From: an uncultured Chloroflexia bacterium
Lineage (GTDB): Bacteria; Chloroflexota; Dehalococcoidia; DSTF01; JALHUB01
Length of the DNA stretch: 64,000 nt
Direction: 5' to 3'
Assembly: GCA_963726245.1 (NCBI GenBank)
Contig: CAVSBT010000037.1
Coordinates: 139,532-203,531, forward strand
Shown: in pieces, positions 1 to 64,000 of the stretch
How positions within the stretch are numbered: the first letter of the stretch is position 1
How the letters are laid out: the number at the start of each line of letters is the position of its first letter
Notes under the pieces: model-generated
What the model saw: the letters and a program-made list of their open reading frames with translations, nothing else
Databases searched by the model: none
Told to the model about the DNA's origin: nothing
Position numbers and translations under genes: made by a program

Positions 1-541
1 GAACCTGTACGGCTACGTGACCGACGCCGTGGTGTGCAACCGCGTCCTGCCGGAGGGCGTCGGCGACGGCTACTTCGCCCGCTGGAAGGAGGCCCAGGCG
101 GGCTACGTGAACCTCATCGACGAGGCCTTTGCGCCGCTGCCCATCCTCAGCGCTCCCCTTCTGCGGGATGAGGCCACGGGACTGGAGGCGCTCCGGGAGG
201 TCGCCGAGCACGTCTTCGGAGGTGACGACCCAACGCGCATCTACTACCCGGCCCTGGCCCACGAGGTGCGGGCGGAGGACGGCGGCTTCGTCCTCAGCCT
301 GGGCGCGCCCTTCGCCACCAAAGACGAGGTATCCCTGGCCCAGCGCGGCGACGAGCTATCGGTGCAGGTGGGGGTCCACCGGCGCAACATCCTTCTGCCG
401 CGCGTCCTCGCCGGCCTTCACGCCGCCAGCGCCCGCGTGGAAGACGGCCGCCTCAACGTCTACTTCCCCCGCGAAGAAGCGGCGGAGCCGCTCCTAGCGC
501 CAATCCAGTTCAAGAGAGACCCTTCGCTCCGCTCAGGGTGA
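1..541 (+). CDS. ArsA/Get3-family ATPase, C-terminal part with HSP20-like domain (5' truncated by window)
   Basis: NLYGYVTDAVVCNRVLP...F..W...Q..Y ArsA-family end, followed by an alpha-crystallin-like tail (GDELSVQVG..RRNILLP..LA...A.VEDGRLNV.F). The stop lies in a REP-like repeat. Confidence 0.85.
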   Translation, partial: NLYGYVTDAVVCNRVLPEGVGDGYFARWKEAQAGYVNLIDEAFAPLPILSAPLLRDEATGLEALREVAEHVFGGDDPTRIYYPALAHEVRAEDGGFVLSLGAPFATKDEVSLAQRGDELSVQVGVHRRNILLPRVLAGLHAASARVEDGRLNVYFPREEAAEPLLAPIQFKRDPSLRSG

Positions 542-575
542 CATAGTTGTCATTCTGAGCGGAGCGAAGAATCCA
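520..575. repeat. Inverted pair of REP-like repeats between convergent genes
   Basis: CTTCGCTCCGCTCAGGGTGACA ... TGTCATTCTGAGCGGAGCGAAGAATC. A related copy GATTCTTCGCTTCGCCCAGAATGAC lies at ~13963-13987. Confidence 0.6.
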
Positions 576-605
576 TCTTCGACCTGGGCCAGCGGTCGCC
601 GCCGC

Positions 606-1530
606 CTAGCCTTCCTTGGGCTTCCGTAGCGGCCACTCGTTCACGAGGTTGGCCGTCACCTGCTTGCTCACGAGCTGGGAGACCAGGTCCACCGTCCATG
701 GCTTCTCCGTCTCCACGGCCGCTATGATCTCCGGCTCGGAGTAGAGGCCGACGTAGCCGGCATGAACGAGGAAGGTGCGGCCGTTGACGTTCGCAGGCCT
801 CATCGGTGCAGAGCCAGGCGACAAAGGGGCCGATCTCCTCCGGCAACTGCTTCTCCAGCTGGGCAAGCATGTTCATGCCCGCCTCGCCAGCGCGCGAGAA
901 GCGGCGGCGCATCTCGTCGCTGAGGGTGAGGCGGGTGGCGGCCAGGGGGCGGATGGCGTTGCAGCGCACGCCGTAGCGGCCCATCTCCCGCGCCACCGTG
1001 CGCGTCATGCCGACGATGCCCTCCTTCGCCGCCGAGTAGTTGGTCTGGCCGGGGTTCCCCAGCCCGGACGTGGAGGAGGTGTTGACGATGACCCCCGGCT
1101 GGCGGGCCTGCCGGAAGTAGACGCAGGCGGCCTGCATCAGGTTGAAGTGGCCCTTGACGTGCACGGCGATGACGTCGTCGAACTCCTCCTCGCTCATGTT
1201 GGCGAGCGTGCGGTCGCGGAGGATGCCGGCGTTGTTGACGACGATGTCCAGCCTGCCGAAGCTGTCGAGGGCCTGCCTGACGAGCTTCTCGCCGGTGGCG
1301 TGCTCGACGACGCTGTCGTAGCTGGCGAGCGCCCGGCCGCCCATCCTCTTGATCTCGTCGACCACCTCGTCGGCAGGGCCCTTGTCGCCGCCGGTGCCGT
1401 CGGTGGCGCCGCCGAAGTCGTTGACGATGACGATGGCGCCCTCAGAGGCGAGCGCCAGCGCCTCGCCCCTGCCGATGCCGCGGCCGGCGCCCGTCACGAT
1501 GGCAACCCTGCCCTTGAGTCTCTCGCCCAC
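606..1530 (-). CDS. Short-chain dehydrogenase/reductase (SDR); one frameshift near 795
   Basis: TGAGRGIG, NNAGI and YSAAK motifs. The C-terminus (NVNGRTFLV.AG.VGLYSEP) continues in ORF 606..866 after a +1 base. Confidence 0.9.
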
Positions 1531-1567
1531 TACTGGTCCCCCTTCTTGAGGTCTGGAGCCGTCCAGG

Positions 1568-4500
1568 CTACCAGGATGTCTTCGACTTGTGACTCGCGAA
1601 CAAGCATGGGTTCACCCAGGATGCACTGTCGCCGCGCCGGCGGTCCGAGCCTTCTACCTCCACCCTTCCCGTCTCCCCCACCACCTGCCGCAGGCGCTCG
1701 ACCAGCTCCTCGCAGGCGCGGGCCGAGGGCAGGGCCAGCTCCACGTCCTGGCCGTCGGACTGGCGGACGCGCAGTCGCACGGGGTCGTCGCCGGGGAAGT
1801 CCCGCAGGCAGGCGACCAGCGCCGCCACGCGGGCGCGGTCGGCCGCCTCGTCGTCCGTCTCCTCCAGCGTGACGCGCAGGACCGTGGGGGAGTGGGGCCC
1901 TATGCCCTCTGCCCTTTGCCCTTTGCCTGCGGCCGCCGTTGCTGCTGGAGCTGCAAGCCCTGGCGCCACGCTTGCCGGCCGCGTGCCAGCCGGACGGCTC
2001 CCCTGGGCCGCCAGCCAGTCGGGGATGGCGAAGGGCGCGCCGCCGCCCGCCTGGTAGAGCGCGACGCGCTGCACGCCCACCGTGAGCCTCTCGCCTCGCT
2101 CGCGGACGCGCACCAGCACGAGCAGGATGTTGCCCTCCATCCACAGCTCGCGCGTCTGCTCGTAGAGGTCGGGCCAGACGGTGACCTCCAGGCTGCCCGA
2201 GAGGTCTTCCATCTCCACGGCCAGGAAGGGGCGGCTGTCGCGGGTGAAGAGAGGCCGCGAGCCGGTGACCAGACCCGCCAGCACCAGCTCTCGACCCGAC
2301 ATCTCCGCCGTCACCTCGCTGCAGACGGCGGTTACGTGGGAGGCCAGGGCGCCGGCGGCGGCGCTGAAGGGGTGCTCGGAGACGTAGACCCCCAGGAGCT
2401 CCTTCTCCCAGGCCAGCATCTCCGACCGGGCCAGCTCCGTCTCCTCCGACTCCGCTTGGCCGGCAGGCAGCCCTGCCTGTCCGGCAGGCAGGTCCAGGGC
2501 GGGCAGAGGAGTGGCGGCGCTCTGGCCGAACATGTCGAACATGGTGGACTGCCCGGACTCGCGCAGCCGCTGCTCGCGCTGGGCGAGGGAGACGATGCGA
2601 TCCAGGTTGGCCAGCAGGGTGGCCCGCCCGTACGAACGGCCGTCGGGGCGCTGTCCCAGGCTGTCGAGGGCGCCCGCCTTCACCAGGCTCTCCAGGGCGC
2701 GCTTGTTGAGGTTTCGAAGGTTGGCGCGGCGGCAGAAGTCCTCGATGGAGGCGAACTCCCGCCCGCCGCCTTCGCCTTCGTCGCGAGCGGCGATGAGGCT
2801 CTCGGCCGCGCCAGCGCCGACGTTCTTGATGAGGGCCAGCCCGAAGCGGATGGCGGTGCGGCCATCGGGGAGGGCCTCCAAGGCAAAGTTGACCTGGCTG
2901 TGGTTGACGTCGGGCGGCAGGATAGGGATGCCGAGCTTGGCGCACTCGGCGACGGCGCTGGCGATGCGCTCGTGGGCGCCCGCCGGGTGATGGGGCGCCA
3001 TCATGAGCACGGCCGTCATGTAGTCGGCCGGGTAGCAGGCCTTCAGGTAGGCCGTCTGGTAGGCGATGGTGGCGTAGCAGTAGGCGTGGGCCTTGTTGAA
3101 GGCGTAGCCGGCGAACGGCAGGATAAGCTCGAAGATCTCGCTGGCCAGCTCCTCACTGTAGCCGCGCGCCTTCGCCCCATCGAGGAAGCGCTGGCGTTCG
3201 GCGCGCATGACCTCAGGGATCTTCTTGCCCATCGCCTTGCGCATGGTGTCGGCGTCGCCCAGGCTGTAGCCAGCGAACTTCTGGGCGATGAGGAGCACCT
3301 GGTCCTGGTAGACGATGACGCCGTAGGTCTCGTCCAGGAGGTCGGACAGGTCCGGGTGCGGGTAGCGGATCTGCTCGTGGCCGTGCTTGGCGCGGCAGTA
3401 GGTGGGGATGTGCTGCATGGGCCCCGGCCGGTAGAGGGCGACCATGGCCGCCAGGTCGCCGATGCCGGTCGGCTTCAGCTCCTGGATGTGACGGCGCATG
3501 CCGGCGCTCTCCAACTGGAATACCCCGAAGGTCTCCCCTTTCGACAGCATCTCGTAGGTGGCGGCGTCCCCGTCGGGCAGGTTCGTCAGGTCCACATCTA
3601 CGCCGTGGGCCTGCCGGATGATCTCCACCGCGCGGTCGAGAATGGTGAGGTTGGTGAGGCCCAGGAGGTCCATCTTCAGCAGCCCGATGGCCGCCACCTG
3701 CTCCATGGCGAACTGGGTCATGGGGATGGCGGCGTCGCCGTCGCTGCTGCGGGCGGGCCTCTGGAGGGGCACGTGCTCCACGAGCGGCTCGCGGGAGATG
3801 ACGACGCCGGCAGCATGAGTGCTGGCGTGGCGAGACAGTCCCTCCAGCTTCTGGGCGGTCTCCACCAGGCGCCGCACCTGCTCGTCCATGTCGTAGAGGG
3901 AGCGCAGCTCCGGGTTCTCGTCCAGGGCGCGCTCTATGGTCATGTGGAGGGCGTTGGGCACGAGGCGGGCGACGCGGTCTGTGTCGGCGTAGCGTAAGGC
4001 CGAGTGCGCGGCCCACGTCCCGGATGGCGGCCTTGGCGCCCATGGTGCCGAAGGTGATGATCTGGGCGACGCGATCATAGCCGTACTTCTCCGCGACATA
4101 GCGGATGACCTCGTCGCGGCGGTCCTCGGCGAAGTCGAGGTCGATGTCCGGCGGCTCGCGGCGCTGGTCGTGCAGGAAGCGTTCGAAGACCAGGCGGGCG
4201 GCCAGGGGGTCGATCTCGGTGACGCCCAGGCAGTAGAGGATGAGGCTGGCGGCGGCGCTGCCGCGTACCCCCATGCCGATGCCCTGTGATCGCGCGAACT
4301 GGGCGATGCCGTTGACCACCAGGATGTAGTTGGTGAAGCCCGTCTTCCGCACCACCTCCAGCTCGTACTGGAGGCGGCGCTCCACGTCCTCGGAGGCGGC
4401 CGGGTAGCGCCGGGCGAGGCCCTCCTGGGTCAGGCGGGCCAGGTGCTCTTCGGAGGAGACGCCGGGCGGCAGGTCGGGCTCCGGCAGGTGCAGGCGGCCG

Positions 4501-5318
4501 AACTCCAGCTCCAGGTCGCAGGCCTGGGCCACCTGCCAGGTGTTGTCGATGGCCTCCGGCAGGTCGGGGAAGAGGGCGCGCATCTCCTCCTCTGACTTCA
4601 GGTAGTAGGAGTCGTCCGACATCCTCATCCGCTTCTCGTCCAGGACGGAGGAGTTGGTGCCGATGCAGAGGAGGATGTCGTGGATGGGGGCGTCCTCCCG
4701 GTAGACGTAGTGGCAGTCGTTCGTAGCCACCAGGGGGATGCCGGTCTCGCGCGAGAGGCTAACCAGGTCGCGGTTGACGGCGGTGACCTCCGGCATGCTG
4801 TGCTCTTGGAGCTCGAGATAGAAGCCGTCGAAGACTTCCTGATACCAGCGGGCCGTCTTCGCCGCCTCCTCATAGCGACCGTCCATCAGCAGGCGGTGCA
4901 CTTCGCTGGAGTTGCAGCCGGAGAGGGCGATGATCCCATCGCTGTGCTGCTGGAAGAGCTCCTTGTCCATGCGCGGCTTGTAGTAGTAGCCCTCCAGGTT
5001 CGCCTTGGTCACCAGGGCCAGCAGGTTGCGATAGCCCTTCAGGTTGCGCGAGAGGAGGGTGATGTGAAAGGACCGCTTGTCGGCGGGCTCGCGGGAGAGG
5101 CGTGAGCCAGGGGCGACGTAGGCCTCGATGCCGATGATCGGCTTGACGCCGCGGGCGCGCGCCTCGCGATAGAAGTCGATGGCGGCGTAGAGGACGCCGT
5201 GGTCGGTGAGGGCGACGGCCTCCTGGCCCAGCTCGCGGGCGCGGTCCATGAGCTGGGGGATGCGGGAGAGGCCGTCCAGCAGGCTGTACTCGGTGTGAAG
5301 GTGAAGGTGGGTGAACAT
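1568..5318 (-). CDS. dnaE: DNA polymerase III alpha subunit; one frameshift near 3993
   Basis: PHP motif HLHLHTEYSLLDG, GRGS-like RGSAAASL and PDIDLDF in ORF 3213..5318. STHAAGVVI, GLLKMDLLGL, GYAFNKAHA and the OB-fold in ORF 1568..4099. The two join at ALGL/YADTD. Confidence 0.97.
2454..2492. repeat. Tandem short palindromic repeat inserted in-frame in dnaE
   Basis: CCTGCCTGTCCGGCAGGCAGG plus a degenerate copy, encoding LPAGQAGLPAGQA. A perfect copy CCTGCCTGCCGGCAGGCAGG is at 16993-17012. Confidence 0.65.
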
Positions 5319-5337
5319 TCGCGCCGCTATCCGGCCT

Positions 5338-5346
5338 ATTCTAGCA
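5338..5346 (-). promoter_or_regulatory. Extended -10 promoter of dnaE
   Basis: TGcTAGAAT on the minus strand ~20 nt upstream of the ATG. Confidence 0.5.
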
Positions 5347-5533
5347 GGCCACGGCAGCAGGCAGGCGAGCGCTTATGTGAATTTGCCGCCGTCGTGAGGG
5401 GCGGGAAAGCGAGGCGGCCAGTGGCGGCGCACAACCCCAGCGTGAACGCTGGGGCATCGGAAGGCGAATCTATGCCCCCGCCTTCAGGCGGGGGTGAAGG
5501 ATTCCCCTACCAACGGTGAGCCAGCATGGCCGC

Positions 5534-5590
5534 GTAGCGGAAGGCTTTAGCCTTCCACAGAGGCCGTGGAGGGCTGAAGCCCTCCTCTAC
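5534..5590. repeat. Inverted doublet of GTAG-type REP elements
   Basis: GTAG-cGGAAGGCT-TT-AGCCTTCC and GGAGGGCT-GA-AGCCCTCC-tCTAC. Relatives at ~9314-9337, 9375-9412 and ~13906-13929. Confidence 0.6.
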
Positions 5591-5642
5591 GCGCGGGGCC
5601 TTCGGAGGAACGGAGGTGTCGTCGCGCCAGAGGCTCGGTTGC

Positions 5643-6152
5643 CTAGTGGCTGTGGACGGGGCTGAGGTAGTGCTCGCGCGCGGCCGAGGGTGAGGCCGCT
5701 CGGGCGCGGTCCTTGGCCTGCACGAAGACACGGAAGATCACGGTGGCGACAAGGGCGGCCAGCCAGGTGTTGAATGCCCCAAGCCAGACCAGCGTCACCG
5801 TGGGGATCCAGTAGACGTAGTGAATGTTGTCCAAGCCCAGGCTGTCGGTATTGAGCATGACCACAAAGGGGAGGATAGCGCCGGCGGCGCCTATGATGCC
5901 CGCCCAGATGGCAGCCCATCGGGCGCGGCCCTGGCCGAAGAAGCACCAGGCGAAGGCCACGAGGTTCAGAAGGGCCGGGAAGAACGTGCCCAGGGCCTGG
6001 TCGCGGACCGCCCAGGGTCCTCCGTTGCCGAGGCTCAGGTCCGTGCCCTCATAGAGGGTCATGCGCGATTGCAGGAACACCGAAAGGGGAACGGTGACCA
6101 CGGGGATCAGGAGCACCCACAGAAACGGACAGAACCACTTACGGAGCCACAT
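5643..6152 (-). CDS. Hypothetical membrane protein (about 4 TM)
   Basis: 169-aa ORF with four hydrophobic stretches and an AGGAAGGG RBS. No family recognised. Confidence 0.65.
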   Translation of the reverse strand: MWLRKWFCPFLWVLLIPVVTVPLSVFLQSRMTLYEGTDLSLGNGGPWAVRDQALGTFFPALLNLVAFAWCFFGQGRARWAAIWAGIIGAAGAILPFVVMLNTDSLGLDNIHYVYWIPTVTLVWLGAFNTWLAALVATVIFRVFVQAKDRARAASPSAAREHYLSPVHSH

Positions 6153-6385
6153 AGTCGCCCTTCCTACATCTCAAGGAGTGCGGCACCATATTAGGGATTA
6201 CGCTGCCCCTGTGGGAGTAGGGTTTACCCCTAATTCCGCCGGGAAAACACCCTACTTCTTAACCATTTGAGTGAAAGACGCCCGCCCATTACTATGGCTG
6301 CGGTCAGCGTCAGGGTGGCGCGAGCCTGCCTAGCTCTGGTGAGGCTGTGGACGTCAACATCCTTGACGCGCGGGGGTAGCACCCA

Positions 6386-8875
6386 TTGGCATCGGACAGG
6401 GCGGCCTTCCTAGACGTGCTCGGAGCGCTGGGCCGGCCCCTCGGCCTCTTGAGGAGGTCGGGGGTCGCTGCGGACCGCACGCGGCCCACGGCCGGCACCT
6501 ATGCCGGCCTCTTCATGGTCTCCCTCAGCACGCTGATGTACGAAGTCCTCCTGACGCGAATATTCAGCGTGACCATGTGGTACCACTTCGCCTTCGTCGC
6601 CATCTCCGTGGCCCTCTTCGGCATGACCGTCGGCGCGTTGCTGGTCCACCTCCTGCCCGAGCGCTTCCCGGACGAAAGGGCCAAGGAGCGGCTCTCGCTG
6701 TTCGCGCTTCTCTTCGGCCTGTCCGTAGTTGTCAGCTTCCTCACCCAGCTCTCGATCCCCTTCAACCCGGAGTGGACACTGGCGGGGATCTACTCAGTCG
6801 GCTTCACCTACCTGGTGACCTCCGTCCCCTTCATATTCAGCGGCGTCTGCGTTTGCCTGGCCCTCACGAAGTTCAGCCGGCAGGTCAGCAAGCTGTATGC
6901 GGCCGACCTGGTGGGCGCGGCCCTGGGCGCCATCCTCCTCCTCCAGCTCCTCAACGTCCTCGATGGCCCGTCCGCCGTGATTGCCATCGCCTCCCTCTGC
7001 TGCCTCGGCGCGGTGCTCTTCGCCCACGATGCCGGCGCGCGTGTCACCATGGGGCTCGCCGCCGCCTCTGCCGCCGTGCTCCTCAGCTTCACCGTCGCCA
7101 ACGCCGTCGCCTACCGGCACCAGGATCCGATCCTGCGACTGACGTGGGTCAAGGGCGAGCAGGAGCAGGCGGGCCTCTACCAGAAATGGAACTCGTTCTC
7201 GCGGATCTTGGTGGGGGGCGACCCGAACATGCCCATCAGGCCCAACTGGGGCGGTATGAGCGTGACGCTGCCGGCCAGCTTCGAGGCGCGCCAGCTCTCC
7301 ATGACCATCGATGCCGGCGCCGGCACGGTCCTCACCCACTACGACGGTGACCCGCGGACCATCGAGCACATGAAGTACCAGGTGGTGAACCTGGCGCACT
7401 ACATCAGGAGCAACGCCGACGTGCTGGTGGTCGGCGTGGGCGGCGGCAGCGACGTGTTGTCGGCGCTGGCCTTCAACCAGCGCTCTGTCACCGGCGTCGA
7501 GATCAATCAGCAGATACTGGACGCCGTCAACAAGGTCTACGGCGACTTCACCGGTCACCTGGACCGCGACCCGCGGGTCCGCTTCGTCAACGACGAGGCG
7601 AGGAGCTACGTCGCCCGCTCCAAGGACAAGTTCGACATCATTCAGATCTCGTTCATCGACACCTGGGCGGCGACGGCGGCAGGGGCCTACGCCCTCTCCG
7701 AGAACTCGCTCTACACCGTCGAAGGGTGGCAGACCTTCCTCGACCACCTAACCCCCGGCGGGGTGCTGACCGTCTCCCGCTGGTACGTCCAGGACCGGCC
7801 GCTGGAGGCCTATCGCCTCACAGCGCTGGCAGCGAAGGTCCTGCGCGACCGGGGCATCGATGACCCGCGCCAGCACGTCTTCCTGGCGGTGGGCCCCGCG
7901 CCGTTCGTCTCTGTGGGCACGATCATCGTCAGCCCAAAGCCGTTCTCGCAGGCGGACCTGGCGACGCTGGAACGCGTCGCAAGCCAGATGCAGTTCGAGG
8001 TGGCGGTGGCGCCGGACCAAACCAGCGACCCCATGTTCGGGGCCATCCTCGAGGCGAAGGACCCGGCTGCCTTCGCCGCCGGCTACTCCTTCGACATCTC
8101 GCCGCCGACTGACAACAGGCCCTTCTTCTTTCAGATGGTCCGGCTTCAAGATGTGTTCAAGAGCGTCTCGGTTTGGGAGGACTACCTCAGGAAGCCGACG
8201 CGGGTCCTCTTCTCGCTGACCATCGCCGTCCTGTCGCTGACTTTGATGGCCATCGTCCTGCCGCTGGCCCTCACCACGAACAGGAAGGCCCTGAAGGGCA
8301 TGCTGCCGTTCTTCGTGTTCTTCTCGGGCATCGGCCTGGGCTTCCTGCTGGTGGAGGTCTCCCAGTTGCAGCGCCTCATCATCTTCCTGGGGCACCCGTC
8401 TTACGCCCTGTCGGTGGTGCTCTTCTCGCTTCTCCTGTCCAGCGGCATCGGCAGCCTGGCGACCCAGCGATTGGGCAACCCGCATCCGCGCCTGTCCACC
8501 CTGTGGCCGTTCGTGCCTCTGCTGGCGCTGCTGGTCGTCTTCGGCTTTGCGACGCCTCTCGCCATCGACCGGTTTGACTCGGCGACGACGCCGGTGCGCA
8601 TCGCAGTGGCCACCGCCATGCTGGTACCCGTCGGCTTCCTGATGGGGATGCCCTTCCCCATTGGGATGAAGATGGCCTCGTTGCGGCCGCAGGCGCCGAC
8701 GGCGTTCCTGTGGGGCATCAACGGCGCCATGTCGGTGTGCGCGTCGGTGCTGGCCGTGCTCATCGCGATGACGTGGGGCGTTTCGACGACGTTCTGGGTG
8801 GGGTGCCTGTGCTACGCCGTCGCCCTCGCGGCGCTCAGCTTCACCGTCAGGGCGGAAGCCCAGCGCCGGGTTTGA
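6386..8875 (+). CDS. Multi-TM spermidine-synthase-like SAM-dependent transferase
   Basis: N-terminal TM bundle (YEVLLTRIFS, LYAADLVGAALG), central VLVVGVGGG.DV / VEIN / DEARSY / ENSLYTVE, then TDNRPFFF and a C-terminal TM bundle (WGING..SV). Confidence 0.85.
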   Translation: MASDRAAFLDVLGALGRPLGLLRRSGVAADRTRPTAGTYAGLFMVSLSTLMYEVLLTRIFSVTMWYHFAFVAISVALFGMTVGALLVHLLPERFPDERAKERLSLFALLFGLSVVVSFLTQLSIPFNPEWTLAGIYSVGFTYLVTSVPFIFSGVCVCLALTKFSRQVSKLYAADLVGAALGAILLLQLLNVLDGPSAVIAIASLCCLGAVLFAHDAGARVTMGLAAASAAVLLSFTVANAVAYRHQDPILRLTWVKGEQEQAGLYQKWNSFSRILVGGDPNMPIRPNWGGMSVTLPASFEARQLSMTIDAGAGTVLTHYDGDPRTIEHMKYQVVNLAHYIRSNADVLVVGVGGGSDVLSALAFNQRSVTGVEINQQILDAVNKVYGDFTGHLDRDPRVRFVNDEARSYVARSKDKFDIIQISFIDTWAATAAGAYALSENSLYTVEGWQTFLDHLTPGGVLTVSRWYVQDRPLEAYRLTALAAKVLRDRGIDDPRQHVFLAVGPAPFVSVGTIIVSPKPFSQADLATLERVASQMQFEVAVAPDQTSDPMFGAILEAKDPAAFAAGYSFDISPPTDNRPFFFQMVRLQDVFKSVSVWEDYLRKPTRVLFSLTIAVLSLTLMAIVLPLALTTNRKALKGMLPFFVFFSGIGLGFLLVEVSQLQRLIIFLGHPSYALSVVLFSLLLSSGIGSLATQRLGNPHPRLSTLWPFVPLLALLVVFGFATPLAIDRFDSATTPVRIAVATAMLVPVGFLMGMPFPIGMKMASLRPQAPTAFLWGINGAMSVCASVLAVLIAMTWGVSTTFWVGCLCYAVALAALSFTVRAEAQRRV

Positions 8876-8954
8876 CCACCCTCAGGAGCGGATGCTAGCA
8901 TTGGATTGCGGCGACCGGGAGCGTTTGTGAGGGGGAAGAAGGTGAGAGGGCCGG

Positions 8955-9233
8955 ATGGTTAAGACAAATAGCCAGGACTTAGAGACGAGGGTGGAGGAGA
9001 CGCTGGATGAGATCCGGCCCTATCTCGAATCCCACGGCGGCGACGTGACGCTGCTGGAGGTCACCCCAGAGAAGGTGGCGAGGCTGCAGCTCCTCGGGGC
9101 CTGCGGCGGCTGCCCGATGAGCGCCATGACCCTCAAGTTTGGCATCGAGCGCCTCCTAGAGGACCGCGTGCCGGAGCTGGCCGGCGTCGAGGCGGTGACC
9201 GCGGACGACTTCGACCCGTCGGCGTACGAGTAG
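8955..9233 (+). CDS. Nfu/NifU C-terminal domain Fe-S scaffold protein
   Basis: IRPYLESHGGDV...LLGACGGCPMSAMTLK.GIE signature. Confidence 0.92.
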   Translation: MVKTNSQDLETRVEETLDEIRPYLESHGGDVTLLEVTPEKVARLQLLGACGGCPMSAMTLKFGIERLLEDRVPELAGVEAVTADDFDPSAYE

Positions 9234-9253
9234 AAACCCTCCCAGCACAACTT

Positions 9254-9281
9254 CGAAGGCCAGGCTCAAGCCTGGCCTTCG
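9254..9281 (+). terminator. Hairpin downstream of the nfu gene
   Basis: CGAAGGCCAGGCT-CA-AGCCTGGCCTTCG perfect stem, without a clear U-tract. Confidence 0.4.
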
Positions 9282-9430
9282 GTGCTTGACGTGATCCGCG
9301 CCTCCTGACGCCCGCAGCGGAGGCCTTTAGGCCTCCACACTCCCGTCATTCGTCCGAAGGCTGGCCTTGGGTCACCTTGCGGACGGAGCTGAAGCTCCGT
9401 CCCTACGTCGCGAAGAAAGGCCCAGCCCCG

Positions 9431-10651
9431 CTACTCTTCCTTGTCCAGCTCGAAGGCGCGATGGAGGGCGCGCACGGCCTGCGGCACCTTCGATTCGCTG
9501 ATGATGCAGGTGATGCGGATCTCGCTGGTGGAGATCATCTCGATGTTGATGCCCTCATCGAAGAGGGTGCGGAACATGCGGGCGGCGTAGCCGGGGGCAG
9601 TGGTCATCCCCGTGCCCACGACGCTCACCTTGCCCAGCTTGTCGTCGGTGACGACCTCGGCGGCGCCGATGCTGCGGGAGGCCTCTTCGACGATCGGCAG
9701 CGCCTTGTGCAGGTCCTTGCGCGACACCGTGAAAGTGACGTCGGTGAGCTGCTCGACGCTGGCGTTCTGGACGATGGTGTCCACCGATACGTGGGCCTCG
9801 GCCAGAGGGTCGAATATGCTGACGGCGATGCCCGGCCGGTCGGGGACGCCCCGGACGGTGATCTTGGCTACGTCCAGGTCCTGCGCGATGCCGCGTACCT
9901 TCTTGAACTGCTCCATGGATACGCCTCCGTGTATCAGCGTGCCCGGCGCCTCCTTGAAGCTGGAAGCCACCAGGATAGGCATGTTGTAGACCGCCCCCAG
10001 CTCGACAGACCGCGCATGCATGACCTTGGCCCCTACGGCGGCCAGCTCCAGCATCTCCTCGTAGCCGATGTCCTTCAGCTTCCGTGCCCTGGGCTCAACG
10101 CGGGGGTCGGTGGTGTAGACGCCTTCGACGTCGGTGTAGATCTCGCAGACCTCAGCGCCGAGGGCGGCGGCCAGGGCCACCGCCGTCGTGTCGGACCCGC
10201 CGCGGCCGAGGGTGGTGACGTCCATCTCGTCCGTGACGCCCTGAAAGCCGGCCACGACGATGATGCGGCCCTGCTTCAGCTCCCGCCGCACGCGCTTCGC
10301 GTCGATGCCCTGGATGCGCGCCTTGCTGTGGACGGCGTCGGTCTTGATGCCGGCCTGGGCCCCCGAGAGGCTGACGGCGTCATAGCCCATCGATTGGAGG
10401 GCCATGGCCATGAGGGTGGTGGACACCGTCTCCCCCGTCGACAGGAGAACGTCCATCTCCCGCTCCGGGGGATGCTCCATGACCTCCTGGGCCAGGGCGA
10501 TGAGCTGGTCGGTGGTCTTGCCCATGGCGGAGACCACCACCAACACGTCGTTCCCCTGATCCTTGCGGCGGGCGACGCGGCGGGCGACGTTCTTGATGAA
10601 CTCGGCGCTGGCAAGGGAGCTGCCGCCGTACTTCTGGACGATGAGTGCCAT
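9431..10651 (-). CDS. lysC: Aspartate kinase (alpha2beta2 type)
   Basis: [43 protein letters not shown] and two ACT domains (ISTSEIRI). In frame with upstream thrB in this sequence. Confidence 0.95.
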
Positions 10652-11560
10652 ACCTAATCCCCCGTGACTGACGGGGCCGACGAGATGCGCCCCCTTGGCG
10701 CTGGGAACCGTGACGAGGCTCGTGGCCTCGAAGCCGCGGGCCTGCGCCGCCTCTCTCATGGCCCGCGCTATCTTATTGTCGTCCTCTCTGGTGAGAGCCA
10801 GGATAGTGCTGCCACCGCCCGAGAGGTAGGCGCAGAGGGCGCCCGCCTCGCGCGCCGCCCTGAACACGTCCTCCATGGCCGGGAAGAGCTGGGCCCGCGC
10901 CGGCTGGTGAAGCCGGTCCTGGGTGGCCACGTCCAGCAGATCGAAGCGGCCCTCGCTGAGAGCGGCGACGAGCAGGGCAGCCCGCCCGATGTTGTGGATG
11001 GCGTCCTCGCGGGAGAGCTCCTTGGGCAACAGGCGCCGGCTCTCATCGGTGGGCATGGCCATCTCGGGCACAAGGAGGACTGCCTTGAGCCCGCCGGGCA
11101 TGGTCGCTCCCAGGTGGACCAGGCGTCCCCGGTCTGTCACCACCACCTGGAGGCCGCCGAAGAGGGCGGGGGCGGCGTTGTCGGCGTGGCCCTCCAGCCG
11201 CGCCGCCAGTGGGAGCAGCTCTTCCGCCGAAAGGGGTGCGCCCAGCAGGGCGTTGGCGGCCATCAGCCCGCCCACGCGAGCGGCGGCGCTGGCGCCCAGG
11301 CCTCGCGCCACCGGCACCTCGCCACCGGCCCAGACGGTCGACAGGCCGGCCGGCGGTTGGGCTCCGGCGGCTTCGTAGAGGGAGAGAGCCGCCTTCTCGA
11401 TCATGGCCGACAGAGGGTCCGCGGGCGACGGCAGCGGTTCGGGGCGCGCTTCGACGGTAACCTCAGCCCAGAGGTCCAGGGCCATGCCCAGACAGTCGAA
11501 CCCCGGCCCAAGGTTGGCCGAGGTCGCGGGCACCCGAACCGTGGCTCGCTGTGGTGGCAA
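10652..11560 (-). CDS. thrB: Homoserine kinase (no in-frame stop before lysC)
   Basis: [35 protein letters not shown] and LSGGGST. TTG start inferred from a GAGGA RBS and an extended -10 TGgTACAAT at 11587-11595. Confidence 0.92.
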
Positions 11561-11660
11561 GACGGTGTCCTCTCGTGGGTGGCCCGATTGTACCATCGCC
11601 CCTTCAGTCTATCAAACGTCCTGTTAAGGGTGCGCTAAACTGTATCCTGCCGCTTCCCCG

Positions 11661-11669
11661 TGCTATAAT
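11661..11669 (+). promoter_or_regulatory. Extended -10 promoter
   Basis: TGcTATAAT 30 nt upstream of ATG 11700, which has a GAGGTG RBS. Confidence 0.6.
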
Positions 11670-11699
11670 GCGCCCCGCCGCTATCAGAGAGGTGATGCC

Positions 11700-12020
11700 A
11701 TGTCCCTTGAAGAGCTTCGCGACCTCGTCATCGTCGTCTGGGGTATCCTGGGAATCGTGTTCCTGGCCGTGGCCATTGTGCTGGGGATCGTCGTGGGCCT
11801 GAGCGCCCGCCGCCTGATCGTCACAGTCCGGAGCCTGCTCCGGGATGACGTACAGCCGACCCTGCGCTCGGCCCGCCAGACCGTGGACAGCATCCGCGGC
11901 ACCACCTCCTTCGTGGCCGATACTGCCGTCGCCCCCGTCATCCGTGTCTATGGCATTTTCTCCGGCGTCCGGCGTTTCCTGAGCGTGCTCCTGGGGTTCA
12001 AGAAACGTCGAAGCCGGTAG
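11700..12020 (+). CDS. Small membrane protein (DUF948-like)
   Basis: N-terminal TM plus an amphipathic helix, adjacent to a YtxH-like gene. Confidence 0.7.
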   Translation: MSLEELRDLVIVVWGILGIVFLAVAIVLGIVVGLSARRLIVTVRSLLRDDVQPTLRSARQTVDSIRGTTSFVADTAVAPVIRVYGIFSGVRRFLSVLLGFKKRRSR

Positions 12021-12059
12021 CTCTTCCTGTCGCACGGCCACCGCGAAAGGACGCACTCC

Positions 12060-12434
12060 ATGGAGGAGAACGACAACAGCAGCGAATCAGAAGATGCCCC
12101 GGCGACCGCTGAGGCCTGCTGCCACGGTCCGGGGTTCCTGTTCGGTGTCATAATGGGCGCCCTGGTCGGCGCTGTCCTGGCGACCATCCTCACACCCGTC
12201 AGCGGCGACGAGGCGCGGCTCCGCGCCGCCGAGAAAGCCCCTGAGCTGTGGCGCCGTCGGGACGAGCTGACGCGGGAGGGCCGCGAGAAGGCCCTGCACG
12301 TCGCTGAAGGCGCCCGTTCCCGACTGGCGGAGGCCCGGGAGGCCGCCAAGGAGGCGACCCAGGAGGCGCAGCAGGAGGCCCGCCGCCGCTACGAGGGCAT
12401 GACGGGCCGCCGCTCGGGCCCGCCTCTCCCCTGA
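12060..12434 (+). CDS. YtxH-like protein
   Basis: GFLFGVIMGALVGAVLATILTPVSG.E.R motif followed by a charged helix. Confidence 0.8.
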   Translation: MEENDNSSESEDAPATAEACCHGPGFLFGVIMGALVGAVLATILTPVSGDEARLRAAEKAPELWRRRDELTREGREKALHVAEGARSRLAEAREAAKEATQEAQQEARRRYEGMTGRRSGPPLP

Positions 12435-12439
12435 CCCCA

Positions 12440-13504
12440 GTGGCTCCTCGCATTGTCACGGCGGTGGCTCTGCTGGCCCTATCCGCCCTTCTGGCGGCAT
12501 GCGGCGCCGAAGGGTCGGCGGAACTTGTCGGCCCACAGCCCACTATCGCCCCCACGCCGCGGCCGGCGGCGACCCCTGACGCCCGCTCCGTGCCGGTGGA
12601 GCCTCTGATCCCGGAAGGAGCGACCGTCGAGAGAGTAATCTACGGCCGCCTCCTGCCCGGACAGGGCGAGCAGATCATCGTCCATAGCAGCCGCGACATC
12701 TCCGGCCAGGGCGGGTCCGCCTCAGACGGAAGCTGCGACCGGCAGGACTACCTCCAAATCTTCGCCTTCGACCCGGATTTCGGCCAGTGGAAGCCTCTCT
12801 TCGAGGGCGACAAGTGGCCGTCTACGGCCGCTCCCTTCATTCCCGACCGCGAGGACTCGTCCGACCCGTGCAAGAGCTACGAAACGCTGGACCTGGTCGA
12901 GCTGGTGGACATGGAAGCGGACGGCGGAATCCAGGACCTGGCCGTGGCCCTCGCCACCGGCAAGGAGGATAAGCCCGGCCCGCTGCTGCTGAAGGTGTTC
13001 TCCTTCCGCTCCGGGGCCGCTGAGCCCATCTACGACGAGGCCGCGCCCCACGGCGGCGCCACCCGCATGCTCGCCGGCGGGCGCATCGCGCTGGAGCAGG
13101 GCACCTACCCGTCGAGCTCCAGCCCCCTCTGGCGCGGCCGCTCCAACCCCAACGGCACCCTAACAGAGGTCATCGGCCGGAACGAGGAGTACGGCCAGGT
13201 GGACGTGGTGGAGAGCTCACTGGCCCTCTACTGCCGCCACGGCGCCGTCGACCAGGTGAAGGACGACGCCCTCATCGTCACCTGCGACGCCGACGGCCAG
13301 CAGCGGTTCACCGGCTACCGGCTAAACGGCGAGACGAAAGTGCTGCCGGCGGAGTTCGGCGGGCCCGGCGACCTGCGCGTCGGGCAGGAGGTGTCGGTGA
13401 GCGCGGCCGAGCCCCTGGAGCTGAACGAGGACTGGGAGCTGGAGCCCGTCGCCTCGGAGATCCGAGTCCTGGACCAGCAACAGGCGTTCAGCGGCTTCCC
13501 GTGA
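12440..13504 (+). CDS. Hypothetical lipoprotein
   Basis: Lipobox LLAAC, PT linker and an acidic 354-aa ORF. Confidence 0.75.
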   Translation: MAPRIVTAVALLALSALLAACGAEGSAELVGPQPTIAPTPRPAATPDARSVPVEPLIPEGATVERVIYGRLLPGQGEQIIVHSSRDISGQGGSASDGSCDRQDYLQIFAFDPDFGQWKPLFEGDKWPSTAAPFIPDREDSSDPCKSYETLDLVELVDMEADGGIQDLAVALATGKEDKPGPLLLKVFSFRSGAAEPIYDEAAPHGGATRMLAGGRIALEQGTYPSSSSPLWRGRSNPNGTLTEVIGRNEEYGQVDVVESSLALYCRHGAVDQVKDDALIVTCDADGQQRFTGYRLNGETKVLPAEFGGPGDLRVGQEVSVSAAEPLELNEDWELEPVASEIRVLDQQQAFSGFP

Positions 13505-13508
13505 CAGC

Positions 13509-13552
13509 GAGAGGTGGGAGGCGCCTTTCGCCTCCCACCTCTCTTCTTGTTT
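13509..13552. terminator. Intrinsic terminator between the lipoprotein gene and the tRNAs
   Basis: 15-bp stem GAGAGGTGGGAGGCG/CGCCTCCCACCTCTC followed by TTCTTGTTT. Confidence 0.75.
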
Positions 13553-13557
13553 CCACA

Positions 13558-13648
<91 letters not shown>

Positions 13649-13705
13649 GCCTTCAGATTGAGTTGCCACTTTGTCAATCTGTGGCGCTCAAGCTGTCACG
13701 TTTGG

Positions 13706-13795
13706 TGGCGGAGGGGGTGGGATTCGAACCCACGGTACGCTTGCGCGTACACCGCTTTTCGAGAGCGGCACCATCAGCCTCTCGGACACCCCTCC
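13706..13795 (-). tRNA. tRNA-Ser(CGA)
   Basis: GGAGGGG acceptor, anticodon arm CCGCT-CTCGAAA-AGCGG, long variable arm and CCA. TATAAT on the minus strand at 13802-13807. Confidence 0.96.
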
Positions 13796-14003
13796 GCGCG
13801 TATTATAGCGCAGGCCGCGGTCGGCTGGATGACCGTCGGGCCGCCCGCCAACGAGCTGGCATGCAATCCGCAGGCGAGGCTTTCGAGCCTGGCGAGAGCA
13901 GGACGCCGAGGTCTAAAGGCCCCGGCTACATTGTTCTGAACAGGCTGCATGATTCCAAGCCAGATTCTTCGCTTCGCCCAGAATGACGGTGTTCCAAGTG
14001 GTT

Positions 14004-14705
14004 CTAGATGCGCTCGGCGCGGACGACGAGGCGGTGGCTGTATTGGTGGATGTCTCGGTTGAACGTGCCGGTGCAGGTTATGAGGGTGACGGTGTCTTTG
14101 CTGGTGGGACCGACGATCTCGTTGATGGGGGCGTCGTCGCTGGCATAGGCGACGTTACTCACCACCAGGTACTGGTAGGAGGTGCCGTCGGCGAGGTCCA
14201 CCTCGACCAGGTCGCCGGGGCCCAACTCCTTCAGGTGCCAGAAGACAGCGGGGCCGACGCTGGCGAAGTCCACGTGGCCGGAAAAGACGGCGTTGCTGCC
14301 CGCGCCCGGTCGGGCCGTGAAGTCGTACCAGCCCACATCAAAGGCCGACCTCGGCGACTGCATGGCGCCCTGGTCGTCCACTCCCAGCGTCACGACCGGC
14401 GCGTCGACCCCGATCTTGGGGATGACCAGTCGGGTCAAGGGAGCGCTGCTGGGCGGCGTCGCGGCGGGCGGCGTCTCGGCCAGTTGCCGCAGTCGCTGCT
14501 TGTCCAGGCTGAAGCCGGTCGAGGTAGTGGCGTCGCTGAGGGACGGGCCGGAAGTCGGCTCGGGGATGGAGCCGTCGGTGCCACTGCCCACGACTCCCGA
14601 GAAGGCCATCCCCAGGAGCACGAAGGCGGCCAGGATCAGGGCAACGCCGGCGCCCATGAGCCAGCGGTGCAGGTTCCGGTTACGATTGGCGTAGGAGCGA
14701 CCCAT
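14004..14705 (-). CDS. Class F sortase
   Basis: N-terminal TM; RLVIPKIGVDAPV, PG..SNAVFSGHVD (His), TLITC (Cys) and YSHRLVVRA (Arg). Confidence 0.92.
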   Translation of the reverse strand: MGRSYANRNRNLHRWLMGAGVALILAAFVLLGMAFSGVVGSGTDGSIPEPTSGPSLSDATTSTGFSLDKQRLRQLAETPPAATPPSSAPLTRLVIPKIGVDAPVVTLGVDDQGAMQSPRSAFDVGWYDFTARPGAGSNAVFSGHVDFASVGPAVFWHLKELGPGDLVEVDLADGTSYQYLVVSNVAYASDDAPINEIVGPTSKDTVTLITCTGTFNRDIHQYSHRLVVRAERI

Positions 14706-14796
14706 GCGCTTCTAGCCCTCGAAACCACTAACGGTACTTCATTATACGTTATTACGTCCGATTATGGGTTCGGGACTCGTTGGGCGGCAGTCGCCC

Positions 14797-14864
14797 CGCG
14801 ACGTAGGGACAGAGCTTCCCCGCCGAAGGCGGGTCCGCCTCTGGCAGAAGCTCCGTCCGCAAGG
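14797..14864. repeat. GTAG-type REP interrupted by a 30-bp mini-palindrome
   Basis: Matches the reverse complement of 9375-9412 (1 mismatch), with CCCGCCGAAGGCGGGTCCGCCTCTGGCAGA inserted at 14819-14848. Confidence 0.7.
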
Positions 14865-15026
14865 CAGTTGTAGGGGGCAGACGGAGCGTGCCCCAGAAGG
14901 CCAGCCTGAAGCCTGGCACCGGTGGCTCGAGCCGGCCTCAAGGCAGGCCTTCAGAGGAATGGATAGCGGCCGGGCCTCCGCGACACCCGATCACGCCAAA
15001 TAGGGAACTTCTTGCTCCCGCCCAGC

Positions 15027-15055
15027 GTTAACCATTTGGGGCCGCGCCGCGTTCT
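15027..15055 (+). promoter_or_regulatory. Putative ECF sigma promoter GTTAAC-N17-CGTTCT
   Basis: Same boxes and spacing as the motif upstream of the ECF gene (32262-32290). Confidence 0.55.
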
Positions 15056-15157
15056 TATTGTAGAGCGGCCCTACCGGGCTCCGGCCCGGTTTGTACGGCC
15101 GTTCATCGGTGTGTCCCGGCCCGCCATAGGCGGGAGCGCCGCGGGGCCGCCGCAGTA

Positions 15158-15187
15158 TTGACAAGGGACGCCTGCTGTACTAAAGAT
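15158..15187 (+). promoter_or_regulatory. Sigma70-like promoter
   Basis: TTGACA-N17-TAAAGAT, conserved in the duplicate at 17107-17136. Confidence 0.5.
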
Positions 15188-15284
15188 AGGCGCGGTGGCG
15201 GGAGTAGGTCCGCCTGAGGCGGAAAGGCGCAAAGCGGACGTAGCGTAGTTCACTAGCCCGTCAGGGCAAGGAGGGCCAAGCCTC

Positions 15285-16906
15285 ATGCGCGTTCCAGGGC
15301 AGCAGAGAAAGTCTTACATGTGGAGGTGGACGGCAGCGCTCGCGGGGTTGGCCGTCCTTGGTTTTGCGCTGGTGATGGCGGTGGTGGTCACGCCGGCCAG
15401 CAGCGTCCAGGCTGCCACCTTTACCGTGAACAGCGTTGCTGACACCGGCGACGCCGACGCTCGCCGACGCCAAGTGCGACGTCAACCTAGCGTACATCGG
15501 GCAACCAGTGCACCCTGCGTGCAGCCATCGAGCAGGCCAACAACCGACTCCGGCGGTTGGCCAACACCATCACCTTCAGCTCGGCACCGGCACTCAACCA
15601 TCACTCCCGGTGGGCGCCTATGACGCCCTCGGTGACGACGGCCTCACCATCAATGGGGAGCGGGACCATCGTCATCAAAGGCGCTTCCTGCCATGCTGGA
15701 GGTCGACGCCGACAACGTCACCATCTCGCACCTGATCCTGAACGGCGACGCCGCCGGCGCAAACGGCATCGTGGTGCGCGCCACCAACGACAGCTACCCA
15801 CCTCACCGGCGTCGAGGTCAGGAAGTACACCGGGACGGGCATCGTCTTCAACGGCAACAACGACGACTTCGTCCTGGATACCGTCAATGTCCACGACAAC
15901 ACCGGCGACCGGCATAGACCTGGCCGCTGGTTCTGACGACGGCATCATCCGCAACAGCACCATCGAGGACAACGGCGGCGGCGGGATCTACCTGAACGAC
16001 GGCTCGGGCAACCAGATCCTCAACAACACCATCCAGGATAACGGCACTGGGCCGACACGACGACAACGGCATCGAGGCCACAGACCAGAGCGAGTTGACG
16101 CATCCTGGGCAACACCCATCAGCGACAACTACGACGACGCGATCCGGATCGAAGGCGCCGGCACCGGCCTGGTCACGATCAACAACAACAGCATCCACGT
16201 CGGCCAGGGTGGCATCGACCTCGAGGACGACTGCCACTGCGACGACGTCCATATCAGCGGCGATACCGCCATCCGAGTCCAACTGCTTCAGCGGCTCCCT
16301 GACCGCCGACGTCGAGTTCTACCTGGCAGAACGAAAGCGGCGACGACATCGAGGCCCAGTACAACTACTGGGCCGGCGACACGGACCCCAAAGACAAGAT
16401 ATGTGCCATCGGACCAGAACAACGTCTAATTGCGACGCGAGGCGGCGGTACCGCAGACGGCGACGTCGACTGGAGCCCGGTGGCAAGCTCGTGCGCCGGT
16501 GGCCACGCGTCACACCCACGCCTACCACCGCCACGGGTAGCATCACACCCAGCTTGACGCCCACGTGACGGGCACGCCGCCCACGTCGACGCCCACAGTG
16601 ACGGGCACGCCGCCTACATCCACGCCCACGCCCACGAGCGCCATGGAGTCGGTGACGCTGGCGGGCGGCACCTGCAACCCGGTGGCCAGCACCTACGCGG
16701 ACGGCACGCCCATCGCCACCATCGCGGCAGGCGTCTCACCGTCGGGCATCCTCATCTCCATCTGGTGGTACAACACCGGTTCGGGAACCTGGCTCGGCTA
16801 CTCGGCCCAGTTCCCCGACCAGAGCGACTTGAGCAGCGTGGACCGCCTGGAGGCGATATTCATCTGCGTCAGCTCCGCAGGCACCTGGAGCCGGCCTATA
16901 ATCTGA
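15285..16906 (+). CDS. Secreted CSLREA-like/right-handed beta-helix protein with PT linker and GCNP..RPxI C-terminal domain (multiple frameshifts)
   Basis: Signal peptide ending VQA-ATFTVN, CTLRAAIEQAN, and beta-helix repeats (IIRNSTIEDNGGGGIYL). The C-terminal domain is in ORF 16565..16906. Confidence 0.8.
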
Positions 16907-16955
16907 GAGGAGCGGAACGGGCGCGACTCCTGACGCGAGAAGTCAGGGATTTCCA

Positions 16956-16983
16956 ATGGGGGCGGCCGGTGGGCCGCCCCCAT
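16956..16983 (+). terminator. GC hairpin after gene 15285
   Basis: ATGGGGGCGGCC-GGTG-GGCCGCCCCCAT. Similar hairpins follow the paralogues at ~18912-18939, 20440-20469 and 21658-21683. Confidence 0.55.
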
Positions 16984-17237
16984 CCGTTAAGGCCTGCCTG
17001 CCGGCAGGCAGGAAGATCAGCAGGGAAGGAGCAAGACCCATGCGTGTTCGAAAGCTCACCCCTGCCTCTGGATTCTTGCCCGTCCGGGCTGCGGCCTGCC
17101 GGAGTATTGACAAGGGGCACCTTCTGCACTAAAGATAGGCGCGGTGGCGGGAGCAGGCCCGCCTAAGGCGGAAAGGCTGCGAGAGACAGGACCTAGCGTA
17201 GTTCACTAGCCCGTCAGGGCAAGGAGGGCCAAGCCTC

Positions 17238-18860
17238 ATGCGCGTTCCAGGGCAGCAGAGAAAGTCTGGCACGTGGAGGTGGACGGCAGCGCTCGCGGGG
17301 GTGGCCGTCCTTGCTCTTGCGCTGGTCGCGGCGGTGGTGGTCACGCCGGCCGGCAGGGTCCAGGCCGCCACCTTTACGGTGAACCGGACTACCGACGAAT
17401 CTGACAACGACGTTACCGACGGCGTGTGTGACTGGGACCGGCGACGACTGGCAACCAGTGCACTCTCCGTGCAGCCATCGAGCAGGCCAACGAAGACTCC
17501 GGGGTCGGCAACACCATCAGCTTCAGTATCACCGGCGGCGGCACCCACACCATTACCCCGGCGGGGAGTGCCTATGACCCCATTGTTGACGACGGCCTCA
17601 CTATCAACGGCGCAGCAATATCGTCATCAAAGGCGCTTTCGCCACGCTGGAGATCGACGCCGACAACGTCACCATCTCCCACCTGATCCTGAACGGCGAC
17701 GCCGCGGCCGGAAACGGCATCGTGGTGGACACCCCCAACGACGCTACCCACCTCACCGGCGTCGAGGTCAAGAAGTACACCGGGACGGGCATCATCTTCA
17801 GCGGCAACAACGACGACTTCATCCTGGATGCCGTCAATGTCCATGACAACGGTACGGTCGCCGGGCTCGGCATAGTCCTGGCCGCTGGTTCTGACGACGG
17901 CATCATCCGCAACAGTACCATCGAGGACAACAGCGTCGAAGGGATCTACCTGACCGACGGCTCGGGCAACCAGATCCTCAACAACCAATCGAGGATAACG
18001 GCAGCCCTGACCGCGGCGACGGCATCGGGGCCGACAGCCAGAGCGAGTTGAGCATCCTGGGCAACACCCTGAACGATAACTTCGACGACGCGATCCGGAT
18101 CGAAGGCGCCGGGACCGGCCTGGTGACAATCAACAACAACAGCATCCGCGTCGGCCAAGGCGGCATTGACCTCGAGGCGGGCTGCAACTGCGACGACGTC
18201 CATATCAGCGGCACCACTGCTGCCGAGTCCAACTGCTTCAGCGGCTCCCTGACCTCCGACGTCGAGTTCTACCTGGCGAACGAAAGCGGTGCTGACATCG
18301 AGGCGCAGTACAACTACTGGGCCGGCGATACCGACCCCGACGAAAAGATATGTGCCGTGGATCAGAATAATGTCGCGGACTGTGACCACGGCGGAGGCGA
18401 TCCCCCAGACGGCGACGTCGACTGGAGCCCGGTAGCTTCGAGCTGTGCCGGGGTGGCTACGGTCACGCCCACGCCTACCATCACGGGTACCATCACGCCC
18501 ACCCTAACACCTACGGTGACGGGCACACCGCCCACGTCGACGCCCACCAACACGGCGACGCCAACGGGTCCCACGGCCACGCCGACAACGGGCCCCATGG
18601 AGTCGGTGACGCTGGCGGGCGGCCACTGCAACCCGGTGATCAGCACGTACGCCGATGGCACGCCCATCGCCACCATCGCCGCGGGCGTCTCACCGTCCGG
18701 CATCCTCATCTCCATCTGGTGGTTCAACCCCGGTACGGGTGACTGGCTCGGCTACTCGCCCCAGTTCCCCAGCGTGAGCGACCTTGCCAATGTGGACCGC
18801 CTGGAGGTGATCTTCATCTGCGTTAGCTCCCAGGGTAACTGGAGCCGGCCCATAATATAG
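17238..18860 (+). CDS. Paralogue of 15285 gene: CSLREA-like/beta-helix surface protein (frameshifts)
   Basis: Near-identical leader, signal peptide and beta-helix. ORFs 17238, 17722 and 18048 join, ending GHCNP...WSRPII. Confidence 0.82.
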
Positions 18861-18980
18861 GGGAGCGGAACGGGCTCGACTCGTGAGCGCGAGGAGTTGG
18901 GGGCTCGCGAAACGGGGGCGGCCCACCGGCCGCCCCCGTCCATTCAGGGAGGATAACTTAGCAGGGAAGGAGCAAGACCC

Positions 18981-20408
18981 ATGCGTACGCGAAAGCTCAG
19001 CCGCGCGGCGGCAGCAATTGTCTTGAGCACCCTCGGTGCGGCGCTGCTGGTCTGGCTGGCGGTGGTTCCAGCCACCCGAGTCCAGGCGGCTACTTTCACC
19101 GTCAACGTAACCACCGACGGCGGCGACCTGGCTGCCGACGGTGTCTGCGACTCGGACGCGGCGGGCGGCAACCAGTGCAGCCTGCGCGCCGCCATCCAGG
19201 AGGCCGACGCCTCGGCGGGCCAGGACGTCATCGCCATCGGCGTCGCCGGGCCCATCGTGCTCACCGGCTCGCTACCGCAGATTACGGATAACGGCCTTGT
19301 TATCACCGGGAGCGGCCAGCAGGTCAGCATGACCGCCCCTGGCATCGCCTTCTGAGGTCAACGCTGACGGCGTCCAGATCAACAACCTGGTCATCGACGG
19401 CTCGAACGTCGGCACCACGGGCATCAGGATCAGCGTCCACGACGGATGACCTGATCCTGGACGGCGTCACGTCCGTGGCTTCACCAGTGACGGCTTCTGA
19501 GAACACCGGTGGCGGCGGCCAGCGCAATACCATCCGCAACAGCACCTTCACCGCCAACGCGGGCGACGGCATCGGGTTCACCGGCGGCAAAGATGACGTC
19601 GTATCTCGACAGCATCATCACCAACAACGGCCAGGCGGCCGACGGCCTGGAGGTGTCAACGAGGACGGCCTGGTCATCCAGGGCAACACCTTCTCAGGCA
19701 ACTTCAACGCCCAGATCGCTGATCGGCAGCATGCAGGCCGGCCAGCACGTGTCTATCATCCAGAACAGCATCACATCGGGCTCCGACGGCATCGTCATCG
19801 GTGCGGCGGTGAACGCGACGGCCGCCATCGACATCGGCCTCTCCGTCGCCAACCGCAACGTCTTCCGCGGCGCCATTGCCGCCCCGGCCGAGCAGCACCT
19901 GAGGAACCTGAGCCCCGCCAACATCAACGCCATCTACAACGACTGGGACGCCTACAATCCGGCCGCCATCGAGGGCGAAATCTGCCACGATGGCGACGCG
20001 GGTTGCGGGCCCGGCGTGGTCAACTTTGATCCGTTCGTCGACACGCCCTCGCCCCTGCCCACCATCACGCCGACGCCCACGGTCACCGAGACGCCCGGTA
20101 CCCCCACGGTAACGCCCACGGGGACGCCTGCCGCTACCGGCACGCCGGGAGCCGTGGAGACGTTGCCCCTGATAGCAGGCTGCAACCCGCTGGCCTGGAC
20201 CGGGACCGACAACACGCCCATCGCCACCATCGCCGGCGCCGTCTCGCCGGCGGGCATTCTCGTGGCACTCTGGCAGTTCAACAACGGCACCTGGCTCGGC
20301 TACTCGCCTCAGTTCCCCGAAGTCAGCGACCTTCAGCAGATGAACCGTCTGGACGTTGCCTTCGTCTGTGTGAGTGGCGCGGGCACCTTCAGCCGTCCCG
20401 TGATCTAG
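18981..20408 (+). CDS. CSLREA-domain beta-helix surface protein with GCNP..RPxI C-terminal domain (frameshifts)
   Basis: ATFTVNVTTDGGD...NQCSLRAAIQEA, beta-helix, PT linker, then AGCNPLAW...FSRPVI. Confidence 0.82.
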
Positions 20409-21110
20409 GAGGCACAAAGGGCAGAGCTCACCAATCACGGGTCGGGGCGGTCGTGCGACCGCCCCGACCTTGTCCGGGGGACCCCTCCAAGGGTCGCCCA
20501 AGCTGCCGCCGCGGGACAGGCGGAAATTGTTTCGCAGTTTTTGTCTTTCGGGAAGTCCCTGCACGTCCACCCTCGCCAAGGGAGCCCGCTCACCGCTGCG
20601 TCGGGCTTGGAGCGCTTCCAGACTCGTGCAGGAATCGGCAGAGCTGCCGGGTCAGGTGCGTCGGATCTCTCACGTGTCTTGAAACACTACACACGATGTC
20701 AACCTGCCCTCACTAGAGACAGCGTTACCTTCCGCGCAGCCCAGGGCCAACAGCTACGGACGCGCTCTGCCACACCATAGACGCTCTTCCTCCACCCCAG
20801 GCTCGGCCACCTATCTCACCAACGCCCTCGGCGCCGAACCAAACTCGCCTAAGTATCCACCGACCCCCTGGCACTCTCCACCTCCCCCGCGAAGCCCTTT
20901 CCGGCCTGTGCTGTTTTCACACTACGGAAGCCCATCCTCATCATCGGAACCCCATGAACGGCATGTCCCACCACATCTATGACAACTATGAACGGGTGGA
21001 GGGGTGACGGGCAGTACCTGCCGATGCTACAATCCTTCCGGCCCATGTATTGAGCCACACTCAGCGGCACTATTGTGGCACGCAATCCCCGTCCAAAGGA
21101 GGTGGGCTCG

Positions 21111-21620
21111 ATGGCTCGACTCGCATTAAGCGTTATTCTTACTAGTGTGTTCCTCATGGCGGCACTCAGCATGCTTAGAAATGGCCATGTGAACCCCGTG
21201 GCCCCTGTCTATGCTTGAGGAGGCCCTCCGCCGCCGACGGCGACTTCGGCGGCCGCCACGGGTTCCGTGGCACCCACAAGTACCGTAGTACCCACACGTA
21301 TCGTGGCTCCCACGGCCATACCCACGCAAGCCCCGCAGCCGACATCAGCACCGTCTCCGGGCGCAACCGAGACGGTTCCGCTCATCGCGGGGTGTAGCCC
21401 TGTGGTCTGGACAGGCATACATGGTACGCCCATCGGCACCGTTGCTAGCGCCGTCTCACCGGCCGGGAGCCTCGTCGCGCTCTGGGCGTTTGACGCTGGT
21501 CTCTGGCTAGGGTACTCGCCTCAATTCCCGGAAGTCAGCGATCTGGCGCAGATGAATCGCCTGGACGTGGTCTTCGTCTGCGTCAGCACTACCGGCACCT
21601 TCAGCCGGCCCGTGATCTAG
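21111..21620 (+). CDS. Minimal secreted protein: signal peptide, PT linker and GCNP..RPxI domain (frameshift ~21220)
   Basis: AAGGAGGT RBS and ATG 21111 give MARLALSVILTSVFLMAAL. ORF 21267..21620 carries the domain. Confidence 0.7.
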
Positions 21621-21941
21621 GGGGCATCTGGGCCGGACCTCAGCAACAAGGACAAGTTCGGGGCGGCCATACGGCCGCCCCGATTGATTCTCAGGGAAAG
21701 TGAGCGGCGCGGCTTTGGGCCCGGCTTACCTGCAAGGCGTGAAAAGACGACGCTGCTCAGGCCACTGCAATGTGCTGGTACGTGTGTTCGCGTACGTCCG
21801 CCGCTGCCAGAAGCACAAGCAGGTTGTGTCGCATTTCGTCGCGTCCTGTCGCATCCAGGCGACGCGACCGTCCGAGACCCAGCTTGCAGCGGACTCGGCG
21901 TCGGGTTCGGACCCTGTCAGTGGTAGCTCCTGGCGATGCCG

Positions 21942-22340
21942 CTACGGGGGCGTGCCGCGGCCGAAGGCTCTCGCTCGCCGCTCTCGATGCTTGCGGAGCC
22001 CCTCGACAGGATAAGGCCAGAAGATCTCCTCGATCAGCTTGTCGGCCCGGGGCAGCCGCAGGGGCTCGTCTGAGTCGTCGACCGGAGGGAGTACCTCGAC
22101 TTCCAAGCTCCTGCTCATGTGGAGCCGTCGTCGGGGCCGGCGGAGAGCGAGTTCGTGTACTGTCTCGTGCAGTCCCGCCGGCTGGAAGCCGGCCCTCAGG
22201 ATAGGCATCTTCAGGTTCTCGACAGGACCTAGCAACTGGCCTGCCTCTCTTGACCGCCTCAAATACTCATCAACTGCTTCGGCCACGATCTGGTAGCAAA
22301 TCTCCGGTGCCAGTTTCCGCTCCAGGCTGCGCAGCCCCAT
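21942..22340 (-). CDS. Hypothetical protein (mobile-element-like region)
   Basis: 132-aa ORF whose ATG abuts the stop of the upstream gene. Confidence 0.5.
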   Translation of the reverse strand: MGLRSLERKLAPEICYQIVAEAVDEYLRRSREAGQLLGPVENLKMPILRAGFQPAGLHETVHELALRRPRRRLHMSRSLEVEVLPPVDDSDEPLRLPRADKLIEEIFWPYPVEGLRKHRERRARAFGRGTPP

Positions 22341-22341
22341 A

Positions 22342-22859
22342 TCAATACGCCCCCCCGACGAGCAAGGGCAGGTTATCCTCGAGCCGACGAACCCGCCGCT
22401 CTTGGTCTATCAACACGTAGGTCCTTCCCGACGCGACCAGCGCATGTGCCGCTCTCAGGGCTACCCTGTCATCTTGGGAATCAAGCAATTCGATGAGCTT
22501 CGTGGTAGCCAAGGTGCCTGCGTAAGCCTGAAGGTCAAAGGTTCTCTCCAAGAACTCCTCGCGGCGAGAGGCCAATTCGCGCTAAAAGTCCGGGTCTCAA
22601 GCCAGCGATGGATGGTTGATCGGTGGACCTTCACAGCGTCCGCCACGTACACGATCGGCGTACCGACGACCATGAGGGCGAGAGCCCGGCCTTTCCTGGC
22701 ATCAGGACCGTTATTGTGCGATCGGCTCGCACCTGCCCTGGCAGCGCTGGAGGAAGTGAGCTCATCGCAGACAGGGGAGTTGTTCCCCGGCGCCACAGCT
22801 TGCCCTGTCATATGCTGGCCATCCGCGCCGAGGTGGCCGCTCTTCTCTTTTGGCCGCAT
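22342..22859 (-). CDS. HTH protein, phage small-terminase-like architecture (frameshift ~22580)
   Basis: VADAVKVHRSTIHRWL..TF HTH, then ATTKLIELLDSQDDRVALRAA...RVRRLE. Start inferred from a GAGGGGG RBS. Confidence 0.55.
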
Positions 22860-23012
22860 GCTTGGTGTCCCCCTCAACTCTGAAACTCCCGGTGACCTTG
22901 GCTCGGTTACCGCTTGAGGGCCCCCAAGAGCACTCAAGCTCTGTACGACTCGCCAATAGAATAATCGGCCAACCAATGAAGGTACTCGAGGGGGGTCGGC
23001 GTTGGGAATCTG

Positions 23013-23433
23013 CTATGGCAGCAACCGTGGTACCTTGAGCCGGCCACCGTTCGACGCTGTCGATAGCTGTTGCTCTACCCATGCCATCACATTCTCCGCG
23101 TCCCGGAGGTGCCGCTCAGCATCTCCCGGGTCTATCTCAGCCGCAGCCCCGGGCCCAACCAGGATATCCGGATACCTGGACACCACATAGGCTCTCGTTA
23201 GACTCATCAGACCGCCCGTGAGGTCCAGCTCGACGGGCTAGCCACGACCAGAATCGTGTGTCCGTGGCGGCTGCGTGGCCTCGCGCTCCACCAGCAGCGC
23301 TTTGATGGCCTTCTCGGCCACCTGCTGTGCGAAGGAACGACGTGGCCGACCAGCGCTCGCCTGCCAACGTCACACGCGCGGTCACGAGGTCCTCCTCTGC
23401 CTGCCGCCACCATCGCTCCGTCTCTATCCGCAT
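23013..23433 (-). CDS. HEPN domain protein (frameshifted, possibly a pseudogene)
   Basis: W.RQAEEDL..A...F.AQQVAEKAIKALL...PPRTH...LTRAYVVSRYPD...A..V..WV across three frames. Confidence 0.8.
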
Positions 23434-23647
23434 GACTCTTACACTAGGTAGATTATACCAGCGCGCGCCCCAACGCACAGAGCGGATCAGCCTGGCGACG
23501 CCCGCCAATCCCGTGTTCATGCAGGCAGCCGGGCACGGATGGGAGAATCCGATCGCCAGCTCAGACACAGCCGCAGGGTCGGATCGCCCGGGTTCCTCAA
23601 GGGGAAAAGGGCGGTAGGCGTCCCTGAGTTCCGAAAGCTTGATGGCT

Positions 23648-23890
23648 TTACGTGGACTTGGCGAGCCGCAGCCTCAAAGCCGCGGCATGCTTGCAGACGC
23701 CACGGTAGGTGAAACCCGGGCAAGTGCAGGTGATGTGGCCAAAGGGGCTCGCGAAGAGCTCAAAGTAGGCGTCGGGCTCCACGCTCCGAGACCGAGCCAG
23801 GTAGCGGTCCGTGCCCGCCAGCTTCACCACCCGCACTCGCTCCGTGCGCGCCCGCTCCAGGGCCCTCAGCTCACGCTCCTCCGTGTCCAT
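23648..23890 (-). CDS. SWIM zinc-finger protein
   Basis: CTCPGFTYRGVCKH motif, with a GGAGG RBS before ATG 23890. Confidence 0.8.
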   Translation of the reverse strand: MDTEERELRALERARTERVRVVKLAGTDRYLARSRSVEPDAYFELFASPFGHITCTCPGFTYRGVCKHAAALRLRLAKST

Positions 23891-24248
23891 CACCGTTCCT
23901 CCCGTGGATGCAGCAAGGGTGTGACGGATCCTCGAGCCTGGGCTGATGCGGAAGAGCCAGCTCCTCGGGGATACCGCGGGCTGCCACGTAAGCACTTGTG
24001 ATGTTGGCCCGCACGAAGGGCCGCTCCAAGACCAGCATCTGGCTCAGCCGTGTCAGGCAGTTGGCCCCCACGAAGTAGTCCCTCCGCGCCTCCATGTCCC
24101 GCAGCCCGTATAGGTAGTTCGGCAAGAGCCGACCCGCAGGCGTCACAGGTGGTGTCGCAGGGAAAGCGCAGCATCCCCCGAAAGCGCCGTAGCCTCTTCC
24201 CCTGTGCAAAGGCCTGCAGCCGGTCTCCTCATAGGTCATCGTCGTCAT
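23871..24248 (-). CDS. Small Cys-containing hypothetical protein (frameshifts)
   Basis: GAGGAGG RBS, then CDACGS..PNYLYGLRD...YFVGANCL across frames. The 3' end is uncertain. Confidence 0.5.
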   Translation of the reverse strand: MTTMTYEETGCRPLHRGRGYGAFGGCCAFPATPPVTPAGRLLPNYLYGLRDMEARRDYFVGANCLTRLSQMLVLERPFVRANITSAYVAARGIPEELALPHQPRLEDPSHPCCIHGRNGDGHGGA

Positions 24249-24325
24249 GTTCTGCCTCCTCGGATGATGTGATGGGGATATCGCAGCGGGAGCAGTCCAC
24301 CGGCCGGACACGATCCGCCCCAGCT

Positions 24326-25124
24326 TCATGCAGTAGGTTTGCAGCCAGCGGCAGCGCGGCTCTCGCTCCGCCGGCGGTGCCTCGAAGCCCTCCCTCTGCG
24401 CCCCCGCCATGCCGGACCTCCTCTCGAAAGTCGGCAGATGGAGTAAGACGGATTCTCCGCCTTGCGATCCTCAGCGTAGGCCAGCCAGAACTGCGGGGCG
24501 TTAGTCTGGGAGGCTACGATGTACCAGGTGACCTCCTGAAGGGTGGAATTTTGCAATTGATTGCAAAATTGGCCGTCCTCCCCCGAGAAAGAAGACCTCC
24601 CACACCTTCGCCAGGTTGTAGGCCTGGCGCCAGCCGATGCCAAAGGTGCGGCCCATGGCCTCCCAGGCGCGGTCGCCGTAGACGCTGCGCCGCTTGGCCT
24701 CCCAGAGGATGGCCGCCTGGGCCTTCCAGGCGCGCTGGTCGAGGTCACGAAAGTAGGAGAAAGAGGTCGACGAGCTGGTCGTCGCGTGAGGTATGGTATC
24801 CTCTGGGCGAGGGCGTCGAGGCGGGTCTCCAGAAGGTTGAGCTCGTGGAAGTACTCGGAGGGGCGGAAGCCGGGGTTGAAGAGGCGGCGCGCGACGACCT
24901 TGCCTGTCGCCGACTTGGGCGACCACGAGGTGGCGGTCGGTGCGCTCCAGACGCCAGCGCTGTTCGGTGATCTGGGTATGGCAGGAGCGGCAGAGGACAG
25001 CCTTGTTCGCGGGAGCCTCGATCTCGGGACGGCGAGAGCCGCCCATGCGGCGAGGTTCGATGTGATGGACCTCCGCGTTGCGAGAGGTGCCGCAGATCTC
25101 GCAACGGCTGTCCGGCCGCGACAA
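24326..25124 (-). CDS. N-terminal HNH endonuclease domain protein (frameshifts)
   Basis: CEICG....EVHHI..R.MGG.......N...LCRSCH HNH signature with a helical C-terminal extension. The 3' end is uncertain. Confidence 0.75.
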
Positions 25125-25179
25125 ACATAGCGAGTATCCGTCCGTAATCCGCCTCTAATCATACATTAAGTGGACAGCC

Positions 25180-25398
25180 GTGTCAACACCTAGGTTGACG
25201 CCTCGGGTAGCGCTGAAAGAGTGGCGGCGGCTGCGTGCCCTGTCACAAGAGGAACTGGCAAGGGCAGCGGGCATTCAACGCAGCACCATCGTGGACATCG
25301 AGAGCGGAAAGCGGTCTCCTCGGCCGAGCACGCTGAGAAGACTCGCGAAGGCGCTGAACATCAAGCCCGAGGGGCTCTTTGCGGATCCATTCGCGTAG
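25180..25398 (+). CDS. XRE-family HTH transcriptional regulator
   Basis: LKEWRRLRALSQEELARAAGIQRSTIVDIESGKRSP....LRRLAKAL; divergent from the HNH gene. Confidence 0.9.
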   Translation: MSTPRLTPRVALKEWRRLRALSQEELARAAGIQRSTIVDIESGKRSPRPSTLRRLAKALNIKPEGLFADPFA

Positions 25399-26214
25399 CA
25401 GAGGGGGGTGCCGGGCCACGTTTGCAGGTGCGAGGTCTGCGCTTCCGGCTGAATCCCGCTCCTGCCAACGGAAGGCGCCCCGGCGTTCTGCCGAGGCCAT
25501 CCATACTCGCCGGAAGGTAGGATCGGGCTTAGCCGCCTCTTCTAGCATGGGGCCGTACATGCGCTCAGCACGCACGAAGCGCCGGTCGCTGTACTCATGG
25601 CCGTCCCAGGAACCGCCGCAGGTGACAAGGGTGACGGCATCATGACCGTTGATGCCGAAAACCTGGTCCCAGTTGATCTCATCCACCGGAGACTCCTGGT
25701 TCCAGACGACGGCATAGTAGTAGACGGTCTGGTCCGCCAGCCGCACTTCCACCTCGTCACCGGGCTTCAGCTGGTCCAGGTCCCAGAACACAGCCGGGCC
25801 GTAGTGGATATAGTCCACGTGGCCGGATAAGATGGCATTCCCTCCAAACCCAACTCGGTGCTCCTCCCCGGGATGGTACTCAGACATATCGTACACGGCG
25901 ACAACTTCCGGGCCGCTGGGCATGGGCATGACCCCGTCGGTGTCCACGGTGTGCGGCTCCAGGGCAGCGTTAACGTCTATCTTGGGGATCAACAGCCTTT
26001 CAGGAGCAGCCCCGCTTGGCGGAACGGGGCTTTCCGTGGGCCAGGGAACAGCTGTCGCCGTCGGTTCAGTTACCAGCTGCCGCTGCGGCTTCTCTCCTCC
26101 TCGAAAGACACCCTGCGTTGAGACCACAACCAGGGCCGCACCCAGCAGCGCCGAAGCCAAAGGGGCCGCCAACAGCGGCAGTCTCCTCGACAGCGTTAGC
26201 TTCCATATCCGCAT
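25243..26214 (-). CDS. Class F sortase (the true stop may be earlier, ~25500)
   Basis: TM, RLLIPKIDVNA, NAILSGHVD, TLVTCGG and YSDRRFVRA. The C-terminal tail overlaps the XRE gene on the other strand. Confidence 0.9.
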   Translation of the reverse strand: MRIWKLTLSRRLPLLAAPLASALLGAALVVVSTQGVFRGGEKPQRQLVTEPTATAVPWPTESPVPPSGAAPERLLIPKIDVNAALEPHTVDTDGVMPMPSGPEVVAVYDMSEYHPGEEHRVGFGGNAILSGHVDYIHYGPAVFWDLDQLKPGDEVEVRLADQTVYYYAVVWNQESPVDEINWDQVFGINGHDAVTLVTCGGSWDGHEYSDRRFVRAERMYGPMLEEAAKPDPTFRRVWMASAERRGAFRWQERDSAGSADLAPANVARHPPLLREWIRKEPLGLDVQRLRESSQRARPRRPLSALDVHDGAALNARCPCQFLL

Positions 26215-26369
26215 GCAGTCTCCCCTGTTCCGCCTTTGTCATAGACCCGCCACCAGCCTTCCGACCACTCAGCATATCACAGCCCGCCCTTTAGCGTCGT
26301 CGCCCACACGCGCATCTTGCCAGAGATAGAACGAGCCTCCCCAGCTTCTCCGGGGAGGCTCGCCTAATC

Positions 26370-26969
26370 TCAGACCCTCTCTGCCTTAGGCAGAGACGCC
26401 TCTCCTAGTGGCGTATACCGACGGTAGGCCGACACACCCGCCGTGCCCAGCAGTAGCAGTCCAAGCCCAGCGGCCATGTAGACCCACCAGGCCGTCCCGC
26501 TGCCACCGTCCAGGTAACCGCCCGTGCCCGTTATGACCCTAGGCGTTGGCGTTACCGGCGCCGGCGTGGAGGGCGGCGCCACCGTGGGCTGCACGGCCTG
26601 GCCGCCCAGGTCCAGCGACGTGAACTTGCCGCTGCTCCAGGTAGCGCTACCCGCCGGGTTGCCTCCGACCATGAAGCTTACCGAGGCGCCCTCGGTGCCA
26701 CACCCGGCCGTCTGTCCGCTTGCCACCACGTCCAGGACGTACGACGAGTCCGCCTTCACGGTCGTCTGGCCACAGACGGTATCGCCGATCGTGGCGCTGA
26801 CCTGAGTTCCTGCCGCGGCCGCCGACCCGCCCTGGGTTACCTTGCCGAAGAAGCGGTTCGGCGGCGTCGGCGGCTGGGCGCTGACGCTCGCCACCAACAG
26901 CGACGAGATCACCGCCACAACTACGCCTGCCAGCACGCCCTTTTTCAGGGTCTTCCAGTCAAGAATCAT
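26370..26969 (-). CDS. Small secreted protein with a putative sortase signal
   Basis: Signal peptide, PP.RFFG.V..G..A..GT.V.A domain, PT linker, then VITGTGG + TM + RR. Lies directly upstream of the sortase. Confidence 0.8.
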   Translation of the reverse strand: MILDWKTLKKGVLAGVVVAVISSLLVASVSAQPPTPPNRFFGKVTQGGSAAAAGTQVSATIGDTVCGQTTVKADSSYVLDVVASGQTAGCGTEGASVSFMVGGNPAGSATWSSGKFTSLDLGGQAVQPTVAPPSTPAPVTPTPRVITGTGGYLDGGSGTAWWVYMAAGLGLLLLGTAGVSAYRRYTPLGEASLPKAERV

Positions 26970-27031
26970 AGTATTGAATCCCTCCGTTGATTCCATTCCC
27001 CGGAGCTACCCCTTAGCGGAAGCCCCTGACT

Positions 27032-28926
27032 CTAGATCTTCGGCCGGCTAATGGTGCCGGGCGCATTCATGCAAACGAAGATCGCGTCCAACTGGTTGAC
27101 AGTCGTCAGGTCGCTGGCCTCCGGAGCCGCAGCCGAGAACCCCTGCCAGGTGCCCGACTCGGGGTCGAACACCCAGACGGCGTCCAGCGCTTCGGGCGGC
27201 GCTACTCCCTTCGCCACCGTTTCGATTGGGGTGGCGTCGGGCCATGTCGCGGCCAGCGGGTTGCAGCCCGCCACCAGCTTCACCGATTCGCTCTCTGAAG
27301 GTCTCCAGCTTGACCACGCCAACGGCGACCACGTTGGGATGGCGGTCAAGGCGGCAGGTCAGCGTGAGCGTCCCTCCCTCCATCACCGCCTTCCCTGTGG
27401 GCACGATCTTTACCATAACATGCCCGGCAGGTCGCCAGCCAGGCCGCCCGTGGTGCCCGTCTGGGGCCAGATTATGAGGCCGCTTTGCACCGGATCCAGC
27501 GAGCACGAGACAGTCTCGTTGGCCATGGGCCGGAAGGACGAGTCGAGCGCCACAAACTTGAACTCGCCCCCTTCGGGACCTATGGCACCTCCAGGGGGCA
27601 GCTCCAGATACGTCCCCAGCAGCGGCTCACCGACGAAGGTGGCGTTGATGGTGCGCGGCGGAGACTGACGCCGCCGCCCTGCTGAGCGGTGATGGTGGCC
27701 GTGCCGACGTCACCGTTGCCCAGCAGGAAGGTCGTGACGACGCCGTTGCGCCAGCCGTCGGCGTCACAGCCGCCCTTGAACGTAATCCCGCCATTGGGCT
27801 ACCAGTCGGCCTTTCGCGAAAGCCACTGGAACCAGTAGTACAGGGCGTCCACGTCGAAGACGTTCACCGACTTGCCCTGGCCCACAGTCAGTGGCCACGA
27901 TGGGTGGGAAAAGATACTCCAGCGCCTGCCGCTAGATTGCTCGCGCCATTCTTGAGCGCCTGAGCGACGGGGCTCATAGAGAAAATCCCGAGATCGGTCT
28001 CAAAGCTGACGTAGTCGTCGAAGAGCGCTGCCGTGTTCCCGCCGCACCAGACATCCGGCAAGTCCAGGTCTGGGAGGCCCGTGCGGGATTGATGTCGAGC
28101 TGCTGGTGTTGCTCCCGTAGCCCTCAGCCGGCGGCCCGACGTCACCGTAGACGCTCGCCGTAGAGACCGTCATACATGTCGTCCAGGCCCTGCGCGCCGT
28201 CCTGATCCGGGTCAATCAGCGCCTGCTCGGTACTCGGCACAAGGGGAGCGCGACCGGTAACGTCGCAGTGGTAGGCCACGAGCAAAGGCTGCTCCTGGGC
28301 AGCCGTGCCGAGCGGCCCTGTGGGCCCAAAGGCCAGTATCGTGTCCACCACGACGATCTGCACCGAGCGCGCGTCGCCCGTCTCGTCCGTAGCCGTGACC
28401 AGGACGATCTCGTTCACGCCCTTTGTGTTGCCCAGCGTGGCCGCCGCGGCGTTAACGCGCACCGTCACCACGCCCACAGCGGCATCCATGTCGGCGCCGC
28501 TGTTGTCCGACACCGTCAGCGTGTGATCGCCGTCGGCGTCGAAGGTGAGCGCCGGCGGCCCGCTGTTCTGCGGGTACAGCCTCGTCCATCTCGAAGGTGA
28601 TGGCGCCGTATGGCTCCGGGTGCGTTCGCGGTTCATACAGCGTGCTCCCATCCACGTCAGGGCAGGGGCCAGTGTCGACCGGGAGCGCCTGGCGCGAAGC
28701 AGAACACTGCCACGATGCCCGGCTGCCCGGTGCCGATGATCGCCGGGATAGCCTGGTTGTTCAGTCCCGGCACAGCCGGTGCCGCCGATGGCAGCGCCGC
28801 AATACCGCCCGGGGCGCCCAGGCTGGCCTCTGCGCGCTGGGTGTGTCCCGCCGGGTGCAGGATTCCCAGCACCACCATGAGCGCCGCCACCAGGGCGATC
28901 ACTCCTACTTTTCTGACATTACCCAT
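27032..28926 (-). CDS. Large secreted surface (S-layer-like) protein with GCNP..RPxI C-terminal domain (many frameshifts)
   Basis: AAGGAGG RBS and signal peptide. Shares blocks with the 29828 gene (GGIAALPSAAPAVPGL, GNTKGVNEIV, PDVWCGGNT.ALFDD, DGWRNGVVT). Confidence 0.75.
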
Positions 28927-29162
28927 CAATGGCGCCTCCTTTCAGGACACGAAAAGCGCCGGACCACTCTTGGCCCATGACTAGACGCTTGCGGCCGGCA
29001 GGCCAGTCCGGACCTTCCGTTTCCCTGCGCCGCCGTCATCGGACATCTGGCGAGCCTTCCCGGGTAGGCTGACAGCACCGCCGGGAAGGCTCGCCCCGAT
29101 TTCGTGGCCGCGCCTCCGCCCACAGGCGACCATGGTCGCCTCGAGCGGAGCCGCCTGCCGAT

Positions 29163-29726
29163 TTAGCGCGCGTTCCGGCGATAGGTCGCCACGCCCGCCG
29201 TGCCCAGCAGCAGCAGACCCAGGCCAGCAGCCATGTAGACCCACCAGGCCGTCCCGCTGCCACCGTCCAGGTAACCGCCTGTGCCCGTTATGACCTTGGG
29301 CGTTGGCGTTACCGGCTTCGGCGTCGCGGGCGCTGCCGTAGGCGGTGCAGCCTGTCCGGCGAGGTCCATAGACGTGAACTTGCCGCTGCTCCAGGTGCCA
29401 GTTCCCGCCGGGTTGCCTCCCACCGTGAAGCTCACCGAAGCACCCTCGGTGCCGCACCCGGCCGTCTGTCCGCTGGACACCACGTCCAGGACATACGACG
29501 AGTCCGATTTCACGGTCGTCTGGCCACAGACGTTGCCGCCAATGTCGGCGCTGACGTTCGTGCCCGCCGGGGCCGCCGAGCCACTCAGGGTTACCTTGCC
29601 GAAGAAGCGGTTCGGCGGCGTCGGCGGCTGGGCACTCACGCTCGCCACCATCATGGACGAGATAAGCGCCACTACCGCGGCTACTAGCGCGCCCCTTCTC
29701 AGGGCCTTCCAGCTAATGATCATCAC
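29163..29726 (-). CDS. Paralogue of 26370 gene; putative sortase substrate
   Basis: Same domain, ending VITGTGGYLDGGSGTAWWVYMAAGLGLLLLGTAGVATYRRNAR. Confidence 0.85.
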   Translation of the reverse strand: MMIISWKALRRGALVAAVVALISSMMVASVSAQPPTPPNRFFGKVTLSGSAAPAGTNVSADIGGNVCGQTTVKSDSSYVLDVVSSGQTAGCGTEGASVSFTVGGNPAGTGTWSSGKFTSMDLAGQAAPPTAAPATPKPVTPTPKVITGTGGYLDGGSGTAWWVYMAAGLGLLLLGTAGVATYRRNAR

Positions 29727-29781
29727 TCACGGTCCCTCTCGTCTGATTCCTTTCTCGGAGCGTCAGCTCCGTTGAAGGCTG

Positions 29782-29818
29782 CAGGGTGTGGGGACCGCTG
29801 CCGGCCCCCACACCCTGC
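29782..29818 (-). terminator. Hairpin after the 29828 gene
   Basis: CAGGGTGTGGGG...CCCCACACCCTG stem. Confidence 0.5.
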
Positions 29819-29827
29819 CACTGAGTC

Positions 29828-31712
29828 CTAAATCACCGGCCGCCCGATTGTGGCAGCCGCGTTCACGCAAACGAAGATGGCGTCCAGCCGGTCCACGGTA
29901 GCCAGGTCGCTGACCCCCGCGGGAGCGGTAGGCGAGAAGCCCTGCCACATGCCCGTCGCCGGGTCGAACTTCCAGATGGCTTCCAGGGCCTCTGCCGGCG
30001 CCACCGCGCCAGACACCGTCGCGATCGCTGTCGCGTCGGGCCACGTTGCGGCCAGCGGGTTACAGCCCTCAACCAGCGCCACCGACTCCAGGTTGGGAGT
30101 CTGGCTCAGACTGACCTTGTCGCTCGCCGAGACGCTGCGGTCGCGGTCCAGCGTGCAGGTGATGGTCAACTCCTCGGCTGCGACCACGGACTTGCCCGTC
30201 GGTATCAGCTTGAAGGTGACCTCACCCGGGTCGTGTCCGAGGTGACTAGCGCCTGTGGTCGCGGTCTGGTTGAGGATCGCCAGGGCGCCGCCCGTGGGAT
30301 CCACCGTGCAGGTCACGGCCTCATTCCCCACCGGCCGGCCGTCCTGGTCCACCACGGCCACCGTGAAGTTGTCGCCGGTTGTGCCGATGATCGCCGGCGC
30401 CGTGATGAAGAGGGAGAGCGCGGCCTCGCCCTCGAAGGTCACGTTGATCGTGCGAGCCGGGCTGACGCCGCCGCCCTGCTGGGCGCTGATCGTGGCGACG
30501 CCGACGTTGCCGTTGCCCAGGAGCTCGGTGGTGACGACGCCGTTGCGCCAGCCGTCGATGTCACAGCCGCCCTGGACACCCACGCCGAATTGACTGAAGT
30601 CCCACTCCGACCACACGAGGAGGGCATCGATGTCGAAGGTGTCGATTTCCTGACCCTCGCCGCAGGCGGCGTCAATCATGGGCGGGAAGAACCAGTCTAG
30701 GAAGTTGGCCAGGTTGGCCGAGGTCTGCTGAACGATTACGGCGGCAGGGTCAACCGAGAAGAGGCCCTTGTCCGTCTGGAAGTCGACGAAGTCATCGAAC
30801 AGCGCACTCGTGTTACCGCCACACCAGACGTCCGGAATCGCCACCGGAGGTATCGTGCCGTTGGGGGCGTCTCTGCCCAGCAGAGTGTTGCTGCCCCAGC
30901 CGGCGCCCGGGCCGCCGCCAAATTGCCAGTTGGGCCCGTAGAGGCCGTCGTACATGTCGTTCAGCCCCTGCTGCTGATCGTCGTTCCCTGCGCTACCCTC
31001 GGCAATCCACTGAGCAGGTGTTGGGCACGAGCGTGCTCCGCCCGAGCACGTCACAGTGGTAGGAGACGTAGACCGGCTGATCCTGGGAGGCGGTGCTGAT
31101 CTGACCGCTGGGCCCCCAGGCCAGCATGGTGTCCACGATCACGATGTTGACCGTGCGCACGTCGCCCGTGTCGTCCGTGGCGGTGACCTTGACGATCTCG
31201 TTAACGCCCTTGGTGTTGCCCTGCGTGGCCGCGGCGGCATTCACGCCTGTCGCCACCACGCCGATGGCCGAGTCCATGTCGGCGCCGCTGTTGTCCGTCA
31301 CCACCAGGGTGTCAGACCCGCTCGCAGCCCAGGTGGCCATGGGCACCGCCGCCGCTGGTGGGGTAGACCTGGGTCAGCTCCAGGGTAATGGGGCCCAATA
31401 GTCGGTGTCCACGACTTCCCCCCGGACAATCCCCTGCCACGTAGGGCAGGTCTCGATGTCCCGCAAGGTCCGGCGCCGTGCGCAGAAGACGGCCACGATG
31501 GCCATCTGGCCGGTGCCGATGATGGCCGGGAGGCCCTGGTTGGCGAGGCCGGGGACGGCCGGAGCCGCCGAGGGCAACGCCGCGATGCCGCCCGGCGATC
31601 CCAGGTCGGCCTGGGCCACCGGCGTCTGTGCCGTTGGCCGGAGCGCCGCCAGGACGACGAGGAGAGTCGCCATAACGGCCAGTATTCCCAGTTTCTTTAT
31701 GCTAATGCTCAA
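29828..31712 (-). CDS. Large secreted surface (S-layer-like) protein with Ig-like part and GCNP..RPxI domain (frameshifts)
   Basis: AGGAGG RBS, TTG start and signal peptide. ORFs 31374, 30993 and 29828 join, ending EGCNPL...IGRPVI. Confidence 0.8.
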
Positions 31713-32261
31713 GGGTTGCTCCTCCTTTGGGCGGATTTGCGGCTGCGGGCTTGCCGCTCAGAGACCTCGGGCGCGAACGTGGGCCGGACCGACCTCTCCC
31801 GGTCGGCAGGCCCATCTCCTCCTTCACCATAGGTCACGGCTCGCCGCCACCGCATTCCCTTGCTTTCTCCTTATCTTTCACAATCACTGACTTGACGAGT
31901 CTGCTAGCTACAGAGTGACCGACCCCCACCCCTGATCCACCGGAGCCGGCCTGCTCCGACGGCCTCGTTCCGGGTGGAAGCGAGGCCACTTCTGAAGTTA
32001 GCTACATCGCATCCCCCCTTCCTGCTCCCCGCCATCCTTGCCAGGGAACCGGCGGGCTCCATGTTCCGAAAATTCTCAGCGCGCCAACGGGCAGACGGGT
32101 CAAAACACAATTCCCCTACCCCCGCCAGCTCGCAACGTTCCGTCTCTAAGACAGCAGCGCTCTAGCGGGCGCGCACACACAATTTGGCAACCGCAAAAGC
32201 GCCGTTGCCACAACCCTTAAAACGCCGGGCCGGAGGAAAAGGTTAACGCCGGGTGGCGGCT

Positions 32262-32290
32262 GTTAACTCTGGGCGTAGGTGACGCGTTCT
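32262..32290 (+). promoter_or_regulatory. Putative autoregulatory ECF promoter GTTAAC-N17-CGTTCT
   Basis: Canonical ECF-type AAC/CGT boxes 55 nt upstream of the ECF gene. Confidence 0.65.
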
Positions 32291-32344
32291 ACATAATACA
32301 AGCGTTGGGTACGGGCCGCTGGACGGCCGGGGACAAAAGCGATT

Positions 32345-32992
32345 ATGCTATGCACAGTATGGGCACACCGGCTCTTCCCCCTCAGGAGGCCTCCGAGCGC
32401 CGATTCTGCCTTCTCCGACCTGCCGACGGACGGACAGGAGAGGGACATGGTCCAGCGCGCCCGCTCCGGGGACCAGCCGGCCCTGGGCGAGATCTACGAC
32501 CTCTATTTCCCCCGCATCTACCGCTACGTCCTGGCCCGCACCGGCAACACAGCCGAGGCGGAGGACGTCACGGAGGACGTCTTCATCAAGGTCCTGGGCG
32601 CCATCGGCGGCTTCGAGTGGCGAGAGGCGCCTTTCGCAGCCTGGATCTTCCGCATCGCCCACAACCAGCTCATCAGCCACAGTCGCAAGAACGGCGTCCG
32701 TCGCCAGGATACTCCCCTGGCAGACACCATCGCTGACCCGGCTCCGGACCCGCTCATCCGCGTCGAAAACAGGCTTTACTTCGAGCAGATCCTCGATGTC
32801 GCGCGTGTCCTCCCTCAGGCCCAGCGCGAAGTGCTCTGGCTGCGCTTCGCCGTCGGCCTCTCCATTTGTGACACGGCACGCACCCTGGGGAAACAAGAAA
32901 ACAACGTTAAGGTCCTCCAGCACAAGGCGATCGCCAGGCTCCAGAAGCTCCTGGGCCAGTCTGAGCTGGAAAGGCCGAATATATTAGGATAG
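32345..32992 (+). CDS. ECF RNA polymerase sigma factor
   Basis: Region 2 (YFPRIYRYV..R.G....AEDVT..VF; F.AWIFRIAHN) and region 4 (LP.AQREVL.LRF..GLS..TA..LG). Confidence 0.93.
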   Translation: MLCTVWAHRLFPLRRPPSADSAFSDLPTDGQERDMVQRARSGDQPALGEIYDLYFPRIYRYVLARTGNTAEAEDVTEDVFIKVLGAIGGFEWREAPFAAWIFRIAHNQLISHSRKNGVRRQDTPLADTIADPAPDPLIRVENRLYFEQILDVARVLPQAQREVLWLRFAVGLSICDTARTLGKQENNVKVLQHKAIARLQKLLGQSELERPNILG

Positions 32993-33002
32993 CGCGACCG
33001 AT

Positions 33003-34436
33003 ATGAAGCAGCGCTTCGAAGACATACTGGCGGAGTGCCTGGAGGCGGCCAACACGGGCCGGCTCACCATCGATGAGTGCCTGGCCCTCTATCCCCATCT
33101 GCGCGACCGCCTGGAGCCGCTTCTACGCTTCGGGCACCAGTTGAGCCAGGCCTCTTTCCCGGAACCCGACTCAACGTTCCGCGAAGCCGCGCGTGAGCGC
33201 TTCCTCGCCGCTGCCCAGGCCGGTGCCGTGGCCCCACAGCAGCGGCGGAGGCTGCTGCCCGCGCTGCACATGCCCCGCCGCTGGAGCTGGCGCCCGCTGT
33301 TCTCCGCTCAAATGGGCCGCCCGGTCGGCTGGCGGAGGGCCGCTCTCACCATGGCTGCGGCGCTGCTCCTTGGCTGCATCGGCTTCTCATCTTTCGCCGT
33401 GGTCAGCGCCGGCGACAGCCTGCCGGGCGACTGGCAGTACCCTGTCAAGCGGCTCACCGAGCGCGCCCGCCTCACCTTCACCTTCGGCGAGGACGCCCGC
33501 CGCGACTACCGCATCAGCCTCGCGGAGGAGCGACTGCACGAGGTACAGGGCCTGGCCTCCCGGCAAGACAGAATCAGCGAATCCACCCTCGCGCAGCTCG
33601 TGGACGCCACTGAGCCTTTGGTCAAGGCTCTGGAGCCCGACTCCGTCCCCACCGACCAGATCCAGCGCATCACAGACCTGACGGCCGAGCAGACCGCCAC
33701 CCTTGACCGCGTGGGACCGCTGGTCGAGAGCAAGGCGGCCGACGAGCTGGCGGAGGCCAGGGTCGTCTCCAGCGAGGGCTACGATAAGGCTGTGGTGGCG
33801 CTGGCCGCAGCACGCGCTGAGGGGCCTGAGGAAACCCCGGGCCTCACGACTCCAGCAACCGGCACCCCTTCGGCCGGCGCCGGTACCGCATCACCAACGC
33901 CGGGCTCAAGCCCCGGCGCGGCAGCCAGCCCTTCGCCCACGCCGGCCGCCGGCGCCAGCGCTTCCGCCACGCCCACGCCGCAGCCCACGCCTGTTCCGGG
34001 CGAGGCCACACCCGCGGCGGCTGAGCCCACTCCGCTACCGGGCGAGCCCACGCCCGCAGCGCCGGAGCCCACCGCGACACCGTCCCCTCCAGAACGGCCC
34101 GTGACTTTCCTGCCCGACGACAACACCGCCGGCCTGAAGTGGGACCTGCTCACAATCGGCGCCTTCTCGATGAGGGCGCCCGCCGACGGGAGCGCAGATT
34201 GGGCGGTGTCCACGCTGAACGGCGCCAGCGGCAATCGGATCCTGGTCGGACACTTCCAGAGCGGCGGCTTTGACGCCAGCATCACGGTGCAAGTCAACAC
34301 GGGACAGGCCTCCATCCGCGTGCTCGCCGAAGGCAAGATTCAGGAAGTGAGCGCCGAGGACGTGCGCACTCTGGTGCCTGGCCCTGTCGCCGACGTCATC
34401 CTCCACGTGTTAGAGTCCATCCACGCCGGATCATAG
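33003..34436 (+). CDS. Membrane anti-sigma factor with DUF5667-like domain
   Basis: N-terminal IL.ECL......IDECL..YP, TM, then SLPGDWQYPVKRLTER.RL...LAEERL.E and a PT linker. Directly follows the ECF gene. Confidence 0.8.
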   Translation: MKQRFEDILAECLEAANTGRLTIDECLALYPHLRDRLEPLLRFGHQLSQASFPEPDSTFREAARERFLAAAQAGAVAPQQRRRLLPALHMPRRWSWRPLFSAQMGRPVGWRRAALTMAAALLLGCIGFSSFAVVSAGDSLPGDWQYPVKRLTERARLTFTFGEDARRDYRISLAEERLHEVQGLASRQDRISESTLAQLVDATEPLVKALEPDSVPTDQIQRITDLTAEQTATLDRVGPLVESKAADELAEARVVSSEGYDKAVVALAAARAEGPEETPGLTTPATGTPSAGAGTASPTPGSSPGAAASPSPTPAAGASASATPTPQPTPVPGEATPAAAEPTPLPGEPTPAAPEPTATPSPPERPVTFLPDDNTAGLKWDLLTIGAFSMRAPADGSADWAVSTLNGASGNRILVGHFQSGGFDASITVQVNTGQASIRVLAEGKIQEVSAEDVRTLVPGPVADVILHVLESIHAGS

Positions 34437-34496
34437 GAGATCCCCTTTGGCCGAGGCGCCGCCCGTGAAGCGGCACAGCACCCATTCGAGAAGGCC

Positions 34497-35012
34497 ATGA
34501 GAAGTATTGGGCTTGTCTTGATAGCAGTGGCGGTTGTCCTGTCTGCCGCCGCTTGCGGTGGCGGCGGGGCAGACACTGGTGGAACGCCTGGCTCCACTGC
34601 CTCTCCTGCTCCCACCACCTCTCCCGGCCCAACCGCGACGCCTCGCCGCGCCGCGGGCCCCGCCTCGCTCTGCCAGCAGTCTCAGCAGCCTCTCCCCTCC
34701 TACAACGTCCAGGTCACTGCCCGCTGGAAGGGCAAGGACCGGGTCGTTGTCGACGGAAGCGCCAACCTGCCCGGTCCGGGCACCGTGAACTACCTGATCT
34801 GCCAGGATGGGCAGGTATCCGGCTCCCTGATTTGGGCGCAGAATCCCACCTTCAAGGACGGCAAGATCCACGCCGAATCCAAGCTCGTCGAATCCCAGGC
34901 TGGGCCGGTTTTCGACCCCAACGCCCACCTCACCGTGGTGCTGTCCGTCCTCGGAGAGATCCAGATGCCTTACTTCACCGTCAGTGTGCCCGTGGAGGGC
35001 AAGCCCGAGTAG
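34497..35012 (+). CDS. Hypothetical lipoprotein
   Basis: Lipobox SAAAC, PT linker and a beta-rich domain with two Cys. Confidence 0.75.
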   Translation: MRSIGLVLIAVAVVLSAAACGGGGADTGGTPGSTASPAPTTSPGPTATPRRAAGPASLCQQSQQPLPSYNVQVTARWKGKDRVVVDGSANLPGPGTVNYLICQDGQVSGSLIWAQNPTFKDGKIHAESKLVESQAGPVFDPNAHLTVVLSVLGEIQMPYFTVSVPVEGKPE

Positions 35013-35030
35013 GCGCGTCTTCGGAAACAC

Positions 35031-35062
35031 AAGGGAGAGGGCTTTCAACCCTCTCCCTTTTT
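35031..35062. terminator. Bidirectional intrinsic terminator
   Basis: AAGGGAGAGGG-CTTTCAA-CCCTCTCCCTTTTT between convergent genes. Confidence 0.7.
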
Positions 35063-35095
35063 CCATCGCGATGAAGCGGCCGGGCCCGCCGGCCC

Positions 35096-36058
35096 TCAGA
35101 CGATTGGCCGCACAAAGGCGCCGGGGCCGGTCACACAGACGAAGACCACATCCAGGAAGTTCTTCGTCGTCAGGTCGCTGGCCTCGGGATAGGCCGGCGA
35201 GTAACCGAGCCAGCCAGTGGCCTCAAGCTCCCACAGCGCCTCCAGGTTGCCTGACGGACCCACCGCCCCGGCAATAGTCCCGATGGGCGTGGCGTCGGCA
35301 TAGGTAGTGGCCACAGGGTTGCAGCCTGCAGCGAGGTCTACAGCCTCAAATCCCGGCGGCAGCGGCGTGGGCGTGGCGCCCGGGACCACCGGCGTCGGTC
35401 CCGGGCCTCCCGGCGTCGGCGAAGCGGCTGGCGGCGGCGTTGCCGTCGGCCCAGGCGTGACGGGCGTGGAAGTGGGGCCCGGCCCGACGCCTTCGCAGTC
35501 TATGGTGGCGTCGGCCAGGGTGGTAGGGAGGCTGACGCCGCCCGCCCCCAGCGTGATGGTGAATGTCCCGCCTTGAGGAGAGTCCCCCGAGTTTACCAGG
35601 TGCAGCGTAGCCGGGCCTGCGGCCATGCACTGGAAAGTGGCTATCACCGTCTCGCCGGTGGCGTTCGTGGTGCCCGAAGCACTAGCGGACCCACCCAAGA
35701 GCCGGGTACCCACCGGGGTCACCACGGCGTTTGCGGTAGTGCCGCCCAGCCCGGTGTAGTGCCAGCTCTCGAGTGTCGTGTCGCCGTTGATGTCGTCCGT
35801 GGGGATGAACGTCAGGCCCGCGTGGTCCACCACCAGGTTATAGCCTGCCCATGGCGTGCTCGCGTCGGTAATGTCAAAGCTGACCTGGAAGGGCACGCCC
35901 ACCGGCTGCGTCGCGGTGGCCTGGATGCCGGGCGCGTTGACGTCGGCGTTTACAGCCATAGCGTTGTCCGGGGCCGCCACTACCGCCGTTCGGCCGGCTA
36001 GAACACCGCCGACGGTCAGCGCTGCAACCAGGACCACCCACAGTCCTCTCTGCACCAT
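35096..36058 (-). CDS. Secreted protein: family-2 cohesin-like domain, PT linker and GCNP..RPxI domain
   Basis: NAMAVNAD...PFQVSFDIT...GYNL...ATFQC...LHL...LADATIDC, ending AGCNP...FVRPIV. Alternative GTG start at 36076. Confidence 0.85.
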   Translation of the reverse strand: MVQRGLWVVLVAALTVGGVLAGRTAVVAAPDNAMAVNADVNAPGIQATATQPVGVPFQVSFDITDASTPWAGYNLVVDHAGLTFIPTDDINGDTTLESWHYTGLGGTTANAVVTPVGTRLLGGSASASGTTNATGETVIATFQCMAAGPATLHLVNSGDSPQGGTFTITLGAGGVSLPTTLADATIDCEGVGPGPTSTPVTPGPTATPPPAASPTPGGPGPTPVVPGATPTPLPPGFEAVDLAAGCNPVATTYADATPIGTIAGAVGPSGNLEALWELEATGWLGYSPAYPEASDLTTKNFLDVVFVCVTGPGAFVRPIV

Positions 36059-36088
36059 GTCAACCCTCTCTTTCACACGGAAGCTCCG

Positions 36089-36718
36089 TCAACCTGCGCA
36101 GGTCACCGAAGCGTCCTTGACCTCGGTGGCGATGGTGAAGCCCTGGTACGCCAGCAACGTACTTCCGGACACAGTTTCGGACGGCGTTAGCAAGTGGATG
36201 GTGCTGGTCCCCTGTCCCACGCAATGGAAGGTGAGCCTGTTAAGCGGCCCCTGGAAACTGGTGTTACCCTGGACGCGGGCACAGCCTGTGAACATCGTAT
36301 TCTCCATCACCGTTGGGGTCGCGCAGAGGTTCAGCTCCTCCGGCATCAGATGCACCTGGGAATCATAGGCCAGCACGGCCGGGTCCCACTGCGCATTGAA
36401 CTGGTAGCCCTGGTAGCCGGGTCCTGCGTTCAGCACCACGACGTCTACCTCGAACGGGGTCGGGCCCGTCACCGTCCGGCTAGCCTCGATCCCTCCCCCG
36501 GCGACGACGTCCACCCCCATCGCCGCCTCGTAGACCGCCGGTGTCGGAGGGAACGTGGGAGTCCGAATCACGGCGGCGCCGGTGCCTTCTGGAACCCCGC
36601 CACCGGTTGGCGTCGGCCCAAGTGCCGGCTGCTCCCCACCACCGCACGCCCCCAGCGCGACAGCGAGCAACGACAGCCCCGCCAGTGCCCACCAGCCGTT
36701 CAAGGTGAGCTTCTTCAC
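36089..36718 (-). CDS. Lipoprotein with a cohesin-like domain
   Basis: Lipobox LGAC, then GYQGYQF..QWDPAVLAY...C...FTGC...LTFHCVGQGTSTIHL. Confidence 0.85.
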   Translation of the reverse strand: MKKLTLNGWWALAGLSLLAVALGACGGGEQPALGPTPTGGGVPEGTGAAVIRTPTFPPTPAVYEAAMGVDVVAGGGIEASRTVTGPTPFEVDVVVLNAGPGYQGYQFNAQWDPAVLAYDSQVHLMPEELNLCATPTVMENTMFTGCARVQGNTSFQGPLNRLTFHCVGQGTSTIHLLTPSETVSGSTLLAYQGFTIATEVKDASVTCAG

Positions 36719-36742
36719 CAGCCATCTCCTCCTTATCAGCGT

Positions 36743-37737
36743 CTACACCAGCGGTCGCACGAAGGTGCCCGGGGCGTTGACGCACAAGAATACCACGTCC
36801 AGGAACCGCGCTGTCGCCAGGTCGCTGGCCTCGGGATACTGAGGAGCGTAGCCTCGCCAGAGGCCTGCGTCGAACGCCCACATCGCCCCCAGGATGTCCG
36901 CCGGCGAGATGGCGGCGGCCAGCGTCTGCACCGTGGTGCCGTCCGGGTAGGTGACTGTGACGGGATTGCAGACGGCGGCAAGATCCACCGTGTCCGCCTG
37001 GTCCGGCGGCGGAGTCGGCGCTGGTGTAGGCGTCGGCCCCGCTGGCACCGGCGTTGCCGTGGGGCCCGCCGGCACCGGCGTTGCCGTAGGCTCCGCTGGC
37101 ACGGGCGTCTCCGTGGCCCCCCCTCTACCGTCGGCGTCGGCGTGGCTTCCTGCGCGCACGACGGCGGTGGCGGCGAGCCGCCGCCTATGGCAATGGAGTC
37201 GTTCACCACGTCCGAGGGGATAGCGCCACCGAGAGAGTTCGCGAGGCTCCAGTGGAAGATGCAGAGCGAGCTGCTGCCGTTGGCCAGGGCCGTGAACTGG
37301 ATGAATGACAGCGGGCCGGAACCGCTCGGAGGCTGTGGCTGTTCTCCGCTGGTCAGGCATGCGAACCAGACCGTGCCGTCCGGGATGGGGACGTCTATTG
37401 TGGTGTCGCCGTTCTGGTCGATCCCCGGCGGCTGGCTAAGCACACAGCTCGGCGTCCGCCCGGTGCCGCCCAGGAACGAGCCATCTGTGACGCTGTCGAG
37501 GCGTAGCAGCCCGGGGTCGTAGGAAAGACGCCACTCGTAGGCGCCCAGGTTCGTCACGTCCTGAACGTCGATCCTGACCACGACGGAATCGCCCACCGAC
37601 GCCGTGTGGGGCGAGACCACCTGCACCGTGGCCGACTGCCCCAGGGCCGATCCGCCCATCGAGGCGAGGGCGGCCAGCCCCACGCCAATTGCAGCAGCGA
37701 TAGACCAGGCTAATGATTTCCGCACCCGCAAACTCAT
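36743..37737 (-). CDS. Secreted protein: cohesin, PT linker and GCNP..RPxI domain (frameshift ~37125)
   Basis: VTNLGAYEWRLSYDPGLL...GSFLGGTGR..SC...FAC...GSGPL..IQF. The C-terminal domain is in ORF 36743..37360. Confidence 0.85.
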
Positions 37738-37974
37738 GCCCCTTCACCTCACGTAAGACTCGGATTCAGTATCGGCCGTTCTGGGCCCTCACCTTATACT
37801 CCTCGTCCCCGGTGAGCAATGGCCCCGGCCGCGAGAGATTGAGGGTCGCTTCCGCCCGCCGGCGCCTGCCTACCGTCAGACAAGCCCGCCAGCGCCTGCC
37901 TGCCGTCAGGCAGGCCTACGGAAGCGAACCACCTCCCGCCCAAAGGTACGCCCGGCCCGCCCGGCTGGATTTAA

Positions 37975-38018
37975 GGTCAAGAGGCGGAAGAGGGGCTTCC
38001 CTCTCCCGCCTCTTGACC
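37975..38018 (-). terminator. Long hairpin downstream of the 38062 gene
   Basis: GGTCAAGAGGCGG...CCGCCTCTTGACC stem. Confidence 0.5.
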
Positions 38019-38061
38019 TTAGACCAGTGCTTCTGTACGCCCCGCGCGTTCGGGCGGCGCG

Positions 38062-39819
38062 CTAATTCCTATCCCATATCGACACTATGGCGAACGGCGA
38101 CAACCGGATGGCCATGAAGCGCCCCGGCCCAGACGGGCAGGTACCAGAGCCGATGACCATGACCCGCCTGCCCCGGGTGTCCATCACCTGTCCCGCGAGC
38201 ATGACGCGGTTCCCACGCGAGAACCACACTCCACCCCAGCTAGCCTCGTCGACATGAATGGCCCTCGCCGAAGTAGAGTCGTCGAACCAGCCCCACTGCA
38301 CACTGCCGCCGAAGAATCTGTCTATCTTCAGGAAGAGGCCAGTTCGGGAGGAGTTGTTGAACGTGCAGACCTGGGGCCCCGGCGTAGGCGTGGCCGTCGG
38401 CATCGGCGATGGCGTCGGCGTAGGCGGCTGCACGTTGCTGCAGTTGATCGTGGCGTCGCTCAGGAGCGTACCGATGGTGACGCCCCTCGCACCGAGGGTG
38501 GTGGTGTACTGCGGAGGATTATCGGCTGAGGTCACGAGGTGCAGGTGGCCGGTGCTGCTCCCCGGGTGGATGCACTGGAAAGTGGCGTTCACCACCGCCC
38601 CTGTGAGGCTGGTGGTGCCCGATGCCCGCGCGGAGCCGCCAAACAGGGTGTCGGTGAGCGTGTCGCCGTCGGTGTCATACCCGGTCACCGCACTGTCCAG
38701 CGACATGGTCCCCAGCCCCGTGTAGTGCCAGCTCTCGAGGACGCCGTCGGGCGGATCACTGAGGTCGTCCGTGGGCACGAAGGCCAGGATGCCGGGTTCG
38801 AAGTAGACCCGGAGGTTGTAGCCGGCGTAGTTCTGGGTCACCCTCGTGACGTTGAAGCTCACGCCGAAGGGGCTGTTGCCCGACACGTTGCGCGTGGCGT
38901 CGATGGTACCAGTAGAGTCGTCGGCGTCTACCGCCATGGAGTTAGGCGCCGATGGCGTCTCGGTCGGCGTCGGCGTGTTGGTCTCCGTCGGCGTGTTGGT
39001 GGCCGTCGGTGTGCTGGTGCGCGTCGGCGTCTCCGTCGGCGTATTGGTGACCGTGGCTGTGTTGGTTGGCGTAGGTGTGTTGGTGGGCGTGCCCGTAGGC
39101 GCGGGCGTGTTGGTCGGCGTGGGCGTGTTGGTCGCCGTCGGCGTGCTGGTCTCCGTCGGCGTGCTGATGGGCGTAGGCGTCGGCACGCCCTGGCACGTTA
39201 TGCTGGCGTCCACCAGGTCGGTGGTGAGGGTGATGCCGCCCGTACCGAGGGTGGTGGTGTACTGCTGAGGGTCATCGGCTGAGGTCAAGAGGTGCAGCGG
39301 GCTGGTCCCGTCGCCCACGCATTGGAAAGTGGCGTCCACGGCCGCCCCCGAGACGTTGGTGAGACCCGAGTTCCTCGCGGAGCCGCCAAACAGGGTGTCG
39401 GTGAGACCGTTGGCAGGGTTGATGTCAAACTGGGTCACCGCACTGTCGAACACCATGAGCCCCAGCCCGGTGTAGTGCCAGCTCTCGAGGACGCTGTCGG
39501 GCGGATCACTGAGGTCGTCCGTGCCCACGAAGACCAGGATGCCGTCGTCGAAGGAGACCTTGAGATTGTAGCCTTTATAATTGTCGGTGCCGTCCCAGGT
39601 GATGCAGGCGCTGACAACGAAGTTGCCGGTTCCGGTGACGGTGTGGGTAGCATCAATGGGGCTGCAGTTGTCGCCCCCTACGGCGTCCGCGCTCATGAGG
39701 TTGTGCGTTAGGACGGCCTCCGTCCCGGAGGGGCGCAAGAGGCTGAAGGCGGCCACGGCCGCCACCGCCGCCACCAGCGCCAGCATACCAAAGACGACGA
39801 GTCCCGTAGGTCTTCTCAT
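38062..39819 (-). CDS. Secreted protein with two family-2 cohesin-like domains, PT linkers and a small basic C-terminal domain
   Basis: Intact 585-aa ORF with two repeats of GYNL...[19 protein letters not shown]...LFGGSAR...ATFQC. Confidence 0.88.
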
Positions 39820-40104
39820 GGTGTCCCCTCCTCACCCTTTCTTCAGGGCCACAGCAACAACACCTAACACCGGCCTTATCCTGGCCTGCTTCCCCTCTCC
39901 CTGCTGGCCGCCCGGCGCTACCCTACCCCCTCCCCATACGGGGGAAACACATCAGCACGCACCCCTTGGGGGTGTGGCCGGGCAAAGCCCTGTGTCCTTA
40001 TATCACATCTTTGGCGGCAGCGCTACCCCATTTGTGCAACTCGGTAGGGGCTGCGCGTTGCTCCACCCCCAAGAAGCGCAGACACGCGGCGGAAACTGCC
40101 CCAG

Positions 40105-41793
40105 CTATGGAGAGCAGCTAAGGCCGACCTGGGCGAGCACTCCCATCACGTCGCTCATACCAATCACGCCGTCAGGTGGGCCGGCACACCGGGCGGCTTT
40201 GACAGCGGGCTGGGCGAGCGGTCGTAGGCCACGCCGTCGGCGATGGTGTCGCCGTTCTTGTCGCTGTCGTAGTCGACGCCGTTGCCGTTAGGCGGACCCC
40301 CGCTGGATGTCCCCGAGTAGAAGAGGACGGCGAGGACATCTCTCATCTCAACGAGCTTGTCCTTGGCCCCGTTGGGCGTGGGGTCCACGTTGGCCGGCAC
40401 GGGCACGTCGTAGAAGTCATACCAAACGTGGGGGTCCAGTGCCAGTTGCAGCTCCCGGCTGTCGCCGCAGCCGTCGCCGTCGGCGTCCCCGGGGCCGGCT
40501 GGCGGCGTGGGCACGGGGGTGAAAGTGTTGGTCGGGGTGGGCGTAATCGTGGCCGTGGCCGTGGGGGTAGGCGTCCGGGTGGTCGTAGGCGTCCAAGTGG
40601 TCGTGGGCGTTGGCGTGGGCTCCGGCAGGCCCATGCACCTGACACCGGCCTGGGCCAGCACCCCCAGCACGTCGCTCATATCGACGACACCCTTCGGCGG
40701 GCCAGCATCCCAGGGAGGGTTAGGCGGGGGGCTGGCCGAGCGGTCGTAGCGACGGCCCACCCTGTCCCAGTCGTCCACGACTCCGTCCGGGTACATTGCC
40801 TGGTGGACGCTATCAAACCAGTCGCCGTCCTTGAGGCTGTCGTAGGACACGCCGTTACCGTTGGGCGGGCCGCCCGCCGTGGTGCCGGCGTCGAGGAGCA
40901 CCGCCAGGACGTCGCTTATGTCCACGGAGTGGTCGCGCGGGCCATTGGGTGCGGGTCCGCGTTGGCTGGCGCCGGGCACGTCGTAGAAGTCCCAGGGGCT
41001 CACGCGGTCGAAGCCCTTCGCCTGCTCCTCGCCATCGCGGCATCCGTCACCGTCGGTATCGATGGGGAGAGGCGTTGGCGTGAGCGTTGGGGTAGGAGTG
41101 CGGGTGGGCGTATGATGGGGGTGGGCGTAGGAGTGTATGTAACCGTGGGAGTGGCGGTGTTCGTGGGTGTGGGCGTGATTGTAGGTGTTGGCGTGTTTGT
41201 GGGAGTCGGCACCGCCTGGCAGGTGACGGAGGCGTCAGCCAGGACCGTATCGATAAGTACCCCATAGCGGCCCAGAGTGGTTGTGCCCAGCACCGGCTCC
41301 TGGACCACTGTTCTCACCATGGAGAGGGCTCGTGCCCTCCCCCACGCAGTGAAGGTTGACGGTGTTGACCGGCCCCGTGAAGGTGGTGGTGCCGCTCTGG
41401 CCGATGCAGCCCGCAAAGACGGTGCTGATCGTAGTCGTGGGCACCGCGCAGAGAGTGAGGCCCAGAGGGCGAGAGGTCCGTCTGGCCGTCGTAGGCCAGG
41501 ATAGCCGGGTCCCACTCCAGGAAATACTGGTAGCCCTGATAAGCCGTACTCGCGGCCGTGACAACAATGCCTACCCCGAAGGGGGCCCTGGTCCCGGAAA
41601 CGGTCCTGCCGGTGTCAACGCCGTCGCCCGAGACGGCATCCACCGCCATGGCGTTCGGCGAAGCCGCCAGCGAAGGCGGGGGTGAACCGATACTCCGCCA
41701 GTCCCTGGTCAGGGCCAGGGCGACGGAGGCTACGACCACGAGAACCACGAGGAAGGCCAGGCCTCTCCTCTTGGCACCCTTTACCATGCGCAC
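40105..41793 (-). CDS. Secreted protein: cohesin-like domain plus two long dockerin-like modules (frameshifts)
   Basis: Signal peptide, NAMAVDA..YQGYQY.LEWDP domain, then two DGDGC.D..E..WDFYDVP...VDISDVLAVL...PP.G.VDMSDVLGVLAQ.G..C modules. Stop at 40105. Confidence 0.8.
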
Positions 41794-41882
41794 CTTGTCT
41801 CACTGGCGGGGCAAACGCCGCTCATGGCGCCTCTACGCCTACGCGGCGATGAGTATTCCTCAAGACATCCCCCGTGTTCTCG

Positions 41883-43356
41883 CTAGGATCCCGTGCATGA
41901 ATGGCCTGACTGGGACAGCACCATCAGCACATCGGCCATCGAGATCGCCCCATCGGGAGCGCCCGACGTGGGCGGGGCCGCCGTGCGGTCGTAGCGACGA
42001 CCGACCTTGTCTAGACTATTCAGCACTGTGTCCCCGTTCCAGTCCCCGTCCTTTAGGCTGTCATAGGATACGCCGTTGCCGTTGGGCGGCCCGCCGCTAG
42101 AGGCGCCGGAGTAGAACAGCACGGCGAGCACATCGCTTATGTCTACGCTCCGGTCCCTGGGGCCGCTGGGGCTCGGATCCTTGTTGGCAGGCACAGGCAC
42201 GGAGTAGAAGTCCCAGGGGTTCGTCCAGTCGCGGTTCCCGCCCAGAGTGATGTCGTCGCGGGCCTCCTCCACGTCGCTACAGCCGTCGCGGTCGCTGTCG
42301 CCGGTCGCCAGCCCCAGGCTCTTTATGGTGAGGCTGCCGTCCAACGGCGTGAATGGGATCTGGGTGGGGACGGAGTCGGATCTGAGGAGGCACGTCTTCT
42401 GATACTCCGGCGCGGAGCAATCGTTTAACAGCACCAGGGCTGTGGAGCCCGCCGCTACGGGGCCGAAGGTCACCGTCGCCAGTATTCCGGTCCCCGTCGG
42501 GCCCAGATGTGTAGAGCCCAAGGTCAGGCACTCGAAGTTCACGGTCCCGCTTCCGTAGACCGCTGCCAGGCAGCTCAGGCTGCGGCCGGTGCTTCCCAGG
42601 AAGCCGCCGTCCTGAATGCCCAGCGGCGTTACCACGGCCGGGTCATAGGACACCGTCACTTCATAGGCCCCGAGCTCATCCCCGCTCTGCAGCCCCACCA
42701 CCACCACATTGATCCGAGTGGTATTGACGCCGAACGCGTGGTCGATGTTGGGGGAGGTGGCAGCCCAGGTGCCGGCGCCGGAGTCGTACACGCTGGCGGC
42801 GCCGTCGGCATAGCCGGGGCTGGACTGGTCGGCGCCCCAGACGTAGTAGCTGTAATCGAGCGCCCCCGAATCTCTTGACCACCAGGTGGTACTGGGTGCC
42901 GCCCGTCAGTTGGGGCGGCGTCGTGAAGGTGAAGGTGATGAACCTGAAATCGTTGGAGCTGAGACTGCTCGCGGCCACCGTGTTGCTGGTGCCGTTGGCC
43001 ACCAGTGTACCGGGAACGCCGCCCGAGTCGGTCCGGATCTCCACCGTCAGGTTGTCGGTAGGCACCCCGACCTTCTTGAGCCACAAGCTGGCCCGGACAG
43101 CCCTGGTGCTGGCCGGGAGCTTGAAGCCCTGTGCCCGCCGGGCGCTGGCTGCCGTGTCGCCCACGTTTAGGTTGAAGACGTCTACGTTGTTGGCGCCGTA
43201 GTAGGCGGCTTCCGAAGGCGCCACCTTGGGCGACGGGTCAAACTTGATGTTATAGACGTTCGCCGCCAGGGCTGGCGTATCGGAGCCCACAACCAGCGCC
43301 GCCGCCAGGACAGCGACAAAGAAGCTACCGCGACTGAACCAAGCTACCCAGCGCAA
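41883..43356 (-). CDS. Secreted protein: beta-sandwich domain, cohesin and long dockerin-like module (frameshift ~42860)
   Basis: AQGFKLP...LWLKKVG..TDNLTVEIRTDSGGVPG, then [19 protein letters not shown] cohesin, then RDWTNPWDFYSVPVP module. Confidence 0.83.
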
Positions 43357-43399
43357 CTTTCTGCCCCCAAGTTAAAGATCGGCTTCCACTGCCACTTAT

Positions 43400-43428
43400 A
43401 GAACGTACATGGCGGCCCAGAGGTTTCA
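43400..43428 (-). promoter_or_regulatory. Putative ECF promoter TGAAAC-N17-CGTTCT
   Basis: Same -10 box and spacing as 32262, 44 nt upstream of TTG 43356. Confidence 0.6.
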
Positions 43429-43537
43429 TCACCGTCCTGGGCCAGCCCGCACCCGGTGGGGACCCCGGGCATCCTGCCTCCAGGGGGGCTTCGCGGCGGC
43501 CCCCACCAGACCTTGGCCTGCCATCTCCCGTAGGTCT

Positions 43538-43578
43538 AGAGGGGGGAGCACCCCGGGCTCCCGGGGGGCTCCCCCCTC
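43538..43578 (-). terminator. GC hairpin after the 43639 gene
   Basis: GAGGGGGGAGC.CCCCGGG/CCCGGGG.GCTCCCCCCTC. Confidence 0.5.
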
Positions 43579-43638
43579 GCTATCGGCTTCCGGCCGGATC
43601 CTGACCTCCCGATTCAGTACCTGAGAACCCCCTTAGGT

Positions 43639-46209
43639 TTACGGGTCCATAGGCGGCTGAGCCGGGTAGGGGTTCGTGCAGGTGCTGCCGGCACGACCGA
43701 AGACGAACTGCAGGTCCTTCACGTCGATGTCGTTGTCAGGCGGGTAAGGCTGCAGGTCGTTGCACGTCGTGTACCACAGGCTGCCCAAGTGGCTCCCGTA
43801 CCGCCAGGCCTGCGCCTGCTCGTCGAGCAGGTCGACCTTGCAGTCGTGGTTCAGGTCACCCTCGAGGTAGCGAATGGTGAGCTTGGTGCTCGTGCAGTAC
43901 TTCAGGTCACCACCAGGCAGTGTCCCCGCCATGGGGTCGCCCAGGGTGTCCGACCACTGGCAAGCCGAGTCCTTCAGCCAAGTCACCACACCGTTCTCGA
44001 AGCCCGGGCACATATCGATGTACAGGTTTGGTTGCGGCTTGACAGCGATGGTGGCCAGCGTGAAGGGACCCATGCCCAACGGGCCGGCCAGGTCCAGCGC
44101 CCAAGGGGGCGCGAGGCTTATGCAGGCCCAGTGGATGATGTTCTCCCCGATGATGCTCGGAGCGCAACTGACAGACCGCCCCGTGCTGCCCAGCCAGCCA
44201 GAGTCAGTGATGACCGGTATCTGCAGCACACTCAGGTCGTACTCGAGGTTGAACTCGTAGGCGCCTAGACCATCGGTAGGCTCAACAGCGCCGGTCATCG
44301 GGTCAACGTCTTCTGGATCGTTGGCGACGTTGCGGGCGATCTCGCTGATCAGGATGCTGCCCTGGCCCGGGCCCGTGCAGGCCGGCGGCGCCGCGTCGCA
44401 GAGCCAGAGATTCGCCATGGCCGGGTCCTTCATCATCTGGGCGTCGGCCGACCGGACGAACACATCGACGCTGTCGCTGAGCGTCGCGCCGTGGTCGGTC
44501 CAGCCGTCGATGGCCGTGTTGACCACATGCTGGTTGACCAGGGTCGGGGCGAACGTGGCGTCGTACTTGATCCAAGCCGTCTCGCCGGGCGCCATGTCGA
44601 CGGCGCCAGGCAGCGCGGGGTCGTTGTCGATGTCGGCGGCCCCGATGTTCGTGCACGCGATCGGCCCATTGACCGCCGTGGTGCAGGACCCTACGTTGGC
44701 GCTCTTCGTCAGGCTGCTGGCAACGTAGGTTATGTTGCCAGTGTCAAGGTCGTCGCTCACCTGGACGCCCGTCGCCGGCGAGGCGCTGGCACCGTTCGTC
44801 AGGGTGATCATGTAGTGGACCGTGGCACCGGCCACGCTCTCTGCGCTGTCCACATAGCCCGCACCAACGTCCACCTTCTTGTCGACGGCGACGTTGGCGG
44901 CGGTCGTGGTGGTGACCTCACAGCCTATGCTGGCCGGATAGACATGGCCCACACCCGGACCCGGTATCACGGTCGGAGGTCCGGCAGGGTACGGAACAGT
45001 CGGGCAATCCGCCTCATTGGTCTGCAAGGGGTCCACCGTGGGATTAGGCTCGCCGAAGGTAGAGCCCGTCGCGGCTCCACCAACGTTGAAGTCGTTCTTG
45101 CCAGCGTCCGCGATGGGCACCTTGACGCTGAGCCTGAGTGTCACAATCCCGCCCGCCGGGATGCTGTCCACCAGCCCAATGCCAAGGCCACCGCCCTGGA
45201 GGAACGGGTTCTCAACGACGCAGATAACGAAGTTGTGGAACGTGGGCGGATGGTTGGGCCAGTTCGGGTTGAGGAATGTCCCAAGGTAGCCCGGCATACA
45301 GGTGCCGGCGGCTATGTCACCGGGGTCGGTGAGGACACCGTTACCGTTGAGGTCAACGTCCACCGCACCCGGTATGGTCAGCATCGGGTGTGGGTAGTAC
45401 GCGCGCGCGGGGGCCCCCACGGTGCCCTGGATGATCTTGTTCACCGCGTTGCTGGTCTCCTCGTCTAGCGCGTTGGGCAGTTCGTCGAACATCGACATGC
45501 CCCTGGACGCGTTCGGCCCGTTGTTCGTGGCGACGATCTTGTAGTTCACGATGCCGCCGGCGAGCACAGGGTCAGACCCCGTGTCCGTCTTCACCGAAGA
45601 CCAGTCAGCCATATTTAAGCAGGTGATCGTGGCGTCCGCCAGGTCCGTGCCGATGGTGAGGCCGCCCGCAGCCAGGGTGGTGCTGAAGGGCGGTGTACTG
45701 GCGTCCGCCGAGGTCGTCAGGTGCATGGTATAGACGCCAGGAGCGTCGCACGAGAACCTACCGACGACCGCCACGCCCGTGGTCGTGCTCGCCGCGCCTA
45801 ATGTGGCGGACCCACCCAAGAGGCGGGTACCCACCGGGGTCACGACGGCGTTTGCGGTAGTGCCGCCCAGCCCGGTGTAGTGCCAGCTCTCGAGGATGCC
45901 GTCGAGCGGATCACTGTAGTCATCCGTGGGGATGAACGTCAGGCCGATGTGGTCGACGTCCAGGTTGTAGCCCTTCCAGGCTGTACCGGCGGTCGTGATG
46001 TTAAAGTTGACATCGAACGGCGCGCCCACCGCCTTGGTGGCCGCAATCTGGACACCAGCCGTCACTGTGTCGGCGTCTACCGCCATGGCGTTGGGGTTAG
46101 CAGCCTGGGTCGGCGTCGCCGAGCGGCTAAACGTCGCCATGAAGACTATTGCCAGCGCCGTAAAGGCTAGCAGAGCCCATTTTGTTCCCTTTAGGGATCC
46201 GATTGACAT
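43639..46209 (-). CDS. Secreted multidomain protein: family-2 cohesin-like, two DUF11-like, cohesin and dockerin
   Basis: Intact ORF. DPVLAGGIVNYKIVATNNGP and TVHYMITLTN..ATGVQVSDDL (DUF11-like); GLGAYEFNLEYD cohesin; [27 protein letters not shown] dockerin. Start at a GGGAGG RBS. Confidence 0.88.
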   Translation of the reverse strand: MSIGSLKGTKWALLAFTALAIVFMATFSRSATPTQAANPNAMAVDADTVTAGVQIAATKAVGAPFDVNFNITTAGTAWKGYNLDVDHIGLTFIPTDDYSDPLDGILESWHYTGLGGTTANAVVTPVGTRLLGGSATLGAASTTTGVAVVGRFSCDAPGVYTMHLTTSADASTPPFSTTLAAGGLTIGTDLADATITCLNMADWSSVKTDTGSDPVLAGGIVNYKIVATNNGPNASRGMSMFDELPNALDEETSNAVNKIIQGTVGAPARAYYPHPMLTIPGAVDVDLNGNGVLTDPGDIAAGTCMPGYLGTFLNPNWPNHPPTFHNFVICVVENPFLQGGGLGIGLVDSIPAGGIVTLRLSVKVPIADAGKNDFNVGGAATGSTFGEPNPTVDPLQTNEADCPTVPYPAGPPTVIPGPGVGHVYPASIGCEVTTTTAANVAVDKKVDVGAGYVDSAESVAGATVHYMITLTNGASASPATGVQVSDDLDTGNITYVASSLTKSANVGSCTTAVNGPIACTNIGAADIDNDPALPGAVDMAPGETAWIKYDATFAPTLVNQHVVNTAIDGWTDHGATLSDSVDVFVRSADAQMMKDPAMANLWLCDAAPPACTGPGQGSILISEIARNVANDPEDVDPMTGAVEPTDGLGAYEFNLEYDLSVLQIPVITDSGWLGSTGRSVSCAPSIIGENIIHWACISLAPPWALDLAGPLGMGPFTLATIAVKPQPNLYIDMCPGFENGVVTWLKDSACQWSDTLGDPMAGTLPGGDLKYCTSTKLTIRYLEGDLNHDCKVDLLDEQAQAWRYGSHLGSLWYTTCNDLQPYPPDNDIDVKDLQFVFGRAGSTCTNPYPAQPPMDP

Positions 46210-46452
46210 TTGAACCTCCCACTGAGCTTGGTTTGGGACCAAGAATGTTCATCTTCCTCTTGAAAAATGGCCTCCGTTTCCACCTCCTTACGGCGGGGCT
46301 GGTTCAGGTATGCTCGGTTTGGGGCGTCCCTGCCGGTGTCGGGGAGGGGGCCGTCCGGCCACCCAGACGAGCCGTCGGGCCGGCCCCCTCCGTTACCGCT
46401 TCTGCCAGGGCTCCGGCTCCCGGGTCCCTGGCTCCTTTGCTCCTAACTCTTC

Positions 46453-49155
46453 TTACTTCACCCCCTTGGTGCCGCAGTTCTTACCGGACCAGGCCAGGGC
46501 TCCCAGCACGTCGCTGATGTCGATGGAACCGTTGGGCGGGCCGGGCGTGACGCCGGGCGTGCGGTCGTAGTCCCTGCCGTCGAGTATGCCGTCGCTGTTC
46601 TTGTCGACATCGTAGGCCACGCCGTTGCCGTTGACCGGCCCGAGGTGGTTGGCGCCCGAGTAGTAGAGGACGGCCAATACATCGGCGATGCTGACGGCGC
46701 CGCTGCGGGTGCCGTTGGGGCCGACGATGTCCTTGTAGGCCGGCACCGGCACGTTGTAGTGGGCGTACCACTGGGTCGGGTCGAGACCCAAAGCGATCAT
46801 TTCGGCGTCGGTGCAGTAGCCATCACCGCTGGTGTTGAAGGCGCCGGGCACTATGGTGTAGGCGCCTGCGACCGGCATGCTAGGAGTCCAGGCCGAGCCG
46901 GTGAGGACAGTGCCCGTGTTAGAGGTGATGGCCATCGAGCTGCCGCCCATCTTCCCAATGAACCCGGCCCAGGCGTTGGTAGTCCAGGATTTGCTGCCAT
47001 CGGTGAGGGTCGTAGCTGTCACACCGGTTGCCGTGCCGCTGTCAATCGTCGGCGGCGTAGCCAGAGCGATCGGGTTGACACCCGTGGCGATGCTGGTGAC
47101 GTCGCTGACGGTGTCGCCGTTGCAGTCACCGGGCAAGGACGGAAGGCCCGGCGTGGAGGTCTTGTCGAGGGCGTCGGTGCCGAGGAAGGTCTCACAGCCG
47201 TTGCTGGCGAGATCGCCGTCCGTGTCCTTGGTGTCGAAGTAGTCGAAGAAGGTCTTACCAGCGGCAGCCGGGGCAGCGGAGGTGAACCCGTCCCAGAAGT
47301 CCGGTCCGCCATCGTTGTTCGAGTCCCTGTAACCGGAGAGGCGGGCGCTGGCCAGGGCCGGGTTGGCGTAGGGCGTGGTGGTGGCATTCGTCGCCTCCGG
47401 CGCCAGGCAGTACTTCATGAAGGGGTCGCCGGCCTCGGCCTTGGGCACCGTGCTGCCGACGAAAAAGCGGTTGTTGCAGATGTTGGAGTTGTCCACGTAC
47501 CCGTTGGTCGCCAGCTTGGGTGGGGGCGTCTTGTACCCCTGGCCGTTGCCCGGGATGGTGGGCTCCGGGTCACAGCTGTCGCCCAGGCCGTCGCCGTCCG
47601 TGTCAAGCTGGACGTTGGCATCCGCAAGCAGGCCGTTTTTCACGAGGGGGCAGTTGTCGACGAAGTTCAGGTAGCCGTCGCAGTCCCGGTCCTGGAACTT
47701 CGAGAAGGGCGGGACGTTCCGGTTCCCGGCCGCGCCGCTAACGCAGTTATCTTGAAGGTCGGATGTCGGGGTCTCGTGGTCGGGGTCGCACACCCCCGTC
47801 AAGGTGTCGCCGTCGGTGTCGTCGGCCGCCGTACCGGTAGTGTCCACGTTACAGCGGTCGTCGCCGCCCATGGTGCCCTTGGTGCCCCCGGGGATGGTGT
47901 CGCCGTCGACGTCCGGGGCCGTGGACTTCTGGAGCGCGTAGTCCCAGGGGCCGGTATTGCTCCCGCCGACGACCGTGCGCACCACCTCCGGCACGAACCC
48001 GGGCAGCGTCGCGGTCCCAGGGCTGGGGTTAGCGAGGGTGTCGGGATACGTGGGGACGGAGGTGACGCCCTGGATGAACACCGGCACGGCATAGTAGGGC
48101 GGGCAGGTTTTCACCGTGGTGGTCAGAATGTTGAAATTCGGGTCGTTCGAGGCTACGGACGGCCAGGTTGGATACTGGACCGTGATCAGCTCGAAGTACC
48201 TGTTCTCTCCCACAGGCTGCATGCTGAAGACGAGGAAGTTGACGTCCACGTCGTTGCTAGTGGCCGCAACGATCGGTATGGGGGCGATGCCGAAGAAGCG
48301 GCTGACCAGAGTAGCCTGCGGCGGCAGGCCCAGCGCGTTGACGATGGACGGGATGGGCATTGGCAGCTGGGTCACGCCCCTAGGCGCGCACTTCGGTTGC
48401 CCGGCGACGCCACAGCCCGCCGGGTATACGGGGGAGCCGTTCTGCCCGTTGCTCGGCTCCTGGCTCTCAAACGGCGTCGTAGCGTCAAGATTCACAACGT
48501 CAACAAGGCCGCTGAGGGTGCCGTTGACCATGGTGGTGTCGTCCTTGACGGCGTTCCACAACTCGAGGTCAGCGCTAAAGAGCACGTTGGCCTCTTGTCC
48601 GAGGGGCACGAGGTTGCGGTCGCAGGCGAGTGGCTGGCCGTTGACGGTGGGGTCGATGCCGACGTTATAGTCATCGATGTTGTTGGCCGGTATCACTATA
48701 CCCAGGTTAAGCCCTGAAGAGACCTGGAAAGTGATTGCCCCCGCCCTGGCGCCCAGGATGGCAGGGTGGTTGGCCACCAGGCCGGCCACCGGGTCGGGAA
48801 TGGTATCGCCGGTGACGTCGGCTGGCACGGCAGCCAGGGGGCCGGTGCTCCAGGTGGCGTTGCTCAGGTCGAAGTAGGCCTGGGTGGCCTCCTTCCAGCC
48901 TGCCGCGTTGCCTTCTTGCTGCAACCAGAAGTTGGCGTAGATGTCAGGGCACTCACCCGGCCGAATCACGTCGTCCGGGTTGTTGCTGGTGCAGAGAGCC
49001 GGCAGCACCGGTGCCAAGGTGTGCTTCATGTACACGTCCCAGCTCATGGTGCTGGGGTCGGCTGACACGGTAGTAGCCGTTCGGTTTCCCAGGGCCAGGA
49101 AGAGGGCCACCAAGACCATTGCTCCCAGTCCCATCAAAATAGCATTGCGCTTCAT
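46453..49155 (-). CDS. Large secreted protein with TSP3-like Ca-binding repeats and a C-terminal long dockerin-like module
   Basis: Intact ~900-aa ORF. Signal peptide after a GGAGG RBS; DNCP.VKN....Q.DTDGDGLGDSCD; C-terminal VPVPAY...VSIADVLAVL...PPNGSIDISDVLGAL..C. Confidence 0.88.
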   Translation of the reverse strand: MKRNAILMGLGAMVLVALFLALGNRTATTVSADPSTMSWDVYMKHTLAPVLPALCTSNNPDDVIRPGECPDIYANFWLQQEGNAAGWKEATQAYFDLSNATWSTGPLAAVPADVTGDTIPDPVAGLVANHPAILGARAGAITFQVSSGLNLGIVIPANNIDDYNVGIDPTVNGQPLACDRNLVPLGQEANVLFSADLELWNAVKDDTTMVNGTLSGLVDVVNLDATTPFESQEPSNGQNGSPVYPAGCGVAGQPKCAPRGVTQLPMPIPSIVNALGLPPQATLVSRFFGIAPIPIVAATSNDVDVNFLVFSMQPVGENRYFELITVQYPTWPSVASNDPNFNILTTTVKTCPPYYAVPVFIQGVTSVPTYPDTLANPSPGTATLPGFVPEVVRTVVGGSNTGPWDYALQKSTAPDVDGDTIPGGTKGTMGGDDRCNVDTTGTAADDTDGDTLTGVCDPDHETPTSDLQDNCVSGAAGNRNVPPFSKFQDRDCDGYLNFVDNCPLVKNGLLADANVQLDTDGDGLGDSCDPEPTIPGNGQGYKTPPPKLATNGYVDNSNICNNRFFVGSTVPKAEAGDPFMKYCLAPEATNATTTPYANPALASARLSGYRDSNNDGGPDFWDGFTSAAPAAAGKTFFDYFDTKDTDGDLASNGCETFLGTDALDKTSTPGLPSLPGDCNGDTVSDVTSIATGVNPIALATPPTIDSGTATGVTATTLTDGSKSWTTNAWAGFIGKMGGSSMAITSNTGTVLTGSAWTPSMPVAGAYTIVPGAFNTSGDGYCTDAEMIALGLDPTQWYAHYNVPVPAYKDIVGPNGTRSGAVSIADVLAVLYYSGANHLGPVNGNGVAYDVDKNSDGILDGRDYDRTPGVTPGPPNGSIDISDVLGALAWSGKNCGTKGVK

Positions 49156-49457
49156 AAACGCATCCTCCATCAACTTCGTTACAAAAGAGTCGGGCTGCAC
49201 ATGGCTATTGCTATGGGCACCTCCTTCGCCGCATTTCCTTGCCTCCCGCCCGTCCTCTCAAGGCCCGGGGCGCGCAGGCCCTTGCAAAGCACAGCCTCCC
49301 TCGCCGTAGGCCAGCTCTCACACGTTCATCACCGCGTCCCCCTCCTCGGTCCCGCGGACGTGCATGAACTCAAAAACGACGAGGCGTCCTTGCCCCCAAA
49401 AGCTATATAGGCTCGATACTCTTTCGGCGGGGAATCTACCAATCCACCAGCGACCTT

Positions 49458-49493
49458 GGTTTAGCACTTTGTGAGAGTTTTGTCAAGCCCCTG
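49458..49493 (-). promoter_or_regulatory. Sigma70-like promoter for the 49155-43639 genes
   Basis: CCAGGGGC-TTGACA-N17-TAAACC with a TG extension and an AT-rich upstream tract. Confidence 0.45.
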
Positions 49494-49632
49494 GGGTGGA
49501 ATTTTAATTCACGAATTCAATAACGTCTTCTGGCCCGTCTGTCACGCCAGCCGCGCCGCTGGTGGCGTCAAACCCCGCCACGGGGGCTGGACGCAGCGAC
49601 TGCCAGTAAGTTAGAGTGGCGAAGTCGGAGGC

Positions 49633-50502
49633 TTGGGCCCAATGCCGGTACCAACCACGGTGCTGAGGACACGCCGCCTGCTGCTGGGCGTACTGCTTCT
49701 AGCCGGTCTGGCCTTCGCCGCTGCCTGCGGCAACGAGAACGCTGCCAAGCCGACCGCATCCGCCGTCGGCACGCGGCCAGCCCAGGGCACTTCCTCGCCC
49801 GCTGCCGCATCCACTCTGGGGACCCCCGTCCCCTTCACCGGCCCCCCCACCGGCATCGGCGCCGACGTGTCGGCGAACCTGTTCCAGAATGGCAGTTTCG
49901 AGTCCGGCCCCGACCCCTGGATCTCCCTCACCTGGTCCGCGGCCTGGGGCACACCCTTCAGCGTCACCTCCGAGAAGGCCCACAGCGGCAAGCAGAGCGC
50001 ATCCCTAGAGCTGCGGGCGACATCCGAAGATATCGGCGCTAAGGTCTTCGGCGTCGTCCAGGAGGTGAGCCCGCTGGCACAGTTCCCGGAGGTCATCTCC
50101 GGCTACTACCGGGTGGAGAACTGGGTTCGCGGCGCCCCCAAGCAATACCTCCAGTTTGTGATCATCGCCTTCGGGGCCAACAACCTGCCCGGAGGGCACC
50201 CTAACCACCAGATTCGCTACGTCCTGGCCGGCGTGTCCCAGCCCCCGCTCGAAATCAGCAACGCCAAGTACATCTTCTTGAGCGGGGAAGACCCTCCTAC
50301 CGACAAGTGGGTCTACTTCGAGGTGCCCGTCAGCAAGGATTTCACGGAGCAATGGGGCGACATCCCGAAAGGCTACCAGATGCTCCGCCTCCTCTTTGAG
50401 GTCCGCTACGATGACAAGCCTACTGGCGCCGAGGCTCAAGCCAATGCTTACTACGACGATCTGTACATGGGCCCTGCCCAGGGTAACCCCAACCGGCCTT
50501 AG
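49633..50502 (+). CDS. Lipoprotein with a galactose-binding/CBM-like beta-sandwich
   Basis: Lipobox FAAAC, then NLFQNGSFES...W....AHSGKQS...YYDDLY pattern. Confidence 0.75.
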   Translation: MGPMPVPTTVLRTRRLLLGVLLLAGLAFAAACGNENAAKPTASAVGTRPAQGTSSPAAASTLGTPVPFTGPPTGIGADVSANLFQNGSFESGPDPWISLTWSAAWGTPFSVTSEKAHSGKQSASLELRATSEDIGAKVFGVVQEVSPLAQFPEVISGYYRVENWVRGAPKQYLQFVIIAFGANNLPGGHPNHQIRYVLAGVSQPPLEISNAKYIFLSGEDPPTDKWVYFEVPVSKDFTEQWGDIPKGYQMLRLLFEVRYDDKPTGAEAQANAYYDDLYMGPAQGNPNRP

Positions 50503-50509
50503 AGAGACG

Positions 50510-51148
50510 ATGGCGGTGGGACGACACATACCACAGTGGCACCCCTGGATACTGCTGGCGGCAGCCCTGGCGGCGATGACGGCCATGTCCCTGGCGGGCG
50601 CCCAGGTTACTCAGGTTACTATCGTCCGCTCAGAAGTGCCGGCGGCCCCTGTGAGCACAAACGACACAGTCACCGTCCCCATCGTCATCGATAGCGTGAC
50701 GAACCTGGGCGCTTTCGATTTTCAGGTGAGCTTCGACCCGGCGATCCTCAAGGCGGAGAAGGTGGAGACCGGCCCCTTCCTGGGCAGCAGCGGCCGCGAG
50801 GTCAACTGCCCTAAGTCCAGCATCGATGAAGGGTCGGTGCGCCTGACCTGTGTGACTTTGGGAGCCACGCCGGCCGGTCCCACCGGCTCCGGTGTGCTGG
50901 CCACACTCGTATTCAAGCCGGTCGCCAGCGGGACCAGCCCCCTCCGGTTCGAGCAGTTGACTCTCACCGACCCTCCTGGCACGAGCATGCCCGCCCAGGG
51001 GCAAGACTCCTCTCTCACTGTGGTGCCCGGCGCTGACAGTGGCTTCGCGTGGGCCCTCTGGGGGCCTGTTATCGGCGTCGGCGTCCTGGCCCTGGGTGCA
51101 GCCGCGGTTTGGGTGGCCTGGCGGGCTCGCCGGTCCCGCCGAGCGTAG
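50510..51148 (+). CDS. Single cohesin with a C-terminal membrane anchor
   Basis: Signal peptide, VTNLGAFDFQVSFDP..FLGSSGR.V.C...LTCVTLG..GPTGSGVLATLVF, then TM + RARRSRR. Confidence 0.88.
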   Translation: MAVGRHIPQWHPWILLAAALAAMTAMSLAGAQVTQVTIVRSEVPAAPVSTNDTVTVPIVIDSVTNLGAFDFQVSFDPAILKAEKVETGPFLGSSGREVNCPKSSIDEGSVRLTCVTLGATPAGPTGSGVLATLVFKPVASGTSPLRFEQLTLTDPPGTSMPAQGQDSSLTVVPGADSGFAWALWGPVIGVGVLALGAAAVWVAWRARRSRRA

Positions 51149-51206
51149 AGCGGCCTCTCTCTCACGCATTTTTCGTAAATTTTGCGGGATCCGGGCGTCC
51201 AGGGGC

Positions 51207-52541
51207 TGTCGTGTCGCAGCTAGAATGTCCGCCTTTGTGTCGCAGGTAGAATGTCCTCCAACACCTGCTCTACGGTCAACGGCGCATCGCGCAAGTGCCC
51301 CTTGTCTATGTGAGGCAGCTCCGCCACCAGGCACCCAGCGTGCCACACCCTCAGCCGCTCTCCTGGGTGGATATGGAGCTGCACCTTGAAGGCCACCAAG
51401 CAGGGCTCGCTGGGCAGGGTGTAGGTCACCCCATCCAGGCTGATGGTGTGGTCCTTAGCCACCTTGCGCTCCTCCTTGAGGCAGAAGACGTCGTCCGGGT
51501 TGCCCTCCAGGGGGCGGGTGACAGCAGGCTGTAGCCGCTCGCTGGGTGTGCAGCCGGTGTCGCGGTTGACGTGGCGGGTGTTGTACTCCTCCACCCAGTG
51601 GTCTACCAGGGTCTGGAGCTCCTCCAGGCTGCCCGCCCGGTTGTGGTCCAGCACCCGCTCCTGGAGGAAGCGGAAGAAGCGCTCGATCTTCCCCTTGGCC
51701 TGGGCGTTGCCCGGTAGGTGGGAGAGGAGCTGGATGTCCAGCTCCCGCAGGGCCCGGCCTACCTCCGTCTCCACCAGCCCCTGGAGAGTCTCCTGGCGGT
51801 AGGTGAAGAAGCGGCTGCGCTGGTAGCGGGTGAGGCGGAACTTGGAGTCATTGTCGGTATAGAGGACCCGCGGGCGGCCGTAGCGCTCCATTGCCTGTCG
51901 TAGGGTCAGGAGAGTGTGGTAGCTGGAGTCTGTGGGGAAGACGCCGGCGGCCAGCACGGCCCGGGAGTAGTCGTCCAGGATGACCACCACGCAGACATGA
52001 CGGTAACCCTCCAGCCAGGCTCCCACCGTAGTATCCATCTGCCACAGCTCGCCGAAGGCCCGCATCTCGAAGCGCCGGGCCGGGCGGCGGTGTCGGGGCA
52101 GAGGGTTGCCAGTCTCCCCCCGCAGAAGCCGGTGGACGGTGGCGCGGTGCACCACCACCCCTTCCGTGGCGGCCAGGGCCTCGGCGATAGCGGGGGCGGA
52201 CCAGTAGGGATACTCCCGGTGCAGACGCCGGATCTCCTCGTTCGTTGAGTCGGGCAAGGCGTTCCAAGCCGAGTGCCGGCGCTGGTAGGCCAGGCTCCCC
52301 AGGCGCCGGCCGCTCTCCCGATACCGCTTCAGCACCCGCCGTACCTGCCGCGTCGAGAGGCCCATCTCCCGCCCTGCCTCCTCCTGGCTAAGCCGTCCCT
52401 GCTCCACCAGCACCACCAGGGGATAGCGAACCATGACCCGCAGCCATCCTCTCTGCACGGGCACCTCCTTTCGGAAGCACCCCGCCACGAGAGGACATTC
52501 TAGCTGCGACGTAACTAGGACATTCTAGGTGCGACCCAACA
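51207..52541 (-). mobile_element. Complete insertion sequence (IS481/ISNCY-like), 1335 bp
   Basis: TGT...ACA ends, 24-bp imperfect IRs, a repeated subterminal GTCGCA.STAGAATGTCC, and 6-bp TSD AGGGGC at 51201-51206 and 52542-52547. Confidence 0.92.
51220..52458 (-). CDS. DDE (rve) transposase
   Basis: N-terminal HTH, GELWQMD, DDYSR, LYTDN and AKGKIERFF. GTG start after AAGGAGG. Confidence 0.93.
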   Translation of the reverse strand: MQRGWLRVMVRYPLVVLVEQGRLSQEEAGREMGLSTRQVRRVLKRYRESGRRLGSLAYQRRHSAWNALPDSTNEEIRRLHREYPYWSAPAIAEALAATEGVVVHRATVHRLLRGETGNPLPRHRRPARRFEMRAFGELWQMDTTVGAWLEGYRHVCVVVILDDYSRAVLAAGVFPTDSSYHTLLTLRQAMERYGRPRVLYTDNDSKFRLTRYQRSRFFTYRQETLQGLVETEVGRALRELDIQLLSHLPGNAQAKGKIERFFRFLQERVLDHNRAGSLEELQTLVDHWVEEYNTRHVNRDTGCTPSERLQPAVTRPLEGNPDDVFCLKEERKVAKDHTISLDGVTYTLPSEPCLVAFKVQLHIHPGERLRVWHAGCLVAELPHIDKGHLRDAPLTVEQVLEDILPATQRRTF

Positions 52542-52734
52542 AGGGGCTTGACAAATCTCGCCCAAGGGTGTAACTAGTGGAGCTGGTGGCTGTTCTTTCC
52601 CCGCCTTAAGATTCTGGAGCGTCATACAATCGAATAGAGCCAGGCAGGGATTGCGTTGCGGTCGCGGACAGGAAACGCGGCCAATCCTTGTTTGTGTTTT
52701 CCGTAAGCCGGACACACCGGGGTGTAGTGGTGTA

Positions 52735-54847
52735 ATGCAGCCTCAACGACGACGTCTGGGTCTCGCCCCGTGGCAGTGGGTTGCGCTGCTTGCCAGTCTG
52801 CTCCGTCATTCTCATCCTCACGTTGAACCCCAGGGGCGCCGGCCAGGCGCACGCATACACCATCGATGGGGATCAGCGAACTCATCATCAACGCGAGCGC
52901 TGTGGACGTCAAGCTCGTCAGTGCTGAAGCCGCCTACAACAACACACTTCGGCCTCTACGCAGCACCCGGCGAGCCCCTGGCGTCACCTGTCGACCCAGA
53001 TACTCTTCGACTGCAAGGATCACGCATCATCCGCTCGACCTGGGGACTTTCAACGCCGGCGAATTGGAGTTCATGCTTACCACGCCGCCGACGTCGGCCC
53101 GCCCGACGGAAACCGGACCTACTACACCGGCCCCGCCAGCCGGAACCCCGATGGCTTCCAGCACGCCCACATCACCCGTATCAATAGACACCAACACGGC
53201 TCAGATTGGGTGGGAGGACCTGTGGGGTGGTGGGGACCAGGACTTCAACGACTGCGTCGTCAACGTCATCATCACTGAGTTGCCAACCGCGACTCCCACC
53301 CGCACGCCGACACCGACCAGCACGCCGCTAATACCGACGAACACGCCGACGCCGACGAGCACGCCCACCAGCACACCGACGGCCACCAACACGCCGGTGA
53401 CCGCCGACGAACACGCCGACGCCTACGAGCACGCCTACCAACACACCGACGGCCACCAACACGCCGGTGACGCCGACGAACACGCCGACGCCTACGAACA
53501 CGCCGCACCAGCACGCCGACGGCCACCAACACGCCGGTGACGCCGACGAACACGCCGACAGCCACGCAGCACGCCGACGAACACGCCGACGGCCACCAAC
53601 ACGCCGGTGACGCCGACGAACACGCCGACGCCTACGAACACGCCGACCAGCACGCCGACAGCCACCAACACGCCGGTGACGCCGACGAACACGCCGACGG
53701 CCTACGGACACGCCCACCAGCACGCCGACAGCCACCAACACGCCGGTGACGCCGACCAACACGCCGACGCCGACGAACACGGCCACCAGCACGCCGACGG
53801 CCACCAACACGCCGGTGACGCCGACGAACACGCCGACCAGCACGCCGACGGCCACGCCGGTAGCCGACGAACACGCCTACGAGCACACCGACGGCCACGC
53901 TGGTACCGACGAACACGCCGACCAGCACGCCGACGGCCACCAACACGCCGGTGACGCCGACGAACACGCCGACCAGCACACCGACGGCCACCAGCACGCC
54001 GGTGACGCCGACGAACACGCCGACGGCGACAGCCACCGCCGGCACGCCCACGGGGACGCCCGACCCGCAGATGGTCAAGGACCCGGCCCAGGCGAATCTC
54101 TGGCTCTGCGACGCGTCGCCGCCGAATTGCACGGGCCCGGGCCAGGGCAGCATCACGGTCAGCGAGATTGCCCGCAACGTCGCCAACGATCCAGAAGACG
54201 TTGACCCGATGACCGGCGCTCCTGAGCCTATCGATGGTCTGGGCGCCTACGAGTTCAACCTCGAGTACGACCTGAGTGTGCTGCAGATACCGGTGATCAC
54301 TGACGCTGGCTTCCTGGGCAGCACGGGGCGGACTGTCAGTTGCGCACCGAGCATCATCGGGGAGAACATCATCCACTGGGCCTGCGTGAGCACCGGGAGC
54401 ATGGCCGGCCCGTGGGGCATGGGTCCCTTCACGCTGGCCACCATCGCTGTCAAGCCGCAACCAAACCTGTACATCGATATGTGCCCGGGCTTCGAGAACG
54501 GTGTGGTGACCTGGCTGAAGGACTCGGCTTGCCAGTGGTCGGACACCCTGGGCGACCCCATGGCGGGGACACTGCCTGGTGGTGACCTGAAGTACTGCAC
54601 GAGCACCAAGCTCACCATTCGCTACCTGGAGGGTGACCTGAACCACGACTGCCAGGTCGACCTGCTCGACGAGCAGGCAGAGGCCTGGCGGTACGGGAGC
54701 CACTTGGGCAGCCTGTGGTACACGACGTGCAACAACCTGCAGCCTTACCCGCCTGACAGCGACATCGACGTGAAGGACCTGCAGTTCATCTTCGGTCGTG
54801 CCGGCAGCACCTGCCAGAACCCCTACCCGCCTCAGCCGCCTCAGTAG
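52735..54847 (+). CDS. Secreted protein: DUF4114-like domain, long PT linker, cohesin and dockerin (many frameshifts)
   Basis: IGWEDLWGGGDQDFND.VV, ~750 bp of TPTNTPT repeats, and a C-terminal cassette nearly identical to that of the 43639 gene. Confidence 0.82.
53290..54060 (+). repeat. Degenerate Thr/Pro coding repeat array
   Basis: Repeated ACGCCGACGAACACGCCGAC / GGCCACCAACACGCCGGTG units. Confidence 0.85.
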
Positions 54848-55224
54848 ACCTGACCAAGCTCAAGAATCTCCCAAACGTATACGTGACCAAGGTCCCACCT
54901 CCAGGGGCCTTCTCGCTGCTAGCGGCTGCTCGGGCGACCGACGGCAGCACCCCGCTTGTGCGTGTTCGCGTCCCTATCTACCAGCCAGCATCTCTCCGGA
55001 CGCCGCAGACGTTCTATGTAGTGGATGGCTTATAATGTGGGCATCAGGCGAATGGCACGGACGCCATCGCGCCCCGCCCGCGCCCCCTCTGCAGCCGCTG
55101 TCAGCCAGACAGCTCTTTAGAAGCGAGGGCAGTCAACCGAAGTTCTACGTAGAGGTAGTAAAGTGGGGCTTCAACTCGGGGGAAGCCTTAGTATCAGCCG
55201 CTTCGTGATTTGACAAGGGGGTTA

Positions 55225-57929
55225 ATGGGCTTCACCTCTCCATCGCAGAGATCCGCCCCGCTGTTCCCTTGGGGCAGCCGGTGGGCTCTCCTGGGCAGCA
55301 GTCTACTGCTGGTCGGCCTTTTGTTGGCCTTCGTCGTTCCCCAGGGTGGGTCCCGAGCGCCTGCTGGCTTAGCTCAGGCGCCGAGCTGCGCCCCTGCCAG
55401 CGGCACGGTGGTCTGCATACAGCCCGTCAACCAGGTGGCCGAGACGGGCACGGACTTCAACGTCGACATCGTCGTCGACAACGTCTCCAACCTCGGAGGC
55501 TTCCAGGCTACGATCCCCTTCGACCCTTCCCTCATGTCCTTCGCTCATGCCACCTATGGCAGCTTCATGGGAAGCACCGGCCGCGACGTCAACTGCTTTC
55601 CCGAAAAGCCTGCGCCCACCCCGACCCCGGCCTCCGCCTCGCCCACCCCAACTCCCACCCCAACGGTCGGCATGGTTGAATTGCAACTTACCTGTGTCAC
55701 GACCCCACCGAGGGGACCGCCGGGACCGGGTGGCGCCAACGGCTCCGGCGTTCTGGTCACCGTCACCTTCTCGCCCCTTAGCCCCGGCTTCAGTCCTCTG
55801 GAGTTGGTCGATACTATCATCACCAACCCCCAAGGCAACCCTATGCCTGTCACCACACAGAACGGCAGCGTCACCGTGGAACAGGGGCCCACGCCCACCC
55901 CCTGCGACGGTGTCTGTCCTACCGCCACTGTCACGCCGACACCCACCCAAACGCCCACGCCAGGACTGGGACCTACAGTGGTGCGGCCGGAGCCGCTCAC
56001 CCAGACCCACCTGCTCGGAGAAACCTTTACCACCGACATCGTGGTCGACAGCGTCCAGAACCTGTCGGCGTTCGAATTCGTCCTCGCCATCGACCCAAGT
56101 GTTGTGACTCGTACACAGAGAAGACGGGTCCGTCGACATAGCACGAAGGCGACTTCCTGGGAAGGACCGGCCGCAGCGTCTTCTGCCCCTCCGCTACGGC
56201 GGGCTCCAGCACCGTCCGCTTCGCTTGTGTCACTACCGGCCCGCAGGACAGCCCCAGCGGCTCGGGCGTCCTCGCCCGCCGGAACTTGAATGCCTCGAAA
56301 GTGGGGAGCAGCGCCCTGCAAATGGTGAAAGCCGAACTCGCCGACCCGCTGGGCGGGGCCATCCCCGGTTTCGGTCACAGATGGTAGCGTTACGGTGAGC
56401 AAGCGACACCTACGCCGTGCCCCGGTGGGATTTGCCCCACCGCCACCATTACCCCCACCCCAACTATCACCCCTACTGCGACACCTACACCCGTTCCAAA
56501 CCCCTGCGTTGTGGGCTCCGGCATCGATATTTGTGTAAAGCCTGCCGGCCAGGTGGTGTCCCAGGGCAACTCCTTCTCGGTAGACATCGTCGTGGACGAT
56601 GTGAATAACCTGGGTGGCTTCGAGTTCACGCTCGGGTTCCACCCAGATGTCGTCGCCTTCACTAGCGTCCAGGAAGGGCCCTTCCTGGGGAGCGCAGGGC
56701 GAAGCGTTAGCTGCCTCCCTGCCACCATCACCGTAGACAGCGTCAAGTTCGGATGCACCACCCTGGGTTCGGCCCCGCCCAACGGAGCCAACGGCACGGG
56801 CACGCTGGCCACCCTGACCTTCCTGGCCACGGCTGCTGGTACGAGCCCCTTGGACCTGGAGAACGTGATCCTGGCGAATCCCTCTAGCGGCCAGATAGGG
56901 CCCGTCACCGTCCATGATGGCTCGGTGGAGATCTTCTCGGGGAACACACCCACGCCGTCTCCCACGGCAACCATCACTCCCACTCCGACCATTGGCCCGA
57001 CGCCCACCACCTTGACCCACGTCGACCCGCCTTCGCAGACAGTCCCCTTGGACTTGGACCCAAACTCAACCTTTGTTGAGCGGATCTCCGTCGAAGGCGT
57101 AACCAACCTAGGCGGATACCAGTGGGTACTGGCGTACAATCCTGACCTGATGGACTTCGTGGAGGTGGTGAACAGCGGATTCTTGGGCAGCACGGGCGGC
57201 GAAGTACTCTGCCCATCCCCGATTCTGGATACAGGCTACATCCAGTTCGCTTGTGTCACGTCTGGGTTACGGGAGAACGGCGCGAGCGGGTCGGACGTGC
57301 TATCCTTCATCGTTTTCCACAGCCTCGCCGAGGGCACCAGCCCCTTGGACCTAACCTCCGTTACCCTCTTACATCCCCTGGGTGGTGAGCCCATCCCGAC
57401 GCGCATCGAGGACGGAACTGTCACCATCTCCAGCCAGCCCACGCCGACGCCGACGGACACGCCGCGCCGACGGACACGCCGACGCCGACGGACACGCCAC
57501 GCCGACGGACACGCCGACGCCGACGGACACGCCAGCCACGGACACGCTGACGCCGACGGACACGCCGACGCCGACGGACACGCCGACGCCGACGGACACG
57601 CCGACGCCGACACGCCGACGCCGACGGACACGCCGGCCGCGGCCTCACCGAGCCCGACTGCTAGCGATACTCCGACATCGACGCCGGTCGGCGGCGGCCT
57701 GTCGCCCGGCGGAACCGCCGGCCCGAACCAGACAGCCGTCAAGGGGAGCCCATCCAGGACGCCGCCGCTATCGGGGGTGAGGCTAGCCGGCTGGCTCTCG
57801 ACAGCGCTGGGCGCGTTGTTGTTAGCGCCCGGCCTCCGCCGCGTCGCGCCCACCCGCTGGAGAACGAAGGGTAGGCGTCGACTCGGGACGCCTCGGCGCT
57901 CTCGTGACACCAGGGCAGGTGGCCCATGA
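55225..57929 (+). CDS. Scaffoldin-like protein: four tandem cohesins, PT linkers and C-terminal hydrophobic/basic anchor (frameshifts)
   Basis: Cohesins at ~55410, 55975, 56525 and 57015 (NLGGFQ/NLSAFE/NLGGFE/NLGGYQ...F.G.TGR..C...F.C..G.G.L). Ends GWLSTALGALLLAPGLRR. Confidence 0.85.
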
Positions 57930-57990
57930 GCCGTGAGCCCACAGCCTCAGCCCCACGGGGGAGAGACGCCGACACAGGAAGAGGCCTAGC

Positions 57991-59654
57991 ATGAGGTGCG
58001 GCCGCCGGCTTCCTGTGATTCGGGGACCCTGGGGCCTACCCCAGGCGGTCGGTGGTGCCATACTCGTCCTCACCGTTGGCCTGGCATTGGGCCGAGAGGC
58101 CCTCACACAGCCGGCGCCCTCAATAATCAAGAGCCCCCAGCAATCAAGCCTCTTCCTGGGAGGGCCCTCCCTCACCATCAACGAGGAAGTGGCAAACGTG
58201 CCACCTGGCCCCGGTTTGGGCGCCTTCAGCTTCCGCTTCTTCTACAACAGTAGCCTTATCAACGTCACGGTCCAGGAAGGGCCCTTCCCCTTCCTCGGAA
58301 GCACTGGTCGCCAGACGACCTGCCTTACTCAGCAAGGCGAAGGCTTCGTTCAGTTTAGCTGCGTGTCCTCCAGCACCACGCCGGGCCTGCCAGGCCCTAC
58401 GGGCTCTGGCACCCTGGCCACCATCACTGTGCGACCCAAAGACGGCCTGGTCTTTAGGCCGACCGTGAACAACGGCGCCGTCGCCACCCTCGACGACGTC
58501 GAGTCCGACGCCCGTCTGGCTAACATCCTCGGTTCTCCCATAGACGTGGGCAACGTGGGGACGCCACCATCGTTGTCCGCGCCCTTGAGGGAGACCTTAA
58601 CCTGGACTGTAAGGTCAACGTCATTGACGAGCAGATGATCTCGTTCCGTTACAGAGCTACCCGCGGCTCCATCTGGTACAGCCTGTTCTTCGACCTACAG
58701 CCTCCGTTGGGCGATGGTGACATCGATGTCAAAGACCTTCAGTTTGTGTACGGTCGCGATGGCAGTACCTGCGAGGAGCCCATACCGCCGCAGCCTCCAG
58801 GACCGGCTACGCCCACGCCGACCGCTTCACCCACCGCCACCGGCACGCCGTCCGCGGCTACGCCCACGCCGACCGCTTCACCCACCGCCACCGGCACGCC
58901 GTCCGCGGCTACGCCCACGCCGACCGCTTCACCCACCGCCACCGGCACGCCGTCCGCGGCTACGCCCACGCCGACCGCTTCACCCACCGCCACCGGCACG
59001 CCGTCCGCGGCTACGCCCACGCCGACCGCTTCACCCACCGCCACCGGCACGCCGTCCGCGGCTACGCCCACGCCAACCGCTTCACCCACCGCCACCGGCA
59101 CGCCGTCCGCGGCTACGCCCACGCCGACCGCTTCACCCACCGCCACCGGCACGCCGTCCGCGGCTACGCCCACGCCAACCGCTTCACCCACCGCCACCGG
59201 CACGCCGTCCGCGGCTACGCCCACGCCGACCGCTTCACCGACCGTGACCGGCACACCGCCGACGGCGACGCCGACGCTGACAGCTTCGCCCACCCCCACC
59301 GGCACGCCGCCCACGGCTACGCCCACCGCTTCACCCACCGTCACCGGCACGCCGCCCACGGCGAGCGCAACCGCCATCGCCACGGCCACGGCGACGCCTA
59401 TCGGCGGGGTGCTGCCCGGGGAACACACGCCCACCGTCGGACCCCCCACGGCAACGCCTGTAGGCACACCACCTGAGGAGGCAGTGCTTCCCATCGCCAC
59501 GCTGCCAGCCCGTGTTCTGCCCAGAGCCGGCGAAGGGCCCACCAGCAGTGGCAACACGGCCGATGTCGCGATGGCAGCCGGCATACTGATTCTTGTGGGG
59601 CTGTCCTTCCTGCTAGCGGGCATCAGGCGCGGGCCTCTTGAGCGCGACCGTTAG
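57991..59654 (+). CDS. Cohesin, dockerin, 17-aa repeat stalk and LPxAG sortase signal (frameshift ~58565)
   Basis: [12 protein letters not shown] cohesin; [30 protein letters not shown] dockerin; LPRAG + TM + RR. Confidence 0.85.
58806..59240 (+). repeat. 51-bp tandem repeat, 8 full copies plus a partial one ([17 protein letters not shown])
   Basis: Units start at 58806, 58857 ... 59163, 59214 and are nearly identical. Confidence 0.95.
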
Positions 59655-59769
59655 GCCGAGAAACCCCGGTCAATCAGCGCCGCTGTGAGTTGCCAGGGGC
59701 GTGGCAATGGCAAGCCGGCTGCCTTGGCTAAAGCCGGCAGGAGGTTAGGCTAGAGAAGGTCTTGAGAGG

Positions 59770-60393
59770 CTACGACGCGTGGAAGGTTGCAACGATACGC
59801 GAGAACAGGGGAACATACGGATCGAGGGTGCCGACCCCATAGCTGTTAAGGCCGATCTCTCAACCACATTCCCCCTTCACAACGTAGGCTACAATCTGCT
59901 CTACAGTGACGCCAGCGAGAGAGACGAAGTACCTGATCTGCTTCCCTTCTACCCCATCTACCTGGATAGGCTGGGCTTGCCTCGAATCGATGACCCCCCC
60001 GTAGGGTATCACGTTGGCCGCGTCCTTCATTAGGAGGCTGTCGGCCGTCAGGCCCTCCCCTTCCTCGCACATCACGCTAACCTGGGCGAGGACCCGACCC
60101 TCCGGGGTGCTCCAGACAAAGTTGTCCGACAACCCCATGGAGCCGACCTGATATTCCCATCCCTCGGGGTAGTCAATGGAGTAACCCTTGTCAGGAGACT
60201 CATACGTGACCAGGGAGACATCGGGGTTGACGGTGGGGAGCACCTCCGGCGTCGGTGTCTCCCCGTTGGCCACCGATGTCTCGCCTGGAGCCGGTGCCAG
60301 GGTCTCCTTTTCGGCGCCTCCACAGGCAACCACCAGCAAAGCGATAGCGCAGACAACTCCCAGAACGATCCACCGTGGAAACCGAGCCTTCAT
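59770..60393 (-). CDS. PsbP/DcrB-like lipoprotein (frameshift ~59862)
   Basis: Lipobox VVAC, TYESPDKGYSIDYPEGW; continues ...LFSRIVATFHAS* in another frame. Confidence 0.72.
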
Positions 60394-60603
60394 CTGGATA
60401 CCGCGTACCTCCCCAGAGTGCCAGAGCGCTGTCTAACACAGGCTCGGACACCCACAGCGTAGCGCCGCACACAAAGTCCCACACTAAGGTACACGCTGGG
60501 AACCGCTATTGCAACCAGCGGCCGCTAGTCTGCCAAGATGATAGGGGCCGGCAGGCTACGCCGCCGACCCCACTCCCAGACGTCTCCTCGATGACAAGAC
60601 ACC

Positions 60604-63149
60604 CTACGGCGGCCCCGTGCAGTCCAGCCCCACCTGCGCCAGCACCCCCAGCACGTCGCTCATGTCGACGGCACCGTTGGGTGGCCCTGCATCCCAAGGC
60701 GGGTTAGGCGGCGGGCTAGACGAACGGTCATAGCAGAGGCCTTCTTTAACCGGCACGGTATCCCCGTTGATGTGGCAGGAGGCCTTAATGCTGTCGTAGG
60801 CGACACCGTTGCCGTTGGGCGGGCCACCCTCATTGGCGCCCACGTACAACATCACCGCCAGCACGTCCGCCATGGTGACCACCCTGTCCTCGGGGCCGTT
60901 GGCCTTGGGGTCTGGGTTCGCTGGCACCGGGACATCGTAGACGTCATAGTAGTTGAGAGGGTTGAAGCCGATAGACGCCTCCTTGCCGTCGCCACAGCCG
61001 TCACCGTCAGTGTCATACACGCAGGGGTCAGTGCCCAGCTGGAACTCCGTCAAGCTGCTCAAGCCGTCGCCGTCCGGATCGGCGTTCCCATCGGCAACCA
61101 GGGGGTTGAGGCAAGAGTGAGCCGCCTCATAGCCATCGGGCATTCCGTCGCCGTCAGTGTCGGCGTTACACGGACCCGTGCCTAAGCCGAACTCAACGAT
61201 ATTGGTTAGGCCATCGCCATCAGGATCGAGGCCGGCGTCAGGCACCAAAGGGTTCAGGCAGGCATGCGCCAGTTCGTAGCCGTCCGGCATGCCGTCCCCA
61301 TCCGTGTCCGGGTTGCAGGGGTCGGTGCCGGCTAGGTACTCCTGGATATTTGTAGCGCCATCGTGGTCGGGGTCTTTGTCGGCATCGGGCACCAAGGGAT
61401 TCAAGCACGAGTGCTGCATCTTGTAGCCGTCGGGCATGCCGTCACCGTCAGTGTCATACACGCAGGGGTCGGTGCCCAGCTGGAACTCCGTCAAGCTGCT
61501 CAAGCCGTCGCCGTCCGGATCGGCGTTCCCATCGGCAACCAGGGGGTTGAGGCAAGAGTGAGCCGCCTCATAGCCATCGGGCATTCCGTCGCCGTCAGTG
61601 TCGGCGTTACACGGATCGATGCCTAAGCCGAACTCAACGATATTGATTAGGCCATCGCCATCAGGATCGAGGCCGGCGTCAGGCACCAAAGGGTTCAGGC
61701 AGGCATGCGCCAGTTCGTAGCCGTCCGGCATGCCGTCCCCATCCGTGTCCGGGTTGCAGGGGTCGGTGCCGGCTAGGTACTCCTGGATATTTGTAGCGCC
61801 ATCGTGGTCGGGGTCTTTGTCGGCATCGGGCACCAAGGGATTCAAGCACGAGTGCTGCATCTTGTAGCCGTCGGGCATGCCGTCACCGTCGTGGTCGGCG
61901 CAGGACAGCCCCGTCTGTGCCAGCACCGCCAGCACGTCCTGCATGTTGACGGTGCCGTCGGGCGCGCTGGCGCCCCACGGCGGCTTGAGTAACGGGCTGG
62001 GCGTGCGATTGTAGCAGAGCCCCTCCTTGTCTGGCGCCGTATGTCCATTGACGTGGCAGGAGCCCTTAATGCTGTCGTAGGCGACACCGTTGGCGTTGGC
62101 CGGCCCGCCCTCATTAGCGCCCACGTAGAACAGCACGGCGAGCACATCGCTGATGTTAATCGTCTTGTCCCGAGGCCCGTTGGGCGTTGGGTCCCGGTTG
62201 GCCGGCACCGGCACGTCGTAGAAGTCCCAGGGGTTGAGCGGGTCTAAGCCAATCCGGCGATTCTTCGCTGTTTGCACACCCGTCACCGTCGGAGTCTGCC
62301 GAGGGTCCCGGCGTCGGCGTCGAGGTAGGCCAGATTAATGGCGTTTCCGTCGGCGTCGCCGTGGCCGTCGGCGTACGCGTATCCGTTGCAGTCGGCGTAA
62401 TGGTTGGTGTGTTCGTAATGGTTGGTGTGTTCGTAGTGGTTGGTGTGCTCGTAATGGTGGGTGTAGTGGTTGCAGTCCGAGTAGCCGTCGCCGTTGGGGT
62501 AGGGGTGGCGGTAGGCGTGGGCACCGGCACGTTCTGGCACGTTATGCCGGCGTCCACCAGGTCGGTGGTGATCGCGATGCCCCTCGAACCGAGGGTGGTG
62601 GTGAACTGGGGAGGATTATCGGCTGAGGTCACGAGGTGCAGTGGGCTGATCCCGTTGCCCACGCACCGGAAAGTGGCGTTGACGACCGCCCCCGAGAAGT
62701 CGGTGGTGCCCGATGGCCGCGCGGAGCCGCCAAACAGGGTGTCGATGAGAGTGTTGGCGTCGGTGTCATACCCGGTCACCGGAGAGTCCAGCGCCATGCC
62801 CCCCTGCTCCAGGTAGTCCCAGGCGTCATTTGTCGTGTCCCCGTCATAGTCATACGTGGGCACGAAGACCAGGATGCCGTCGTTGTACTGGAGCCGGAGG
62901 TTGTAGCCGGCATATTTGTCCGCCGTGACGCTGTCCCACGTGATGCAGGCACTCACAACTAAGGTACTGGCCCCGTTGACGGTGCGGCTGTCTTGAATGC
63001 TGGCGCAGTTGTCGCCCCCTACGGCGTCCACGCTCATGAGGTTGTGCGCTAGGGCCTCCGTCCCGGGGGCGCAGGAGGCTGAAGGCGGCCACGGCCGCCA
63101 CAATAACAAGAAGTCCACCAATGAGGATGACCCGCCTTGAAACGCTCAT
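60604..63149 (-). CDS. Secreted protein: family-2 cohesin-like, PT linker, dockerin-like module, six TSP3-like repeats, dockerin-like module (frameshifts)
   Basis: ORFs 62850, 62156 and 60604 join. DxDGDGMPDGYE..H.CLNPLV repeats are flanked by two WDFYDVPVPAN modules. Confidence 0.85.
60997..61890. repeat. 441-bp direct tandem duplication (2 x three 49-aa units)
   Basis: 60997-61437 is almost identical to 61438-61878. Confidence 0.92.
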
Positions 63150-63292
63150 GCCTTCCCCTTGTCTCGCCGCCGGTCCTTCGCGGCAGCTTCAGTTTAGCAC
63201 ATCGTGCAACCACCAAGTCAACGCCCAAGGCCGCTCTCTCGATGGATTGGCAGAGATTCCGGGCGATAGAGCGCGCTCCATCCTTGAGAACC

Positions 63293-63320
63293 AGGGAAGG
63301 GCGGCGAGCCGCCCTTCCTT
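63293..63320 (-). terminator. Hairpin after the 63338 gene
   Basis: AGGGAAGGGCGGC-GA-GCCGCCCTTCCTT. Confidence 0.5.
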
Positions 63321-63337
63321 GGTTCCGCTGGGCCTGA

Positions 63338-64000
63338 CTACGGCGGCCCGGCGCAGCTCAAGCCGCTCTGCGCCAGGACCGCCAGCACGTCGCTCAAGTC
63401 TATGGCGCCGTTCGGCGGGCCCGCGTCCCACGGCGGGTTTTGGTTGGGGCTGGGGATTGATTGTAGCACAGGCCTTCCTTGTCTAGGACCGTATCCCCGT
63501 TCCAGTCACAGGAGCCTTTGATGATGTCGTAGGCCACGCCGTTGCCGTTCGCAGCCTGGCCCGCGTTTGCGCCGGCGTAGAACAGCACGGCCAGCACGTC
63601 GGCGATGTCGATAGCCCGGTTCCGGGGGCCGTTGGGCGCCGGGGCCCGGTTGGCCGGCACGGGCACGTCGTAGAAGTCCCAGTGGAACAGCGGGTTGTAG
63701 GCGCCGGTAGCTCCCGGCTTCGGCGGCAGCGCCCCCGCGGGCTCCTCGCTGTCCGCGCAGCCGTCCTTATCGGTGTCCCTGACACAGGGGTCAGTGCCCA
63801 TCGCGAACTCCTGGGCATCCGTGAGCATGTCGCCGTCCCAGTCAGACGGCGGAGCCCCGAGCGGCAAGCAGGTCTGCTGCTGCTCCCACTGGTCGGGCAG
63901 GCCGTCCATGTCGTTGTCCGTCCACTGAGGCTGCACGTAGCACTTGAGCGCGTCCAGGTCGTCCGTTTCAGCAGTCCCAGGCTGGCGGCGGGGTAGGCCA
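63338..64000 (-). CDS. C-terminal part of another TSP3-like and long dockerin-like protein (5' end beyond window; frameshifts)
   Basis: DNDMDGLPDQWE, DTDKDGCADSEE, WDFYDVPVPAN, AIDIADVLAVL, ...DLSDVLAVLAQSGLSC. Confidence 0.82.

Follow-up and report, generated by a model that had tools for sequence, protein, structure and literature searches.

With moderate confidence, we interpret the roughly 50-kb locus described here as the central part of a surface-display system that is cellulosome-style but non-cellulolytic, in a monoderm Dehalococcoidia (Chloroflexota) bacterium. Its proteins recombine cohesin-type sockets, dockerin-type plugs and a further C-terminal domain, and modules of the same kinds recur across related genomes.

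Module content and identity

The window is the whole 64,000-nucleotide stretch. Between 13.5 and 64 kb, 499 stop-to-stop open reading frames (ORFs) of at least 60 residues were scanned against Pfam, and an iterative HMM search, for which residue ranges within window ORFs served as seeds, covered the same set. The HMM search found 17 cohesin-type domains (10 ordinary and 7 divergent, the latter called cohX), 3 short (dockS) and 7 long (dockL) dockerin-like modules and 8 copies of cterm, a C-terminal domain of 86 residues. Pfam called just 4 cohesin ORFs above cut-off and 1 more below it, and at E<=0.01 neither a dockerin nor a Glyco_hydro family was found in the 499 ORFs. By our own count 25 genes encode secreted or anchored proteins. 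In six proteins of the window a cohesin-type module is combined with a dockerin-type one, and the cargo inside the window consists of beta-helix, DUF11 and TSP3 repeats. The original prediction had named about 25 secreted or lipoprotein genes, several proteins with both modules, cargo of beta-helix, DUF11-like and TSP3-like type and no glycoside hydrolase; all of this is borne out, and its module counts are matched almost number for number.

A profile of 9 ordinary cohesins found solved scaffoldin cohesins (3l8q, 5.9e-13), and all except one of the 21 PDB sequences reached at E<=1 were cohesins. Aligned to the ordinary cohesins with hhalign, cohX gave 92.9% (E 3.7e-7, 123 columns), its profile reached 7 PDB sequences at E<=1, every one a cohesin, and an HMM iterated from cohX alone pulled in the ordinary copies. 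Judged by these profiles, cohX is a true, divergent cohesin. The hhalign comparison of dockS with 19 canonical dockerins of the order gave 88.9% (E 2.4e-6) over 60 columns covering both calcium-loop repeats, while cterm, as negative control, gave 0.2%.

By its profile matches dockL is the module catalogued, but unstudied, in NCBIfam as "flexitail", the model of which (cut-off 40 bits) was passed by 5 window copies. Its resemblance to dockerins in hhalign was weak (50.7% over 25 columns; 37.9% with a deeper alignment). When an AF2 model of dockL (pLDDT 74.8) was compared with 48,161 representative PDB chains, only 14 gave Z>=2 and all 14 were dockerins; the best, 2ozn_B, had a Z of 4.9 (rmsd 1.8 over 52 residues), a low value that is expected for a 60-residue core and lies below the level where a match alone convinces. 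The top 6 rows of a Foldseek search with this model, all weak, were X-dockerin chains. The profile comparisons and the structural search thus support the earlier claim that these modules are relatives of cohesins and dockerins.

Architecture of the cohesin and dockerin genes

The minus strand carries all 7 cohX copies. An intact gene (35096..36076) encodes a signal peptide, cohX (35489-35965), a Pro/Thr linker and cterm (35099-35356), as do intact homologues such as P0028. The adjoining lipoprotein (36089..36718, lipobox LGAC) has one cohesin-type domain, a cohX (36092-36526, HMM 6.2e-44), and the gene at 36746..37737 has a signal peptide, an ordinary cohesin (37180-37638, Pfam Cohesin 3.3e-7), a linker and, in an overlapping frame, cterm (36746-37003, 9.4e-44), with one frame change near 37435 and an intact homologue of like architecture, P0015. 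An intact 585-residue protein (38062..39819) has an N-terminal TM or signal segment, two cohX (39187-39702 and 38434-38943; HMM 6.5e-50 and 2.4e-49), Pro/Thr linkers and 120 C-terminal residues assigned to no family.

Both module types are then met together. At 40108..41799 a signal peptide precedes cohX (41213-41655, in 3 frames) and two dockL, each after a linker (40626-41069 and 40176-40496); the end of the second is frame-shifted to 40108-40275, and the copies score 63.3 and 38.6 bits respectively with the flexitail model. The gene at 41883..43356 (HMM 4.3e-45, one frame change near 42830) has a signal peptide, an N-domain without assignment, an ordinary cohesin (42318-42770, Pfam Cohesin 3.9e-4, below cut-off) and dockL (41886-42308; flexitail 81 bits). 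An intact 867-residue protein (43639..46242) consists of a signal peptide, cohX (45613-46092), DUF11 (2.1e-9), an ordinary cohesin (43900-44367) and dockS (43642-43887). Its C-terminus is 88% identical to the last 268 residues of a plus-strand protein (52651..54847) made of DUF4114 (3.9e-8), a very long, frame-broken Pro/Thr linker, a cohesin (54140-54592) and dockS (54605-54844). Again on the minus strand, the gene at 60604..63121 joins cohX (62528-63043), a linker, dockL (61891-62301), TSP3 repeats (TSP3_bac 1.3e-26) and a second dockL (60610-61023); it has one frame change near 62300, gives 100.1 bits with flexitail in 2 stretches and equals the intact P0123 in architecture.

Two further minus-strand proteins have dockL without a cohesin. 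One is an intact, secreted protein of 915 residues (46453..49200), in which no Pfam family was found; its large body has TSP3-like calcium loops, dockL stands at its end (46465-46845, HMM 3.7e-52), it is 72-76% identical to P0180, and NCBIfam gave a weak MtsC thrombospondin-type match. The other (63400..64000) has TSP3 repeats and dockL (63409-63786; flexitail 44.1 bits), is frame-broken at its end and leaves the window.

The remaining cohesin genes lie on the plus strand. A signal peptide, one cohesin (50609-51031, Pfam Cohesin 4.4e-10) and a C-terminal TM tail with RRARRSRRA make up a membrane-anchored single-cohesin protein (50396..51148). The scaffoldin (55210..57929; Pfam Cohesin 1.4e-7 and 6.6e-11) has four cohesins (55396-55887, 55966-56381, 56514-56942 and 57000-57437), a Pro/Thr stalk and a tail that is hydrophobic and basic; it contains one frame change and one in-frame TAG (56385-56387), and its blastx match to P0195 continues across the stop codon. 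The gene at 57991..59654 has a signal peptide, a cohesin (58111-58563), dockS (58563-58808), a 200-residue Pro/Thr stalk and an LPRAG, TM and RRG tail, with a frame change at about 58558 where the blastx match to P0183 passes from frame 1 to frame 3. Candidate lipoproteins without a Pfam match lie at 34497..35012 (plus; signal peptide ending in AAAC, then GGGG, as read from the translation) and 49633..50502 (plus; FAAAC), and a lipoprotein with lipobox VVAC and a weak PsbP-like match lies at 59860..60393 (minus). An IS transposase (51220-52488) and a HEPN/HNH/SWIM island also sit within the locus.

Three kinds of anchor had been predicted. The TM tail (50396-51148) and the lipoboxes (36089-36718 and 59860-60393) stand, and the sortase type narrows to a single signal-like C-terminus, the LPRAG tail at 59.5 kb. 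A TM tail, a lipid or, possibly, sortase attachment would fix the cohesin proteins to the cell; the four-cohesin scaffoldin, the two-cohX protein and the six proteins with both modules would extend the structure, and secreted cargo would plug in through dockerin-fold tails, presumably depending on calcium.

Beta-helix genes, regulators and frame breaks

The first part of the locus contains 6 of the 8 cterm copies. Three secreted beta-helix proteins on the plus strand end in it: 15285..16903 (Beta_helix/NosD; cterm 16637-16903, HMM 4.2e-44), which needs at least 2 frames and whose N-terminus matches CSLREA/beta-helix proteins of 476-481 residues with pieces in different frames; 17238..18857 (Beta_helix in two frames; cterm 18591-18857, 9.5e-44), which follows P0009 in blastx through frames 3, 2 and 3; and 18981..20405 (cterm 20148-20405, 1.6e-45), which follows the same 479-residue protein through frames 3, 1, 2 and 3 at up to 74% identity. 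The plus-strand remnant at 21219..21617 has cterm only (21360-21617, 1.2e-45) and matches just residues 376-477 of the 477-residue P0005. On the minus strand, a secreted protein of about 620 residues without known family (27035..28926; cterm at its end, 27035-27298, 1.3e-43) follows P0115 (618 residues) through frames -2, -1 and -2, and one of about 636 residues (29831..31712; cterm at its end, 29831-30097) has one frame change near 31020, matching P0103 (636 residues) over 1-231 in frame -3 (72% identity) and over 229-636 in frame -1 (85%). Two small secreted minus-strand proteins with C-terminal TM tails, 26370..27005 (tail followed by YRR) and 29163..29726, are paralogues of 80% identity; the domain of the former recurs in the flexitail protein P0248.

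Two sortase genes, as predicted, lie on the minus strand: 14004..14705 (233 residues, Pfam Sortase E 1.6e-25) and 25243..26214 (323 residues, 5.7e-15), 41% identical to each other. Their predicted assignment to class F holds in part, this being the best NCBIfam class although both fall below its cut-off of 166 bits (120.5 bits for the first, other classes <=42 bits; 88.4 bits for the second). The predicted ECF/anti-sigma pair is present on the plus strand as a sigma factor (32345..32992; Sigma70_r2 1.1e-15, r4 1.4e-7), which passes the TIGR02937 ECF superfamily model and reaches 140.5 bits, below cut-off, with the BldN-family model, and an adjoining anti-sigma-like membrane protein (33003..34436; DUF5667 5.3e-11). 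Regulation of the whole set by this pair is plausible.

Of the 25 genes, at least 13 are frame-broken and can be read only with one or more frame changes. If the breaks were real much of the locus would be dead, a largely decaying pseudogene array, and the in-frame TAG of the scaffoldin, the transposase and island inside the locus and the presence of a homopolymer of >=5 at just 1 of 5 inspected breaks could be read in that way. However, the essential dnaE upstream is broken in like manner (its DNA_pol3_alpha profile is split between two frames, positions 1-155 and 153-260), and in the genes compared the pieces flanking the breaks keep 56-87% identity to intact homologues from the database. 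We therefore give decay only a slim chance; since dnaE is broken too, the breaks are probably assembly errors.

Distribution, cargo and function

The comparison set comprised 41 related genomes, G000 included; these genomes are kin and co-occurrence counts therefore overstate independence. Ordinary cohesins occur in 33 of the 41, often with at least 4 per ORF, dockS in 30, typically ending multi-cohesin ORFs, and canonical Dockerin_1 also in 30. These three share a phyletic pattern: none occurs in family f2, and all occur in the other families. The dockS module is probably the "scaffoldin" dockerin that the order has conserved.

The Pfam Dockerin_1 cut-off (22.9 bits) was reached neither by dockS (12.2 bits, E 0.22) nor by dockL (9.6 bits, E 1.5), as might be expected if the folds did not pair but worked independently in adhesins, as Ig-like spacers and as stalk elements that bind calcium. 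PMC13487519, citing Peer et al. 2009, describes non-cellulosomal cohesin and dockerin proteins as predominantly non-catalytic, and no demonstrated function for them was found in the literature covered. We think non-pairing very unlikely because of the shared phyletic pattern, and because dockerin-type modules placed at tails and cohesins multiplied per ORF fit a plug and socket.

Four genomes, G000, G007, G019 and G023, have strong flexitail matches (E<1e-40), and the strong cohX matches (E<1e-20) fall in these four as well; the first has one canonical dockerin and the other three have none. The two modules may pair, and flexitail is probably an enlarged dockerin peculiar to the lineage and borne by cargo and adaptors. 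As read from coordinates, about 16 of the 28 cohX hits of G007, G019 and G023 are no more than about 400 nt away from a flexitail, and most of these share an ORF with it. Such tandem fusions, intact proteins such as P0123 (cohX-flexitail-TSP3-flexitail) and the six two-module proteins of the window agree with the envelope or extracellular mesh, polymerised and calcium-dependent, that was originally proposed. We find this reading unsupported and improbable: adaptor scaffoldins of ordinary cellulosomes bear both modules and are not known to form meshes, the copy numbers fit a display system and not an abundant coat protein, the anchored single-cohesin proteins argue for a based hierarchy, and proteases are among the flexitail cargo elsewhere, as is a dockerin-tagged deacetylase among the proteins of this genome. 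The predicted monoderm character is supported, as Omp85 was not found in this genome (82.8% complete) and 7 of 14 control genomes give a match.

No Pfam or NCBIfam family matched cterm, which is present in at least 302 proteins; the 120 listed include 42 beta-helix proteins, 3 proteins with Pfam Cohesin and one subtilase (thermitase) with two copies. G001 and G004 carry cterm with neither flexitail nor cohX, so its partner would not be cohX. We regard cterm as a third portable tail, its fold unassigned; since it is placed like the SLH modules of anchoring scaffoldins and has the same cargo types as flexitail, we propose that it may be an attachment tag.

At E<=1e-3 flexitail is represented by 968 clusters; of their representatives 150 were listed (101-1,683 residues), and in most of these the module is C-terminal. 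Six of 69 database flexitail proteins scanned are peptidases (M10 twice, M36, S8 twice, C1), and on another contig of this genome an Agd3-type polysaccharide deacetylase (CE + CBM87) ends in a canonical dockerin. The earlier statement that this is not a catabolic complex was thus too strong. Together with the thermitase, these proteins make it possible, if unlikely, that the scaffold mainly concentrates hydrolases at the surface for feeding on protein or glycan, a "proteosome"-like analogue of the cellulosome with the binding modules as substrate-targeting parts. Against this, the 50-kb locus has no hydrolase domains, 63 of the 69 matched no family of enzymes at E<=1e-5, and the further flexitail cargo of this genome is RCC1 propeller and beta-helix proteins. 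The cargo of a surface-display system would consist for the most part of modules for binding or adhesion (beta-helix, beta-propeller, DUF11, TSP3), with some hydrolases, the peptidases and the deacetylase, elsewhere in genome and family. Given sockets and plugs without sugar-cutting enzymes, the locus probably serves to display binding proteins, together with a few enzymes, on the surface of the cell, and it is one instance of a system found in most genomes of the order, not a singular invention.

Gene content and state of the sequence

The window has a G+C content of 63–70% and open frames are therefore plentiful, so every stop-to-stop frame of at least 60 aa between 13.5 and 64 kb was taken for the Pfam scan, giving 499 ORFs. 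Recurring modules were visible in an all-against-all BLASTP of these frames and were counted by iterative HMM searches seeded with residue ranges of window ORFs. This gave 17 cohesin-type domains (10 ordinary cohesins and 7 copies of a divergent subfamily, cohX), 3 copies of a short dockerin-like module (dockS), 7 of a long module (dockL) and 8 of an 86-residue C-terminal domain (cterm), the same numbers as in the original prediction. There are 25 secreted or anchored genes and 6 of them combine a cohesin-type with a dockerin-type module, bearing out the expectation that several proteins carry both. As had been anticipated, Pfam found no Glyco_hydro family in the 499 window ORFs. The observation of a cohesin–dockerin locus thus stands, the modules having been counted, while the interpretation put on it, which includes a putative self-assembling, calcium-dependent envelope or matrix, is supported only in part.

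The Pfam scan of the ORFs also found Beta_helix/NosD pieces in several frames at 15.5–20 kb, and DUF11, DUF4114 and TSP3_bac repeats in the locus. Two class F sortases had been predicted. Two genes with a Pfam Sortase domain are indeed present, 14007–14711 (-) and 25246–26238 (-), and class F is by far their best class (other classes give at most 42 bits), but their scores of 120.5 and 88.4 bits do not reach the class F cut-off of NCBIfam NF033748 (166 bits). No canonical LPXTG motif was found near a C-terminus in the locus, where the only sorting-signal layout is LPRAG at 59.5 kb. The predicted ECF/anti-sigma pair was recovered: the ECF sigma factor matches Sigma-70 regions 2 (1.1e-15) and 4 (1.4e-7), those two regions only, it scores 85.5 bits with the TIGR02937 ECF superfamily model (cut-off 42.9), and a membrane anti-sigma gene (DUF5667) lies immediately downstream. 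No Omp85 was found in the source genome (82.8% complete), in agreement with the monoderm envelope of the Chloroflexota.

Of the 25 genes, no fewer than 13 need a change of frame to be read, and the breaks number roughly 20. Intact database homologues span the breaks in blastx searches: P0103 (636 aa) aligns with 29831–31712 in two frames at 72% and 85% identity, and P0183 matches 57964–58775 in frame 1 and frame 3. The four-cohesin scaffoldin contains an in-frame TAG at 56385–56387, between its second and third cohesins, which interrupts neither the linker nor the match to a further database protein, P0195. Upstream of the locus, dnaE (DNA polymerase III alpha; 1568–5318 (-)) is split over two overlapping frames near 3990, the frame 3213–5318 (-) carrying PHP and DNA_pol3_alpha 1–155 and the frame 1568–4099 (-) carrying DNA_pol3_alpha 153–260 and the finger, HHH and OB domains. 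Because intact homologues align across the breaks and the essential dnaE is split likewise, the frame breaks are probably assembly errors. Homopolymers were rejected as their cause, a run of five or more being present at only one of the five breaks inspected.

Between the beta-helix genes and the second sortase, at 23016–25395, lies a small island of lower G+C content (0.63) that may be a mobile or defence insertion. Besides a HEPN fragment it encodes a SWIM zinc finger and an HNH endonuclease, along with an HTH_3 regulator. The cohesin–dockS ends at 43648–44451 (-) and 54056–54844 (+) are inverted near-duplicates (88% identity over 268 aa by BLASTP) flanking an rve-family transposase with a Mu-type C-terminal domain that was found in the Pfam scan (51220–52488 (-)), an arrangement that suggests a recent rearrangement. 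At 9431–11596 (-), one 721-aa frame carries both the N and C domains of a GHMP kinase and an aspartokinase (AA_kinase and ACT domains), which is an unusual joining of two aspartate-pathway steps. At 6386–8875 (+) lies an 829-aa protein whose sole family match is a weak spermidine-synthase-like domain.

Cohesin and dockerin modules

Pfam Cohesin (PF00963) matched four ORFs above its gathering score of 24.1 bits (31.0, 40.3, 32.2 and 43.0 bits) and one below it (21.1 bits), and a search of the whole genome gave four matches, all within the window. Searched against PDB sequences, the ordinary-cohesin profile matched 3l8q, a solved scaffoldin cohesin, at 5.9e-13, and at E ≤ 0.0021 it reached another 15 cohesin sequences, the best matches being ScaB cohesins. 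The seven cohX copies had no direct Pfam match. The cohX profile gave seven PDB matches at E ≤ 1, all of them cohesins (best E 0.006), and hhalign aligned cohX with the ordinary cohesins at 92.9% (E 3.7e-7, 123 columns). Scaffoldins with several such domains are present, with four cohesins in 55210–57929 and two cohX in 38062–39819.

Neither dockS (12.2 bits, E 0.22) nor dockL (9.6 bits, E 1.5) reached the gathering score of Pfam Dockerin_1 (PF00404; 22.9 bits), and this family had no match in the 499 window ORFs at E ≤ 0.01, nor in the window when the genome was searched at E ≤ 0.1. The modules were also compared by hhalign with 19 aligned canonical dockerins, drawn from the source genome and from related genomes of the same order. 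dockS aligned at 88.9% (E 2.4e-6, 60 columns) with both calcium-loop repeats covered, and cterm, used as a negative control, gave 0.2%. The duplicated calcium-loop plus helix (F-hand) repeat is present in dockS, with visible D-x-N-x-D...D loops, and in every case the module lies directly behind a distinct cohesin-like module with no linker.

The alignment of dockL with the canonical dockerins was weak and covered the first repeat only (50.7%, 25 columns), and a deeper alignment did no better (37.9%). dockL is the flexitail domain of NCBIfam NF041520, with which the whole protein at 60607–62334 scores 100.1 bits. The cut-off of 40 bits is passed by five window copies (81, 63.3, 62.5, 52.9 and 44.1 bits) and by three or four copies on other contigs of the source genome; a truncated window copy gives 38.6 bits and the copy at 46465–46845 has no listed match. 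Sequence-profile searches of the PDB gave nothing meaningful for dockL, dockS or cterm. An AF2 model of dockL built from 39 sequences (pLDDT 74.8) has three helices, and comparison with 48,161 representative chains gave 14 at Z ≥ 2, all of them dockerins, though with low Z throughout; 2ozn_B, the NagH dockerin, ranks first (Z 4.9, rmsd 1.8, 52 residues). Foldseek gave this model no row at E ≤ 1e-3; X-dockerin chains make up the first six of its weak rows. The modelling supports a flexitail predicted to consist of a dockerin core preceded by a TSP3-like loop, the two repeats of the core being set apart by an insertion of approximately 60 residues. The NCBIfam entry is named only ‘flexitail domain-containing putative surface protein’, that is, a putative surface-protein tail. 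What is added to it here is a model-based assignment to the dockerin fold, together with the co-occurrence and fusion with a divergent cohesin. In the full-text literature outside subscription journals no flexitail paper was found, the word occurring in unrelated antibody papers only.

Tail cargo and distribution

A search of 1.84 billion proteins found flexitail in 968 cluster representatives at E ≤ 1e-3, and in most of the best 150 of these (proteins of 101–1,683 aa) it lies at the C-terminal end. The cargo was scanned in 69 of the 150 listed proteins, those of at least 380 aa being taken in listed order up to a residue limit. The scan found peptidases (6), beta-propeller-type repeats (11), beta-helix proteins (4), DUF11 (3, one also among the propellers), DUF7450 (3), CarboxypepD_reg (2), Laminin_G_3 (1) and a cohesin (1); 11 proteins had TSP3 repeats only and 28 no family, and a glycoside hydrolase was found in none of the 69. 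Nor was any dockerin-fused glycoside hydrolase found in the 499 window ORFs, in 29 ORFs lying near the source genome's other flexitail and dockerin sites, or in the 69 flexitail proteins. Elsewhere in the source genome, flexitail is the terminal module of an RCC1-propeller protein and of a beta-helix protein, as well as of a flexitail–cohX–flexitail protein. The sole canonical dockerin of this genome, on another contig (C30), ends an Agd3-type deacetylase with CBM87. On the same contig (L060:3400-4300) a degenerate flexitail remnant lies in another frame just past the stop codon of this two-repeat dockerin, which looks like a trace of tail exchange.

At least 302 proteins contain the cterm domain. 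Among the 120 of these that were listed, a precomputed family is lacking for 74; beta-helix/CSLREA proteins account for 42, Pfam Cohesin occurs in 3, and a single thermitase has two cterm copies. Neither Pfam nor NCBIfam has a family for the domain, and in the ESM Atlas it falls into unnamed clusters only. Its AF2 model is confident (pLDDT 89.2, pTM 0.80); Foldseek against the PDB gave no row at E ≤ 1e-3, and a wide VIA structure search gave 246 chains at Z ≥ 2 with mixed folds and a maximum Z of 4.0, which is no ground for calling the fold new. A BurrH-like assignment was rejected since the PDB profile match was only a sum over repeats without a single significant stretch. On cohesin proteins cterm stands behind a Pro/Thr linker, and otherwise it is found on the same cargo types as flexitail. 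Because it occupies the SLH position of anchoring scaffoldins and shares the flexitail cargo types, a putative attachment role is favoured for the domain.

Two small secreted proteins, 26370–27005 (-) and 29163–29726 (-), form an 80% identical pair, each following a cterm protein of ~620–636 aa. Each has a C-terminal TM tail and a Pro/Thr stretch besides one ~85-aa domain, and this ~85-aa domain also occurs inside a 1,039-aa flexitail protein, P0248. The small TM-tailed protein may serve its cterm neighbour as a membrane receptor.

The modules were followed through 41 related genomes, including the source genome (G000), of one order and five families. Ordinary cohesins occur in 33 of the 41, in every family except f2, mostly with 9–26 matches per genome (1–3 in five genomes), and some ORFs of up to 4,574 aa contain four or more. 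Both dockS and canonical Dockerin_1 are present in 30 of the 41, the former typically as 2–9 copies placed typically at the end of multi-cohesin ORFs and the latter in up to 71 copies, some genomes having 43–71. Flexitail was detected in 12 genomes and cohX in 14, and only G000, G007, G019 and G023 have matches at E<1e-40 for flexitail and at E<1e-20 for cohX. The canonical dockerin is absent from G007, G019 and G023 and occurs once in G000. In those three relatives approximately 16 of 28 cohX matches adjoin a flexitail according to their coordinates, mostly in the same ORF. Six genomes contain cterm (G000, G001, G004, G007, G019 and G023), which is thus also present in genomes with no detected flexitail or cohX. 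The titles of public records with flexitail are mostly Dehalococcoidia bacterium MAGs, with some Chloroflexia. Two flexitail-encoding contigs (L011 and L035) belong to MAGs titled Gammaproteobacteria and Promethearchaeota, which could reflect mis-binning or transfer.

Since cohX and flexitail appear jointly and are fused, cohX is the best candidate for the socket of flexitail, as judged from the kin genomes. For a complex between cohX (residues 36–198) and flexitail, prediction without control pairs scored 0.18 and 0.08, the mark being 0.32, and this weighs neither for nor against binding.

A proposed layered assembly compared with known systems

The closest known systems are the cellulosomes of Clostridia: those of C. 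thermocellum, with CipA and its X-dockerin and SLH-anchored scaffoldins, of A. cellulolyticus, with ScaB, and of R. flavefaciens, with the sca cluster. They have in common with the locus a multi-cohesin scaffoldin, adaptors with both modules, cell-anchored cohesins, a sortase in the cluster, a scaffoldin-end dockerin directly behind a cohesin-like module (X-Doc) and an alternative sigma/anti-sigma pair nearby; RsgI-type regulation is described in PMC12484212. However, the locus belongs to another phylum, has no dockerin-fused glycoside hydrolase, scaffoldin CBM or SLH, and contains two extra module types (flexitail and cterm) and a divergent cohesin subfamily. By analogy, the system would work like a cellulosome, with putative binding, but without its defining dockerin-fused glycoside hydrolase in everything examined.

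As in cellulosomes, the assembly would be layered. The base would be formed by cohesins fixed to the cell, namely the TM-tailed protein 50396–51148, the lipoprotein 36089–36718 and the stalked, LPRAG-tailed cohesin–dockS protein 57991–59654, together with the two sortases. The four-cohesin scaffoldin and the proteins carrying both module types would extend it, and cargo would dock via flexitail or a canonical dockerin. Together with the cohesin-like module in front of it, dockS recalls the X-dockerin unit by which primary scaffoldins are anchored, and may act similarly. Docking is predicted to depend on calcium solely because of the conserved Asp/Asn loops.

The modules in the survey of Peer and colleagues are reportedly mostly scattered single ones. 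According to the available accounts of that survey, the parent proteins of cohesin and dockerin modules that are non-cellulosomal are mostly non-catalytic (Peer et al. 2009, FEMS Microbiol Lett 291:1, via PMC13487519 and PMC10066038). Because no dockerin-fused glycoside hydrolase was found, the locus is placed with these proteins, with which it shares an occurrence outside cellulolytic organisms and mostly non-catalytic parents as far as those accounts go. It differs from the set they describe in being dense, hierarchical and multi-gene, with 17 cohesin-type domains in one locus, and in being conserved across an order. The Ruminococcus bromii amylosome (PMC4611034) is likewise a cohesin–dockerin system not for cellulose, but its cargo is GH13 amylases whereas no glycoside hydrolase cargo was found for the locus.

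A further reading joins these points, although we consider it rather unlikely to be correct in full. In it cohX and flexitail would have arisen together as a new cognate pair in a subset of the Dehalococcoidia, largely replacing canonical dockerins. The two usually share one chain, and on anchored cohesins they would therefore link head to tail into chains or meshes. cterm would act as the third docking tag, not a dockerin, and would have a receptor of its own, giving a three-code extracellular assembly unrelated to polysaccharide breakdown.

Cohesin–dockerin scaffolds are familiar from textbooks as machines of cellulolytic Firmicutes, and protein engineering makes much use of them. The sequences point to a multi-layer scaffold, free of glycoside hydrolases and conserved across an uncultured Chloroflexota order, that has a dockerin variant and a cohesin subfamily of its own as well as a further tail domain. 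No paper on a Dehalococcoidia or Chloroflexota cohesin–dockerin system of this kind was found by title and abstract in the literature outside subscription journals, where the papers naming cohesin, dockerin and Chloroflexi together were on biomass metagenomics. Such a scaffold would widen the biological role of cohesin–dockerin systems and the stock of orthogonal plug–socket pairs for designer assemblies. The two points most deserving of bench work are cohX as the flexitail socket and the cterm tail. For flexitail, catalogued but unstudied, there is now a candidate socket and a function open to testing, and the locus offers a pointer to the surface make-up of abundant soil and sediment Dehalococcoidia.
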